Assembly (NCBI GenBank): GCA_963702095.1
Contig: OY969706.1
Location: forward strand, 704,001 to 768,000
Origin: Candidatus Bathyarchaeota archaeon
Lineage (GTDB): Archaea > Thermoproteota > Bathyarchaeia > Bathyarchaeales > Bathycorpusculaceae
DNA: 64,000 bases
Direction of reading: 5' to 3'
This document shows positions 1 to 64,000 of the stretch, piece by piece; positions within the stretch are counted from its first letter, which is position 1; every line of letters begins with the position of its first letter. Made by a program: the position numbers and the translations under genes. The notes under the pieces were generated by a model, which did not search any database, had not been told where the DNA came from, and saw nothing but the letters and a program-made list of their open reading frames with translations.

Positions 1-426
1 TTGGGTTTAAACGCCAAATTTACCGATATCCAAGCTGTAATTGGTATAGAGCAAATGAAAAAGCTAGATTGGAGGGTAAAACGAAAGAAAGAAATTTATA
101 AGCTCTATTGTGAACAATTAGCTAAGCTCGACCAGATTGAATTAATAGAAACGAATCTTGAGGAAACGTCCCCTTGGTTTATGGATATTTTCGTTAGGGC
201 ACATAGAACACAGCTGATGTCCTTTCTTAAGGAAAAAGGAATAGGCACCCGACTATTCTATCCACCTATTCATACCCAACCCCCTTATCTATGGGTAAAA
301 GGGCAGTTCGAAAAGTCAACTTTTGTATCTGATCATGGATTGTGGCTTCCATCTTCTTCTTTTCTCACTGACGACCAAATTGAGTTCATCTGTAAAAATA
401 TTAAGGCATTCTTTGACGGCAATTAG
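1..426 (+). CDS. DegT/DnrJ/EryC1/StrS family PLP-dependent sugar aminotransferase, C-terminal part (runs off window)
   Basis: GLNAKFTDIQAVIG, LKEKGIGTRLFYPPIHTQP and LWLPSS...LTDDQI motifs typical of the DegT C-terminus. Confidence 0.9.
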   Translation: MGLNAKFTDIQAVIGIEQMKKLDWRVKRKKEIYKLYCEQLAKLDQIELIETNLEETSPWFMDIFVRAHRTQLMSFLKEKGIGTRLFYPPIHTQPPYLWVKGQFEKSTFVSDHGLWLPSSSFLTDDQIEFICKNIKAFFDGN

Positions 427-447
427 GTGTTATTTGGAAAGTTGAAG

Positions 448-1290
448 TTATCCCTGTGGAGTAGCTAGAGAAAGTGTCGAGGCAACTATCATGCTGTCGC
501 TTAGAATATAGTTCCGTGGGCTTCGGTAGTCTTGGTAAATGCCCGTATCAATGAACGCGCCATCGCATGTTGGGTCGCCTGTTCTTAGATCGTGGATGCC
601 GGTGTGAACTTTATTAGCGTCAGTTAATGCGCCAGTTGTTGATGTTGATAACCACATTGTTAGATTGCCATTTTGTTTAAATTCGGCATAAATTACTACT
701 CGGAACCATTGATTTAGTGGTGCGTTGTCAATCCAATATTGATTTTCACCTCCTGTGGAGTCTTTTTGGTAAAGATACATTTTGAGCATGCCGCTTTGAT
801 TGCAAAGAATTATGCAGGCCGGCAATCCTGATGCATCGTCGCTCTTGCAGTGCATTTGCATAATATTGCACCAGTTGGCTGAAGGTGATATAGAGAATGT
901 GCTTGGGATATACAATGCCGCACCAAAATAGAATTGTGGCGTGTCTTGCATCACATTCCAACGAATAAGTTTTGAACGCACAACACCGCTTGCAGGCGGG
1001 TTATTAATGCTCGAATTTGCGCTGTATGCGCCATTAAAAACGTTTGTTGACTCTAAAACCGAGCCTGAATTGCTGCTGCTCGGATAGGTTTGCACTTCAC
1101 CACCGTTTACTATTTCGTTGAAATTGCCGTTATCGAAAAAGGCGCTCCAATAGACTTGTCCACTTGATACCTGTCCTTGGGCGGTGACTGATTTTGAAAC
1201 CGTTGTGCTTGAATTGCCTGTTTGAATACCTATAGATAGGAGTAAACTTAGGGATAAAATTAGGATGATGGCTTTCTTAACTTCTTCCAT
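448..1290 (-). CDS. Secreted beta-sandwich protein (ConA/polysaccharide-lyase-like)
   Basis: N-terminal signal peptide; paralog of the C-terminal domain of 3046..4587 (YW.A.F..GNF, FYFGAA.Y.PS.F, W.N.MQ.H, F.D.GIY, D.M..AST). Confidence 0.6.
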   Translation of the reverse strand: MEEVKKAIILILSLSLLLSIGIQTGNSSTTVSKSVTAQGQVSSGQVYWSAFFDNGNFNEIVNGGEVQTYPSSSNSGSVLESTNVFNGAYSANSSINNPPASGVVRSKLIRWNVMQDTPQFYFGAALYIPSTFSISPSANWCNIMQMHCKSDDASGLPACIILCNQSGMLKMYLYQKDSTGGENQYWIDNAPLNQWFRVVIYAEFKQNGNLTMWLSTSTTGALTDANKVHTGIHDLRTGDPTCDGAFIDTGIYQDYRSPRNYILSDSMIVASTLSLATPQG

Positions 1291-1574
1291 TTCACACCCA
1301 TCTATTGTGTTAAGACTTAATATAAGTGAGATATTTATGCCTTACTAATTGACAAACATTAGAATCATATTCTTTAATCTTTCACACATTTTACCACTGA
1401 TATGAATTTATTTTACCGTGAACCTTTTTGAGAAAATATGACTGACGTTCTCTTGTCTTCACTCAATCCAAAAGAAAAACAATGTGAATTATTACAACAC
1501 TATCCTTAAATAAAACATAAATATACGGTGAACTAACCCCTGATTTACAACAAACTGGGAAGGGCTATAATATA

Positions 1575-2824
1575 GTGACCGATAACATAGTTGGGCAGAA
1601 AAAAATTTATGTTGTTACCAATGGTTGCCCAGAAAATCGACTAGACGTATCCAGTGAACAAGAGCTTCTTAGGTAAAAAATGGGTTTATAGTCACAAAGA
1701 ACTGGCATGAGGCAGATTTTATCTTTTTTAATGCGTGTGGCCGGTCTGATGAATCAGCTCAATATTCACTGCAAATAATTAATTATATTCAAGAAACAAA
1801 AGGTAAGGATCAGATTCTGATTGTCTGGGGGTGTTTACCCAAGATAGATTTAGATTTATTGAAGCAAAACTTCGATGGAACTATTATCCCCGCCTCAGAT
1901 CTTAAAGAGTTCATAAAATCGCTAGGTGTTGTTGGAGAAATCGAACCGGTTGCAAGCAACAAGCTAGGCGAATCATGGCGATTAAGTAAGGACATAGCCT
2001 CTAACTATAGGCGTTATGAGGGCTCTCTGCTAAGTAGAGCATATAAAAAGGCTGGACTTAAATGGGAATCATATCTTAATTCTAACTTCAATCTTGTGAA
2101 GGATAAAGACCCGTCTATTTTCTACATTAAGGTATCTACCGGTTGTCATAGCAATTGCGCTTACTGCGCTATTAAGAAATCTAGGGGAATGACTAAAAGC
2201 AAACCAATACCCAAAGTCGTAGCAGAGTTTAGAACTGGTTTGCAACAGGGATTTAAAAAATTTAGTCTACTTGGTACTGATCTTAGCTCATATGGCATGG
2301 ATATTGGATGTACTCTCAATGATCTACTTAAGGAGCTTATACGAGAAAAGGGCGATTTCAAAATCAGTTTAAGAAACATAAATCCCGGCAATTTTAAGCG
2401 ACTGATCGATGACTTCCTGCCTTTACTTAGTAGCAATAAAATAGAATATCTTGAAATGGCTGCCGAATCAGGAAGCGATAGAATAATCAAGCTTATGAAT
2501 CGTACCTATACTATAGCTGAATTCAAAGAAATGGTCTCTAAAATCCGTAAAGCTTATCCCCAGTTCATTTTAAGAACTCAATTGATTGCGGGTTTTCCAA
2601 CCGAAACAGAGGAAGAATTCCAAGAGACCATGAATTTAGTAGACGATGTGGTTTTCGATTTTGTGGAAGTATATGAATTCTCAGAACGCAAAGGAACTAT
2701 TGCAGAGAAGTTGGAACCCAAAGTACCTGATAATATAAAAAAAAGACGGTATATGAAGTTATACAGAAAGGCGATTTTAAATAGAACCCCGCGGAAGATT
2801 AAACATATCATTCTGAATAAGTGA
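1575..2824 (+). CDS. MiaB-like radical SAM methylthiotransferase family protein lacking TRAM domain; frameshift near 1673
   Basis: GTG at 1575 gives KIYVVTNGCPENRLD; next frame gives ADFIFFNAC and WGCLP (MTTase N-domain cysteines), then GCHSNCAYC, ESGSDRIIKLMNR and IAGFPTETEEEF. Confidence 0.8.
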
Positions 2825-3045
2825 GAGCGGCCAGAAAATACTTTTTAAAGATCCAGTCCTAAAGAGAATATATTTCGTTGCTATCTTAAAAGTATGAAAT
2901 TTGTTCTATGTTTTTACCCCTAACGTACTTTTCTTGGGTGACTACATTATAATTAATCAGTTGCCCATTTCTATTGTATTTCTGATCAACAGAAACACGT
3001 GTAGATTAATACTGTAGTGCTTCGATATTACTTGCCGAGGAATGG

Positions 3046-4587
3046 ATGGCGTCTACTGAAAGTGAAATTTCACTTGAACGATTAATAAACTTATTAAGGC
3101 GAGTGAAGAATGCTGTCTTTAAGTTTGCTTTAGTATTTCTTACTACTTTTCAAGTATTCAATGATAGGGCAATTAAATCCAGTTTATTACTTACTAAGCA
3201 TGTTTTGAGAACATTATCCGTTCAATTGATTACTAAAGGAAAAGGCATATCGAAAGAAAAATTGGCAAGTGCTTTTACTATTACTTTATTGATATTTGCA
3301 TTTGTTGGATTTTTCACTTCGATTGGATTCTTCGGTTCAGCCGCCTCTCCTCCCTCTTTTTCCTCTTATCAACAATATTCACAATGGATGAGAACTTCTC
3401 CCTTTTCTGCTGCTACTTCACTAAATCCGACTGCTAATTTGGATCCTTTTCCGGTTCCTAGGTATGATCATCCGCTTGTTACTCAAACTCCAGCACCAAC
3501 TACCTCAAAAATAACTACTCCCACAGAAACGCCCTCGGTCACTGTTTCTCCTGCTCTCACCAGTAACTCATCCGCTTCCACAGCCCCTGCGCCTACTCTT
3601 TCTCCAACATCCACTCCAACACCTGCTCCCTTACCGACGACTACTCCTTCTCCAACATCCACTCCAACACCTGCTCCCTTACCGACGACTACTCCTTCTC
3701 CAACATCCACTCCAACACCTGCTCCCTTACCGACGACTACTCCTTCTCCAACATCCACTCCAACACCTGCTCCCTTACCGACGACTACTCCTTCTCCAAC
3801 TTCAACACCCACCCCAACAACACGACCTACTCCAACACCATCACCTACTCCCTCACCCACCACTAAACCAGACAGCGGAACACTATACTGGAAAGCCGAC
3901 TTCGAAGAAGGCAACTTCCAAGACCTAACAGGCACAGCAAAAACATCCAACGGCGAAGCACAAGTAACCCCCGGCGCCACCCTAAACGTAGAAACAAGCA
4001 ACGTCTTCGCCGGACACTACGCAGCCCAAGCCACAGTAACATACTCCTCAGGAATAAACCACGCCAAAGCAATAAGCTGGACACCAGCAAGAAACATAGC
4101 GGACTTCTACTTCGGTGCTGCAATATATTTGCCTTCTGATTTTGTGTCAAAAATAGGTAGTTCTGGTTGGGTTAATGTAATGCAGGTTCATGGTATGACT
4201 AGTAATGATGTTCCTGCTGCTTTGATTGCGAATAAGCTGTCTGATGGTTCGGTAAAGTTTACGTTGTGGAGTATGGTGGACGGCGGAGCGTGGAGAACTG
4301 TGTGGCAGGACACAGTGGATGTTTCGAATTATTTGGGTAAGTGGTTTACGGTGGTTATGCATATTCATTCGGTTTCTAATGGTGTGTTGGAGCTTTGGAT
4401 AAATGGTGATTGGAAGGTGACTAGTTATTCAAATTATGCTCCCTCTGATGAATATGCGAACGGTTTTGTTGACGCCGGCATATATCTTGGTTCGGGTACG
4501 CCTAATACTTTGCCTATGACAGTATACATTGACAATATGGTTCTAGCCTCCACATACGCCACAACCTACTCCGCCCTATACTCCTAA
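3046..4587 (+). CDS. Membrane-tethered protein with Pro/Thr/Ser linker and C-terminal ConA/polysaccharide-lyase-like domain
   Basis: Hydrophobic helix near aa 75-97, PT-rich repeats, C-terminal domain paralogous to 448..1290. Confidence 0.65.
   Translation: MASTESEISLERLINLLRRVKNAVFKFALVFLTTFQVFNDRAIKSSLLLTKHVLRTLSVQLITKGKGISKEKLASAFTITLLIFAFVGFFTSIGFFGSAASPPSFSSYQQYSQWMRTSPFSAATSLNPTANLDPFPVPRYDHPLVTQTPAPTTSKITTPTETPSVTVSPALTSNSSASTAPAPTLSPTSTPTPAPLPTTTPSPTSTPTPAPLPTTTPSPTSTPTPAPLPTTTPSPTSTPTPAPLPTTTPSPTSTPTPTTRPTPTPSPTPSPTTKPDSGTLYWKADFEEGNFQDLTGTAKTSNGEAQVTPGATLNVETSNVFAGHYAAQATVTYSSGINHAKAISWTPARNIADFYFGAAIYLPSDFVSKIGSSGWVNVMQVHGMTSNDVPAALIANKLSDGSVKFTLWSMVDGGAWRTVWQDTVDVSNYLGKWFTVVMHIHSVSNGVLELWINGDWKVTSYSNYAPSDEYANGFVDAGIYLGSGTPNTLPMTVYIDNMVLASTYATTYSALYS
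3601..3800 (+). repeat. Coding tandem repeat, 4 x 48 bp (SPTSTPTPAPLPTTTP)
   Basis: Unit tctccaacatccactccaacacctgctcccttaccgacgactactcct starts at 3601, 3649, 3697 and 3745. Confidence 0.95.
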
Positions 4588-4982
4588 AACTCGTTTTGAT
4601 TGATCTCGTCTGCTTCTCCAGCCCTATCAACGCTTAGATTATAGTGAGCAGTTTCTCCCATTTCTGTTTGCACTATCTTCCGTAAAACGGAAGCGTCATT
4701 AAAGGCACCCTACGCTTTCTGTTGATTTCTCCGCTCTTCACTCAAACCCTTTTTTGGCATCTTCTCTCTGATGGTTAGCGGTGACTTTAATTTTTTAGCT
4801 TTTAATTATGCTTAAAAAGCGGTTTGACGCCAAAAAGGATGAAGGTAGTTTTTTTGGCATTGGTATCCTCAAGCAAATAATTGTTTTTTCAATTGCTGCT
4901 TATTAACTATTTGAAATGGCAACGCATTAAGAACAGGTGATATCATTTAACGTTTATACTTCCATTTTCGGCATGCCTAACT

Positions 4983-5702
4983 TCACGTGCAATCTCTGCG
5001 CATATATATGCAATCACAAAACAGTAAATGTCCATTTTTTGGGTTTCTCAAAAATGACTCGCTTCCTTTAAAAACAAAACCTAATGATTTAAGCATTGAG
5101 TGTATGTCGTCAAAGTATAATGCGTGTTGATAACATGGTTCAAGGCTCGTTTCTACGATAAGCCATCTAGATCGTTGTATTGTTTTTTTTCCTCCCTCTA
5201 TTACCTTATCTTCAAAACCTTGAACATCAATTTTGATGAGAATGTTGTCCTCCACTTGGATTGAGTCCGCAATATCATCAAGCTTTCGAACATCTATCTT
5301 CTCTTCTTTAGTCTTTTCTGCAAAAGGGAAGGCTTCTTTATGAATCTGCCCCATCTGAAGCAGAGAAGAGCTGTCAGAAAATTCATTATGATAAATTATA
5401 CCCTTTCCATTATAATTTCCAAGAGCAACATTGAAACAACGAGAGCCAGCCATCTTCCTTATCTTGTCTTGCAGTTTGTCATAGCAATGTGCAAGCGGTT
5501 CGAAGGAATAAATCTTAGCGTCTGGTAAGAGCTGGTGAAAAAAAACTGCGGAGCTACCAATATCTGCGCCTATGTCAAGGATTGTTTTAATCCGCTCGCT
5601 CAATAGCCATCCATACGCTGGCCATTTGTCTTTCTTTGTAATCTCCAATCCGACGGTATTGAAAGTCTTCTTAACCATTCGTTCTAAAGCATTTTCAGGC
5701 AT
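4983..5702 (-). CDS. FkbM family methyltransferase
   Basis: ILDIGADIG, YSFEP, NVALG and LIKIDVQGFEDKVIEG motifs. Confidence 0.9.
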   Translation of the reverse strand: MPENALERMVKKTFNTVGLEITKKDKWPAYGWLLSERIKTILDIGADIGSSAVFFHQLLPDAKIYSFEPLAHCYDKLQDKIRKMAGSRCFNVALGNYNGKGIIYHNEFSDSSSLLQMGQIHKEAFPFAEKTKEEKIDVRKLDDIADSIQVEDNILIKIDVQGFEDKVIEGGKKTIQRSRWLIVETSLEPCYQHALYFDDIHSMLKSLGFVFKGSESFLRNPKNGHLLFCDCIYMRRDCT

Positions 5703-6046
5703 TATGCATCAACTAACTTTTTTTGCTGTGGGTCTGATCTCAATTGCCTAAACTCTTGATACATAACTACGACAATTAAACACTAAGCAGAGTACTCCTT
5801 TTTTAACAATTCGCTCTCTTGGCGAAATGACTAAATTTGTTAATAATTCTTGCATTTATTATCAAGATAATTGGCGCGCTCCTGTTTCATACACAAGGGG
5901 AGCTCCAAGACGGAATATGTCTAATTGATTTCTTTTGAAATAAAAGAAAAGTGTTAAGCAGTCGAGTAGCTAGAGGAAAGACAGACAGGCAAAATAGGGA
6001 TAATTTTATTTGTACATCTGAGGGATAGTATGTCTGAGGAAGGCAA

Positions 6047-8258
6047 TTGAATCCATTCACTAAGAGAGAAAAAATGTTGATAGCTATATTTACTACTGTT
6101 TTACTTCTATTTTCTTTTGTAATAGCAAGTTACGCTTATGCTGAAAACATGCGTACTGCTGCATCAGATAATGTAGTTTCGCTTGATAGCAATGGCGGCA
6201 TTACTGTAGGTGGTAACATTACTGGTGCTTCTATTATTGGCGGTCATTTCTATTGGAGTAATGGTGTTGAACTGAGCGACGGTGTGGGTGGTGAATCTGT
6301 CTGGTATAACGGGACAGGCGTACCCGCAAATAGCTTGGGTAGCGACGGCGATTACTACCTGAGGCTAGATAATGGCTACGTTTATAACAAGGATTCTGGC
6401 TCTTGGGTGCAAGTTGCCGACTTAACTGGGCCTCAAGGTATTCAAGGTTTGAAGGGCGATAAAGGTGATACTGGTTCTGTTGGTCCTGCTGGGCCTTCAA
6501 GGTATTCAAGGTTTGAAGGGTGATACTGGCGCTTCGGGTGCTGTTGGTCCTGCTGGAGCCGATGGCAAAGATGGTTTGAAGGGCGATAAAGGTGATACTG
6601 GTTCTGTTGGTCCTGCTGGGCATCAAGGTATTCAAGGTTTGAAGGGTGATACTGGCGCTTCGGGTGCTGTTGGTCCTGCTGGAGCCGATGGCAAAGATGC
6701 GACCCAAATCATAGGATCATATAACTTCTTTATTGGCAAGTGGCCTAACGCAACCTACTATGCTCAGAATGGCACAGATGGCTGCATCACTTTTACTTCA
6801 AATGATTGTACGCAAGTTTTGCAACCATTAGTTAATGATATGCATAGCGGTGGGAAATTTCTATTCGGACAAGGTATATTCTATTTCAATTCAACGGTCT
6901 ATTTGCCATACGGCGTTAACTTCGACATTGAAGGAATGGCTACACCAACATGGGTTTATCCGTTAGCCGTAATATCAAACTCTACACCAACAGACGGAAC
7001 ACAACTTAGAATAGGAGCTAATTTCTTGACAAATGGAAGCACAACCTATCTTTTCTACCGCAATACGGGAAGCGCATCTCAAGGAGCATTAACAATCAAA
7101 AATTTAGCAATCATGCCGCCTTGGGGAGAAACCGTTGGCAACACCCTAATATATGGAATATACGATAGAAACGATGGTGTGATCACAGAGGATAACCTGT
7201 TGTTTGTTCCCTATGGCTGGGCAGAAGCTGGACAACTCAAACCAAATTTATCTGTACTCAACAATTTAGCCAGTCAAGTTCTAATAGGTGATGGCGGGGC
7301 AAGCGAACTAAGAATTGGCTATATTAGCGAATTTGGCTTAAACGCTCCTACATCATGTGGTGGCTTTGATAATATATATGTTCAGAGAATCACAACTGAC
7401 AGATGCATTGCGCCTTTACAATTTCAAGCGATTTGGCAAAACAACATAAATGAAATTGATTGCTACAACCCATATAATGAAATCGCTGATATTCATGTAG
7501 CCAATATAGTTGCAAGCACTAGGGGCCTTAATGCAGCAACAAGCGTCATTAATACCTTAAATGTCGAAAGTTTTGATTTTGCCCCAAACAATGGTACTTA
7601 CCTAATAAAATTACTGAACACGACAACGGATTACATAACAATTAACCATGCGATGATTTGGGACGGTCCATGGGGAAGCTCATACAAAAGTCTTACGAAC
7701 AACAATATGCTATTATTAGGCTCGAATAGCGTATTCAACTTAGCCGGCAACCAAAAATGGATAACATATACAAGCGGAGTAGAAACCTTTGTATGGGGTA
7801 ATCATCAAGTCGGGACAAATACTCAAACAGGAGTAATAAACCAAGCATACTGCCAATATTATCAAGTAACAACACCCCAGAGAATCAACCAGATCAACTG
7901 TCCATTGCAGACTGTTAGCGGCACAGGCAATCTTATGCTCTTAATATATGCAGACCATGGAAATACGCCAACAGGTGGCTCTCTACTTTACTCAGCTTCC
8001 GTTTCAACAGCCGCAAGTCCAGTAGTATTCAATAACATCAATCTAATGATAAATGATACAACTTCTATTTGGATATGCTTTATGACTTCTGATACAACAA
8101 TGACCTTATATCGTCAAAGCGCGATGAGTGTTTTTAGCGATATGCGTGATGGTTGCTACTTCACATCTCCAACATTTGCAGCACCAACGACTTGTCCAAT
8201 AACGACTTTAGACGCTAGCAAAGATATTACTTGCTTAATAGGGTACACGCCATTTTAG
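6047..8258 (+). CDS. Secreted collagen-like (Gly-X-Y) protein with beta-helix-like middle domain; frameshift near 6497
   Basis: Signal peptide; WYNGTGVP...GDYYL...W motif; [14 protein letters not shown] repeats; ORFs 6047..6523 and 6465..8258 join if the extra base in gggccttcaagg is removed (second repeat copy reads gggcatcaagg). Confidence 0.7.
6447..6699 (+). repeat. Two tandem copies of about 126 bp encoding collagen triplets
   Basis: ggtttgaagggcgataaaggtgatactggttctgttggtcctgctggg...ggcaaagatg occurs twice. Confidence 0.9.
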
Positions 8259-8676
8259 AATGCCTTTTTTTGGCTTAGAGGTAGGTTTCGGATAGCTTGG
8301 AACCAACCAAGCTCATCTTTTCTTCAATTATCAGAAAATTAACAATTCGTAAATATTAACAGTTTTGCTAGCAATATTTTGGAATTGTTCACAAGCTTGT
8401 TTATATCTGAGAATATGTGACTTTTCTATTATATTCTTGTTTTGGGAATACTTCTTATATGCTTTTTTTGCCTAGCTACCGGTAAGCAAAACATCGAGCA
8501 TATGCGTTCACTGATAAGCAGTTTTCCCCTCGATAGCTGCAAAATACTTAAAAGTCCAAGTGTCGAATGGTAATTGAAATGTCAGCTAGTGAGCACTCCC
8601 TTTAGAGAGGGATTTACCAGATATATCTATGCAGGTAACTAGAAGAGAATGCTAAACCGTAAACTGGAACTGAAAG

Positions 8677-9504
8677 GTGAAACACGTTTGGAAAAAATTG
8701 TGGCCGAGGGAGCACAATTGCTTGGGATGGTGGAATATGATGGTGTTAAGTACGCAATTCAGCATAGACTATAGAAACCTCAAGGTCACTAGCTCATTTA
8801 GCGAATCAACAGCTAAGGCGATGAATTTGATTAGGTCAACGCAGGTTATTATAGCGGCTCTAAATGAACAAGACGGTTTGTGTTTAACAATCAAAGAGAT
8901 TAAAGCCGCCCTGGGTAACCCTCGTATTTTAGTTATCGATGGAAATAGTACCGATAAAACTGTAGAAGTTGGTAAAAAACTCGGAGCAAGAGTTGTTTAT
9001 CAAGACGGACAAGGAAAGGGGGATGCGTTAGCCAAAGGCATAGAGTGCATGGACCGGGTCAAATATGTGGTCTTCATAGATGCTGACTTTACCTATCCTG
9101 CAGGTCATATCAACGAAATGATTCATATCTTGGAAGAACACCCAGAAGTTGGAATGGTATGTGGTGATAGATTCAAAACCAGAGATGGTCATAAAGCACA
9201 AAATAGGATCTTTTACATTGGCAATCTCCTGATAGCCTTCGCGTACAACGTTTTAAATAGCGTCCAATTAAAGGATCCGCTTACAGGTCTTCGAGTTGTT
9301 CGCGCTGAACTTCTTAAAGGATGGAAAATACAATCTAAAGGTTTCGATATAGAGGTTGAATTAAACCATTACGTTGAGCGCAGGGGATTTGGTATAATCG
9401 AGATCCCAATCGATTATAGACCACGCATAGGAGAAAAAAAATTGAGAGTTAGACACGGCGTAGCGATTCTAAAACGGATAGTTATCGAAACCATTAACCA
9501 ATAA
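8677..9504 (+). CDS. GT2 glycosyltransferase (DPM/DPG synthase-like); true start probably near 8821
   Basis: IIAALNE, IDGNSTDKT, GKGDA, FIDADFTYP, DPLTGLR and FDIEVE motifs. Confidence 0.9.
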   Translation: MKHVWKKLWPREHNCLGWWNMMVLSTQFSIDYRNLKVTSSFSESTAKAMNLIRSTQVIIAALNEQDGLCLTIKEIKAALGNPRILVIDGNSTDKTVEVGKKLGARVVYQDGQGKGDALAKGIECMDRVKYVVFIDADFTYPAGHINEMIHILEEHPEVGMVCGDRFKTRDGHKAQNRIFYIGNLLIAFAYNVLNSVQLKDPLTGLRVVRAELLKGWKIQSKGFDIEVELNHYVERRGFGIIEIPIDYRPRIGEKKLRVRHGVAILKRIVIETINQ

Positions 9505-9558
9505 GAGGAAAATGAGAGATGTTGCAGTGCGATGTTGTAAGCCAGCAACGTCTGCGGA

Positions 9559-10257
9559 TTATCCCTTTAGATATGCCCTAAAAATTGAAAACAATATTTT
9601 GCTGCCATCCACCAAGGGGTCCACGCCTGAACGCCCGTAGGTGCGCTGCTCAAAAGTTATGGGCACCTCAGCCACTCGAAAGCCGGCTTTAGCGGTTTTT
9701 ACCAGCATTTCAGATTCTATTTCATATTCGCTTGACTTTAACGTTTGGTAACTGAGTACTTCCCGTTTCATCACGCGGTAACCTGACTGGCTATCCGTTA
9801 TGGCGATGCCGGTTAAGAGCTTGATAAGGTAGTTGAAGATTTTGACGCCGAACTTGTTGAGTTTGCGTGCCGCGACCCGTTTGTGGTTCATATAACGGCT
9901 GCCAATAACCATATCCGCCTGATCGGTCAGTACTGGCGATAGAACCTCGGGAAGTTCTTCGGGCAAATGTGAACCGTCGGAGTCCATTGTGACGATTAAG
10001 TCACCGTGGGCTTTGGCAAAACCCGCGCGCAACGCATAGCCTTTGCCCAGATGCTCCCTAAGAGAATACACTCTCACCCTTCGATGAAGCGCCACTTCAA
10101 GAGACCGGTCAAAAGAAAGGTCGTTTACAACGATTATCTCGTAGGGGCAACCGATTTGTCCTGCTGCGTCTTTGGCGCGGTCAATGATGTTGCCTACGGT
10201 TAATTCCTCGTTGTAGACGGGAATTATGATGGAAAGCAGCATTTGACGTTTGCCCAT
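9559..10257 (-). CDS. GT2 glycosyltransferase (DPM synthase-like)
   Basis: SIIIPVYNEE, GKGYALRAG, MDSDGSH, IGSRY and DSQSGYR motifs. Confidence 0.9.
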   Translation of the reverse strand: MGKRQMLLSIIIPVYNEELTVGNIIDRAKDAAGQIGCPYEIIVVNDLSFDRSLEVALHRRVRVYSLREHLGKGYALRAGFAKAHGDLIVTMDSDGSHLPEELPEVLSPVLTDQADMVIGSRYMNHKRVAARKLNKFGVKIFNYLIKLLTGIAITDSQSGYRVMKREVLSYQTLKSSEYEIESEMLVKTAKAGFRVAEVPITFEQRTYGRSGVDPLVDGSKILFSIFRAYLKG

Positions 10258-10572
10258 TTTATCTTAACCTCCAATGGAAGACCTTATAAAGTTTGGCTAC
10301 CCCAACCTTGTAAGCAATCAAATGGGACAACTGGGATAAAATGCAGACCGCAACCGCCGCCAAAGCTTATTCTGACCGAAAAGTATGGTTTTCTATAGGT
10401 TATCTAACAATTTTATGGCAAAATTGTTTGAGTTAGCGATTTTATAGCAAGAACTAGAGAGTATGTTCTTGAGTGTTTTGTTCCTTCAGAACTAAAGCAT
10501 AGTTAATTCTGACGGAGAAGCCATATTTAGTAGTTAGGGTTTGATTTCCAAACTACTTTTCTTTTTGTTTCT

Positions 10573-10938
10573 CTAATTTGTCATGGAGGCAAGGGGGTTT
10601 TTACTTATGCTATTTGCAGCGACAGGACGGAAATGTACGGTTTTTGCGATTCGGCGTTTATTTAGCCAACCCATTCTGGAAAGTTGATTTAGGTAGTTGC
10701 TTTCGATTGATCGGCATCGTCCGGTATAGGTTGACACTGAAACGGCGTCGCATTCACCTTTAGATGCAACCGCCAAGTATGTCTTCCTCAGGTGGTCGGG
10801 TAAGATGATAAGTTCTGACTCTGCCAATTGTAATGGCTGAGGATTTAAGTTGGCGAAGCTAATTTCGATATCATCTAAGCGTTTTCTCATGTTCATGATT
10901 TCTTTGAATATTTGTTCGAGCACAGATCTTCTAACCAT
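10573..10938 (-). CDS. Winged-HTH transcriptional regulator with N-terminal coiled coil
   Basis: LPDHLRKT...TGRCRSIESNYLNQLSRMGWL archaeal wHTH pattern; gaggg SD-like sequence before ATG 10938. Confidence 0.7.
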   Translation of the reverse strand: MVRRSVLEQIFKEIMNMRKRLDDIEISFANLNPQPLQLAESELIILPDHLRKTYLAVASKGECDAVSVSTYTGRCRSIESNYLNQLSRMGWLNKRRIAKTVHFRPVAANSISKNPLASMTN

Positions 10939-11036
10939 ATGTTTCCCTCTTTTCTTTTTCAATCTGATAATCGCTAACTGCAAGTTGGCAATTTAATTGT
11001 TTTTGAGAAGCGGATTTAGCGTTTACTCCACTGTAT

Positions 11037-11161
11037 TTCGCACTATGCGAAGTGGACTTCGCAAAATTTGTGAAGTCAAGTATTTACTTGCTTACTGCAA
11101 AATAAGGTTGCATAATCTAAAAAGCGCTTGTTACTTGCAGTGATGCAATTAAACTGTTGCA
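11037..11161. promoter_or_regulatory. Cluster of inverted repeats, candidate operator
   Basis: TTCGCA-cta-TGCGAA at 11037; GACTTCGCAAA-a-TTTGTGAAGTC at 11055; TGCAA-N7-TTGCA at 11096; TTGCA-N4-TGCAA at 11135. Confidence 0.5.
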
Positions 11162-11377
11162 CAAAGAACTATTTGAACTATATGCCATAAAGTGCTAGAT
11201 TGCTGTCATGGCGAGCGCCGTTTCTTCAATAGCCAAATTTTTACGATTTATTTTAAATGAAGAAGCAATGATATGCTCGATATTTTGAGGGTGATTTTAA
11301 GTTATTTCCTATCTGATCAGCCAAATTAGACCAAAGCTGTTAAATGTTAAAACAATTAATTACTAAAACGAGATTAA

Positions 11378-11692
11378 ATGAAAATCAAGAAAAAATATCA
11401 AATGCTGCTGCTTAGCTTTATTATAGCAATAGTGATCTGGGTAACTTCGATTTTATCTATGTTTTCAGTACAAATGTTCCTCATATCTCAAGATGCCACT
11501 CACGTCGTCTGGAGTTTCTTGATAAATGTGATGACTATCTTAGTAATGATGGTCCTCATATGGTTCGGTATAGAGAAAATACCCATTTTTAGGAGGGCTG
11601 TAGCACAAGTATTTAGTTTAGAGGAGGAAAATAAACCTAATAAGAAAACCCCGGCTAAAAAGCCAGCGCAGTACCCTCAGAAATCAGATTAA
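11378..11692 (+). CDS. Small two-TM membrane protein
   Basis: Two hydrophobic segments and a charged tail; ATG start. Confidence 0.65.
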   Translation: MKIKKKYQMLLLSFIIAIVIWVTSILSMFSVQMFLISQDATHVVWSFLINVMTILVMMVLIWFGIEKIPIFRRAVAQVFSLEEENKPNKKTPAKKPAQYPQKSD

Positions 11693-11829
11693 TAGCCTAT
11701 TAAATTTTTAATGTTCACGTAATTCTAATAATTCTCGTGCATAATAGAAAGATTTAGAATGAATAAAACACAAAACAGCGCCCTTTATCAAGCAGGTTTG
11801 TATTTGATTGGTTTACTAAAGAGCGTTGA

Positions 11830-12310
11830 TTTGCTTTTTTAAGGTTCCAACCGCTGAGGTCGACTTCAGAATCTTTCTTCTTTTCTTTTTCTTTACACGG
11901 ACCTTTTTTTCTGAGCACTAATACTGCAACTACTAACCCTATGATTACAGCTATGATGATGCCTCCAATTATGCCAATAGGCAGGTTAGGGTCCGTTTCA
12001 GTTGTATATTGGGGTGGCTCCGTACCGTGTGCACGCCACTCGACATAGGATTCGGTTTTATAGTAGAGCCAGTAGAGGACGACAGCGTTGGAATTGGATT
12101 ATTCGTTTCCGTGGAAGTAGTGCCACTTGTTGGACTAGATGCAGTAGTGGTTGGGGCCGATGACGTCCATGTGTTTACATTGGTGCTTCGTGATTGTTTC
12201 AGTGAAGGTTCGGTTTCTGAACCGATTGTGTCGATGCTTAAGTAATATGATGAGACAGCCATGCCTCTAGCTTTGTCAAAGTAAACGTCTGTTTTATCAT
12301 AATGACCTTC
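11830..12310 (-). pseudogene. 5'-truncated, frameshifted paralog of 32110..33018
   Basis: TDVYFDKARGMAV versus VEVYFDKAKGIAV; Thr/Ser linker; TM anchor PIGIIGGIIIAVIIGLVVAVLVLRKK in another frame. Confidence 0.7.
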
Positions 12311-12374
12311 TGGTGGGCTCCTTATAGGAAATTGGAAGCTAGAGTTCCGCACCATAAACGATCGCTTTGGATAT

Positions 12375-13960
12375 CAAACAGCACTGCTAATGCTTTCTAA
12401 TATCGTAATCGCTATGTAGGTTTACATGTTAATATGGCGGAATCGTAATAGTATAATTCGTTTATTAGAAGGAGAGGGCTTGCAAATGGGTAAAGATAGC
12501 TTTACTTTTAAGAAAGGCTTTCGCCAAACAATAGGTCTTATTATAGTACTGTTTATTGCTTCATGTGTCGCCAATGCAGGAGTTGTCTGTGACGACACAA
12601 ATTATAACAGTATAGAACCATTAGCCGAGTCATTGCCTGGCTTTAATATTATTTTAGAGAACGCTACCCAAATTGTTGCTGGTGAGCCTTTTAACATTCA
12701 AGTGGAGGCCCTTGATGAGCTTGGCAGTACTGAAGCAGATTATGTGGGCACAGTGAGTTTTACGTCTTCAGATATTAAAACGGATGGTTTACCTAATGAT
12801 TATACTTTTCAACCAGAAGATTTAGGCTTAAAATCATTTGAGATTCTATTAAAAACAGCTGGTATTCAGACAATTACAGTGACTGACGGTTCTATGGAAG
12901 AGGAAAGCCCCTTCTAACAGTATTTGCTGCACCTTTGGATTATATTACTTGCTCAATCTCCCCCATCACGGTAACCGCTGGGGCGCAAACGACTGCCACC
13001 GCTATAGGATATGATGTCTATGACAATAGTCTCGGCGCAGTAAGCGCCGTTTGGAGTGTTGAAAGTGGTGCGGGTGGAAGTTGGTCAAGCAATGTTTACA
13101 CATGTCAAACATCGGGCATTTGGACTATAACCGCAATATACTCAGAAAAAAGCTCGACATGCCCGCTAACTGTGAATACCGCTCCCTTATCTTCTCTATC
13201 CGTATCTTTATCTTCATCCAACATTGTCGCTGGTGATCCTGTGTCTGGGATTGCAATAGGATATGACAATCAAGGTAATAGTTTAGGTCCTCAAACTTCA
13301 TTTTGGTCTATTCAAAGCGGGGCGGGCGGTTCATGGATTGGAAACGTTTATGCCTCAAAATACTCTGGCGGTTGGACAGTAACAGCCGCATATAACGGTA
13401 AAACCGATACTACAACCTTGACAGTTGACCCCGCGCCAACTCCAACTGCGACTCCAACATCTAATCCGACGACATCTCCAACTCAGACCCCAACATCTAC
13501 ACAAACACCTATCGCAACTGCTACACCCGCACCGACCACTTCCCAGACTCCTGCCCCCACTGTTCCGCCATCAATTAGTCCAACCTCGACAACTGTACAT
13601 GTAACTACAAGCACTGGACAAGGTGTTGATTTAGTAATCAGCGGAAACATCACCGCCACACAAATATCCAGCCTAATCATCAAAAACGAAGTCGACACTA
13701 AAACAACACTCTCATTCATATTAACCGGAGAAAGCGGGACCACTGGCTTTGCAAATTTTGTCATCCCCAAAACCGCAATTCCCTACGGCGTTGAGCCTAC
13801 CGTTCTCGTTAGTGGTGAGCCTGCTCAGAATCAAGGCTACACTCAAGATGGCCAAAACTTCTACGTCTGGTTTACTACCCATTTTAGCACGCATCAAGTT
13901 GAAATATCGTTTACTAGCGAAAAAGCTGGTTTAGAGGTGTATTCTCTTTGGATTGTGCTC
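12375..13960 (+). repeat. Inverted segmental duplication of about 25900..28755, including roughly 110 bp of upstream DNA
   Basis: Reverse-complement match, e.g. gtaggtttacatgttaatatg upstream of both genes; 13223..13386 is identical to 27743..27906. Confidence 0.9.
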
Positions 13961-14047
13961 GCATTTGTAGCCATTTTAGCTGTTGTTTTACTTAGTTTGT
14001 TCTTTATTAATTCGAAGGGCAAATCCGACCACAAGGTCGATTTTTAG
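12486..14047 (+). CDS. Membrane-anchored Ig-like repeat surface protein, short copy (2 repeats); frameshift near 12912
   Basis: Inverted paralog of 25810..28644; agccccttctaaca is one base short relative to agctcgcctctaaca; PT linker, VWFTTHFSTH domain and C-terminal TM. Confidence 0.8.
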
Positions 14048-14303
14048 ATAATTTTTAGCGCGCGATAACTTAAGGTCACCTATTGGATGTGAGCGAATAC
14101 TGGAAGCCCAGCAATACGATGAAACAATAATATAAGCGCTAACACCTGTGCCATTATCCTCGTCCACTGTAGCTTTTCGCGTCCCGTTTAACATATTACT
14201 CTCTTATTGATACTCTCCATAGATAAAGAGGCGCTAAAATTCTTAATACTTTAATAGTACAAACGAAAATATATTGAAATTGTATAAGTAAGCGATAAGA
14301 TGG

Positions 14304-15150
14304 TTGATTAACGTGAGAAAGAAAATAGTATCTTTTTTGGCAATACTAGTGTTAATTAGTTTGTGCACTGTATTTTTCTACGAAAGCCACCCTGCTGATG
14401 CCAGAATATATTGGGGAAGATATCCGGTATCTACTCCTCATCCAACAGCTACTCCAACACCTAAGCCCACAGCAATACCGACTCCTACACCAACACCTAG
14501 TCCTACTCCAACCCCTACGGCAAGTCCAAATCCGAATTCAATATTTAGTAATGGATTTGAAACAGACTTTAGCGGGTGGTCGGGATCACATGTTTCTCCA
14601 ACTATAACAACATCGCATGTTTATCAAGGCGCAAAAGCAGCCCAGTTCGACGCTTTCGGTGAATACATATACAAGACAATCTCGGCCTTCAGAAATTTAT
14701 GTTAAGCAGTATGTTCAATGGAATAATCTACCTAATAATGCCTATTTTATATTTACAAAAATAGATAACTTTAAGGATCCGAGAATTATCGCTGGAGCAT
14801 ACATCTATCAACACGACGGAATATTAAGCTGGGGAATGGAACAGAATAACGGTGCCAACTACGTTAACAGTGCCTTGGCAACAGGAGCAAAACCTAACAC
14901 TTGGTACTGTATAGAACTGTACGTCAAATGCAGCACAGGTGCAGGACACTACGATGGAGCCACGAAAATGTGGATTACAGATTTATCCACAGGAGTTACA
15001 ACCGAACTCAAAGACATAGCACAATCTAACCTCAATACTGGTTCTACTACAGTAGTAGACACAATAGTTGAAGGACAGATGGAACCGTCGTATACCGTTA
15101 TAAACTACATCGACAACGTTGTTATCAGTCGCAGCTATATTGGTGCATAA
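14304..15150 (+). CDS. Secreted PT-linker plus beta-sandwich (polysaccharide-lyase/ConA-like) protein; frameshift near 14685
   Basis: Signal peptide, PTPTP linker, IFSNGFE..F.GW, then WYCIELYVK...DG...MW...YIDNVVIS in the next frame. Confidence 0.65.
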
Positions 15151-15476
15151 GCAAATGTGAATGGTGGGGGATTTAACCTTACCATTAGCACTTGTTATCC
15201 CCCCCCTTTATAACTGGATATTGCTCATTCAAGGCAAGTCTAGATCTTTCTGGGGTACAAAACAGCTTTGCCGCAATATTGGCAGGTTATCTGACCAGAT
15301 TTTTCTTAGCGTTCCACAATATTCTGCTTAGAGTGACGGTTAGGTTGTGTGGAGCCAGCCTCGTCCGCTTTTCTTTGGTTGCTGCTTTTTCCTTTCTAAC
15401 TCCGCCTCTCTTTGAAGCTTAGCTGCAAGATGTTGGCTTCTTGGCGTATATGGGATTATTTCTTTGTTAGCGACCG

Positions 15477-16201
15477 GGACTGAGAAGCTTTGATTTGCGG
15501 ATGCCTGAGGAACATAATCGCCGTCTAACTGACCATATCTCAAATTACCTTTTCGCACCTACAACACGTTCAATTTCTATTTTACGAAAAGAAAAAGTTT
15601 GGGTAAAAATTTACCTTACAGGTAACACATCTAAGGCGCTGTAAAAGACCATATGCCCATAGCTGAAAAGAAATCAAAATTATGGAACAAATTCCCTCAA
15701 GACCTTTGCGTTGGCACCGCTCATCGTGCAGAGAATGTAATAATTTTATGTCTGAATTCTTTTATGGATGTTTTCTAGAATTCGTCGTTCCCCATCGTTT
15801 ACCCCATGCATCCACGGACAAGGAAGCGACTGCAAGAAAACAGCATGCTGGCCAAAATGGAAGCGCTAAAGAATTTGCTGATCCTGCCACCACTGGGATA
15901 CCTCGACTTTTTGATGCTGGGGCGGAACTGCAAGCTGATACTCACTGATTCAGGTGGCATTCAAGAAGAAGCCACTGCACCGACCATTTGCAAACGTGCA
16001 CTAGTAATTCATCTCTCAACTGAGCGGCAGGAAGCAGTAGAAACTGGTTTCGCTACAGTCGTTGGTACAGACAAAAATCAAATTCTATTTGCATTAAAGG
16101 AAGTTCTCGAGGAAAAAATGTTTTTACCTTCAATTTCACCATTTTGTAATGGCGCGGCAGCCGAAAAAACGGTTTTGATAATAAAGAAAGAGTTAGCTTA
16201 A
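15477..16201 (+). pseudogene. wecB: UDP-N-acetylglucosamine 2-epimerase remnant, 5'-truncated with multiple frameshifts
   Basis: GLRSFDLRMPEEHNRRLTDH, LFAPT, TGNT, HRAENV, PMHPRT, LTDSGGIQEEA and TERQE motifs across frames. Confidence 0.85.
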
Positions 16202-16408
16202 GAAATGGTAGTTTTCCCGTCTGATACTGTCTTTATAGCATCCGTCACGACATATCAAATAATGGTACATCGCTAAATGTGGTTCTTGAGTATTCTTTGG
16301 GATCACTTGCGACCTTGGCTGTTTGTTTTGCAAGGTCTGCCATACCAAAAAACCTGGGCTCTCCTCGTGGAGTTTCTTTCATTTTAGCGACGCCTTATGC
16401 TTACTCCT

Positions 16409-17047
16409 TTATTTTTTTATGGGCGGAACATTTTGTTTATCATATGATAAGCGCCATTTTAGCCAGATGATTATTGAGTAAGCAAATATTGCTATGTAAA
16501 ATAGGCTTGGGATTGCGAGGAGTATTGGTAGTGCTGATTCCTGGCCTCGTCCAAGCGATAGTAATGGTACTAGGGTTGCTCCTAGGGGTATTATGAGTGC
16601 CCAGTTTCTGTTGTTGGGTTTTAAAAGAGTTTGTAAGTCGCCTAGCTTGTACATGATTGGTGTTGTTATTAGGAATAGTGTGAGTTCTGTTAGTGCAATG
16701 GGTAGGCTGGTTACTAGAACGTTAATTAATCCATACCAGTTCTGTGTCAGCGGCCAGAAAAGTTCGATTCCGCCAGCGAACAAGTCACCTATGAGTATGT
16801 GGGAGAGGAGGGCAGCATAGTAAGGGAGGGATTGTTTGCGGTAGACGATAAAGAAAGGCGCCATCAACGCTGTTATTACTATCAATGAGTGCGTGGGTCC
16901 CCGATGCATTAAAAAGCGCAGTAGTAAGTCGATATCGGGGAGTACCGAGGCCATAAGCAGTAGGGGCAGATTTATTTTTACGTGGGCAAGCTTTGCTGTG
17001 CTTTTTCCAAATATGTAACCTAGGGCAAAGTCGCCAATCGCAAACGT
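16409..17047 (-). CDS. YdjM-like membrane-bound metal-dependent hydrolase; natural start position reads ACG
   Basis: SVLPDID, HRGPTHS and LSHILIGD motifs; frame open upstream to (T)FAIGDFALGY. Confidence 0.75.
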   Translation of the reverse strand, partial: TFAIGDFALGYIFGKSTAKLAHVKINLPLLLMASVLPDIDLLLRFLMHRGPTHSLIVITALMAPFFIVYRKQSLPYYAALLSHILIGDLFAGGIELFWPLTQNWYGLINVLVTSLPIALTELTLFLITTPIMYKLGDLQTLLKPNNRNWALIIPLGATLVPLLSLGRGQESALPILLAIPSLFYIAIFAYSIIIWLKWRLSYDKQNVPPIKK

Positions 17048-17404
17048 ATAGTAAGCCTCATATTTGCCATAGATAGCGAAGAATGCCTATTAAAACAAAC
17101 CTTTTTGGCTTCTGTTACCTCTTCGTTTGCTCCTATACAGTTCTGTATTTGGAAAAGTAATTATGGAACAGTTATACTTTGATTATAGCGGTTAGGGGCT
17201 ACACCTATTCATCCTCATGTTGGTCACCACTTATCCTTCAAACATAGAGGAAAAGCCCCTAACCCTTAAAGTCGAAAAGCCAGCCCCCCTGCAATCATCG
17301 CGGTTCCATTAACTCTTCGGTAGGTATCACCCGATCTATCGCATGGAGAAAAATTTTCTTCTGAGCCTATAATTTTATATTTTAAAAGTTAGCTTGAAAC
17401 AAAT

Positions 17405-17710
17405 ATGAATAACAAAGCCTTCTTACTCTTTGATAAGTTGCATCTAAGGGAATGGTATAAATTTTTACTTTATGTCGGAGTGATTTTGCTGGTTCTTGGA
17501 ATAGTTTTTGGGACAAGATTAACTGATGCTGATATAATCGGTTTTTCGCTATGGACAATTCCGTTAATGATAGTTTTGTGGATTTATGATGATGTAACGT
17601 ATTCATTTGTAAAGGTTCGCAACCGCCCGATTTTTATTAAATCACGTCGCGTTCTTCACTTGATTTTCTTGTTAATCTGGATCTTTGCAACTCTACTTAC
17701 TCTGTTATAA
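17405..17710 (+). CDS. Small three-TM membrane protein
   Basis: ATG start, three hydrophobic segments. Confidence 0.6.
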   Translation: MNNKAFLLFDKLHLREWYKFLLYVGVILLVLGIVFGTRLTDADIIGFSLWTIPLMIVLWIYDDVTYSFVKVRNRPIFIKSRRVLHLIFLLIWIFATLLTLL

Positions 17711-18070
17711 GCAGAAAGTAAGTTGCCGCTTAGAAATTAGCATAAACTGCCTAAAAAATCCCGTATCGGCAAAACTGATTAAAAATTCTCCATTAACTCT
17801 CTTACTCAATCTCAAGACTAACCCCTCGGGCATAGAGTCAAAAGCATTCTTAATCAAGTTTGTAAATACTCTCTGCATTCTATTATGATCTAAAAGGGCG
17901 CTATCGGAATTTTTTACTTGCTCCTTTGCCCTTACCTTCTTGGGCATTTTCAGCGTCAACAAGATATAGTCGATGATCGCCTTCGGAGAAACGTATTCCT
18001 TCTGCAAACGTATATTACCACTAAAATCGAGTAAATCAGCAATAATCCTATCAGCATACTGAATGGATTC
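17705..18070 (-). pseudogene. Histidine kinase HATPase_c fragment
   Basis: LD..RMQRVFTNLIKNAFDSMPEG (N box) and ISFADTG (G1 box); truncated and degenerate. Confidence 0.75.
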
Positions 18071-18557
18071 TATCGATCACACCTAACATGTGTTTAAGCT
18101 ATCATCATGCGGCGGCACACTTAATTTGCATTATCGTCAATAGAAAGGTGAGACGCCTTTAATTATCTAATAATTTGGTATTACTTGATTCCTTCTTCTA
18201 AACAAATCGCAAAAAATGAGAATTTGTACTTGAAAATAAATGATTTTCAAAAGGCTAAAATACTTGAGTTACCCTTCTCAAAGCAGGAGAGCGGGGTTTT
18301 AGATCGTGAAAAAGATATCAAAAAAGTGGCGCTTGCTTATTTTGCCACTTATTGTGGTTATTTGGATTTTGGGAGTGTTCTTCAACTTCGGTCAGTAGCT
18401 TAAATGAAAAGCTACTAATACGAAGCGAAGTAGAATATAGTGGTAATAAGGCAATTCTAAACGCCTACAACAGTTAGCCCAAAAGGATACTATTGCCTGT
18501 TGAGGCTTTCTTGCTCTCTTCTGGTTTTTTTGTTCCTTACTCAAGATTTCTCCTTAT

Positions 18558-18749
18558 CTATGGAGGAAAATCAACCGTGTAACATATTTCACGTAGCTTA
18601 GAAGAAAGGTGTTCTTGACATATACCTTGGATTCTCTTTTTTAAAACCATATCTTCACAATTATCTATCAAGTAAAGATAGCATTCATAAATTTTACACA
18701 TTCTTTCTATTGAATTCTTAATTTCCTTCTCTGTTGGCGACTTCATCAT
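18558..18749 (-). CDS. Small hypothetical protein
   Basis: ATG preceded by aaggg; TATA-like tttaaa upstream. Confidence 0.45.
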   Translation of the reverse strand: MMKSPTEKEIKNSIERMCKIYECYLYLIDNCEDMVLKKRIQGICQEHLSSKLREICYTVDFPP

Positions 18750-18872
18750 TTTTCCCTTTATTCAGGAGCGATTTAAATAGCAAGCGCTGTTTTGCGCTAT
18801 ATTCATTTTATGCCTTTCTATAAGGGCCTTGATTTTATTTGGCAACAAGTTCCTTACCGCAGAGCTGGCATT

Positions 18873-19241
18873 CTATTTTGCGGTGATTAGGGGTGGAACT
18901 TGGAATTTCATGGTGATTTCTGGATTTATTCTCTGGCAGATCAATAGTAGCGAGTTTTGGGTTGCATTTAGGAGTTCTTTTCCTTGTTTTGTGAGTTGGT
19001 AGATTTTGCGTGGTCTCTCTGAAGTCATGTTCCAGGCGCTTTGGACTACTCCTTTCTTCTCTAATAGTCCAAGCAGGGGATAGATGGTGCTGGGTCCGAA
19101 GTAGACGCCGAAGTCTTTGCGGATGCTTGTGATTAATTGGTAGCCGTGCATGCCTTGCTTTTCTAGGTGTTGGAGTATTATCATGTCTAGGAGGCCTTTG
19201 GCGAGTTTTGTTTGTGCTTCTTTTTGGTTTTTTGCGTTCAT
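18873..19241 (-). CDS. PadR family transcriptional regulator
   Basis: KGLLDMIIL, MHGYQL, STIYPLLGLLEKKG and RKIYQLTKQG motifs. Confidence 0.92.
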   Translation of the reverse strand: MNAKNQKEAQTKLAKGLLDMIILQHLEKQGMHGYQLITSIRKDFGVYFGPSTIYPLLGLLEKKGVVQSAWNMTSERPRKIYQLTKQGKELLNATQNSLLLICQRINPEITMKFQVPPLITAK

Positions 19242-19630
19242 TTCCCATCACGTCTTATGTCTTATCTATCAATATTAGTGTAGATAAAGGCTTGCACATA
19301 ACCTAAGCATATCGAAACAAGATTTGTCCAACATAAACACACAAAAGACCATGTAAAATTAGGCAAAATCAATATTTTTAATCAAGAAAAATGTAAAAAC
19401 CAAACTGTACAGCACATAGACAACAAAAATGGACCACATTTATTGATAATCAAAGAATCACCTACTGCATCGTTGGCATGGCTTATCATCGAAAACATTC
19501 AAAAGAATATCAGTAAAATGCAAAGTCCTCTGATCAGATTCTATAGAAATATTACCGTTTTAGGAATGTCTCTTAATTAGCTTACAAGATAAGGAATGCT
19601 GCAAAAGGAAGCAATAGTAGAAGGTGCCCA

Positions 19631-19753
19631 TTGGTGATATGTGATTGGTGTGGAAAAAAGATTGTTATAGAGCCAAGACGTAGGACATTTTATCAGTTAC
19701 AGAATTATGTTAATAAACCGATAGTCTGCAAGGATTGTCATAAACAGTTTTAG
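19631..19753 (+). CDS. 40-aa zinc-ribbon microprotein (not in ORF track)
   Basis: MVICDWCGKKIVIEPRRRTFYQLQNYVNKPIVCKDCHKQF; two CxxC motifs; aaggtg SD. Confidence 0.6.
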   Translation: MVICDWCGKKIVIEPRRRTFYQLQNYVNKPIVCKDCHKQF

Positions 19754-20493
19754 AGAGAACAAAGTAGTTGTATGTACCTTTAGGCTGTCATAAAAATAGT
19801 TTGGTTATTGGTTAAGTAACCCTTGAAAATGGCAATCATGTAGAAAAAAATACCTTGTCGCCGCCAGTTAATGGATGATTTCTGGTTGTTACCCTCCCAT
19901 GAGGGATGCATGCAATATTTTGGTGTTCGAGATTTTAATAAATCGCTTGATTGGCTCTTAACCAAAAGCAGCCATAATAGCTGCCTTTTTTTACCGTCAA
20001 TCAGTATATTCATATAGAAAGTGTAAACTATTTTTTCAGCATAAAGTTCTTCCAACCAGTGTAGTATCGGTCCATCTCTTCGGTGCTGGGAATATTTCAT
20101 CTTTCGGAATATCCTTCTTAAATAGATAGAACTTTATATTATGTTTGGAGAAAGGAGAACTTCTCACAAGGGGATAATCTTGATTAGTGAACGCATCTTC
20201 AATTTGATTTTAAGAAGTAAAGATGGCGATTATGCTTTTCAGGCTCAAATACTAGCCCTCATGAAACCTAACGGCTGGTAGGCGCACACTCGGTAGCTTA
20301 TATAGAAGATATAAGAACCCTTGAATTTAGTGAACTTTAGCACAGACTCTTGCTTACCCTTAAAGTCTTTTGATGTGGCTTTAATAGCGATAAGTACGGA
20401 ATAGGAGATTTCCTAGGACACAGTTGTTAGGTGGTTTTGCACCTAAAACTGAAACTGCGTTCTTCTTAGGAGTTTACATGGAAAGGTAAGCTG

Positions 20494-20696
20494 AATATGA
20501 ATTTAGAAGTCGCAAAGGAATTATATACTGGCGTCTAATCAACAGTAATCCCCCCTAAGTGAAAGTTATGAAACAAAACAGAAAGATTGTAAAAGAAAAA
20601 ATGTCTCAAGCTCTCTGCCAAGAAATTAAGGGGCTTCCAAGGTATGTACAGGAAATTTTAATCGATGATCTAGTTACAGCATTTGAAAATAGGTGA
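20494..20696 (+). repeat. About 200-bp inverted copy of 34314..34514 containing truncated ORF 20568..20696
   Basis: Near-identical reverse complement; encodes MKQNRKIVKEKMSQALCQEIKGLPRYVQEILIDDLVTAFENR*. Confidence 0.9.
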
Positions 20697-21245
20697 GTAT
20701 AAGATTTAGCACGTGCATTTGTGAGTTAGAGAAAGATTCCCTCGTTATAAAAGATGGAAAGCTTAGCATCAAGCAATATAGAGAGGATGGTGTCGAAGCT
20801 AAAAGTAATGAAGTTGTAGCCTGCATTTTAGAAGGGCCAATGTCTGGCGGGCAGATTGATAAACTTGCAGACTACAACTTCTGCCTGCTACTACTCTGTT
20901 TATCCAACCGATAATAAGATACTATGAAGTTATAACATGAGTTATGAAACCAGCGCCCGATAATGGAAAAATGACAGATTGAAGAGCTGCCAAATTGTGA
21001 AGTAAGAGCAGAAATCAGCAACTCCTCACCGATTATAAACTAAACAAGGTAACCTAAAAACTTGCCCCAAATCCTCTTTGAACAGGCTCCCCCAGCTTTA
21101 ACCACCATTGATCCACTTCCATCGGTGATTTATCCCTCGTTCAGATGATGAAAAGTCAAGCCCACAAAAATCAAACGATTTTAGATGGCTGATAAAACAG
21201 GTAAGACTTAGATGGCTGTTGCCTAAACTGGTGATCCTAACACAT

Positions 21246-21758
21246 TCATTGAATCCTTTGAGGCGACAATATTATCTGTTCATTTAATTGGCTTTCTATA
21301 ATATCCGTATCGAACGGGGTAGGGTCTGCTTTCTCACAAATAAATTTTATATCAATGGATAGGCCGGTTACACTGTAACTTTCTAAAATGTTTTTGATGT
21401 CAGATATTGTTTCACCCACTCTATCTGCTTCGCATAAAGCAATTGCAACAACATTATGTTCTCCGAATGACCTAAAAACATACTTTACTCTGCTGTATTC
21501 CTTGAGCTTTTCTACAAGTTCATCTTGGAATTTCTGCCCAACATTTAGGGCAATACCGATGTTTTTTAGATGGAGCTTCTGATAGTTTATCGTTCCACGA
21601 GTTATGCCTATTATTACTCCGCTTTCTTCTAATAACTTGAATCTACGGTATATTGTGTTTCGTGAAGTATTGCATTCTCTGGCGAGTTCTTGATAAGATG
21701 TTATTCCCTGACTAAGCCGATTGAGTATCTGCTTATCGAGTTGGTCCAAATTGACCAT
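21246..21758 (-). CDS. Lrp/AsnC family transcriptional regulator
   Basis: LDQLDKQIL...SYQELA....SRNTIYRRFKLLEESGVI HTH; RAM domain with FGEHN. Confidence 0.9.
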   Translation of the reverse strand: MVNLDQLDKQILNRLSQGITSYQELARECNTSRNTIYRRFKLLEESGVIIGITRGTINYQKLHLKNIGIALNVGQKFQDELVEKLKEYSRVKYVFRSFGEHNVVAIALCEADRVGETISDIKNILESYSVTGLSIDIKFICEKADPTPFDTDIIESQLNEQIILSPQRIQ

Positions 21759-22087
21759 GGATTTAAATCGTCGATGATTGTATATAAAATCTTCCTGATT
21801 CAGATTTAGCATATTAACAATATTTTATTATCTTACGTTATGTTAAATGTGTGGAAATAAAATATTTAATTCGAATTGTCGTCGTTTTTCAGCGAAGGCG
21901 CGCACATTATTTTTAAAAAAAAGAGTTGACAGTGGGAGAGAACATGTGTATAAAGCTGCGTTCGAGGACAGCGTCTTCAAACTATCAAGCTATACTTGTG
22001 TCAGTTGTGGAGCACATTTCCAAACAACTGCTTAAAGGACAGATTAGGAATCCAGAAATCAGATGCTTGGTTCCGTCATCCCATGGA

Positions 22088-22160
22088 AGTTAACATTGGA
22101 GAAAACGTATCCCGCTATAGTTAACAGACAAAACCCATCTCACATAAAGTTAACAGACCC
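22088..22160. promoter_or_regulatory. Three AGTTAACA boxes at about 30-bp spacing
   Basis: AGTTAACA at 22088, 22119 and 22148, between divergent Lrp and pilin genes. Confidence 0.4.
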
Positions 22161-22378
22161 CAACCTCAAAGTCGACTTATAGCTTTTTGACGTGTAAACT
22201 GCTACTTGTTTCTGGATAAAGTTATCGTTAGTTAATTCGAGAAAAAAGTGATAATGTAAATTTTTTTAACCTTTAAATTTAATAAACATTTAAAATATTA
22301 TCTAAAATTCATAATATTTATATATTTTTTAAACAGTATCAAGTTAGCGTTGAGTGGAAGAGGTTAAGGGGCGAAAAA

Positions 22379-23434
22379 GTGGTCGGAACCAGTAACGTTA
22401 CACTAATTTTTAAATTAAAGCGCTCAATCAGAGCAATTTCACCAGTAATCGCAACACTACTAATGATAGCCATAGCCGTCGTAGCCTCACTCGTAGTATA
22501 CGCATGGGTAAGCGGCTACATAGGCTTCCAAACCAACAAAGCAGGAGAATCCATATCACTGCCCAGCCTTGCAGGCGTAGTCCACACTGGAACAAACATT
22601 GGCGACTTGGTTGTTTACGTGCAAAACGTAGGACAGGGAACTGTTGAAGTCAGCGCGGTATACGTAGACGACACACTCATAGATGAAACTGATTTATCAT
22701 ACATCCCCGATCCTCCAGGCAACGTGATATCTGAAGGAAGCACCGTCGAAATAACAATAGATGGAAACTTCAACTTAGACGAACGCCACGACATCAAAGT
22801 AACCACCACCAGCGGCACATCCATGACATACACAGGCAAACCAGGCACAGGCGGCTCAGTTACTCCTGACGCATTGACCGCAAGCATCACTCCTGCAGAT
22901 TCATTAACTATGACTGCAGGTGAGACCCAGACTTTTACAGCTTCATCATCAGGTGGGACAGGCTCAAAATCATACCAGTGGTATTTGGACAACTCAGTTG
23001 TTTCCGGAGAAACCTCACTAACCTATACCTACACTGCCGCAACTGGTTCACATGATGTCTACGTGAAAGTAACCGACAGCGCATCTACTCCAGTGCAAAG
23101 GGATTCAAATACGGTTACAATTACTGTAAACTCTGCTTTGGTAGCTCCAACTATAAGTACTGACGATATTTTGCTTACCTCAGGGCAGATAGCGACTCTT
23201 ACATCTACTACTGTCAATACTGGCACATCACCTTATACGTATCAATGGCTGCGGATTGCCCCCGGAGAAACATCATATTCAGAAATCAGCGGTGCAACAT
23301 CAACCAGCTATTCCTTCGAGCACAGAAATAGCGCTCCTTTCACGGCCCACGGCTCATGGTACTTTATGCTTAAAGTAACCGATAGTAAAGGTGCTGTTGT
23401 AACTTCAAACACGGTTGCAATAGGGGTTGGCTAG
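22379..23434 (+). CDS. Archaeal type IV pilin-like adhesin with two Ig/PKD-like domains
   Basis: Class III signal KRSIRA|ISPVIATLLMIAIAVVASL; YVQNVGQG; KVTTTSGT...GKPG; YQW-type Ig domains. Confidence 0.85.
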   Translation: MVGTSNVTLIFKLKRSIRAISPVIATLLMIAIAVVASLVVYAWVSGYIGFQTNKAGESISLPSLAGVVHTGTNIGDLVVYVQNVGQGTVEVSAVYVDDTLIDETDLSYIPDPPGNVISEGSTVEITIDGNFNLDERHDIKVTTTSGTSMTYTGKPGTGGSVTPDALTASITPADSLTMTAGETQTFTASSSGGTGSKSYQWYLDNSVVSGETSLTYTYTAATGSHDVYVKVTDSASTPVQRDSNTVTITVNSALVAPTISTDDILLTSGQIATLTSTTVNTGTSPYTYQWLRIAPGETSYSEISGATSTSYSFEHRNSAPFTAHGSWYFMLKVTDSKGAVVTSNTVAIGVG

Positions 23435-23652
23435 TAAACTGTGAAACCAGTGTAGGTAAAGATAAGAGTCTTTACTGAGGATGCATCTCCTACTATCCCT
23501 ACTTTTCACTCAAAAATCGAGCTCTTTTTTATTCCAAACTCCTTAACGCAAGAAAATGGAATTTAAAGGATACATGATTCGGCCATTTACTTTTCCCTTT
23601 AAGCGTTCCTTTATCGCTAACTTTTTATCTAAACTTAGGCTATTATAAAAAT

Positions 23653-25698
23653 ATGTCAACCAAACGAAGACAGTTATCAAGCGTATTTTTGGTAATATTA
23701 TTCTTAACTTCCATTTGTCCCGTTCTACTGGTTCAGCCAGCAGATGCCGCCGTCACAGGCACCTTGGCTGATAACCTCAACAATATTATTAGTAACATAA
23801 ATTGGAATGCTGGCAACTCATGGACCACAAATTGGGCTATCATCCTTGCTAATAAAGAAACCACAGCATTTGATAATGCCATGACTCAGGATATTAGTCG
23901 TGGAGATTATATCGATGCTTTATACGTTGCAAGGTTAGCTCAGCTAAGCGGTTATTCATCAGACATAATCACTCAAGGCACTCAAGTAGCCCTACAACAA
24001 ATTAACATGTGTGGAACTCTACCTATAACCGTCAACGCCCACAGTTACGGAGACCCCGATATCCTAAACACCGGATGTTTTCTGGTCTACCACCGGTCTA
24101 TCCTTTGGGGATACGACTACGCCAAGAACTACGGGTTAGACGGTAAATGGAATGCACAACAAGCATTCAATAGTTTTGCAAACGCTTACAGCAAAAAACC
24201 AAGTGGAAGCGTCTCAGGCGAAATGCTCTGGATCGACCCACAAGAAAATTGGGCAAGATCATACAGCAGCCGCTATTACGATGAGCACGCAGAAACCTTG
24301 AGTACTTTTCTGAAGTTTGCAGAACAAGGCGTGCCAAACGCAATGACTTATGCTAGCAGTTCATGGACAGGCGTTCAGGCCCATTGGAACGGACAATACT
24401 ACGGCTACACCGGAACAACTACTGTCGAATGCGAAATGGGAAACTTTGCACAAGTAATTGCAGAATACAAGGACCAAAACGGAGGAACAATACCCTACTG
24501 GGATAGGGTAATTTCAGACTTAAACTACAAGCTGCTTGCAAACAGCTGGAGCTCACCCGGCTGGGCAAGTCCAGGAGTCATTATTCACGCTAAAGGAGTA
24601 AACAATGAACTCAGACTATGGGAAACCATGGGCGCAACCATTGCACTTCAAACACAATACCCCTACTTCACCACAATCATGAAAAGCAACTGGCAAAACA
24701 TGTTAAGCGGGTCTTCTCCTGCTTGGCAAGGATTAATGAATAGCGCCCTATACAGTGGAGGCTACTTTAGAGGAACCAGCTCAATCGCTGTATCAAATGA
24801 AGCCACCGTATGTGGTGCGGCAACATTATTCCTCGATGGCATTGTTCCAGTAACTGGAAACGTTAACATCCCTAACCGAGAAGAATTCTACAACGACCTA
24901 AGAACACCCTTTAGCGCCACCGACTTCAAATTTGACTACGCGAACCGCCAAATAACAATCCCCGTTAACGCAGGACAAATAACCTTCATTTACGGAACAA
25001 CCCCTGTCAGCTACAACTTCCCAACCAACGCAGTCTACAACATCCAATTCTCAAGCGACTGGAATACCATCACAGCAGTAAACGGAGCCGCAGTCACTCC
25101 AAATCCCCCCTCAGCACCACTCAACCTACAAGCAACCGCAGGCAACGCCCAAGTAACCCTCACCTGGTCAGCTCCGGCTTCAAATGGAGGCGCCCCAATA
25201 ACAAGTTACCAACTATACAAGAGCACACAATCAGGACAAGAAATACCCTTCATGACATTAGGAGTCACAACAACCTACACTGACACACAAGTAGCCAACG
25301 GTCAAACATACTACTACTATATCAAAGCAGTCAACTCAGCAGGCGAATCAACACCATCAAATGAAGCAAGTGCAACACCGACCGCTCCAAAAACCATGAC
25401 TGCAACAGTAACAACAGCCAAAACAACCTACGCCAGAGGTTCAACAGTCACAGGCTCAACAACCGTAAAAGACGCCACCCTAGCTATACCAATAGCGGGA
25501 GCCACCTCGACAGTTAGTGTAATCAACCCTAATGGAAAAGTAGCGTGGACAGGCAAAAGCACAACCGGCTTAGACGGAATCGCCGCTTTCTCCTACAAAT
25601 TACCTGCGAATGCACAAAGAGGCGTGTATACGGTAAAAGCAACAGTCTCATATACGGGCTACCCTACCGTCACAGCACAAACAACTTTTAAAGTGTAG
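23653..25698 (+). CDS. Secreted protein: large aromatic-rich N-domain, fibronectin type III domain and C-terminal Ig-like domain
   Basis: Signal peptide; PSAPLNLQATAGNAQVTLTWSAPASNGGAPITSY...AVNSAGES is FN3; Y.RG.TV...G.YTV Ig domain. Confidence 0.75.
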   Translation: MSTKRRQLSSVFLVILFLTSICPVLLVQPADAAVTGTLADNLNNIISNINWNAGNSWTTNWAIILANKETTAFDNAMTQDISRGDYIDALYVARLAQLSGYSSDIITQGTQVALQQINMCGTLPITVNAHSYGDPDILNTGCFLVYHRSILWGYDYAKNYGLDGKWNAQQAFNSFANAYSKKPSGSVSGEMLWIDPQENWARSYSSRYYDEHAETLSTFLKFAEQGVPNAMTYASSSWTGVQAHWNGQYYGYTGTTTVECEMGNFAQVIAEYKDQNGGTIPYWDRVISDLNYKLLANSWSSPGWASPGVIIHAKGVNNELRLWETMGATIALQTQYPYFTTIMKSNWQNMLSGSSPAWQGLMNSALYSGGYFRGTSSIAVSNEATVCGAATLFLDGIVPVTGNVNIPNREEFYNDLRTPFSATDFKFDYANRQITIPVNAGQITFIYGTTPVSYNFPTNAVYNIQFSSDWNTITAVNGAAVTPNPPSAPLNLQATAGNAQVTLTWSAPASNGGAPITSYQLYKSTQSGQEIPFMTLGVTTTYTDTQVANGQTYYYYIKAVNSAGESTPSNEASATPTAPKTMTATVTTAKTTYARGSTVTGSTTVKDATLAIPIAGATSTVSVINPNGKVAWTGKSTTGLDGIAAFSYKLPANAQRGVYTVKATVSYTGYPTVTAQTTFKV

Positions 25699-25809
25699 CC
25701 CTAATTTCCTAACGTTTTTTCCTTTTTCCTGAATTTTAGGATCCTTTATGCCTAAATCCATGATCTAATTTTGAGCATCAATCAAGAAAACACAACTTAA
25801 CTTCTATCA

Positions 25810-28644
25810 TCATCTATTGGCTTTTTTAAAATTTGTTTGCCCTCTCGATTTAATAATAAATAAACAAATAGAAATGACAATCAAAATTACCACAAGAACC
25901 AGCACAATCCAAAGAGAATACACCTCTAAACCAGCTTTGTCACTAGTAAACGATATTTCAACTTGATGCGTGCTAAAATGGGTAGTAAACCAGACGTAGA
26001 AGTTTTGGCCATCTTGAGTGTAGCCTTGATTCTGAGCAGGCTCACCACTAACGAGAACGGTAGGCTCAACGCCGTAGGGAATTGCGGTTTTGGGGATGAC
26101 AAAATTTGCAAAGCCAGTGGTTCCGCTTTCTCCGGTTAATGTGAATGAGACCGTTGTTTTTGTATCGACGCTATTGATGGTAAGATTGGTGATTTGTGAG
26201 GCGGTGATGTTTCCGCTGATTACTAAATCAACACCTTGTCCAGTGCTTGTAGTTACATGTACTGTTGCAGAGGTTGGACCAATTGATGGTGAAGCAGTCG
26301 GGATAGGAGTCTGTGAAGTGGTCGGTGTAGGTGTATCAGTTGAGCTTGGTGTTTGTGTAGATGTTGGGGGCTGGGTTGGAGACGCTGTGGGAGTAGGTGT
26401 TGGGGTAGCAGTGGGAGTTGGGGTTGGCGCGGGGTTAACTGTCAAGGTTGTAGTATCGGTTTTACCGTTATATGCGGCTGTTACTGTCCACACGCCAGAG
26501 TTTTGGCTTATGTAAATGTTTGAATCCCAAGATCCGCCTGCACCGTTTTGTATTGACCATGTGCCTGTTACTGCACCTATGCTATTGCCTTGACTATCCC
26601 ACGCGGTTGCAGTTCCCGTTACAGCCTCTCCCAGATTTATGGTAGATGGATTTATTGAGCAAGTAATACGATCTAGTGGACCAGTATTTACCGTTAAAGC
26701 TATGGTTCCCTCAATGCCAGAAACGGAGGCTTTTACAGTCCAGGTTCCCGCAAACTTTGAGGTATAGATATTTGTGGACCAACTGCCACTCGCCCCACTT
26801 TGAATTGACCAAGTAACGCTTTGAGGTCCCAAATTGTTACCTTTTGCATCATACCCTATCGCTGTACCCGTTGTGGTTGCTCCAGCAACTATTGTAGACG
26901 AAGAGAGAGACACTGAAAGACGGTACAGATCGGCTGCATTCACAGTTAGGGTTGTCGTGCCTTGGATGTCTGAGTTTTCAGCTTTGGCGAAAACTTGCCA
27001 TGTTCCAGCGTTTTGAGAAGTGTATAAGTTTTGAGCCCAACTGCCCGCCGCTCCGCCCTCAATGGACCAAGTTGAAACTTGAGCGTCTAAGTTGTTTCCT
27101 TGATCATCGTAACCTATTGCGGTACCTGTAGAGGTAGCGCCGGCAACGATTGAGGAAGGAGACATTGAAATGGAAAGTCTGTATAGAGGTCCAGCGGTGA
27201 CTTCTAAAGCGGCTGTGTCTTGAATCCCTGACACTGAAGCTGTTACCGTCCATGAACCTGCATACTTTGAGGTGTACACATTATTTAGCCAGATTCCACT
27301 AGCTTCAGGGTTAATACTCCAAACAGCAGTTTGGCTGCCTAAATTGTTTCCCTGATTATCATAGCCCACCGCAGTACCGGTTATGGTTCCACCTGCGGTA
27401 ATTGTGTTATCCGATAAAGAGACAGAAATTCTGTTTAAGGGTCCCGAGTTTACCTCTAAGAGTTTAGTACTTTTAATAGCTGACACGGTTGCACTAACTT
27501 CCCAGGTGCCAGCGTATTTTGAGGTGTAGATGTTGTTTGACCAACTGCCTCCTGCTGCGCTCTCAATAGACCAAGAAGCCGTTTGTACGCCTAAATTATT
27601 TTCTTGGGAGTCGTATCCTGTTGCAGTACAAGTAACGGTGCTTCCAGCAGTAACTGAATAGGATGACAAAGAAACTAAAATAGAAGCAAGAGGTCCATTA
27701 TTTACAATCAACGGTGCTGTTCCATGAATACTGCCAACAGCAGCTGTTACTGTCCAACCGCCAGAGTATTTTGAGGCATAAACGTTTCCAATCCATGAAC
27801 CGCCCGCCCCGCTTTGAATAGACCAAAATGAAGTTTGAGGACCTAAACTATTACCTTGATTGTCATATCCTATTGCAATCCCAGACACAGGATCACCAGC
27901 GACAATATCGGATGAAGATAAAGATACCGATAAGGAAGCTAAAGAAGCGGTATTCACAGTTAACTGGCAGGTCGAACTCTTTTCTGCGTAAATTGCAGTT
28001 ATAGTCCAAATACCCGAAGTATGACTTGTGTAGACATTGCTTGACCAACTTCCACCCGCACCACTTTCAACACTCCAAACGGCACTTACTACGACAAGAT
28101 TATTGTCATAGACGTCATATCCTATTGCGGTGCCAGTCGTTTGTGCCCCAGCGGTTACTGTAGTAGGGGAGACTGAGCAGGTTATATGGTCCAATTTTGC
28201 AGCAAATACTGTTAGAGGCGAGCTTTCCTTCTCCATAGTACCATCAGTGACGGTGATTGTCTGACTACCAGCCATTTTTAATATAATGTCAAATGATTTT
28301 AGTCCTAAATCTTCTGGTTGAAAGGTGTAGTCATTGGGTAAACCATCTGTTTTGGTATCTGTTGATGAAAAACTCACTGTGCCGGCATAATCTGTATCAG
28401 GACTGCCAAGCTCATCAAGGGCTTCTACTTGGATTTTGAAATGCTCACCAGCAACAATTTGGGTAACGTTATTTACAATAATATTAAAGCCGGGCAGTGT
28501 ATCAGCCAATGGTTCAATACCGCTATAATTTGCAGTGGCAGAGACACTTATTGCATTGGCTACGGATGAAGCAATAAACAATATTATAATAAGACCTATT
28601 GTTTGCTGAAAGCCTTTTTTAAAAGTAAAGCTATCTTTACCCAT
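25810..28644 (-). CDS. Membrane-anchored surface protein with seven Ig-like repeats of about 84 aa, PT linker and C-terminal TM
   Basis: Repeats of GYD..GN.LG....WSI..GA.GSW..N.YTS..AG.WTV.A; C-terminal hydrophobic helix plus basic tail. Confidence 0.85.
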   Translation of the reverse strand: MGKDSFTFKKGFQQTIGLIIILFIASSVANAISVSATANYSGIEPLADTLPGFNIIVNNVTQIVAGEHFKIQVEALDELGSPDTDYAGTVSFSSTDTKTDGLPNDYTFQPEDLGLKSFDIILKMAGSQTITVTDGTMEKESSPLTVFAAKLDHITCSVSPTTVTAGAQTTGTAIGYDVYDNNLVVVSAVWSVESGAGGSWSSNVYTSHTSGIWTITAIYAEKSSTCQLTVNTASLASLSVSLSSSDIVAGDPVSGIAIGYDNQGNSLGPQTSFWSIQSGAGGSWIGNVYASKYSGGWTVTAAVGSIHGTAPLIVNNGPLASILVSLSSYSVTAGSTVTCTATGYDSQENNLGVQTASWSIESAAGGSWSNNIYTSKYAGTWEVSATVSAIKSTKLLEVNSGPLNRISVSLSDNTITAGGTITGTAVGYDNQGNNLGSQTAVWSINPEASGIWLNNVYTSKYAGSWTVTASVSGIQDTAALEVTAGPLYRLSISMSPSSIVAGATSTGTAIGYDDQGNNLDAQVSTWSIEGGAAGSWAQNLYTSQNAGTWQVFAKAENSDIQGTTTLTVNAADLYRLSVSLSSSTIVAGATTTGTAIGYDAKGNNLGPQSVTWSIQSGASGSWSTNIYTSKFAGTWTVKASVSGIEGTIALTVNTGPLDRITCSINPSTINLGEAVTGTATAWDSQGNSIGAVTGTWSIQNGAGGSWDSNIYISQNSGVWTVTAAYNGKTDTTTLTVNPAPTPTPTATPTPTPTASPTQPPTSTQTPSSTDTPTPTTSQTPIPTASPSIGPTSATVHVTTSTGQGVDLVISGNITASQITNLTINSVDTKTTVSFTLTGESGTTGFANFVIPKTAIPYGVEPTVLVSGEPAQNQGYTQDGQNFYVWFTTHFSTHQVEISFTSDKAGLEVYSLWIVLVLVVILIVISICLFIIKSRGQTNFKKANR

Positions 28645-29458
28645 CTCTCAAGCCCTATCCTTCTACTGTACCAATTATAATGTTGCGTTTCGCTCATATT
28701 AACATGTAAACCTACTTGGCGATTATATTATTGGAAAGATTTGGTAGTGCTGTTGGTCAGCTGTAACTTCCTAACTAAGGGAGTCTACGACATCCAGCGA
28801 CTCTACCGTGATTACTTAGTAAAGTAACCCATAGAAATGAGCCCCATCAAACGCTAAGATTTTATAAAGTACACAAAAGCGATAGCCCCACCAAGGATTA
28901 GTGGATTAATACATAATTTTGACTTTCACTATATTATAAAATACCTGATGAATTCTAGATAGTTCTGATTTTATGGATGCCAGTGCTAAGAGAACACTAT
29001 GAAGGGGTATAGCTTGTTTGCATTAATCTTTGGCTTTACAGCCTTTGCGCAGGTAGCAGGCGGCGCAGTTTTTTTCTTCGCCTGTATTCCAACAAATCCT
29101 TACAATTTTAGGCGCAGGGGGCTCTGTGTCAAAGTTAGAGTCGATGGTAAAGATTTCATCGTATTGTTGGACTTCTTGTGTTCGTTTTTTTATCTGCGAC
29201 ATATGTTACTATTTCTATGTATTGCGATATAAGTCTTCTGTTTTACGAGATAATATTGTTGAGTTAGAACCTCAACCATAAACACCCGCATCTTTTAAGG
29301 GAACTAACAAACCAACCAAAAAAAAGACGGTTGGCAAGAGAAAGGATAAGCCAAATTCACTTTTGCCCGCCATAACTCTCGTGCACGTAAACTTAACTTT
29401 TGCGAAAATAGTGGCGTTATCCCTACACATAATCGCCAAAATGCTCCGACCTACAAAT

Positions 29459-29824
29459 CTAGCAGCCTACTGATGCAACAATCAGCCTGTTTCTCTTAAC
29501 AATATCTTGGCTAAACAGCGAGACCTTCAAAGGACTTTTGTAGCTTTGCTCACTAAACATACCGATTATTTCCTGCTGCTTCTCTACGAATTCCAACCCT
29601 TTTTCCGTGGCTCTGTATACGGCTTTTTTGCCGACAAAGATTCTTTTTAGTAAGCCATGCTTTTGCAAGAAGTCCATGTATTCATTGAGTTGACTGAAGC
29701 TGAGGTTGGCCCTAAGCATTATATTGGTTTTTGAGGAGTCAGTTTTGGCGATTGAGATAATCTCCATCATAATGATTAGCTTATCGCGCCTTTTTGCTTG
29801 ATACTCAATTATCTCAATCGTCAT
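29459..29824 (-). CDS. Archaeal winged-HTH protein (HTH_45-like)
   Basis: RRDKL.I..EII...KT.IM.RANLSF.QL..Y..FL....LL...Y..TEKG.EF pattern. Confidence 0.85.
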   Translation of the reverse strand: MTIEIIEYQAKRRDKLIIMMEIISIAKTDSSKTNIMLRANLSFSQLNEYMDFLQKHGLLKRIFVGKKAVYRATEKGLEFVEKQQEIIGMFSEQSYKSPLKVSLFSQDIVKRNRLIVASVGC

Positions 29825-29975
29825 TTCTATTTCCTATATATATTCAAGATTTAAGAATCGCATTATAAGGGAGTTTTCCACAGTCTTATTATATCAGATT
29901 TCGGAATATACACCTTTAAATAACCTTTATCTTAACATACAAACATAGTCTAAACAAAGCGCTAACCAATAAAAA

Positions 29976-32024
29976 TTGGGAGAAGAGAAAATGAGAGAAA
30001 TAACCAAACTAAAACGCTCAGTAAAAGCAGTCTCACCAGTAATTTCAGTACTATTATTGATATCAATAGCTGTCGTAGCATCGCTTATCGCCTACGCCTG
30101 GGTCACAGGCTATATAGGCTTCCAAACAGACAAAGCAGGCAAACAAATACAAATACAAAGTTATGAACTTGGCAGCTCTATTATTTATGTCCAGAATACC
30201 GGCCAAGGCACTGTTCATCTAAAGCAAGATGGAAGCGTATACATTAACGACATACTAAAAACAATAAGTGAAGTGGATGGAGAGCCTCAGAAAAGTGGCA
30301 TAACTATCCCTATTGCTCCAGGGCAAACTGTAAAAGTATTAGTTAACTGTGATCCCTTAAAACCGGGCGACCGAATCAAAGTCGTAACAGTAGAAGGCAC
30401 ATCTATGGAAACCTCAGGCCACAACACTAGCAACGTATCCAATGGAAACGGAAACACCGGCGATTCAACTGCGCCAATAGTAAGCTTCAGTTTTACACCG
30501 ACAACACCTTCAATTGGAGAGACAGTTCAATTCACAGACACATCTACAGCTGGCAGTGGAAGCATCACCCATAGAACATGGAGCTTTGGCGATGGCTCAG
30601 TAACTAACGATAATCCAACCCCAACCCACGCCTATGATACAACTGGCACAAAAACAGTATCTCTAGCAGTCACCAATTCAAACGGCAAAGTAAGCACTAC
30701 TCAACAGACAATCACAATCTACGACTACGAGACGCCATCTGCAAGCTTTACCTTCACAGTAACTGGCACAAACGTTGAATTCCAAGATGCCTCAACGGCC
30801 GGCAGTGGAACCATAACACAATGGTCCTGGAGCTTTGGCACCGGTGCATCACCATCAACTAGCAACATTGCGAACCCAACGGTTTCTTACTCTAGCAATG
30901 GACAAAAAACTGTTACTTTAACAGTGACCAACTCACATGATAAGGCAGCCACAACCTCAAGAACCGTAAACATCGGCACAACAGCCGGAGGCGCTCCAAC
31001 AGCTGAATTTACAATATCAAACACTAACCCCTACCCAGGAGAAACAGTAACCTTCACCGATACATCTACAGCGGGAACCTCAGGCTCGATCAGCAGTCGA
31101 TCATGGAACTTTGGTGATGGCGGAACATCCACTGCACGAAACCCAACCCATGCATACACAACGCCAGGAGCAAAAACCGTAACCCTAACCGTTAGAGATA
31201 CCGATGGCCAAACAAGCACTGCAACACACACATTAACCGTGACTGACTATGTATCACCGATTGCAAACTTCATGTTTGACCCAGCATCCCCGATAATCAA
31301 CCAAGCAATAGCCTTCACAGATACTTCAACCGCTGGTTCGGGAACGATAAACCAGTATGCATGGACATTTGGCTCAGATGCATCACAACCAACAAGTACC
31401 GCTCGAAATCCAAACGGAATATCATACTCAACAAGCGGCGCAAAAACAGTAACATTAACCGTAACTGACTCCAACGGCAAGACAGGCACCATAACCCAAA
31501 CAATTCAAATTGGCACTTCAACAGTGGGACCAGAACCCGAGCTACTTAGCTCAAGCTTTGATGGCACAGACTGGGCAAGCGGATGGAACGATTCGCCAAA
31601 CCCCCCATGGTACCCAACAGCAACTGAAGGAAAAGACGGAACTCCAACTACAGCGGCAAAGTCCGACCCGCTCCAAAACAACGAAGGCGCATTCACCTGT
31701 AACGCCTTAGTCATTCCAGCAGGTACAAACGTCATTCACGTGAGCTTCGACTACAAGGTTCACTTCATAACAAACGGATACCTCAGACTATACTATTCGG
31801 GACTACCTAACGAAGATCAATACGACCCAACATTTACCTACACCGGTCTAAGTCTTACCGCGGCTAACACCGACAACGATGACTGGGGACACTATACCTT
31901 CGATATAACCGACCACAATGCCTTCACCAACACATTCAGATTCCGCTTCACCAGCAGTCTTTCATCAATTGACGGCGAACTTGAAACCGTAATCGTAGAC
32001 AACGTCGTCATAACATACGATTGA
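29976..32024 (+). CDS. Type IV pilin-like adhesin with four PKD domains and a C-terminal lectin-like domain
   Basis: KRSVKA|VSPVISVLLL; four F.D.S....W.FG....NP...Y...G.KTV.L.VT PKD repeats; ends VDNVVITYD. Confidence 0.88.
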   Translation: MGEEKMREITKLKRSVKAVSPVISVLLLISIAVVASLIAYAWVTGYIGFQTDKAGKQIQIQSYELGSSIIYVQNTGQGTVHLKQDGSVYINDILKTISEVDGEPQKSGITIPIAPGQTVKVLVNCDPLKPGDRIKVVTVEGTSMETSGHNTSNVSNGNGNTGDSTAPIVSFSFTPTTPSIGETVQFTDTSTAGSGSITHRTWSFGDGSVTNDNPTPTHAYDTTGTKTVSLAVTNSNGKVSTTQQTITIYDYETPSASFTFTVTGTNVEFQDASTAGSGTITQWSWSFGTGASPSTSNIANPTVSYSSNGQKTVTLTVTNSHDKAATTSRTVNIGTTAGGAPTAEFTISNTNPYPGETVTFTDTSTAGTSGSISSRSWNFGDGGTSTARNPTHAYTTPGAKTVTLTVRDTDGQTSTATHTLTVTDYVSPIANFMFDPASPIINQAIAFTDTSTAGSGTINQYAWTFGSDASQPTSTARNPNGISYSTSGAKTVTLTVTDSNGKTGTITQTIQIGTSTVGPEPELLSSSFDGTDWASGWNDSPNPPWYPTATEGKDGTPTTAAKSDPLQNNEGAFTCNALVIPAGTNVIHVSFDYKVHFITNGYLRLYYSGLPNEDQYDPTFTYTGLSLTAANTDNDDWGHYTFDITDHNAFTNTFRFRFTSSLSSIDGELETVIVDNVVITYD

Positions 32025-32109
32025 TAAACAGCAACAAACACTAAACCCAACCTTTCCTTTTTTATTTTAATTTAAAAAAACTTATAAAGCGACAGAGAAA
32101 TGATAAAAT

Positions 32110-33018
32110 ATGAAGAACAAGCTATTCCTCAAAATATTTCTGGTTTTACTAATAGCCTCCCCCTTACTCATAGGATTCGGGCAAGCCCAAACTGCGGTAA
32201 TAGGGGTCGCAAAGGACGAAACATTTGATTACAACTATAACCTCAGTTGGGTCTCTTCAGACTCTCAAGCTACACCTCCCGCAATTTATCAAAAAATAAA
32301 TCAGACACAATCGATTGAACTCAAGATAACCGATGTATCTGGATCGATTGTATACATAGAAACTGTTAAGCACTACAAAAACGGAACTAGCACTTCTCAA
32401 AGTGGATATGTAAATGTTGATAATGGCGAAATTACTGTCCCATTTGGAAACCTCGTAATTAGCGCTAATCTTAATCCCAACGAACAATTGTATCCCTCTG
32501 GTGGCCATGCAATAATAGCTGATAGCTCGACTAGGACATATCCAAGCGGTCAAAGAGTGACTAACCACTATTTCTCTCAAACCAATAGCCAGGATGAATA
32601 TGAGAAAGTTGAGGTTTATTTCGATAAAGCAAAGGGTATAGCGGTTGATTATTCAAGCGAAACACGGGAAACCTCCGAAGCTATCACTACAAAATGGACT
32701 GAAACGCTGACAAATACGAATTCTGATGATTGGACCCGTTCACCCGAGGTTACTAGCACTTATACACCATCAGAAATTACATCCGCTACTACTTCTGCTA
32801 CTACCTCCGCAACAAGCTATCCAGTCAACACACAAGATTCATCTTGGGGAACCCAAACCGAAGATTCACCGCAATCATCTAACATCATATTGGTTATTGC
32901 AATTGTCTTGATTGTTATAGTTGCTGTATCGGTTCTTGCTTTGCGCGGCAGAAAGAACAAGCATACATCAAGTGTTGACAAAGATTTCGAAAAGTATCTA
33001 AAACCAAAAGCCTCCTAA
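32110..33018 (+). CDS. Secreted protein with Ser/Thr linker and C-terminal membrane anchor
   Basis: Signal peptide, S/T-rich linker, TM helix followed by RGRKNK. Confidence 0.75.
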   Translation: MKNKLFLKIFLVLLIASPLLIGFGQAQTAVIGVAKDETFDYNYNLSWVSSDSQATPPAIYQKINQTQSIELKITDVSGSIVYIETVKHYKNGTSTSQSGYVNVDNGEITVPFGNLVISANLNPNEQLYPSGGHAIIADSSTRTYPSGQRVTNHYFSQTNSQDEYEKVEVYFDKAKGIAVDYSSETRETSEAITTKWTETLTNTNSDDWTRSPEVTSTYTPSEITSATTSATTSATSYPVNTQDSSWGTQTEDSPQSSNIILVIAIVLIVIVAVSVLALRGRKNKHTSSVDKDFEKYLKPKAS

Positions 33019-33312
33019 AGCTCTCTTTTTATTTTTTCTATTTTTTAGTTTAGGGGCTTGATAGTCTTTTTTTACGGGGGTTCACAAAATAGATACTGCC
33101 AAAACCAAAATATCACTCCCCGAAAGTCACATTAAACAACCGATATTCCGGAATTTTTTTTCTGAATTTAAGCTTGACTCTGTTTTGACTACTTATCGTT
33201 CAGCCAAAAATATGAAAGGTTAGATAGGCACCTAAGTAATCACTAACTAAAAAAACGCTTGTGTTTTTTCCACGTATCCTCTGTTAGCGCATACAAACCT
33301 ATTCGTCTGCCC

Positions 33313-33546
33313 TCAGCTATATACCAATAGTTCACCCCTAGGCAGCAGAGCCACACAAGTAATTGATGGTACAAACAGCACTGTCAAGGTGGCAGTGGTT
33401 CGGTTTAGCCCTAGGACTGAATCCGATGGTGATGTTGTGAATAATGCGGCTCCAACTACACCAACCACTAAAGCGGTAGCCCCCACTATTACAAAACAGA
33501 AAATGGCAAGACGATAATCCTTACTATATCTTATGTATCTTCTCAA
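33313..33546 (-). CDS. Possible small membrane protein
   Basis: Two hydrophobic stretches; ggaggg SD upstream. Confidence 0.4.
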   Translation of the reverse strand: MRRYIRYSKDYRLAIFCFVIVGATALVVGVVGAALFTTSPSDSVLGLNRTTATLTVLFVPSITCVALLPRGELLVYS

Positions 33547-33957
33547 TATACTCTACCCTCCTGCCCATAATTTGTTCGTTATCAATTAGAATTCACGATC
33601 AGATTAATAACTGTTATCTTAAGTCTCTTGTTACAATAATTAGGTAGAACATATCTACGACTTACCTAAGAAAACAGAGGCACAAAATTTTTATTCTAAC
33701 TCGGTTGCTATATGCTGCTGTTGAGAAGGGAAATGCAAGTGAAAACTATTGGGTATATTATTCTCTTTGGAGCAGTAAACGAAATCATAGTAAAAGACGA
33801 CACTGTAACCGTAAAAGAGATCGCGAAAAACCCCGACTAAACAGACATTGGCAACCCACATGTAAAAGTTATGCTTTAGCATACGCTTTTCTATCGTCCT
33901 ATCATTTTAAATGCCAAGCTAAGAAAAAAGAAAAATTCTTTAATTTATGGATGCTTA

Positions 33958-34245
33958 CTAGGAGAGCAATACTGCTAGTTGCTTGTCCTCTTCAATTTGC
34001 AGTACCTGCTTCAATTCGCTAAAAACTTTTAGGGCGCTCAACCCTTTCTCAGATAGAGCATACACGACTCGCACTTTTTTAATAACCCGCTCCTCTACGA
34101 GCCTATTCTTAATAAGAAAGTCAAGACTCACTTTTAGGATGTTACAATTAATGTTAGATTTATACATTATATGAGTTATCTTGAGGGGACCACTGGATAA
34201 AACATTAAGAATGTCTAAATAGATTTCTAATTTAGAGCGTCTCAC
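33958..34245 (-). CDS. Archaeal winged-HTH protein (HTH_45-like)
   Basis: MRRSKLEIYLDIL...KITHIMYKSNIN...Y.LSEKG; start overlaps upstream stop (GTGA). Confidence 0.9.
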   Translation of the reverse strand: MRRSKLEIYLDILNVLSSGPLKITHIMYKSNINCNILKVSLDFLIKNRLVEERVIKKVRVVYALSEKGLSALKVFSELKQVLQIEEDKQLAVLLS

Positions 34246-34439
34246 TGAGATACTTCCACTAAAGGTATCATCTCAAAAATAAAGCTGGGTTGCTTTCTGG
34301 TATAAACAACAAGCCTATTTTCAAACGCCGTAACTAGATCATCGATTAAAATTTCCTGTACATACCTTGGAAGCCCCTTAATTTCTTGGCAGAGCGCTTG
34401 AGATATTTTTTCTTTTACAATCTTTCTGTTTTGTTTCAT
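34242..34439 (-). CDS. Small helical protein (ILIDDLVTAFENRL motif) translationally coupled to a wHTH gene
   Basis: 4-nt overlap with 33958..34245; two further paralogous copies in the window. Confidence 0.75.
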   Translation of the reverse strand: MKQNRKIVKEKISQALCQEIKGLPRYVQEILIDDLVTAFENRLVVYTRKQPSFIFEMIPLVEVSQ

Positions 34440-34608
34440 AAACTTTCACTTAGGGAGGATTACTGTTGAATAGACGCCAGTACATAATTCCTTTACGACT
34501 TCTAAATTCATATTGAGAAAACTTGTTAATTCTTGAATTCTGCATTCTTATTCCTGCTTCATAATTGATTAATAATCTAAACTTGACTAGTCTAAAGAGG
34601 ATAACCTT

Positions 34609-34769
34609 TTGAAAGATAGAGGCTCAAACCAAAAGACTCTCAAAGCGGACTGGCGGTAGCCCTGAGCGATGAGCTGAAAACTCTATCTGTTGATATGAGA
34701 AACATCCTCTTAGATGACCTAGTTTGCGCATTTGAAAACAGACTAAAGATTCTCCAAGGCAGAATCTAG
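34609..34769 (+). pseudogene. Frameshifted paralog of 34242..34439
   Basis: LAVALSDELKTLSVDMRNILLDDLVCAFENRLKIL. Confidence 0.7.
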
Positions 34770-34809
34770 CGAAAATTCTTAGCGCGCCTAGAGGAAATTG
34801 AGGTTATCA

Positions 34810-35031
34810 ATGCCACGTTCTAATTTAGAAATTTATGTAAACATACTATAAGCCTTGGCGTCTAAGCATCTAATCAACACATCAGGAATAATGCGTAAAT
34901 CAAACCTTAACAGCAGCACAGCAGTAAAAGAACACCTTTAGTTTCTCCTAACCAACAACCTGATTGATAAGATTAATCTCAAAAAGAAGGTTGCCTATTC
35001 AATAACTCCAAAAGCTTCAAACATTTGTTAA
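34810..35031 (+). pseudogene. HTH_45-like wHTH pseudogene
   Basis: MPRSNLEIYVNIL*ALAS...IMRKSNLN...KEHL*FLLTNNLI...YSITPK, with two in-frame stops. Confidence 0.75.
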
Positions 35032-35261
35032 AATAAACGAACCATTCCAATTAGGTAAGGAAGACCTTCACCTTTCTTGTTCTAACATGGGGGGAAGTTT
35101 CGACTTTCCTTTAATCCAAATTTCGAGCTTTTCAGTTTGTTCAGCATAATTGCAACAAGAAATAGCGGAAAAAAAATTTTTTTCATAAAAAAGAATTAGA
35201 TAATGATACGAAAATAGGAAAAAGCTTAAATTAATGCTTTTAAATTATCTAATGAACAGGT

Positions 35262-35528
35262 ATGGTAACTAGCAAACTCGAACAATATCTCACAATTGCT
35301 AAGACAATAATGGAATCAGGACCCCTAACCTTTGAACAGTTAACCCGCCTTTTAAGAGTCAACACATTTTCCTTGAAAAAAGCATTAGGTTTTTTGGTTG
35401 ACCAAGGATTGGTTAAAGCAAATAACACAGATAAAAAAGTCACTTATACATTAGCGCCGGGTGGATTCAACATTCTGTCCTTCTTCAAACTCCTTCCCTT
35501 GGAAGAGCCCCGAGAAATCCATGTTTAG
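35262..35528 (+). CDS. Winged-HTH protein (HTH_45-like)
   Basis: SKLEQYL.I......GPL...LKKALGFLVDQGLV...Y.L...G pattern. Confidence 0.8.
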   Translation: MVTSKLEQYLTIAKTIMESGPLTFEQLTRLLRVNTFSLKKALGFLVDQGLVKANNTDKKVTYTLAPGGFNILSFFKLLPLEEPREIHV

Positions 35529-35711
35529 ATGACTTAACCCCCTTACTGCTTGCTTTTATGCGAATTTGCTTTTGAAAGAAGAAGACTTTGTTTTTGTGAG
35601 TATTTGTGTGCAGCTTGTTTCAGGTTCTTTTTTGTGTGCAAAGCTTTAATTGTTTGCTGGTTGTGTCATTGGACGTCAAGCAGCGTCTTGAAAAGTCAGA
35701 GGTTGGTTACT

Positions 35712-35983
35712 GTGCCTTTAACTGAGAGAGTTAAGTTCAAAACCCGGTTGCAGCGTGGAAACAGAGTTCAGATCCCGAAATTAGTTCGTTGGCAATTTAG
35801 GCTTGAAACGGATCAAATTCTTAAAGTGAGCGTAAGCGTGGTTGGGTTTTGCAGGAGAGCTTTTTGACTAAAATGGGGAAAGATGGGCGTATTGTTGTTC
35901 CTTCGCTGATTTTATTTTTGTTGAAGAAGGATACGCCGGGTCTTGAGGGCTATGTAATGGATGTCACGCTTGAGCCTTGCTGA
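35712..35983 (+). CDS. Double AbrB/SpoVT-like DNA-binding protein; frameshift near 35850
   Basis: MPLTERVKFKTRLQRGNRVQIPKLVRWQF then, in the next frame, ESFLTKMGKDGRIVVP...VMDVTLEPC. Confidence 0.65.
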
Positions 35984-36539
35984 GGGGAAGTGGGGTTTCA
36001 AGTTTGTTATTTATTTGAGGCAGCTATTTTGGGTTTGCAAACTATTCGAATGTTGACAAGTTGGTTTAGGTAGACGCGCGCTTGCCCAAGAGAAGCTAAG
36101 TGCAAGTTGGGAACAAATACCATAGTCACGATCAGACTGTAAGCCATATCCGTTAGGTCTCGCAGGCATATAGGAGGGGGTTATTGGTATAATTCCACCG
36201 CAAGCTAAAGGAGGAAAAATAATCCTCCAATGGAAGAAAAAAATGTTTTTTCGGCTACATTTCATGAGGGCCTAATTTAAGTTGCCTTTCTATTATCAGG
36301 TTTGCAGCTCTTGCTGTTTGCGCATCAAAAGTCTATATAAGTCGATGAAAGGTTGGATTCAGCTTATGCTACTAAACAGAAAAAACAACCTCCTAAACGC
36401 ACCTGTAACGGGGCAGTCGCTTTTCAAAGTCCTAAACTAATCCCCGGCACCGCAAACTAACGATAAACCGAACCTTAACCTGTTGTATCTCCCGCGATCT
36501 TTTTTTGAAAATCCCAAAGTGGGATTACCCGAGAATGAA

Positions 36540-36764
36540 TGTTAAAGCCATAAACAGCTATACGGAGTAGCAGCTATCTGCAAACAGAACGCAAGCATGA
36601 CTGCGAGCTTTAGCAAAAACACAGTACCAGCAGGCTCAAACGCCAAAGTAACCTTCACAGTAGCTAGAACAACAGGACAAGGAATTTACACCATAACAAT
36701 TGCGGGCATAGATAACGCAGGATTGTCGCATAAAACTCAGATTAGTGTAACGGTCAGGAGATAA
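36540..36764 (+). pseudogene. Orphan Ig-like C-terminal domain fragment, copy 1
   Basis: TASFSKNTVPAGSNAKVTFTVARTTGQGIYTITIAGID...VTVRR*; no intact 5' part. Confidence 0.6.
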
Positions 36765-37552
36765 AAAAAATCTCCATCTACTTCTTTTTTATAGTTATCA
36801 GTTATAAAACTCTAGCGAAAAAGCGTTGAAAGAGCAGTTAACTAAACATTCCCTATAATAACCGCAGGCATTACAGAATTAATGAAACACTAAAAAACCA
36901 GCGCATTGCCAAGTCTTGACTCAATACGAGTTAGAAAACTGTTTAGCATGAGATGGATAGGATACAACTGCCGGTACCGGACTGTAGATTTCCGTTAGGT
37001 CTTGTCTCGCAGGTAAATAAATAAGAGGCTTATTAGTGATTGAAGATTCAACATAAGTTAACAGAGGAAAATGGTCTCTGGTTGAAGAAAAAATGCATAT
37101 ATAGAGGCAAATTTTGAGGCTTAATTTGTTGCGGTTATGGTACATGATTGCAATTTTTTCTGTTTCCGTCGCTAAAACTCTCATTGCTCGATCAAAGGCT
37201 AAGATCCGATTCATGGGAAGCTTACCAGAAACAGGTTGAGCAATAAAATCGCTGACTGCAACAATGAAAATTGGTGAAATATTATTTGAACAAAAGAAGA
37301 ACAAATCGTCTTTTTCCAGAAAAAGGCTGTTTTTTCTTCTCTCAAAACCTTGAGCTTAGGCCAAGCTTTCTTTTGGGTTCTACCAACTGATGCTCGTCAT
37401 TTATATCCTATGGTTCGCCTTTTACCCAACCAACGGGCCCAAATCCAACAAAAAGACGAATTTTGCCGTTTGCCGTTCCTTGCGACCTATTTGCATGCTG
37501 AGATGATTTAGGTAGATGAGCGCTTGCTATAGAGGGTACGACTAAGACTAAC

Positions 37553-37712
37553 TGTTAAAGCCATAAACAGCTACCATGGGTAGCATCTGTCTGCAAACGA
37601 AATTCCAGCAAAGTAACCGCAAGCTTTAGCAAAAAACCCTTTTCCAGCAGGCTCTAATGCCAAAGTAACCTTAACAGTTGCAAGAACACCAGCACGGGGA
37701 ACCTTCAACTTA
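37553..37712 (+). repeat. Diverged direct copy of 36540..36690
   Basis: Shared tgttaaagccataaacagcta, agctttagcaaaaa, ccagcaggctc and gccaaagtaacctt. Confidence 0.8.
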
Positions 37713-38095
37713 ACGGAACCCTACCTACATACAAATCAACTTAAAGAATAATAAAACTATAAGTTAAAGATCATTGCGCAGAAAAAGTAAAATATCTCAA
37801 AATTTTGAAAATAAGAAAATACCGTAGTCATCAGATCTACACAAGTATATTTAAATAAAGTAGTTTTCTGGCTTTCCTGAAATTAGGGCCAGTTTTGAAG
37901 ATGGAGACATAAAGTTTTCAGAATGCCCATTACATTCACCCTGCGGTACATTAAAGAACAAGAAAGCACTGCTAAAGCACTGCTATTACCACACTAAGTC
38001 ACACTACACTGAGTAATGCAAGATACCAAATAATCACGAGAGTTATAGAATTAAAAAAAAGAAAAGGATGGGGATCTAGTTTTTCTGCAGGCTGC

Positions 38096-39613
38096 CTATG
38101 TGAGACCTGGAACGTAGGTCACTTCAACCCACACTTGAGTACACTCCGCATAGGACCAATATCCACCGTAACTACTAGTATATTGAGACCTGAGTTCAAC
38201 GCCGATCTGCAAAGCATTAATGTTTCCCCAAGTCCATTCTCCGCTTCCGAGGTTACCTGATTTAGTCGTGTAGTCAGTGTGGTAGTTTTGCCAACTGGTG
38301 GTCAGACTGATCGAACTACTGTCTTCTACGCTTCCTGTGCCAATTCTTAGTGCTGTTCTCGCTGAGACACTACTTTGATAATTGTTGTCTTCTTGACATC
38401 TGATGTAGATACCAACATTGGTGATCTTGCCAGTAAGTATCTGATCTGCAATGTTGTATGTGTCAGTCTGATAATTGTTGTCGCTATTGCCTCTAACGTA
38501 TGTTGTTGTGCCATCTGCTGTTTCCTCATCGACACGGTCCCAGTTTGCTGTGCCGGTTCCGCGCGGGTCCAAGTGGGTATCAGTTCCAACTGCATTTGGT
38601 CGAAGTGTTACTTTTGTAGCGAAGTTTGCTGTAACAGTGATTGATCCACTTGCGGCGTCGTCGATGTTCATTGTTGTTGATGCTGAAGTTGAACTGCCAA
38701 ATGTTACTGCGCCTGCCGGGCTACAGGTCCACGAATAGAATGTATTGCTGCCTGAGGGTGAAGCGACTATAGATATGCCTGTTTGACCAGCGTCGTATGA
38801 TTGCGGACTTGAGTTAGGGGTCGTTATTCCTCCTAGACTAACTTGGTTCACAGCGAAAGCCACTTGAACTGGAGTGGTAGCAGGTGTCACTTCTAGAGAT
38901 GCATAACCAACAATTGAAGAAACCGTAGCGGTTATGGTGTATCCGGTTCCAACGTCGCCTGCAGTCAGAGTGTTGCCTGAGAAACTTCCTCCATTACCAG
39001 AAACTGCCCAAGTAGTTGAAGAAGTAACATCCCAGTTTACAGAGCCATCAGTAGCAGTAGCGGTATAAGCTTGAGTTGTACCCGCCATAAGAGTAACAGA
39101 ATCTGGGGTAATAGTGATGCTTGTGGCGTCACCGTGAGCGGGGATTATAACAGTGCCGCCTGAGCCGGGTTTGCCTGTTGCACTCATAGATGTGCCGTCG
39201 GTTGTGGTAACTTTGATGTCATATCTTGTGTTAGGATCGTAAGCCTTGTCGTCTATTAGCAAGTCTACAGTGTTGCCTTCAGCAATTTGTTTGGATGTAT
39301 CAGTTGAGAAATCAGCTACCTGTTCACCATCTACATAAACAGCGCCAATCTGCACGGTTCCTTGCCCAACGTTCTGGACATAGACCACCATGTCATCGTC
39401 GTCGTTAACGGTAAAGCTAGGTAGAGCTATGGCGTTTCCGGTTTTGTCAGTTTGGAATCCGATGTAGCCGCTGACCCACGCGTAAACCACAAGGGACGCA
39501 ACAACTGCAATAGCAATCATAAGAAGCGTCGCTACAACAGGTGAAATTGCTCTAGTAGATCGTCGAAATTTAGTTACCACTCGAACATTACATTGTCTAA
39601 CCAATACTTTCAC
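38096..39613 (-). CDS. Type IV pilin-like adhesin with Ig-like stalk and jelly-roll tip
   Basis: RRSTRA|ISPVVATLLMIAIAVVASL; KVTTTDGT..GKPGSGG; C-terminal WT..NIN.L...VWVEVTY. Confidence 0.85.
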   Translation of the reverse strand: MKVLVRQCNVRVVTKFRRSTRAISPVVATLLMIAIAVVASLVVYAWVSGYIGFQTDKTGNAIALPSFTVNDDDDMVVYVQNVGQGTVQIGAVYVDGEQVADFSTDTSKQIAEGNTVDLLIDDKAYDPNTRYDIKVTTTDGTSMSATGKPGSGGTVIIPAHGDATSITITPDSVTLMAGTTQAYTATATDGSVNWDVTSSTTWAVSGNGGSFSGNTLTAGDVGTGYTITATVSSIVGYASLEVTPATTPVQVAFAVNQVSLGGITTPNSSPQSYDAGQTGISIVASPSGSNTFYSWTCSPAGAVTFGSSTSASTTMNIDDAASGSITVTANFATKVTLRPNAVGTDTHLDPRGTGTANWDRVDEETADGTTTYVRGNSDNNYQTDTYNIADQILTGKITNVGIYIRCQEDNNYQSSVSARTALRIGTGSVEDSSSISLTTSWQNYHTDYTTKSGNLGSGEWTWGNINALQIGVELRSQYTSSYGGYWSYAECTQVWVEVTYVPGLT

Positions 39614-39665
39614 ATCTCACTAAATTACAAATAGATATTCTACGTAGCGATAAGTTGATTTCATG

Positions 39666-39696
39666 TTATATAAAATTTCATAGAAGAATACTCTAT
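39666..39696 (-). promoter_or_regulatory. Pilin promoter: ATAGA-N7-TCTAT palindrome plus BRE/TATA
   Basis: Minus strand reads ATAGAGTATTCTTCTAT-GAAA-TTTTATATAA; conserved before three pilin genes. Confidence 0.75.
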
Positions 39697-40074
39697 AGAG
39701 CAAAATTAGATAAAACAAGTCTAAAGGATAACTTTTTCACCCAAATATTCCTAAAGGAGGCACCATCTCTCAGCGACCGCCCCTCCCCCACGCCTACGCT
39801 CTTTATGTGGGTGTGGCATTTTACGGCACACCACAAGAATGCAAAAGCGGCACGTTGCTTTTTGGGTTCGGGCTGTTTTTCTCTGTTTGTTTCGGTGTGG
39901 GCTGCGTGATTTCCTCCACAAGAATAACATACCTCTATGTTGGATTTGTCTGGGTGTGTATGTGGTGGCATGTTGAATCCGCTTAAGAATCCACCGCATA
40001 TCAATGAAACGCAATGTAATCAGGCACTAACATAGCCACCCGACGTAGTCAAAAAATTCCAAACAAAACAGCAA

Positions 40075-40908
40075 TTATCCGTCGCTGAATTCGCATCTGT
40101 CCCATTTGTCCCAGAAGAGCGCTTGACACGCAGCCACCAGCGCGGGGTGCTTTGTCCACAGTTCGGGTCCTTTGGCCAGTGGACTGTTGGGGGTGAAAGC
40201 CACTACCGCTTGCGTCCTATCGAAGACGGTCATTGCGGCAGTGGGCGGCTCCGGCGTGGTTTTGAGTTTGAAATTTGGGTGCTTGACCAAGGCAGTTTTG
40301 ACCCATTCGGGCAGGCAATGCACAGGCGGCTTCTCCGCAAGCAACTCCACCATCACACCCCTTTTGACTGCCTCCAGCAACTCCGCCTCAAAAAGAAAAC
40401 AAAACTGCCGAAACTGAACCCAACTCAACACTGCTTGCACCCGATGCTGGGCACTCCCAATCGCAGTCTGAAAGTTATTTTCGCCAGCCGTCTCCGAGAC
40501 AACGCCAAAAGACGGTGCGCCTTCTATGGGGTTTGGTATGATTTGCCTGAACTTTTTCGACAGCGCCATAGCCTGCTTGGTCATGAGGTTGAGTTCGGCT
40601 AGTTTGCGTTCAATGAGCAGCCCTGTTCCTTGAGCAATGGGCACAGCCGAGAAGCGCGTCGGGACAGTAAGGCAACGCTTTACCAGCCCCAACTGCTCCA
40701 GTTCCCCAAGAAGCCGATAAACCTCTTGACGTTCAATAGAAGCAAAACACGAAATCGCCTTAGCTTTGGTATCGCCAATTTTTAGCAATGCTAAATAAAT
40801 CCTCGCCTGCTTAGTTGAAAGCCCCAAGCTAGCCAAAACATCCACTCCCTCCACGCTTGACACGCTTCGGTTAAGTATTTGTGGGGGTTTTGTCAGGGGT
40901 GTTTGCAT
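40075..40908 (-). CDS. TrmB family transcriptional regulator
   Basis: LGLSTKQARIYLALL...RQEVYRLL..L...GLV....P.RF.A.P; C-terminal effector-like domain. Confidence 0.9.
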   Translation of the reverse strand: MQTPLTKPPQILNRSVSSVEGVDVLASLGLSTKQARIYLALLKIGDTKAKAISCFASIERQEVYRLLGELEQLGLVKRCLTVPTRFSAVPIAQGTGLLIERKLAELNLMTKQAMALSKKFRQIIPNPIEGAPSFGVVSETAGENNFQTAIGSAQHRVQAVLSWVQFRQFCFLFEAELLEAVKRGVMVELLAEKPPVHCLPEWVKTALVKHPNFKLKTTPEPPTAAMTVFDRTQAVVAFTPNSPLAKGPELWTKHPALVAACQALFWDKWDRCEFSDG

Positions 40909-41058
40909 TTTTTTCGTTCTTTTTGTTTAATGCTTTCCATGCTAATTACGCTGTCAAACAATATAACATTTACTTAATTTTACTTAAAAGTACAGAATAA
41001 CACAGAAAAATACAGATAACCCCTAAACGTGGCGACAATCATACTAAATCGGATGTAA

Positions 41059-41217
41059 ATGGTAAAAGTTAAGCTTACAGTCAGTATCCAGCCGGACATA
41101 GTTCACTGGATAGATGAACAAGTAGCACAAGGCCACTTCGCAGACAGAAGCCACGCAGTCCAATACTCCATGCTAAAAGTCAAAGAACTGATAGAAAAAG
41201 GACAAATAAAATTCTAA
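41059..41217 (+). CDS. Ribbon-helix-helix (CopG-like) protein, 52 aa (not in ORF track)
   Basis: MVKVKLTVSIQPDIVHWIDEQVAQGHFADRSHAVQ; paralog of 58049..58207. Confidence 0.85.
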   Translation: MVKVKLTVSIQPDIVHWIDEQVAQGHFADRSHAVQYSMLKVKELIEKGQIKF

Positions 41218-41441
41218 ACAAATCAGTCTGTGTTGAGAACCCAGTCACCCTCAAAGCGGCCCTCCTTTTAAAAATCAACCAAAACCAACCTACCCAAATC
41301 AACAATGATCAAGCCCTCGGTGGGACTTCGCCACCCTTTTCCATGAAAAAAGGAAAATACGCTAATTAAAAACCAGTACGTACAAGTGTTTTTAAAAAGG
41401 TTTAAAAAGAAAGAAAAGAGGTTTTTGAATAACCATAGCAC

Positions 41442-43214
41442 CTAAGGAATATAGGTGACTTCTATGGGTATCCAATCGAGATTTATGGTATCAGCGCCGC
41501 CGCTTAGAACGTGTGTTACTTTGGCCTGGATCATGTTGCTATTTATGTTGCTGGTTGTCCAAGTTGTCCATTCTGTTACATCGACATAGAAATTGTTTGC
41601 ATCGGAGTTTGGCAAATTATAGGTATATGTGCTTGATAACCAAGTTGAACCGCCGTCTGCACTAACTTCTAGCAGTAGGTCATCGTTTCCCGGGGAGGAT
41701 ACGTAGGCGTCTAATCTTACACGTACTTGGGCAATGCTGGCACTTGAAGCAATTGTAAAGCCGTAACCGCTGTATGTGCAAGTATCCCCACCTGAACCAG
41801 ATGTAGCACGACCAGAACCATCTGAGTATGCTCTATATTCGTCAGTCCAAGCGCCTCCACTATCGGCTGTAGGTGATTTTGGATCAACGGTTGGGCTACG
41901 TACCTGAACGGTAGTGGTTGCTTCTGTTAAGCCTGTGGAAGTAGCGGTGAATGTCAAAGTTGCAGGAAGAGGATTTCCAGTCCAATAACCATAGTAGACA
42001 TTGACAGAGCTAGAATCGGCAGGCAGAGTGATACTAAATATTGCAGTGGTATCGCCTTTATGCGCATAGAAGTTGGCAAAGTTGACTCCGCCATCATCCA
42101 GATTTATCGTGATAGCGCCACCATTTGTTGTGGGATTGCCAGATGCGGTTTGTCTTTCAATAGTGAACAGTGTATTAACTCCAGCGGCTATCGGTGAAGG
42201 ATGCACAGTAAAGGCCAATTTTTCTGCAACTCCACTTGTCACTGTGAATGTTTCTGAGTCTGTACCTGAACTTGCATCAGTGGCTGAGACTACGTAGTCT
42301 TCGTTGGCGATAGTTGGGACGTTGAAAGTGCAGCTGAAAGCACCTGCCGCGCTTGTGGTGACAGATGATGGTGTAGTCGTCACGATTTCACTATTAAATC
42401 TAATAGTTATGGCTGAGGTAGCGGCGAAATTAGTGCCAGAGACAGTAACTGTTGTTCCTGATGAACCGGTTGCTGGGTTTAGAGTTATAGCTGGAGCTGC
42501 TGATACTGTGAATGTTTCTGAGTCTGTACCTGAACTTGAATCAGTGGCTGAGACTGCGTAAGCGCCATTAGCAGATGTTGGAACGTTGAAAGTACAACTG
42601 AATGCACCGCTTGCACTGGTTGTAACGCTTGTTGGAGCGGTTGTAACAACTGCACCGTTAAATCTGATTGTAATTGCCGAAGTAGCAGCAAAATTGGTGC
42701 CTGAAACTGTTACCGTTGTTCCAGAAAGACCGCTGGGGGGATTCAATGTAATGGCAGGAATAACCGTTACTGTTCCGCCTGAGCCTGGTTTCCCTGTTGC
42801 TGTCATGGATGTGCCATCGGTTGTGGTTACTTTAAGGTCGTATCTTGTGTCTTTATTGTATTGGCCTTCAACAGTTAATTCAGTAGTATCTCCTTCTCCA
42901 AGGACAGGATTACTGGTTGTAAAGGTTTTTTGTTCACCGTTTATGTACACTGCGCCGACTTCGGTTGTTCCCTGTCCAACGTTTTGAACATAGACAACCA
43001 TTCTGCCGTCATCAGCCACTGCAAAGCTGGGGATGGCTATGGCTTTTCCTGCGTTGCCTGTTTGGAAGCCTATGTAGCCGGCTACCCATGCGTATACTAC
43101 GAGTGAGGCGACTACGGCTATGGCTATCATTAGTAGGGTTGCGATTACTGGTGAGATTGCTTTTGCTGATCGTTTGAATTTTGTTGATAATCTTACGTTA
43201 TGTATTCTTGTCAA
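41442..43214 (-). CDS. Type IV pilin-like adhesin with two IPT/TIG-like repeats, an Ig domain and a jelly-roll tip
   Basis: KRSAKA|ISPVIATLLM; duplicated PAITLNP..G.SGTTVTVSGTNFAATSAITIRFN; ends LDWIPIEVTYIP. Confidence 0.88.
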   Translation of the reverse strand: MTRIHNVRLSTKFKRSAKAISPVIATLLMIAIAVVASLVVYAWVAGYIGFQTGNAGKAIAIPSFAVADDGRMVVYVQNVGQGTTEVGAVYINGEQKTFTTSNPVLGEGDTTELTVEGQYNKDTRYDLKVTTTDGTSMTATGKPGSGGTVTVIPAITLNPPSGLSGTTVTVSGTNFAATSAITIRFNGAVVTTAPTSVTTSASGAFSCTFNVPTSANGAYAVSATDSSSGTDSETFTVSAAPAITLNPATGSSGTTVTVSGTNFAATSAITIRFNSEIVTTTPSSVTTSAAGAFSCTFNVPTIANEDYVVSATDASSGTDSETFTVTSGVAEKLAFTVHPSPIAAGVNTLFTIERQTASGNPTTNGGAITINLDDGGVNFANFYAHKGDTTAIFSITLPADSSSVNVYYGYWTGNPLPATLTFTATSTGLTEATTTVQVRSPTVDPKSPTADSGGAWTDEYRAYSDGSGRATSGSGGDTCTYSGYGFTIASSASIAQVRVRLDAYVSSPGNDDLLLEVSADGGSTWLSSTYTYNLPNSDANNFYVDVTEWTTWTTSNINSNMIQAKVTHVLSGGADTINLDWIPIEVTYIP

Positions 43215-43285
43215 TTGTTTTTTCCCTTCTTTTCCCTAATTTTTATAACTAGTTTTTTACTTAGCGCTAGTTACATAGTCAGTGC

Positions 43286-43315
43286 TATATAAGAATTCAT
43301 AGAATAATGCTCTAT
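43286..43315 (-). promoter_or_regulatory. Pilin promoter: ATAGA-N7-TCTAT palindrome plus BRE/TATA
   Basis: Minus strand reads ATAGAGCATTATTCTAT-GAA-TTCTTATATA. Confidence 0.75.
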
Positions 43316-43564
43316 TCTAAATCAAGCAGTCACCTTACAGAGTTTAGAAAAGAAAGAAAACAATACTCTTTACTCGCTTCCATTCGGTTGTCATCCAATA
43401 TTTTGTCTTTCGGTGTTCCAAAAACTTTGAAACATTTGGTAGTAGCTGTATTTGTTTTAAAAGAAATCCAACATAATCCAAAAACAAGCTTTGAAAATAA
43501 AAGCGCTAACTATAGTTAATAGAGCTAAGCTTATTTAAGGTAATTTTTTAAAAAAAAGAAGGGA

Positions 43565-45088
43565 TTAGGAATATGATACCACTATAGCAAACAAATCATT
43601 GTAATGGAAATATTCATTGTCTAGATCTGGAGCGTTCACTCTTATGCGAATGTTTCCGGTGTTGTCGATGTAGTTACCGATGTTTGATACGATACTGAAA
43701 GAAAGTGATGTATCTGTGGTGCCGCTGATGCTTGTAGAATCTTTCTGCTCCCATTGGTGACTGTTAAAGTTATAGATATATAATGTCTGAGTTGCGGTTA
43801 TGCTTCCACCTGTAGCGGTTTGATAATGACCTTCCAGCGTTATGTCTAGTTTGGTCACTTGAGATTCTGTTATTTGGATGTCATCAATATCAAAAGTGCA
43901 GTAGTATTCGAGATTATTGTAAGTATAGTAACCGCCGCCAAACCAATTGCTATGCCAATCACGGTCACATCTAGATATGTAGTATACATTATTACTACTT
44001 TGCATATCAGTTCTTGAGCCACCAGTATTAGAACCAGCTGTATAGGCTGCATCTGCTTCCGGATATAGGGTTCCTTGCTGTGAGGCTGGTTTTACTGTTA
44101 GTTGTGCGGTATCAGATTTGCCAGAGTATGTTCCAGTTATAGTCCAGGTTCCATCATTATCTGAAGTATAGACGTTAGCTGCCCAAGAACCGCCAGCAGC
44201 GACATCCGCTTCCCAGTTTGCTGATGTGCTGACGTCCCAACTGTTTCCAACAGTATCATAGGCCATCATTGAATATGTTTGTGGGTCGCCTGAATCAATT
44301 TCGGCCGAGTCTGGAGATACGACGACGTGATCAAGGGTCCCGGTAGCAATGTGTAAAGCGGCAGTATCGGTTAAACCAGAGTAATCGCCTGTAACTGTCC
44401 AGTCGCCTGTGTTTGCAGAAGTGTAGACGTTTGCTGCCCATGAACCTCCAGCACCAGCAGTTATGCTCCAAGCTGTGAGCGAACTGACATCCCAATTGAC
44501 TGATCCGTCAGATGCGGTTGCTGTAAAAGTAACGGTATCGCCAGATAGAACTGAGGTCGTCTCGGGAGTGATTGATATACTTGTGGCATCACCATGAGCA
44601 GGGGTTCCATCGGAGCCGCCAGACCCTGGTTTGCCTGTTGCTGTTATGAATGTTCCGTCAGTTGTGGTAACTTTGATGTCATGTTTTTGGGTTAAATCGA
44701 AACTTCCAGCTATTGTTACTTCAACGGTATTTCCTTCCGGTATTACTTTACTTGGATCGTAAGCCAAATCATCATCAGCTATGAGTATATTGTCTACGTA
44801 TACGGCGCTGACTTCTACAGATCCTTGCCCAACATTTTGCACATAAACAACAAGACTACCAACATTCGGATTTTCTTCGCTAGCAACACTGGTGAGGCTT
44901 GGGATGTCTACGGCCGTTCCGGTTCTGCTGGTTTGAAAACCCATGTAGCCACTAATCCAGGCATAAGTTACAAGGGAGGCAACGACGACGATGGCAATCA
45001 TCAGAAGCGTTGCAATTACGGGTGATATCGCTCTAAAAGATCGCGGGAAATTTTTTGTTTTACTTTTTAAATTCAGGGTCTTTACAAC
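43565..45088 (-). CDS. Type IV pilin-like adhesin with two Ig-like repeats and beta-sandwich tip; start codon uncertain
   Basis: Frame open upstream of ATG 45001 through PRSFRA|ISPVIATLL; GGSWAANVYTS repeats. Confidence 0.8.
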   Translation of the reverse strand, partial: VVKTLNLKSKTKNFPRSFRAISPVIATLLMIAIVVVASLVTYAWISGYMGFQTSRTGTAVDIPSLTSVASEENPNVGSLVVYVQNVGQGSVEVSAVYVDNILIADDDLAYDPSKVIPEGNTVEVTIAGSFDLTQKHDIKVTTTDGTFITATGKPGSGGSDGTPAHGDATSISITPETTSVLSGDTVTFTATASDGSVNWDVSSLTAWSITAGAGGSWAANVYTSANTGDWTVTGDYSGLTDTAALHIATGTLDHVVVSPDSAEIDSGDPQTYSMMAYDTVGNSWDVSTSANWEADVAAGGSWAANVYTSDNDGTWTITGTYSGKSDTAQLTVKPASQQGTLYPEADAAYTAGSNTGGSRTDMQSSNNVYYISRCDRDWHSNWFGGGYYTYNNLEYYCTFDIDDIQITESQVTKLDITLEGHYQTATGGSITATQTLYIYNFNSHQWEQKDSTSISGTTDTSLSFSIVSNIGNYIDNTGNIRIRVNAPDLDNEYFHYNDLFAIVVSYS

Positions 45089-45149
45089 TTTTAATTTTAT
45101 CCCCTCGTTTTTTTCATATTCTTTTCCAAGCGTTAACTAACTTTATGAC

Positions 45150-45178
45150 TTATAAAATTTCATAGAACAATACTCTAT
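45150..45178 (-). promoter_or_regulatory. Pilin promoter: ATAGA-N7-TCTAT palindrome plus BRE/TATA
   Basis: Minus strand reads ATAGAGTATTGTTCTAT-GAAA-TTTTATAA. Confidence 0.75.
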
Positions 45179-45265
45179 CGCATAAGGAACGGCAACCTGA
45201 ATTACTAGTACAATAAATTTTAATGCTATTGTAACCAATAAGATGCCACGTTAGAGGTTACTTTA

Positions 45266-46390
45266 ATGGACCTTTCAAGCATTCGTATAAGAGAACATTT
45301 TGGATTACTCTCAAATGATAGTCACATTTCACAATTTACTTTTCTTGTCAGCCCCCCAAAAAACCGCTCAGGGATAGAAAAAAACGACTATGTACTGGTT
45401 GATCACCCTCTTTTGGGCGAAGCATGTCAGATCTTAGCGATAATCGCAGACATAGCCAGCTATGAAGAAATCGCAGGTTCCACTATAAACGAACGAAAGG
45501 GAAAGATGCTAGCCACCGCCCAAGTAATCGGCAGCATAGACCTAAAAAAAGACAACAAACCATTAAAGGAAGTTTTAGTTCCGCCAAACCCAGGTTCCCG
45601 CGTCTATATACCCCTAAAAAGCTTCCTGCAAGATATCCTCAACCGCAACCTCAAAGGTGAAGCCTACAAAAAACCCATAGAGGTCGGCACTTTAGAGGGC
45701 TCCTCAGTAGAAGAGCAGAACAGCAGCGGCGCCATCCCCTGCTTCCTCGATGCAGAAGACCTCCTAAATAAGCATACAATAATTACTGGCGTAGGCGGCA
45801 TAGGGAAGACGCACATCAGCAGATGGCTGGCAAAAGCAATGGCCAAAAAAACATCGGCTAAAATAGTTGTTTTTGATTCTTACCGCGAATACGTCAATAC
45901 CTTGAACGAAGATGCCTCAACGACTGCTCTGACGTCTAAAATAGATAAGGACTCAATTGCTAAAGCAATCAAAAATCAACTCACAATTCTAGATGCGTCT
46001 AAGCTTTCAGCTGAAGAGAGACCTTCCTGCTACATGGACTGGCTGCAGCAATTGCTGAAGTACAAATCCGATGCAAAAATTGGGCCGGTTATTGTGATCG
46101 TGGAAGAAGCGGAAAGTCTAGATAGAGACAAATTAAATCAAGTAGTTGCCGAAGGAAGAAAGAGAGGCGTTTTTCTTATCCTCACAGCATCGCATCCTAG
46201 CGATTTGGGGGGGAAAATCCTGTCGCAGATGGGCAATCAGATTATAGGCAGAACAACAGATCCTACAGACATTGAGTGCCTAGTCAACATGTCAGGAACC
46301 GAGAAAACATCACTTTCTAATTTAGTTCTTGGCGAGTGGATAATTAACGGAATAAATGCTAGCAGACCAATGAAAATGCATATCGGCTAA
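45266..46390 (+). CDS. HerA/DUF87-like ATPase with N-terminal HAS-barrel
   Basis: PPNPGSRVY; HTIITGVGGIGKT (Walker A); VVFDSYREY; IVEEAE (Walker B); EGRKRG. Confidence 0.8.
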   Translation: MDLSSIRIREHFGLLSNDSHISQFTFLVSPPKNRSGIEKNDYVLVDHPLLGEACQILAIIADIASYEEIAGSTINERKGKMLATAQVIGSIDLKKDNKPLKEVLVPPNPGSRVYIPLKSFLQDILNRNLKGEAYKKPIEVGTLEGSSVEEQNSSGAIPCFLDAEDLLNKHTIITGVGGIGKTHISRWLAKAMAKKTSAKIVVFDSYREYVNTLNEDASTTALTSKIDKDSIAKAIKNQLTILDASKLSAEERPSCYMDWLQQLLKYKSDAKIGPVIVIVEEAESLDRDKLNQVVAEGRKRGVFLILTASHPSDLGGKILSQMGNQIIGRTTDPTDIECLVNMSGTEKTSLSNLVLGEWIINGINASRPMKMHIG

Positions 46391-46486
46391 TCGATTCAGC
46401 CTTAAAAAGCGATTCTCAATATGAAGTTGACAATAGCAAAATACTTATGTACTATTGGACAACAATACCAAAAACGAGGCCCCTTT

Positions 46487-46917
46487 ATGGCTAAACCAAC
46501 TAAACGCTCTAAACGTAGTAAAATCATAATTGCTGGTATTGTCTGTGCAGCAATCCTAATCGGGGTAACTATAGGCTTCGCCGCTTATTATGCCAGCCAA
46601 ATAATGCGGCCACACAAGATACTGTTGTGCCTAAACTGGTAGGTGTCGACTTGCAACTTAACGATGACAGAACAGATGCTCATGCACCATTCTTACATAT
46701 AACTGGAACAGTTCATAACGAAGGCAACGGCACCGCAAACAATGTAACAATCACTGTTTATGCGATTCAAGGTGAGAATACAACCGCTATCGATGTAACT
46801 CAAAACATAGCCGATTCAATCGAAGCCGGAGCAGATTTTCCCCTCAACTTATCACTAAGCTATACTGGAGAAGCACTATCAGCATTTAACGAACCCCAAT
46901 TTGCATGGACAAATTAA
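46487..46917 (+). CDS. Membrane-anchored small Ig-like protein; frameshift near 46600
   Basis: Basic N-terminus plus TM, then ITGTVHNEGNGTANNVTITV in the next frame; one A apparently missing in caaataat. Confidence 0.65.
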
Positions 46918-47133
46918 CCCTCTTTTTTGGGTTAGCTAATTTTTTTTTTGGGTAAAATAGAGTATTATTTTTTAGTAATCTTATCACGATTTTTTTGAAG
47001 AGAAATGGTTCAGGGGCATAAACTTTTTTTGCAAGATTAACAAGCGATAGGTTTGTAAGTATAACATACCTGGGCAAACTGAAACCATTTTCTATTTTTC
47101 GCGAGCTAACTCAATTAGATCTACAAATGTGTT

Positions 47134-47628
47134 TTAAGATGGGCAATAAGTACTAACAGTAACTCCTAAGGTATTTAAGACAGTACAAGTGAGCGCTCCT
47201 TCTATCTTATAGTGAACATTCAGTGAATCTGCCGTAACGTAGTCAATACCGTCATCGTCAACTTCTATACTTGTACTTGTACTAGAAAATCTTATGATGA
47301 CCGATCTACCAGCTTGTACATGTACTCCAGTTCCGTCGGGATTGACCAAGTTAGCATATAGATGACGCTGCTGATTAGTTTTCTCAACAATCCATATTCT
47401 CGACAAATCAATATCCATTTTAGTAGCGGTTAGTGTTATAGTACCCGAATCGTAGCTTATGTCCATTTGGGCATTAACTTTTTTTGTATATAATTCGTTC
47501 ATTTCTTTTGTTGCAGCGTCATGCCAAAGGTAAACGTTAGTGAAGAAAAACATCAAAATAATTATGAACATTACTGAGCCTACTACTTCTGCTGTGCCCT
47601 TTTTATTTTTTAACAGTTTTTTCAACAT
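47134..47628 (-). CDS. Minor type IV pilin-like protein
   Basis: KNKKG|TAEVVGSVMFIIILMFFF class III signal; last gene of the pilus operon. Confidence 0.75.
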   Translation of the reverse strand: MLKKLLKNKKGTAEVVGSVMFIIILMFFFTNVYLWHDAATKEMNELYTKKVNAQMDISYDSGTITLTATKMDIDLSRIWIVEKTNQQRHLYANLVNPDGTGVHVQAGRSVIIRFSSTSTSIEVDDDGIDYVTADSLNVHYKIEGALTCTVLNTLGVTVSTYCPS

Positions 47629-47640
47629 GTTTTTTCCTCA

Positions 47641-48102
47641 CTATGGTGTTGCTTCAAAACTTGAACCCATTTTAGTTGCAATGGTGAAAGTTGGAGTTGA
47701 ACCTATTGAATTCGCCCCCATATTCCAGAAAATAGTAAAGCTTTTGTGCTCTCCAACTGGTATTTTTATATCTAAATTAAAGTCATTACTAACTGGAGAG
47801 CTTGTTAATTTCAAACTCAAACCATTTAAATAGACAGAGGTTATTTCGGAATCAACTTTACCAGAATTATAGACAGATATTTGCACTGGTATTGGACCAT
47901 TAGTTGTGCCAGTCGGATTTATCCAAATATCTTCAACAGTTAACACCTCTCTGACTGAACCACCTACGCCTGCCTTATAAGCATCAGAATAGGCTGTTAC
48001 GAATGCAAAGAGCAGTGTCATACCTATCATCGTAACTAAGATCATGAGCACGGTTGCTATCACAGGGGAAACTGCACGTCTATTTTGTCGTAGTCGCCTC
48101 AT
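47641..48102 (-). CDS. Type IV pilin (minor)
   Basis: NRRA|VSPVIATVLMILVT; VYNSG...I.SVYLNG. Confidence 0.85.
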   Translation of the reverse strand: MRRLRQNRRAVSPVIATVLMILVTMIGMTLLFAFVTAYSDAYKAGVGGSVREVLTVEDIWINPTGTTNGPIPVQISVYNSGKVDSEITSVYLNGLSLKLTSSPVSNDFNLDIKIPVGEHKSFTIFWNMGANSIGSTPTFTIATKMGSSFEATP

Positions 48103-48106
48103 CTTT

Positions 48107-48958
48107 TCACATCCATCCTGGCGGTATCGCCGCGAAGAAAACAGCGTACCCTGCCACTAGTAGTAAGATTGAATGTTTCATGCCGCTTGCAACTCGGCGT
48201 TCACCGATTTTTCCAGCCATCAAGCCACCTGTTAATGCTGAAACAATCATGAATTGGTAAAAGAATTCCTTAAAGTTGCTGGTACCGCCTCCAGGGGCTA
48301 GAGTGCTAATAACGTCCTGTGAACCTTGAAGAGGCGCAAAGAATGAGCTAACAAGTAAAATAGCTGTAACTATGAATACTGCGAATGAAGCGTATATTAC
48401 AACGATGTAGGGTTTCATTTGGGCGTTGGTGTCTCGGTCTATTTCTTTCATTTCTTCCATGAACCCGGATGTTGCTGTGAAGACTTTTTTGATTGTTCCT
48501 CCTGAGTGGCTGGCTTCTAAGACGAGAACGCAGAAGCGGTTTACGATTGGCGAGTTTATGTTGTTTTTAAAGTTGGTTAATGCATTCTCAAATGAGGTGC
48601 CCCAGGACATTTGGACGACCATTTGTTTAACTTCCTTAGCAAGGGGTCCACTGACCATTTTGTTATCGACAACTTTCTCTAAGGCTTTTGTTAGAGTCAT
48701 GCCAGTTTCTTGTGATTCAGCGACTCCTCTAACTAGAAGGGGCATTTGATCTTCTATTGCAGATAGCCATCTTTGGTGCTTAAAATCTAAAATGGTAGAT
48801 GGCACCAGGATAATGAGTATACTAGCAAAGAAGATTTCGTTTATGTAAGTAGCCAAAGCTGAAGGGGATGCTATTGCGACCACTATTATCATTACTAGAA
48901 CTGCTGCAAAGGATGCGCCGAGTGTTAGTTTCTTGGTTTTTGTTAAGATTTTGCCCAT
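48107..48958 (-). CDS. TadC/T2SS-F family pilus assembly membrane protein
   Basis: Q.PLLVR.VAE..ETGMTL..AL, MSWG.SF..AL..F and GL.AGKI motifs. Confidence 0.9.
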   Translation of the reverse strand: MGKILTKTKKLTLGASFAAVLVMIIVVAIASPSALATYINEIFFASILIILVPSTILDFKHQRWLSAIEDQMPLLVRGVAESQETGMTLTKALEKVVDNKMVSGPLAKEVKQMVVQMSWGTSFENALTNFKNNINSPIVNRFCVLVLEASHSGGTIKKVFTATSGFMEEMKEIDRDTNAQMKPYIVVIYASFAVFIVTAILLVSSFFAPLQGSQDVISTLAPGGGTSNFKEFFYQFMIVSALTGGLMAGKIGERRVASGMKHSILLLVAGYAVFFAAIPPGWM

Positions 48959-48963
48959 GCTTT

Positions 48964-49845
48964 TTACCTCGGAGGAGTCATTGAATCAACAAGGAGTAAC
49001 ATAATCATTACTCCAGCAGGAGTAACAATAAATGTCATCAGTAACATGACAGTTTCAGGGTCTAAGCCACCGAAAACTCCCAGTCCTCCGCCCAAAAAAG
49101 ACATAACCGAAAGCATGACTACGAGCACCAGTGGCAGGGCAATCATGAAGCTGACATACATTTCAGCCATGCCCGCTAAACTATCTAGGAAGCTCTTCAT
49201 CGAGGTGACACGAGCTTTCTTGAATTTATCGGCTTCGTCCCGGAGATAGGCTGCCAAGTCGCCGCCCATATGTGAAGTTGTCACGATACCCTCTAGTAAT
49301 GCACCGAATTTTCTTGAAGCAGACCTGTTTGCAGCTCGTTTTAATGAGTCGTTTAAATCCAAGCCCATAATTTCAGTGTCAGCAATTGCTCGCCGCACTT
49401 CTTCTCCCACGCCGAATTCATCGCCGACATTTGCCAAAGACCTAAATATTCGTTCAGGAGGCATACCTGAGCTTGCTAGTACTGACAAAAAGTTAGCCGT
49501 TAGGGGGAGGTTAGCATCTATTTTTCGAACCTTAGAAGAGATTGTGAGAGAGGGGTATAGATAAAAAACGCCAAAAGAGGAAATGCCAGCAACTAAACCG
49601 GCAACTATGGAGAAAATAATCGCAGCTGCGATTGACGAAGTATTTGACATAATTAAAAAAAAGATTGCAAAACCTACGCCTGTAACTAGGATGGTGGCAA
49701 GCGCCATCAAACCCAAATACGCTTCAAAAGTGATTTTAATGGCAGCTTTAGAAATATTATCCTGCAGACTTTTCAGTTCTTTGACAAGAGAAGCGGGAAC
49801 AAGCTTTGAGGCTCTAAGACAGAGGGAAAGCAGCCGCTTATTCGT
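48964..49845 (-). CDS. TadB/TadC (T2SS-F) pilus assembly membrane protein; likely start is ACG at 49845
   Basis: IDANLP....LSVLASSG, GLDL..SL and GGDL..YL motifs; frame open 43 codons upstream of the ORF-track start, GGAGG SD. Confidence 0.88.
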   Translation of the reverse strand, partial: TNKRLLSLCLRASKLVPASLVKELKSLQDNISKAAIKITFEAYLGLMALATILVTGVGFAIFFLIMSNTSSIAAAIIFSIVAGLVAGISSFGVFYLYPSLTISSKVRKIDANLPLTANFLSVLASSGMPPERIFRSLANVGDEFGVGEEVRRAIADTEIMGLDLNDSLKRAANRSASRKFGALLEGIVTTSHMGGDLAAYLRDEADKFKKARVTSMKSFLDSLAGMAEMYVSFMIALPLVLVVMLSVMSFLGGGLGVFGGLDPETVMLLMTFIVTPAGVMIMLLLVDSMTPPR

Positions 49846-51520
49846 CTTTTGAAGCCTCCGAAAGTATGCGGGAGGGATTCTCCGTATATGAACGAATTAT
49901 AGAGGAAACGTCTCTGTAGTTCCGAATATTTTTCCTAGCCAACCAATTGAGAACCTTTGTTCGGTTCTTTAACTCTTCCTCTGCCTGCTCGAGGCTTAGG
50001 CCTGTTTTTTCAGCGATTCTCTCCAAGATGTAGCTTCTACCTGTATAGTCAAAGGTGCCTTCAAGTGCGTTCCAACGGTAGACTTCGTTAGTCAAGATTT
50101 CACCCGAGCGTGGATCCAAACCGACAATTTCTGAGGCTGCTACTGTCTTTCTGGCGGGTTTGCCCTTAATTTCAACACGTTTCTGTACAAGAATAATGTC
50201 TATTCCAGCGATTAGTGTCCTTGGGATATTCATCGGAGCTGATTCCAAGCGGTAAACTGCAGATTCAACTGACTCAGCATGCAATGTTGACATGCCAAGA
50301 TGGCCTGTGCTGACAGCCTGGAACAACGTGTAAGCTTCGGTGCCCCTGATTTCACCTACGATAATGTAATCAGGTCTTTGTCTCAATGATGCCTTGAGCA
50401 AATCGAACAAAGTAACATCAGCTGAGTCTGTGGCAATGCCAAAGTGAGTTCTGGTCGTGGCTGGAATCCAGTTCTCATGCGGCAGATTAATTTCAGGCGT
50501 ATCCTCGATTGAAACAACTTTCAAATCTGGTTTGATAAACATGCTTAGGCAGTTTAAGAGAGTGGTTTTTCCTGCTGCAATGCCGCCTGCTACGAGAATT
50601 GACACCCGGTTTTCTACAGCATACCATAAGAAAGCTGCCATATCGGCAGATATACTGCCAAAAGTAAGGAGGTCAGTGACTGTAAAGGGGTCAAGTTTGA
50701 ATTTTCTTATTGTGAAGGTTGAACCTTTTCGAGTGACTTCAGTGCCAAAAGTAAGGTTAATTCTGCTACCATCCGGCAGACTTGCATCGAGCAGTGGCTG
50801 AGCTATGGACACGTGAGCTCCACACATGTAGGCAAGCCTAAGCGCAAACGAGTCAAGTTCTTCAGCAGTCTCGAATTTAACGTTGGTTGGGATGGACTCG
50901 AATTTGCGGTGCCAAATAAACAGTGGAACATTAACGCCATCGCAGGAAAGGTCCTCGATTAATTGGTCATGCATTAGAGCATCGATTTTTCCAAAACCCA
51001 AGTTGTCTCTGACAACACAATATATAAGCTTACTTTGGGTCTCTCCGTCGATTTTAAACTCGTAATCATTAAAAATCTCTCGACTCTTTGCAATCAGGTA
51101 TTTTGTCGCTGTTTCCTTTGATTGCAGGTCAGCTGGCTTCATGGTGATTACTTGGTTGAGTATTTCTTTGAGTCGCTTAAGATGAATCTCATCTGACTTG
51201 GTTAATTTGGGCTCTTGGATGTTATATTGGATGGTTCCTCTTTCGAGGTCTTTTACTATGTTTGCATATGCGAAGGTTTCGATAAGCGGATAAGTTTCCA
51301 AAGTTTCCATATTAGAGGGTTCGGTAACTTGAGTTTCCTCTGGTTCAGGGGTGACCAAAGGAACTGCTTCCTTGGATTTTCTTCGAAAGGAAAACTTTGG
51401 CGTTTTTTTCTTTTCTTTTTCAGAAACCACTATTTCAGGTTCGGCCATTTCTTGCTCCAAAGCCTCTGCTGGTTTTTTCCGAGAAAATACTTTTTTGAAT
51501 TCCACCTTACGGGATGTCAA
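49838..51520 (-). CDS. TadA/VirB11-like type IV pilus assembly ATPase
   Basis: GGIAAGKTT Walker A; IEDTPE; LRQRPDYIIVGEIRG; TGH...T.HA. Confidence 0.95.
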   Translation of the reverse strand: MTSRKVEFKKVFSRKKPAEALEQEMAEPEIVVSEKEKKKTPKFSFRRKSKEAVPLVTPEPEETQVTEPSNMETLETYPLIETFAYANIVKDLERGTIQYNIQEPKLTKSDEIHLKRLKEILNQVITMKPADLQSKETATKYLIAKSREIFNDYEFKIDGETQSKLIYCVVRDNLGFGKIDALMHDQLIEDLSCDGVNVPLFIWHRKFESIPTNVKFETAEELDSFALRLAYMCGAHVSIAQPLLDASLPDGSRINLTFGTEVTRKGSTFTIRKFKLDPFTVTDLLTFGSISADMAAFLWYAVENRVSILVAGGIAAGKTTLLNCLSMFIKPDLKVVSIEDTPEINLPHENWIPATTRTHFGIATDSADVTLFDLLKASLRQRPDYIIVGEIRGTEAYTLFQAVSTGHLGMSTLHAESVESAVYRLESAPMNIPRTLIAGIDIILVQKRVEIKGKPARKTVAASEIVGLDPRSGEILTNEVYRWNALEGTFDYTGRSYILERIAEKTGLSLEQAEEELKNRTKVLNWLARKNIRNYRDVSSIIRSYTENPSRILSEASKDE

Positions 51521-51608
51521 CTCAACGTTTCCCCCTCATACATTCATGCTCTTCCTTAATAAATCATAAATAAAAAAAGGATTTACCAAAACAATTCATC
51601 TTTACTGT

Positions 51609-52085
51609 TTACTGTATTGTGAATTGCTTGGTGACTTCTGCGAAGGTTCCGCTTTGAGCAACAACTTTGATTGTGACTTGTTGTACGCCGTCACTTAGTT
51701 GTGCTGTTGAACCTGGTGTTTGGGCAGTCAAAGTTGCTGTCTCTTGCTTGAGTATATTGCCGCTATTTGGTAGGGTAGCAGTCGCTAATACACCGTTGAT
51801 GTAAATGCTGGTAATTTTTACGTCAGAGTCACCAACATTTTGGACATAAACAGTAAAATTATCTGTAGCGTCATTAGCTATGGTAGCGTTTCCATTGTAA
51901 ACTATGCTTTGCACTTGTATACCTTGACCTGTTTTTTCTGTTTGGAAGCTCATATATCCCATGACCCAAGCGTAGGTCACTAGAGATGCAACGACTGCAA
52001 TGGCGATCATAAGTAAGGTAGCGATAACTGGTGAAATTGCACCCATATTTCTACGGAACTTTCGAATGTTTTTTCCTATATTCAT
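51609..52085 (-). CDS. Probable major type IV pilin
   Basis: MNIGKNIRKFRRNMGA|ISPVIATLLMIAIAVVASL; first gene of operon; no passenger domain; ggag SD. Confidence 0.85.
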   Translation of the reverse strand: MNIGKNIRKFRRNMGAISPVIATLLMIAIAVVASLVTYAWVMGYMSFQTEKTGQGIQVQSIVYNGNATIANDATDNFTVYVQNVGDSDVKITSIYINGVLATATLPNSGNILKQETATLTAQTPGSTAQLSDGVQQVTIKVVAQSGTFAEVTKQFTIQ

Positions 52086-52321
52086 TTTATTTTTTTCTCC
52101 CTTTGTTATTGTTTGCTTGTTATTCCAGTTACTATTCCCTTGCTTAATAAGTATGATGTAATATTCATCAATAATTTTTCGGAACATATCGAGAGCTAAA
52201 ATATTGCTCAGTATGCATTTTCAGTGAAGCAATCGTTCATGAACATCAGATAATTATTGGTAGGCTAGAAAAGTTATTACCGAGCGCAGTCTATTCCTTA
52301 GCAGCATAAAGGTTTGACTCA

Positions 52322-52981
52322 TTGATGATACCTATAAAGACTGGAATAGCTGGCCTTGACGAGTTTTTGATGGGCGGTTTACCCCCTAAAATCATTCTTT
52401 TGACGGGTTCACCAGGATCGGGAAACGAAATCTTCGCACGGCAAGTCCTATTCTACAGGGTAAAGTCATGTCCAGTCACCTACTTTACAGTCAACGCAAC
52501 CCCTGAAAGTGTCAGAGAAGACATGGCTGCTTACGGCTGGGACACAACACCCTATGAAGAAACCGACGCTTGGAAATTTAAAAGCCTAAAAAATGCCTCA
52601 GCCAATGAACTATTAAACACAGTACTGGACGAAATGAAACAATCAAGGACCATCGCAATCGACTCAGCATCTGAGTTGCTGCTTACTCACAAAATCAAAG
52701 AAATCGCAAACCTGCTAACAACTTTAACACATGAAAACCGAAAAAGCAAAAACTTCAATCTACTGCTGGTCACCGAAGGCATGCAGGAGCCTCAAGCCGA
52801 AATAACCATGAATCATTTTGCAGAAGGCGTCATCAACTTTGAGATTAACTGGGCTGTCGACTCAACCATGAGACATTTAGTCATAAGGAAGATGTCTGGC
52901 ACCATTATTCCAACACGTAGGCTAACTTATAATCTTGGAAGAAAAGGCTTCATCATAGAAACAGCAACCAGAATAACATAA
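52322..52981 (+). CDS. Single-domain KaiC/RAD55-like ATPase with degenerate Walker A
   Basis: IKTGIAGLD, GSPGSGNE (K/T replaced), IAIDS and R.LVIRKM.G motifs. Confidence 0.85.
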   Translation: MMIPIKTGIAGLDEFLMGGLPPKIILLTGSPGSGNEIFARQVLFYRVKSCPVTYFTVNATPESVREDMAAYGWDTTPYEETDAWKFKSLKNASANELLNTVLDEMKQSRTIAIDSASELLLTHKIKEIANLLTTLTHENRKSKNFNLLLVTEGMQEPQAEITMNHFAEGVINFEINWAVDSTMRHLVIRKMSGTIIPTRRLTYNLGRKGFIIETATRIT

Positions 52982-53080
52982 AACCACCGCTTCTTCAGGC
53001 AGTAATCATAGAACACTAAGACTAATTATGAATTCATAACTCTCTTATTACAAAAACCGATACATTACAAACGATGACAT

Positions 53081-53284
53081 ATGAAACCAATCCATACCAA
53101 TTGGAATCAGTTAATGCATGATTGTCTTCTTATAATCTTTATTTGCGGAACTATTGGTATAGCGATAAAATTCGTAAGCTTCTTCAACCAATGGGTCTAC
53201 TTTCCTTCATTCCCAAACGTGTTCGATGCTTATTTCTTGATTTCAGCCGTAATTTACCTGGGTTGGAAGTCAAGGAAACGTTGA
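53081..53284 (+). CDS. Small two-TM membrane protein
   Basis: Two hydrophobic helices, basic C-terminus. Confidence 0.55.
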   Translation: MKPIHTNWNQLMHDCLLIIFICGTIGIAIKFVSFFNQWVYFPSFPNVFDAYFLISAVIYLGWKSRKR

Positions 53285-53489
53285 TCTAAAAAATAATTGC
53301 CCTATCATGGAGAATGAACTAGAGATCTTTTTCTTCTACCCTTCATTTTACATTCATTTAAATTAGCGCCGGCCAAATAAACGAGCCTAATATATCCCAT
53401 TTTGGAAAGTGCAAGATTGATTTTTCTCCTGTTGCCTTACGGTTAAGTTTATATTTCTTACCTCACCAAGCATCTAACTGGGGGAAGAT

Positions 53490-53591
53490 ATGGAAAATAG
53501 AGAGAGGAAGGGACTACCGCATTTCTTAGATATTGCAGATTCCCTAAGTTCACAGGCGTGGCTTAAATGGGCTGAAAAACAACAAAAATAA
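53490..53591 (+). CDS. Putative 33-aa microprotein
   Basis: MENRERKGLPHFLDIADSLSSQAWLKWAEKQQK; ggggga SD; tttatatt about 40 bp upstream. Confidence 0.4.
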   Translation: MENRERKGLPHFLDIADSLSSQAWLKWAEKQQK

Positions 53592-54041
53592 GAAAGGCCG
53601 ACCGTACCCAGTAGGGTCTCCTCTTGGCAGTAACAATTTCGGTTTGCTCAAGGCAAACTAAGAAAGCATCGTTTGTCTGGACTTGCGATAGAACGGCTAG
53701 CCTATTATCAAATCTTCAGTTAAGTCATCGATGAAAAAGCCTCGCATCTTCGAAAAAGTTTTCAACTCGTCTCTCAAAGCCCTATCTATTTTAGTTTGAG
53801 CTGTTTTACAGAGTTAATCTCTTTCATACACACATCCCGCATGTCAGATTAGTTGTAATTTATTAATTAATTGAATTGCGCGCGCTCGGTTACTGCTTTA
53901 TGAAAAAATGTATGTTTAGAGTAAATTCATTTCCCAAAAAGTAGTATATATTATATATTTATATATAAGATACGACTTTAAATAAGAACATGTCGAGTTT
54001 GAAGACAAAAAAAGGTAAACAACTGTGGAGTTGACCTGTGT

Positions 54042-54494
54042 TTGAGCAAAAAAACTGCTATCTTGATCGTAGATGATGACAAAAACATTCGGGAAACCAT
54101 CAAAGCAATACTTGAAGACGAAAACTATAGTGTTGAAACAGCAACCAATGGAAAGGAAGCAATACAAATGTCTAACAATAAAATGTACAATGTGGCACTC
54201 TTAGACATCCGTCTACCCGATATGGAAGGCGTTGAACTCCTAAAACTAATGAAAGAATACCTTCCAAGGACTAGAAAAATAATGGTCACTGGATTTCCTA
54301 CAATTCAAAATGCAGTGACCGCAGTTAATGAAAGAGCTGATGCTTATCTGTTAAAACCCTTTGATGTCGAAAAACTCCTCGAGATCATAAAAGAACAACT
54401 ACGATTCCAAAGGGAAGAAAAAGAATTTACTGAAATAAAGGTAGCTGAATTCATTGATGCCCGAATAAAAGATTTAACGCGGCGTCAAAGTTAG
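54042..54494 (+). CDS. Stand-alone response regulator receiver protein
   Basis: ILIVDDD, LLDIRLPDMEG, MVTG and YLLKPF motifs. Confidence 0.95.
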   Translation: MSKKTAILIVDDDKNIRETIKAILEDENYSVETATNGKEAIQMSNNKMYNVALLDIRLPDMEGVELLKLMKEYLPRTRKIMVTGFPTIQNAVTAVNERADAYLLKPFDVEKLLEIIKEQLRFQREEKEFTEIKVAEFIDARIKDLTRRQS

Positions 54495-54723
54495 AATCAT
54501 TTTTTGCTATTCCTATTATAGCAGAACGTTTTTGGAGTTCAATGGTTAATTCATCATATAATCGAACCTGATACCTTGGAAATCCTCTTTCAAATAAAAG
54601 CCGTAAAAGATGGCTCAAAATAAATTAAGGAACCTAGTCAATCAAAATTTCTAAAAATGAATTTCGCATTCATAAGCGATATATCAATCAAAACAAAATA
54701 TTAACAATTATCGGATGAGAAAC

Positions 54724-54873
54724 ATGACTAAATGCCCGAAATGTGGAAAACAGGTGCCTGAAAAAGGTTGGACAATGCATAATGAATCTACAGAAACGGG
54801 GAAAAAAACCGATATCACCTTTGGTATGTGTGAAGACTGTGCTTTAATAGTGATCTTAAAGATGGAAAAATAG
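54724..54873 (+). CDS. 49-aa zinc-ribbon protein resembling Cren7-like chromatin proteins (not in ORF track)
   Basis: MTKCPKCGKQVPEKGWTMHNESTETGKKTDITFGMCEDCALIVILKMEK. Confidence 0.6.
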   Translation: MTKCPKCGKQVPEKGWTMHNESTETGKKTDITFGMCEDCALIVILKMEK

Positions 54874-54898
54874 AGCTCGTTGACAATTAATTTCGATT

Positions 54899-55492
54899 TT
54901 AATTGATGGTTATTTTGCTAAAAGGAAATTGTTTTTTGTTTTTGACATATTGAAAATTAATAGTTATAGGCTTACTAAACTTACCAAAATTCTTTGGCCA
55001 AAATCTGACCTCGGGGAAACCATAAACTAACTTATCAACATCTAAACTTACGTAAATTTGGTGCCGGTAATAATCTCTCATTTTTAGCGCTTTGCTGTAT
55101 TGAGTGGCTTTCTGTTCTAAGGTTTTTAGTTGCTGAAACACCGTTTTTCCCGCTAACTCCGCTCCAAGCTTCTCACCCCACTCCCTGTTCCATAACTTCA
55201 ACTGATGCCGAAATTTACTTTCCTGATAAGATCGAAGTTTAGCAATATCTCGCCTAACGGTGCGCTCGCTAACACCTAAGCGTTCTGCTAATTGACGCTG
55301 TGTTAGTTGCTCCTTCTCTAACAGACATAAGACACCCAGACGTTGCTTGCGCTCCTTCCAATACTGCCCCGTAGTCTTATAGTACTTCTCAACCCTCCTA
55401 TACGATGCCTTTTTACGTACCAAACCAATCACCGAACAGAGAAATATGCCACCGAAAACACAAAAATCTTTCACACGAAAAACAATATCCAA
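54899..55492 (-). CDS. HTH domain protein; true start probably near 55430
   Basis: LTQRQLAERLGVSERTVRRDIAKL HTH motif. Confidence 0.75.
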   Translation of the reverse strand: MDIVFRVKDFCVFGGIFLCSVIGLVRKKASYRRVEKYYKTTGQYWKERKQRLGVLCLLEKEQLTQRQLAERLGVSERTVRRDIAKLRSYQESKFRHQLKLWNREWGEKLGAELAGKTVFQQLKTLEQKATQYSKALKMRDYYRHQIYVSLDVDKLVYGFPEVRFWPKNFGKFSKPITINFQYVKNKKQFPFSKITIN

Positions 55493-55857
55493 GCCCTAGA
55501 ACAAAAAAATACCAAGAAAAAAAGCCAATTGCAAAACAAAAAAACAGCAAAACCCATCAAATCTGAAAAAACCGGACAAATTTCAACATTGCACTACCAA
55601 AGTTTTACATCGGTTTCTACACTTTTTGGCAAACACACAAAAAACAAATCAGCAATCTATTTCAGAAAATAACCGGGTAAGTCCATACATCAATAGTTAC
55701 AACTCAAAGCATAGACCATTCATTCGCCAAATATACTAAAAAAATATACGGGTAGACAGGTTTTTCAAAGAGAAAAGGAGCCAAATTGAAAAAGCATAAC
55801 ATTTGTTGAGAAAGGGGTATAAACCGTCTTGCCCCACTACCATAATGCGGTTTTAAC

Positions 55858-56433
55858 ATGAAACGTGACGAGCGGACTCTTGAACGCATCTACGAGAAAG
55901 ACAAAGCCACCGACGCATTCATCATCAGCATAGCCCTAGACCGCTATGTAGATGTTTTCAACGAGTTAGATTCTGCACCTTGGCGGCGAAGAGACCTCGA
56001 CCACGACCTACGCCTATTCCTCGAAGACTGCTCCTCCGACATACCCCTCAAATACGACATCATCATACAGTTCAACGTAGAACAGGAAAAACAGGACCCT
56101 ATCAAAGAGGAACGATTAAAAGTCGGGTTAAAAACTTACTTCACTTTTGTCCGAAGTGGTTTACAGAGGAAAATTCGGCGCAGCTACGAACGCAGCCTCA
56201 TCTATGGCGTCGTTGCTTTCTTTTTGATTTTTGCCTCCTACACCTTAGCCGCTCTCTCCACTACCCCGCTACTGGTTTCCCTCTTCGATGTAGTTGCCAT
56301 CGGCGGCTGGGTTTTCCTCTGGGAAGCCATTTCAACACTTGCATTTCTAGGACGTGACGCACGGGAACGGCTTAGGACTTATCAACGGTTTAGCATCTCT
56401 GAGGTCCGCTTCACCTATACACAGCCCACTTAA
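55858..56433 (+). CDS. Hypothetical membrane protein (two TM)
   Basis: FNELD.AP...RDLD and IGGWVFLWEA motifs; clean ORF. Confidence 0.75.
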   Translation: MKRDERTLERIYEKDKATDAFIISIALDRYVDVFNELDSAPWRRRDLDHDLRLFLEDCSSDIPLKYDIIIQFNVEQEKQDPIKEERLKVGLKTYFTFVRSGLQRKIRRSYERSLIYGVVAFFLIFASYTLAALSTTPLLVSLFDVVAIGGWVFLWEAISTLAFLGRDARERLRTYQRFSISEVRFTYTQPT

Positions 56434-57494
56434 CCCTCTTTTGCTTGTCCCCAAGTTTTCCTGTGACCGTTGAAACAAGAATTCTCTCAGTAGTATGTGA
56501 CATAACAAGCATAGACACAAACTATCGAATGTACTCGAAAAGATTTGCTACTGGTTTAGTTAAGTGGCATCTCATGCTGTCGAAATTAACCCTACCCAAT
56601 CTCGGGTGTTACCCAAAGATTAGCTTAGTTTAGTGAGTGTGAATTTTAACTTCAGTTAAAAATTCGAGTAAAAAAAATGTATGTGTGTGATTGAAGCATC
56701 AAGACACCATGTACAGTCGTAAAACACCGATAAAAAAATACAAGAGTGCCCACCAAAATCCGAATATTTAGTATACGGTAAAAAAGGTTAATTCCTGATG
56801 GTCGCGATGCACACAGCAAACACTAAAAGGCTAATACTCCTCTAACTGGCAGAATATAGACTGAACCATGATGCACTCGAAAAACTACCGGTGTCGTACC
56901 AATCAACCCCTTTCTGGGAGGAAAACCACTCGCTTCGTCCATAGCGAACATTTTGCCTATGGCTCAAGAGAAGGAACTAAAAACGAAATATATGAAAAAA
57001 TCCGATAGCTACAGCTATATTTTCCATGTGCGTAAACTAATTATGTAATATAGCCGAATTAATATAAAAGTTTCTCACTATTTCATTTGAAGATGCAATA
57101 AAACTGAAAAAAGATCTAACTTTTCTGATATGCTTTAAAGCTTAGCTGGTTGAAAATCTATCGCAAAGATTTCTACAAGCTTTATGCATCCCAAATCTCT
57201 TTCCTTAATTACTTTCTTCGGATTCTTAATGTCTCCAATAGTATACCTCCTTGTTTACTCAATATCGCGCCAAAAAACCTGTTCCGCAGGACTTTTAGAC
57301 TATGAACAGCACTTATATTTATGGCGCTACCAAAAAATGCTGAAAAACCCTTGAGAACCCTCTTGCAGTAACAAAATAATATGTGTGTTATGGATAAATC
57401 GATGAAGAAATTACCTTTTTCTATTAAAGGGAAAAAGCCTTTTTAACTGCTTTTTTGTTTCAGTGACTCATCGTTTTCTGGGAATTCTCACAAA

Positions 57495-57869
57495 TTAGTT
57501 TTGGTAAGATAATTTGGTGAGAAAAAGGGGTTCGAAAAAAAGGGCTGTCAAATATACTCTGAGGCGTTTGGCGCAAAAACTTAGATTGTTGAAGCGCTGG
57601 TGGGACATCTGCTGGTCTTCTGAACTACTTGCGTAGGTGCGCCTTTCTCTTTTTCTCCAGCCAAACTCTAAAGCTTCTTTTTCGGTCATTGGCTTAATGA
57701 TCAGTTGGTTTTTCTTCTCGTCAATTTCAACGGAGCAGGGGGCGCCTATTTTAAAAGGGAATGCTGTGTCTTCGGTGACTTTAGTCGGAATGTATACCCA
57801 AATTCTTGCGTATTCTTTTCCTTTGCTTGCGGTTTTTCTGCCCATGATTGTTCCTACGCCTGAGCGCAC
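57495..57869 (-). CDS. AbrB-like swapped-hairpin DNA-binding protein
   Basis: K.Y.RIWVYIPTKVTEDTAFPFK.G....VEID....LII pattern. Confidence 0.65.
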   Translation of the reverse strand: MRSGVGTIMGRKTASKGKEYARIWVYIPTKVTEDTAFPFKIGAPCSVEIDEKKNQLIIKPMTEKEALEFGWRKRERRTYASSSEDQQMSHQRFNNLSFCAKRLRVYLTALFFEPLFLTKLSYQN

Positions 57870-58048
57870 AAAATCGCAAAAGTTATTTTATGGCTTGTAG
57901 GTGCTCTAACAGTTTTTATCCTTTTTCTGGGGGTTGATAGACCGTTCTAGCCGGTCTTGAGTCAATTATGGGCCGCTTGATTGAGCCTAAAGCTGTAAGT
58001 TACAGATTTGAAGTAGTAGTTGTTCTATTGTGTTGAAGATTTGCCTTT

Positions 58049-58207
58049 TTAAAATTTGATTTCGCCTTTTTCTATGAGTTCTTTCGCTTTACGTATTGAG
58101 AATTGAACTGCGTGGCTTCTGTCGGCAAAGTGGCCTTTTGTTATCTCTTCGTCCATCCATTTAATCAATTCGGGTGGAACGCTTACGGTTAATCTAACTT
58201 TTACCAT
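58049..58207 (-). CDS. Ribbon-helix-helix (CopG-like) protein
   Basis: MVKVRLTVSVPPELIKWMDEEITKGHFADRSHAVQ. Confidence 0.85.
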   Translation of the reverse strand: MVKVRLTVSVPPELIKWMDEEITKGHFADRSHAVQFSIRKAKELIEKGEIKF

Positions 58208-58349
58208 TTTGTTACCTAAATGGGTATTGTTGCAGTGTTTTTTAGAGCTTGTCCACACTTGTACACGTTACTGTTGCATTCGTAAGCAAACGTTATATTT
58301 GGAAAGCGTGTTATAAGAGCTTGAATTGCGGATAAACGAGGGAAAGATT

Positions 58350-59204
58350 GTGCAAACACCTCTGACAGAACCACCATCTCAAGCGTTTAATCACTTCGGT
58401 TTGGGTGGGGTTGGTTTGGAGGGGGTGGAGGTTTTGGCGGGTTTGGGTTTAACGGGGCGGCAGGCACGCGTGTATCTGGCGCTGCTCAAAGTTGGGGTTG
58501 TTAGGGCCCGGGTGGTTGCTTCTATGGCGGGTGTTCCTCGTCAGGAGGTTTATGGTTTGCTTTTTGAGTTGCAGCAGATGGGTTTGGTTAGGCAGAATTT
58601 GACTGTACCAGTAAGTTATGTTGCTTTGCCTATTGCTGAGGCTGTAGCGCTGCTGCTTGAACAGAAAACCAATGAGTTGGTGTTGGTGACTCAGAGGGCT
58701 AAACGTTTAACAACTAGACTTAGCCAAGCACGGCTAGTCTCTCTTGTTGAGGCATCTAAGCCCTGTTTTGGAGAGGTCTGTGAAGGCGAAAGGGGCAAAC
58801 GGTATCAAACCGCCATTGAACAGGCGCAGCATTCGATCGACGCTTTACTTAGCTGGGCACGGTTTAAACAGCTATGCTTCCACTTCGAAAATCAACTGAT
58901 AGACGCACTCAAAAAAGGCGTCGAAATACGCCTAATCGCTGAGAAGCCGGCAAATCATAACTTGCCAAGGTGGGTTAATCCAACAGGAAAAAAATACGCT
59001 AATTTCCAACTAAAACTCCTCTCCACTCCACCCGAGGCAGCGGTCATGATATTTGACGGTGCCAAGCTAGCGTTGGCTTTTAACCCATACCTCAGACTTA
59101 CCAAAGGGCCTGACCTTTGGACCCGCCACCCGGCGCTGCTTGCTTCCTATCCGGCATTTTTTGAGTCGGTGTGGGCAAAAACAGAAAATCATCCATTGCC
59201 CTAA
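58350..59204 (+). CDS. TrmB family transcriptional regulator
   Basis: Paralog of 40075..40908; GTG at 58350 gives QTPLTEPP, matching MQTPLTKPP. Confidence 0.9.
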   Translation: MQTPLTEPPSQAFNHFGLGGVGLEGVEVLAGLGLTGRQARVYLALLKVGVVRARVVASMAGVPRQEVYGLLFELQQMGLVRQNLTVPVSYVALPIAEAVALLLEQKTNELVLVTQRAKRLTTRLSQARLVSLVEASKPCFGEVCEGERGKRYQTAIEQAQHSIDALLSWARFKQLCFHFENQLIDALKKGVEIRLIAEKPANHNLPRWVNPTGKKYANFQLKLLSTPPEAAVMIFDGAKLALAFNPYLRLTKGPDLWTRHPALLASYPAFFESVWAKTENHPLP

Positions 59205-59347
59205 CGAAAACAGCTCTTCTCTGCATATCACTTCACGGCTGTGCTTTTTGCAGTTGCGGTTTGTCAGTCGACCGCTGCATTTCACCCTAATAAGTAGCAT
59301 GAACAGCGTTCCCTATTCTCTATAAAAAACAGGAGAAAAACAGAAAA

Positions 59348-61872
59348 ATGGAATCGATAAATTTGTTTAATGGAAACATAACCAAGACGACAATTACAGT
59401 GCTTTTGATGTTAACTATTGCTGTCTCAATGGTCGCTCTACAACCAATCGACACTGCACAAGCCGCAGAATACCTTAACCCTGCCGACATAGCAGTCGAA
59501 CCAAACCCAGTAGGCATAGGACAAAGCGTACTAGTAACCTTCTTTTTAGTCAACCCCACACCAAACGCAGTCGCCGGCTTTAATCCCGACAAAAACTGGA
59601 ACAACTTCAAACTAACAATAACCACCCCAAGCGGAAAGACCCAAACCTATGGACCATACACATCCGATGCAAGCGGCGGCAACTACATGTCATACATACC
59701 AGAAGAAGTTGGCAACTACACATTCTTCTTCTCATTCCCCGGACAGACAATAGGTAGCGACTACTACAAACCTGCAAACGCAACCACCACCCTAACCGTA
59801 CAAGAAGAACCAATCAAAGAATACCAAACACCCGCAATACCAACCGAATACTGGACACGCCCCATCTACGGCGAAAACAGAGGATGGTACACAATAGGCG
59901 GAAACTGGCTCAGAGGCTTCTACAACAACACAGTGAAATTCAACCCATACACCACCGCCCCAAACACCGCTCACATCGTATGGACAAAACAACAATACAT
60001 GGCAGGCATCGTTGGAGGAGCCAACTTTGATGAATCAGGCAACGCATTAACCTACTACCAAGGACCAATCTACCAAAACTACTTCGTCCCACCCCTAATA
60101 ATCAGCGGAAGACTCTACTACATGGAAAGAGACGTCGCCGGCAACGGCTTCACCGGATTACACTGTGTCGACATACGAACGGGTAAACAACTATGGTTCC
60201 AAGATGTTTCGGTAATAGGAGCCACAACCAGTCTCTACGGCCAAATATTCAACGCTAACGGAGCAAACGGCGCAGGCACAGAGGCTTTCATATGGAGCAT
60301 AACTGGCGTAAACTGGACAGTCTTCGACGCAAACACAGGACGACAATTATATACAGTAACTAACGTTACACAAGGAACTGGGACAGTTTCAGGACCACAA
60401 TTACTCAATTGTGAAGTAGACTCAATGGGTTCGATAATCGCTTACTATATAGATGGAACAAACAACTGGCTATTAAAATGGAATTCAACCCTAATGCTAA
60501 GCGCATATGCAGGCAATCTTGCAATGAACATATACTCGCCGCCAGTGGGACAGACAATCGATTGGAAAAAAGGCATAGAATGGAACGTAACAATAACCCC
60601 AAGAGACGGCATACTAAGCTTCGGGCTCACTGGATCACCTGGTAGCAACAACGGAATCACATACACCGATGGAAATGTCCTCTTCGCAGCAACAGCAAGC
60701 ATAAACACCCCTGTAAACAACTTTACAATGGTAGCCTACAGCTGTGAAACTGGACGTGAATTGTGGTACAGCAACTTCACCGACGTATTCACACCTGGAT
60801 CAACCAACTTTGAATTCTTGGCCCACTCTATGATGGCGTAGTAACCATATACAATCGAAACATGAAACAATGGTACGGCTATAACGAGTACACGGGGGCA
60901 CAATTATGGGGACCAACAGAAGCCTACGATTATGCATGGGACGCATTCACATCTAGCACCTGTGGCTATGGCAAACTCTTCGTCGGAACCTATGCAGGCA
61001 ACATCTACTGCCACGACTTAAAGAACGGTTCTTTGCTATGGACATATAATCTCCCATCCAGCGGGTATGCCACTCCCTACGGTGGATATCCCCTTATGGG
61101 CGGTATTACTGTCGCTGACGGAAAAATCTATGCAGCCACAGGTGAACACACACCCAATTCGCCCTATTGGCTTGGCGCCGCAATGTACTGCATAAACGCA
61201 TCTACCGGCGAGTTAATATACAAAATGCCCGGCTGGTGGAGCAGCAGCCCATTCATCGCAGATGGCTACGCACTTGACGAAAACTGTTATGATGGAACCA
61301 TCTACTCTTTTGGCAAAGGACAGACCGCTGTCACAGTCTCAGCACCCGACACCGCAATAACTCTTGGACAGAACATCGTAATCAAGGGCACAGTTATGGA
61401 CAAATCCCCAGGCGCAACGGATTACGCCGGCAATCAGCTCAATACAGAAGACTCACCAGCGATAGCTGATGAATTCATGACACAGTGGATGGAGTACCTC
61501 TATCAGCAGAAGCCCCTGCCAACCAACGCTACAGGCGTGCCCGTCTCTATTGACGTCATTGACGGCAATGGCAACTTCCGCAACATTGGCAGCACCACAA
61601 GCGACGCCACAGGCGCCTACAGCTACGTATGGCAACCTGACATCCCCGGCAAATACACCCTCACCGCATCTTTCGCTGGCTCAGAATCCTACTACAGTTC
61701 AGTTGCTGAAACCGCTTTCGCCGTCACTGAAGCTCCTTCAAAACCCCAACCGACCGAGTTGCCGCAATCTACAGCTGACCTCTACTTTGTGCCTGCAGTC
61801 GTTGGCATTATCATCGCTATTGTCATCGTCGGCGCTTTGCTGGCATTGCTGCTGCTAAGAAAACACCCATAA
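59348..61872 (+). CDS. PQQ-like beta-propeller repeat surface protein with C-terminal TM anchor; frameshift near 60818
   Basis: PNPVGIGQ, PTEYWTRPI, APNTAHIVWTK, D.RTG..LW, GEHTP and YCINASTG motifs; the two ORFs join by adding one T in ttcttggc. Confidence 0.85.
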
Positions 61873-62117
61873 AACGCCAAAAACCAAGTTCCTTCCCCTT
61901 TTTTTGGGCAGACAAATGCATTGAAAAACATGGGCTGAGTGGGCTCTGGATGGAAAATTGAAATGATCGCGGTTGAAGAATGGTTTGTTGCATTTTCCAT
62001 TCTTTTCTCCTTTAGTTGGGTCCAGAGCCCCAGCAAACCCCGTATGTGAACAACCGTTAATCCCATAATTTTTCCCTTGTTTACCATAGCTCTAAACCGA
62101 TTCGGGCTCAAATCTCT

Positions 62118-62280
62118 ATGAGTTCAACCACCGTCAAATCAACAACTTCTCCCAAAGGCAGATCAAGGAAAAATACACTACAGAACGCACAATAAAAAAC
62201 GGCGTCCAAGTTACTCTTCGACCCATTGAATGCACCGATCAAGCGCTCTTAAAGACGTTTTTAGGTCGCTATCTCCAGCC
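62118..62280 (+). pseudogene. GNAT/acyl-CoA-synthetase-associated acetyltransferase N-terminal fragment
   Basis: KYTTERTIKNGVQVTLRPIECTDQALL/DVFRSLS resembles the LRPI...D...L..F..LS motif. Confidence 0.45.
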
Positions 62281-62371
62281 AGACAGGAAGGGGTTGAAAG
62301 TGAAGTCAACCGACGGCGGAATAATAGAGACGACTCTATCCCTCACATAGGCAGAGCCATTAACCCAGCCG

Positions 62372-62635
62372 CTAAAGCCCTTTTTCTTGTTTGCTTAGCC
62401 ACTGATCAAGTGCCTCGAGTTGCTGGTCCCGCTGCTCCTGAGTTTCCTGGCGGTTCATGGCTTCTTCGAGGTGATGCTGTCCCAATTCTTGGCGGCGAAG
62501 TTCCTCTTGGTATTTATCTTTCAAAATTCCAAGCCTCCATTTGATGATGGGCAGAACGGGTGATTTATGAGTTTTTAGGAGATGCCGCATTATGCCAGTA
62601 GCATCCTGTCCCAAGGCAAACCAGTACTTGCCCGA
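62372..62635 (-). CDS. Small helical hypothetical protein downstream of the 4Fe-4S membrane protein
   Basis: Frame open from directly after the upstream stop codon; charged coiled-coil-like C-terminal half. Confidence 0.5.
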   Translation of the reverse strand, partial: SGKYWFALGQDATGIMRHLLKTHKSPVLPIIKWRLGILKDKYQEELRRQELGQHHLEEAMNRQETQEQRDQQLEALDQWLSKQEKGL

Positions 62636-63883
62636 TCAATCTGCCTGCGTGGGTGATGCTTTGTTTTCCGGCAGCCAATTCCGAGACTCCGCCAATGTCT
62701 TACCAGCAAACGTCAACTTCAACGCGCCCTCATAGGGGCATATTTCCACGCATCGAGCACAAAGCATACAGCGGGATTCAGTTACGTCGCCGCCTTTTTT
62801 CTCATACATCGCCGTTGCCTGTGTGGGGCAGACCCGTTTGCAGACACCGCATTTTGTGCATTTTTCCTCGTTTTTTATCAGCTTTGTTAGTGCAATCTGT
62901 TTAAACGGTGTGAAAGAGCTACATAGTGCCGTTAAAGCGCCAAGGGGGCAGATGCGGCACCAGAACCGCCGATACGCCAACGCCACAATCGTCACTGCGA
63001 TGAGAACTGCAACGTTGATGGAAGTCAAGTAGAATCCGCCGATCCATAAGGGTCCATACGCTATTTGAGAAACATAACTGTACTTCATGGCGCCGACGGC
63101 GCACTCCGCTAAAATGCACAGGGGACGAGCAGGACAGATGAGGCAGAAGGGTTCGTTGACATAGCTTACGATGCCTGCTTCGGTGCCTTCGGGACCGCCA
63201 GGTATGGTGCCGGGGATGAGTTCGGTGCCGAAAATCGCGTAGGAAGCGAAAACTACGCTTAGAATCAGAAATACGGCAATTATGATGTAGCGGGATTGTC
63301 CTAACTTAGCGCTGGTTTTATCAGAGAAACTTAAGTGTTTAAGACGTGTGGCTTTTCGGATACGGGTTAACAGGTCTTGGTATAACCCGAATGGGCAGAG
63401 CCAACCGCAGAATGCGCGGCCCAAAATAATCGCCGACGCAGCCAACAACCCTATCACGATGCCGATCTTCTCTAACCCTGAAGTTGAATAGAACACTTCG
63501 TAGCCTCGGGGGTAATTCCAGAACGGGAAAATGTATGCCTGTAACTGCCAAATGGGGCAAGTCACGGTGCGACCGTTTGGGTAATAGCATGCTAGGATGG
63601 GAATAGATATGCCGTCGGGAAACTGGTTGCCTAAGACGTCGGCGCCTATGAGGTGGTCACGTGGAGATGGTCCAAGCGGCGCAAACAGCGGCGTGTTGAA
63701 TGGACCAAGGAGTAATCCCATGAATACGGCGAAGACGGCGGCGACTTGGATGAAGAGGCGTAGGGTGCTGATTTTGCGGGTTTTATCTTTGGATAGTTTG
63801 AGGATGAGGATGACGCCGATGACGACGATTGCTATGTAGATGGGGACGACGAGTAGCGGTGAGTTTTCGGTTACGACGGACAA
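62636..63883 (-). CDS. NapH/MauN-like 4Fe-4S-binding membrane protein
   Basis: GRAFCGWLCPFG, RFWCRICPLG, CTKCGVCKRVCP and CMLCARCVEICP motifs. Confidence 0.92.
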   Translation of the reverse strand: MSVVTENSPLLVVPIYIAIVVIGVILILKLSKDKTRKISTLRLFIQVAAVFAVFMGLLLGPFNTPLFAPLGPSPRDHLIGADVLGNQFPDGISIPILACYYPNGRTVTCPIWQLQAYIFPFWNYPRGYEVFYSTSGLEKIGIVIGLLAASAIILGRAFCGWLCPFGLYQDLLTRIRKATRLKHLSFSDKTSAKLGQSRYIIIAVFLILSVVFASYAIFGTELIPGTIPGGPEGTEAGIVSYVNEPFCLICPARPLCILAECAVGAMKYSYVSQIAYGPLWIGGFYLTSINVAVLIAVTIVALAYRRFWCRICPLGALTALCSSFTPFKQIALTKLIKNEEKCTKCGVCKRVCPTQATAMYEKKGGDVTESRCMLCARCVEICPYEGALKLTFAGKTLAESRNWLPENKASPTQAD

Positions 63884-63889
63884 TCTTTT

Positions 63890-64000
63890 TTACCTCCGAG
63901 CTTTAAGGGCGATCAGAATTGCTGCTGCCAATACAGCGGCAACCACTCCCACAGTTATAAGGGCAACTGAATGCTGTAGATAAAACGGCAACCCACTCTC
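63890..64000 (-). CDS. C-terminal membrane anchor of an upstream gene (runs off window)
   Basis: ESGLPFYLQHSVALITVGVVAAVLAAAILIALKARR*. Confidence 0.65.
   Translation of the reverse strand, partial: ESGLPFYLQHSVALITVGVVAAVLAAAILIALKARR

Follow-up and report, generated by a model that had tools for sequence, protein, structure and literature searches.

Modular type IV pilins with reassorted heads, stalks, and tips beside a bathyarchaeal pilus operon

Introduction

Anoxic sediments and soils hold abundant Bathyarchaeia, which have hardly been cultured and whose attachment to particles or partners is an open question. In a window of 64,000 nucleotides from one member of this group (genome G000; a single 2.94-Mb contig, 90% complete), five long pilin genes (A to E) adjoin a pilus operon, and their products share an N-terminal module with the operon's short pilin F. 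Are the remaining parts of these proteins, here called passengers, interchangeable, how would they be exchanged, and does the pilus carry them? A preliminary description of this DNA had proposed swappable passengers joined to the module at a recombination hinge. We find that passengers are exchanged, and we consider it probable that the five are modular type IV pilins whose parts are traded among related genes and which, as predicted minor adhesive subunits, are built into the pilus of the neighboring operon.

The operon and its neighbors

51609..52085, (-): short pilin F, first operon gene, likely the major pilin
49838..51520, (-): assembly ATPase (T2SSE, FlaI-like; score under the archaellum cut-off)
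48964..49716, (-): platform protein 1 (T2SSF/TadC-like)
48107..48958, (-): platform protein 2 (T2SSF/TadC-like)
47641..48102, (-): short minor pilin G (Pilin_N)
47134..47628, (-): pilin-like protein H; N terminus class III-like by eye, no family match; homologs in 38 genomes, G000 included
46627..46917, (+): small CARDB-like ORF; homologs in 25 genomes, G000 included
45266..46390, (+): short HerA-like ATPase, on the strand opposite the operon and separating it from the long pilins
52322..52981, (+): KaiC-like ATPase, oriented divergently to the operon; homologs in 37 genomes, G000 included
32110..33018, (+): membrane-anchored-looking protein directly after B; homologs in fetched loci of 19 genomes, G000 included

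The genome holds a type IV pilus set of ATPase, platform proteins, and prepilin peptidase, the last as a single copy (PF06847, at G000:1680570). The earlier claim of only one ATPase with one TadB/C set is correct for the window but not genome-wide, where we counted three type II/IV secretion ATPases, one of them inside the window. One operon machine likely serves all five long pilins, a reading qualified by the two other pilus-type ATPases in G000. Of 120 genomes in the genus, 44 carry the pilin family; by hand count these comprise 34 of the 39 with the platform ortholog and 10 of the 81 others. Homologs of the HerA-like gene were found in the fetched loci of 39 genomes (G000 included), and those of the protein at 32110..33018 also follow a sixth long pilin, its gene frameshifted, elsewhere in G000, 1.3 Mb from the window. 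Rfam gave no match within 19000-56000.

Five long pilins

22379..23434, (+): long pilin A, 351 aa, GTG start; module 22415-22855; stalk of two Ig/PKD-like domains, without a jelly-roll tip
29976..32024, (+): long pilin B, 682 aa; module 30009-30434, belonging to a different subfamily; stalk of four PKD domains; tip 31512-32021
38096..39613, (-): long pilin C, 505 aa, GTG start; module 39155-39568; tip about 38099-38623
41442..43214, (-): long pilin D, 590 aa, TTG start; module 42774-43178; tip about 41445-41894
41907..42234, (-): third stalk domain of D, with a DNA match to the last domain of a pilin in genome G126
43565..45091, (-): long pilin E, 5' end approximate; module 44615-45049; stalk of two GGSW-type Ig domains; tip about 43568-44092
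39660..39696, (-): palindrome and TATA-like element upstream of C
43279..43315, (-): the same upstream of D
45142..45178, (-): the same upstream of E

All six pilin ORFs were found where the preliminary description had placed them. The N-terminal modules of A to F (135-149 aa) align at 40-69% pairwise identity, and each scores 28-38 bits against TIGR02537, the NCBIfam model for archaellin/type IV pilin N termini (cut-off 20), and has a class III signal peptide with a hydrophobic N-terminal helix. Over the first 53 aligned residues the long pilins are 58-70% identical to F. For E, the ORF-finder start (45001) falls within the signal helix; the start of the module lies at about 45049, and the frame has no ATG, GTG, or TTG ahead of the module and signal peptide. 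The module of A is itself a mosaic, D-like at the 5' end with an E-like head (max-chi p=2e-4).

Stalks of the kinds described earlier were seen in A, B, D, and E, but the claim of a different stalk on each was too broad: the stalks of C and E open with a shared domain (47% over 90 aa), and at least these two are related. The stalk of C comprises a GGSW/Big-type Ig and an InlB-B-like Ig domain, and that of D has two PGS-type Ig repeats (42241-42768), a 264-nt duplication with copies 72% identical, followed by a third Ig-like domain. Extra folded modules stand C-terminal to the pilin moiety.

Structural models gave C an N-terminal helix at residues 3-25 and a beta-sandwich head as in solved archaeal pilins; the head matched Pyrobaculum pilin 8fk7 both by profile (E 5.9e-15 over 5-137) and by model (Z 11.3, rmsd 2.2, 90 aligned). 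The tip of C was modeled as a galactose-binding-domain-like jelly roll resembling allantoicase, Fbs1, and CBM32-type sandwiches (Z 8.6-9.5), and that of B as a jelly roll resembling reelin, MAM, gingipain adhesin, and CBM61 (Z 12.0-14.8); PDB sequence searches with the B and C tip profiles gave no match. The top Foldseek rows for the whole C model were long matches with an rmsd of 21-29 Å, Bacteroides SGBP-B among them, and we take them to indicate shared architecture only. Atlas searches with the D and E tips returned only unnamed clusters, with scores of 0.93-0.96 and low recognition values. Of the four lectin-like beta-sandwich tips proposed earlier, two, those of B and C, were modeled, both as jelly rolls. 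Judged by fold, the tips may bind glycans or proteins; a jelly roll by itself shows no ligand.

Do these proteins enter the pilus? Passengers across the family run to as much as 1,667 aa, more bulk than a shaft could accommodate, and the same Ig types recur in non-pilin surface proteins at 25810 and 12426-14047. Electron microscopy of "Candidatus Bathyarchaeum tardum" saw no pili, in the passages of PMC10477458 cited here. These points suit a reading in which the shuffling is real and the class III signal serves as a membrane anchor for stand-alone surface or S-layer-associated adhesins. We regard that reading as unlikely, since the entire pilin head is retained, beyond the helix alone, the N-terminal residues resemble those of F, and long-pilin genes adjoin and co-occur with the operon. 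C, D, and E each have their own promoter-like element. Only TTG or GTG starts lie nearby in 33 of 65 long pilins, and ATG is present in 28 of 32 short pilins; we count this bias in favor of the predicted minor-subunit role.

Passenger exchange among relatives

Swaps were surveyed in the 165 of 170 proteins that were parsed. Among 35 pairs with modules at least 90% identical, the passengers shared nothing in 8, part in 16, and all in 11; at the same threshold, 19 groups had passengers that were wholly different (7), partly different (7), or kept (5). C and its relative P0008 (modules 91% identical), like P0003 and P0004 (97.8%), part right after a GKPG-type linker. Whole-passenger swaps start within about 20 codons of the junction, tip swaps begin after an Ig end-strand, and identity profiles fall from >70% to none at domain borders. 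Across the pilin family, ten or more C-terminal families recur, passengers range from about 100 to 1,670 aa, and a locus has up to five long-pilin genes.

Module and tip trees were incongruent and their pairings variable, upholding the proposal of interchangeable passengers over one of fixed pairs. On the module tree, tip families required 22 changes over 50 rows, where 9 would suffice and 31.9 were needed when shuffled. AU tests rejected four of five tip families as clades of pilin modules (family 7 was not rejected, p 0.077). Many relatives' genes are frameshifted in the assemblies, which blurs tip counts; the tip labels of eight such genes were corrected before the final count. When only genomes of the genus are considered, a module identity of 86% or more goes with a largely homologous passenger in 16 of 17 pairs, and together with the residual tip-label signal this indicates that swapping is frequent, not constant, and subfamily dependent. 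The same tip family occurred twice in one genome in 0 of 40 pairs (3.7 expected), a count from which we draw no inference because the sixth pilin of G000 and genome L125 are counter-examples outside that set.

The exchanges can be followed in DNA. Over the third domain of D, 287 of 334 nt (86%) agree with the final domain of a pilin in G126, a genome of another species, whereas the ATPases of the two genomes are 71% identical in protein; this domain was found in 2 of 120 genus genomes. One G107 gene is 89.9% identical to a G092 gene up to the hinge and, starting 50 nt ahead of the module end, 86.6% identical to a G046 gene. Two adjacent L125 paralogs match perfectly across 21 consecutive 45-nt windows of the stalk (about 945 bases), flanked by heads at 42-80% and tips at 22-67%, and two G092 paralogs share a 155-nt helix block at 98.7%. 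More generally, domains with 86-95% DNA identity are found attached to different heads. Exchange occurs both between paralogs within a genome and between lineages.

Is such shuffling the function of the locus? The HerA-like ATPase and the pilus might import neighbors' DNA and feed it to the pilin genes. In keeping with this, the loci of 39 genomes have the HerA-like gene placed between the operon and the long pilins, its product weakly matches HerA, CedD, and CedB models, and single domains move between lineages. Those matches score 27-57 bits against cut-offs of 600-970, though, the protein is short (374 aa) with a variable P-loop, and its near-full-length homologs are 35-61% identical, diverging faster than the ATPase (68-88%). 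We therefore judge directed diversification of this kind improbable. The related proposal of a dedicated machine, in which imported DNA drives frequent pilin gene conversion with changes within generations, seems a little less so, and is doubtful all the same; if true, the pilus heads, stalks, and tips of Bathyarchaeia populations would form a repertoire akin to antigenic variation.

The GKPG junction

39155..39229, (-): last head beta-hairpin and GKPG linker of C, a frequent crossover zone with no fixed DNA site
Equivalents: A 22781-22855, D 42774-42848, E 44615-44689

As first described, the module ends in GKPG(S/T)GG in four of the five (A, C, D, and E) and not in B. The motif is clade specific, being present in 5 of 105 modules taken from genomes. 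The module end is indeed a place of crossover, in line with the proposed DNA hinge, but synonymous codons vary at every hinge position across the genus and other breakpoints exist. Where A, C, D, and E share a residue, the codons are identical in 79 of 114 cases (42 expected), with a longest exact match of just 11-22 nt. A special DNA hinge was rejected by a control with passenger-free short pilins: excess codon identity at the junction was 0.31 in these and 0.13-0.24 in the long pilins, which are no more conserved. Breakpoints lie where the N-terminal helix block ends, in the last head hairpin and linker, in the last Ig strand, and in the first tip strand. The GKPG junction is one of at least four breakpoint classes and no special site.

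These results also bear on a programmed, shufflon-like switch, in which a site-specific recombinase would swap passengers at the GKPG junction among the cells of one population, perhaps by inverting the segment with A and B. The start of whole-passenger swaps near the junction and its codon excess fit such a switch, as does the position of A and B on the strand opposite C, D, and E, within a 204-nt inverted repeat (95% identity) found only here. We nevertheless consider it very improbable. Junction codons vary freely, each passenger has its own signal and head with no cassette arrays, and the repeat, which lies outside the pilin genes, duplicates a small ORF together with the DNA upstream of it. 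G000 has no resolvase (PF00239) or reverse transcriptase match at 90% completeness; its seven integrase matches all lie outside the window, which has no PF00589 match, and the fetched loci lack homologs of these integrases.

Other programmed routes were also rejected. An invertible element at the 204-nt repeat was discarded, this being a partial small-ORF copy with upstream DNA and no linked recombinase. A diversity-generating retroelement was dismissed on the lack of a PF00078 match in G000 (control positive in 3/14) and of any near-identical template for the passengers in that genome. Silent cassettes were not found: of 90 ORFs with tip homology, 53 were pilin ORFs, and most of the other 37 continued frameshifted pilins or were other large surface proteins.

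Static paralogs with fast-diverging passengers, or assembler chimeras at repeated pilin modules, are likewise very unlikely: several swap pairs derive from short metagenome contigs and some subfamilies keep their passenger, but mosaics also lie on long contigs (G000, 2.94 Mb; G126, 784 kb; L125, 801 kb), identity collapses at domain borders, domains stand behind different heads at high DNA identity, and the window's G000 paralogs (66-85% DNA identity) have exact matches of at most 27 nt.

Proposed mechanism and significance

We favor reassortment of modular pilins by ordinary, VARTIG-like recombination, which is the likely engine, with no dedicated switch. Each protein would be laid out as signal helix, pilin head, linker, Ig-domain string, and jelly-roll tip. 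Homologous recombination or gene conversion would likely act at short conserved strand-coding blocks, although exact matches of at most 27 nt between window paralogs are short for an efficient process. Selection would retain the export signal in front, the single prepilin peptidase of G000 would cleave it, and the product would be incorporated in low copy alongside pilin F, with the tip binding glycans or proteins. Partners, substrates, or viruses may supply the diversifying pressure. The mosaics record shuffling on an evolutionary scale and show no on/off switch.

If the reassortment reading is true, the pili gain a fast-changing set of predicted sticky ends. The locus would be a candidate attachment device offering at least ten C-terminal families on a pilus, two with modeled jelly-roll folds. 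"Candidatus Bathyarchaeum tardum" (L148), available as an enrichment culture, has the operon and one long pilin of 353 aa.

Comparison with known systems

The gene order fits the account of archaeal T4F subsystem 4A/Aap-like loci (ATPase, two platform genes, pilins, and downstream accessories), which are reported from Bathyarchaeota, and Haloferax PilA1-6 similarly pairs several pilins with one ATPase/platform pair (PMC13705601, PMC4858521, in the parts cited). This likeness was drawn by gene order; other marks of subsystem 4A are its arCOG11238/08836 pilins and its ATPase clade. The 4A/B adhesin is PilY-like (arCOG03511), whereas here the candidate adhesin is a pilin-fused Ig string; the cited parts of these accounts mention no domain shuffling, and PMC13705601 names neither HerA nor KaiC.

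Streptococcus sanguinis PilB and PilC combine a class III signal and pilin moiety with C-terminal Ig or lectin-like modules and are proposed to act in tip adhesion (PMC9934059, sections cited). They are bacterial, encoded by two genes, and short stalked, whereas the bathyarchaeal loci hold up to five genes with passengers of widely varying length, extensive reassortment, and adhesion that is predicted only. In the IncI1/I2 shufflon, as set out in the excerpts cited (PMC5430464; 10.1101/2024.10.25.620183), PilV likewise has a constant pilin N terminus and alternative adhesive C termini, but within a single gene with invertible segments, sfx sites, and the Rci invertase. Here the genes are complete and separate, fixed short sites are absent at the junction, and in place of silent C-terminal segments of the shufflon or pilS type every passenger has its own module.

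Clustered Ig/PKD genes of Methanosarcinales recombine into new combinations as mosaic PKD-repeat surface proteins, which the cited part of PMC8416519 does not call pilins. The same source describes the VARTIG modules of Thermococcales, Ig-domain surface proteins that are patchy and hypervariable through recombination between lineages, with no nearby integrase. Inter-lineage Ig-domain recombination with no linked integrase is what we find here. Unlike VARTIG, in which one distal Ig domain varies and small Ig donor genes lie downstream of a large Ig protein (arCOG07710), the carrier here is a type IV pilin beside a pilus operon in Bathyarchaeia, no such donor arrays are present, head, stalk, and tip are all exchanged, and exchange extends to paralogs of one genome. 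The breakpoints, beyond reach in that account as cited, are mappable here, which makes the mechanism of archaeal Ig-domain shuffling testable. The locus works like VARTIG and is a distinct system, not a VARTIG member.

Modular pilins of the locus

The window is part of one 2.94-Mb contig with a completeness rating of 90%, and the pilus locus is arranged as follows:

Minus strand: pilus operon with short pilin F (51609..52085), assembly ATPase, two platform proteins, minor pilin G (47641..48102), and pilin-like protein H (47134..47628)
45266-46390, plus strand, opposite to the operon: short HerA-like ATPase whose P-loop varies, conserved at this pilus locus across 39 genomes
43565, 41442, and 38096, following the HerA-like gene: long pilins E, D, and C
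22379 and 29976, further along, plus strand: long pilins A and B

The closest relatives of the pilus ATPase (65 to 91% identical) occur in Bathyarchaeota/Bathyarchaeia records and one Thermoproteota record.

As the preliminary description proposed, the five long pilins share an N-terminal module with F: the six modules align at 40 to 69% pairwise identity, and all pass TIGR02537. The motif GKPG(S/T)GG does close four of the five long-pilin modules (A, C, D, and E). The module profile matched Pyrobaculum calidifontis pilin 8fk7 almost end to end (E = 5.9e-15). No standard start codon is in frame ahead of the signal peptide of E, which may reflect a sequencing slip in a run of A, an unusual start, or decay.

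Modeled with AlphaFold (mean pLDDT 77, pTM 0.49, 33 sequences), mature C comprises a helix, a head resembling 8fk7 (Z 11.3), a low-confidence linker (130-139), a pair of Ig domains, and a tip. The first Ig domains resemble LigA (Z 11.1, rmsd 5.8), and the tip resembles allantoicase, Fbs1, and CBM32 sandwiches (Z 8.6-9.5). The modeled B tip (pLDDT 80) matched reelin, MAM, the gingipain K1 adhesin, and CBM61 (Z 12.0-14.8), so that lectin-like beta-sandwich tips, as first described, are predicted for both B and C. Elsewhere, such folds serve to bind glycans or proteins. The claim that every stalk differs fails for C and E, which have their first stalk domain in common (47%). This Ig type also makes up a non-pilin GGSW-Ig surface protein present in two copies (12426-14047 and 25810-28644; 87% DNA identity), the former split into two ORFs and missing ~1.1 kb of repeats.

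The family across the genus

We detected the pilin family in 44 of 120 genus genomes (E <= 1e-28). The window and 71 fetched stretches together yielded 105 near-complete modules, drawn from 43 genomes; the passenger (everything after the module) spans at least 100 aa in 65, at most 25 aa in 35, and an intermediate length in 5. Long pilins number one to five per genome in 36 genomes, and the genes most often run from short pilin through ATPase, platforms, and G to the long pilins. In a quick tree, A, C, D, E, and one gene of genome G058 formed a clade (SH-aLRT 99), B fell in a different subfamily, and most short pilins clustered together (93). The GKP motif is a clade marker, since it occurs in 5 of the 105 modules and, among the matches listed, in 24 of the 116 close homologues that were parsed, four of these 24 being the window's own.

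Pfam searches of 30 of the 58 passengers of relatives identified PKD, InlB-B, Big_3, He_PIG/cadherin, F5/8 type C, polysaccharide deacetylase, and weak MAM domains. Enzymes can also ride on long pilins, given passengers with two F5/8 type C domains (L060:12462-14423, genome G126) or a polysaccharide deacetylase domain (L039:11700-12437, genome G008).

Passengers are exchanged between pilin modules

We pooled the best 120 of 196 homologues of the D module with the genome set and parsed 165 of 170. In this pool of listed matches and genome modules, 35 pairs had modules at least 90% identical; 8 shared none of the passenger, 16 part, and 11 all (7, 7, and 5 as 19 independent groups). Homologues P0003 and P0004 have modules 97.8% identical and diverge directly after the GKPG linker, as do C and P0008, its closest relative among the matches listed (91%), which bears a domain 73% identical to the third domain of D. 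P0035, the closest listed module to A (84%), has a tip 76% identical to that of E. The last Ig domain and tip of C are 69% identical to those of P0079, although the modules are only 51% alike.

Module and passenger histories are also not congruent. When 10 tip families on 50 rows were placed on a tree of 63 long-pilin modules, with eight tip labels corrected for frameshifts, 22 tip-family changes were needed where 9 would suffice (shuffled mean, 31.9; shuffled minimum, 27), and AU tests rejected four of five tip families as clades of pilin modules. Against this trend, 16 of 17 genome-derived pairs with modules >= 86% identical retain largely homologous passengers; swap rates differ, because many such pairs come from one conservative subfamily. 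Judged from sequence comparisons, passengers have been swapped between modules, in line with the proposed interchangeability.

Breakpoints and the junction

Breaks fall into four classes. The first covers the last hairpin of the head plus the linker, which is where the originally proposed junction lies in the C model. Here, a gene of genome G107 matches one G092 gene at 89.9% over -401 to -7 and one G046 gene at 86.6% over -50 to +261, the two stretches overlapping in this block. The second is the end of the helix block, where identity stops in many pairs; a G092 paralogue pair has 155 nt in common at 98.7%. A combines a D-like 5' end with an E-like head (max-chi p = 2e-4, one of five triplets tested). 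The third and fourth are Ig end-strands and the first strand of the tip. Neighboring paralogues of locus L125 are 100% identical over 21 successive 45-nt windows, from linker to first tip strand, between unlike heads and unlike tips: a recent exchange within one genome. At the DNA level, the third domain of D (41907-42234) and the final domain of a G126 pilin are 86% identical, despite ATPases only 71% identical in protein: exchange between lineages or a common donor. Among the 120 genomes searched, this domain was found only in these two.

The junction DNA had been proposed as a recombination hinge, and we found no evidence that it is a special site. Junction codons among A, C, D, and E are identical in 79 of 114 comparisons versus 42 expected from codon use (pairs not independent). 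Genus-wide, several codons are used at every junction position, and excess codon identity is 0.13-0.24 in long pilins versus 0.31 in short pilins without a passenger. Breaks would cluster there by selection alone, because a swap must retain the export signal. We found no resolvase, reverse transcriptase, or cassette array in the 90%-complete genome; its seven integrase matches lie outside the window and have no homologues in the fetched loci. A shufflon was rejected on three of its distinguishing features: a linked invertase, fixed short sites at the junction, and silent C-terminal segments. On established knowledge, the engine would be general (RadA-type) recombination. The genome has four instances of a palindrome ahead of a TATA-like box; three precede C, D, and E, an arrangement that fits separately expressed genes.

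Assembly machinery

One machine likely serves all long pilins. The family occurs in 34 of 39 genomes with a platform orthologue versus 10 of 81 without, several of which show other operon genes (hand count; kin not independent). The single ATPase and platform set first noted holds for the window but not for the genome, which has three secretion ATPases and one prepilin peptidase gene. Starts are TTG/GTG in 33 of 65 long pilins and ATG in 28 of 32 short pilins; the former would suit a minor-subunit role. In Haloferax, several pilins use one ATPase/platform pair (PMC4858521). No pili were seen in "Candidatus Bathyarchaeum tardum" (PMC10477458), whose locus L148 contains the operon along with one long pilin of 353 aa.

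Elsewhere on the contig, 2102188-2111754 (L101) holds a remnant of a second operon copy (platform fragment, G and H homologues) and a sixth long pilin whose junction carries a frameshift, with a C-type tip fragment just upstream. Two further type IV filament loci have their own pilin-like genes: 1635326-1643446, with its ATPase split into two ORFs, and 1681649-1692435, next to the prepilin peptidase, where one protein has a family 3 tip.

Neighboring sequence

A 204-nt inverted repeat (20491-20693 and 34314-34517; 95% identical, no further copies in the genome) flanks the segment with A and B and may be a trace of an old inversion; it codes a small ORF ahead of a winged-helix gene (33958-34245). 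A dispersed repeat at ~39798-39975, with 72 further genomic matches at E <= 1e-6 (about 45-235 nt, 67-85% identity) and none in Rfam, is possibly a MITE-like element or small RNA. An Lrp/AsnC regulator gene (21246-21812) has a 98.6% identical copy 1.1 Mb off (1846236-1846794). Two degenerate 170-nt copies (36532-36697 and 37545-37714; 76%) resemble remnants of Ig-domain coding sequence. Several secreted-looking proteins (448-8258 and 14304-15150) with Pro/Thr linkers, collagen-like repeats, or lectin-like domains, by eye, adjoin glycosyltransferases, suggesting that the window is a wider cell-surface island.

Comparison with known systems

The locus is a well-supported case of combinatorial pilin diversification. 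A literature search that covered few subscription papers found no title or abstract on shuffling of modular pilins in any archaea, Bathyarchaeia included. The operon resembles T4F subsystem 4A (PMC13705601, whose supplements may include such loci). In architecture, the long pilins correspond to bacterial modular pilins, for example S. sanguinis PilC (PMC9934059), and their mode of variation resembles VARTIG (PMC8416519).
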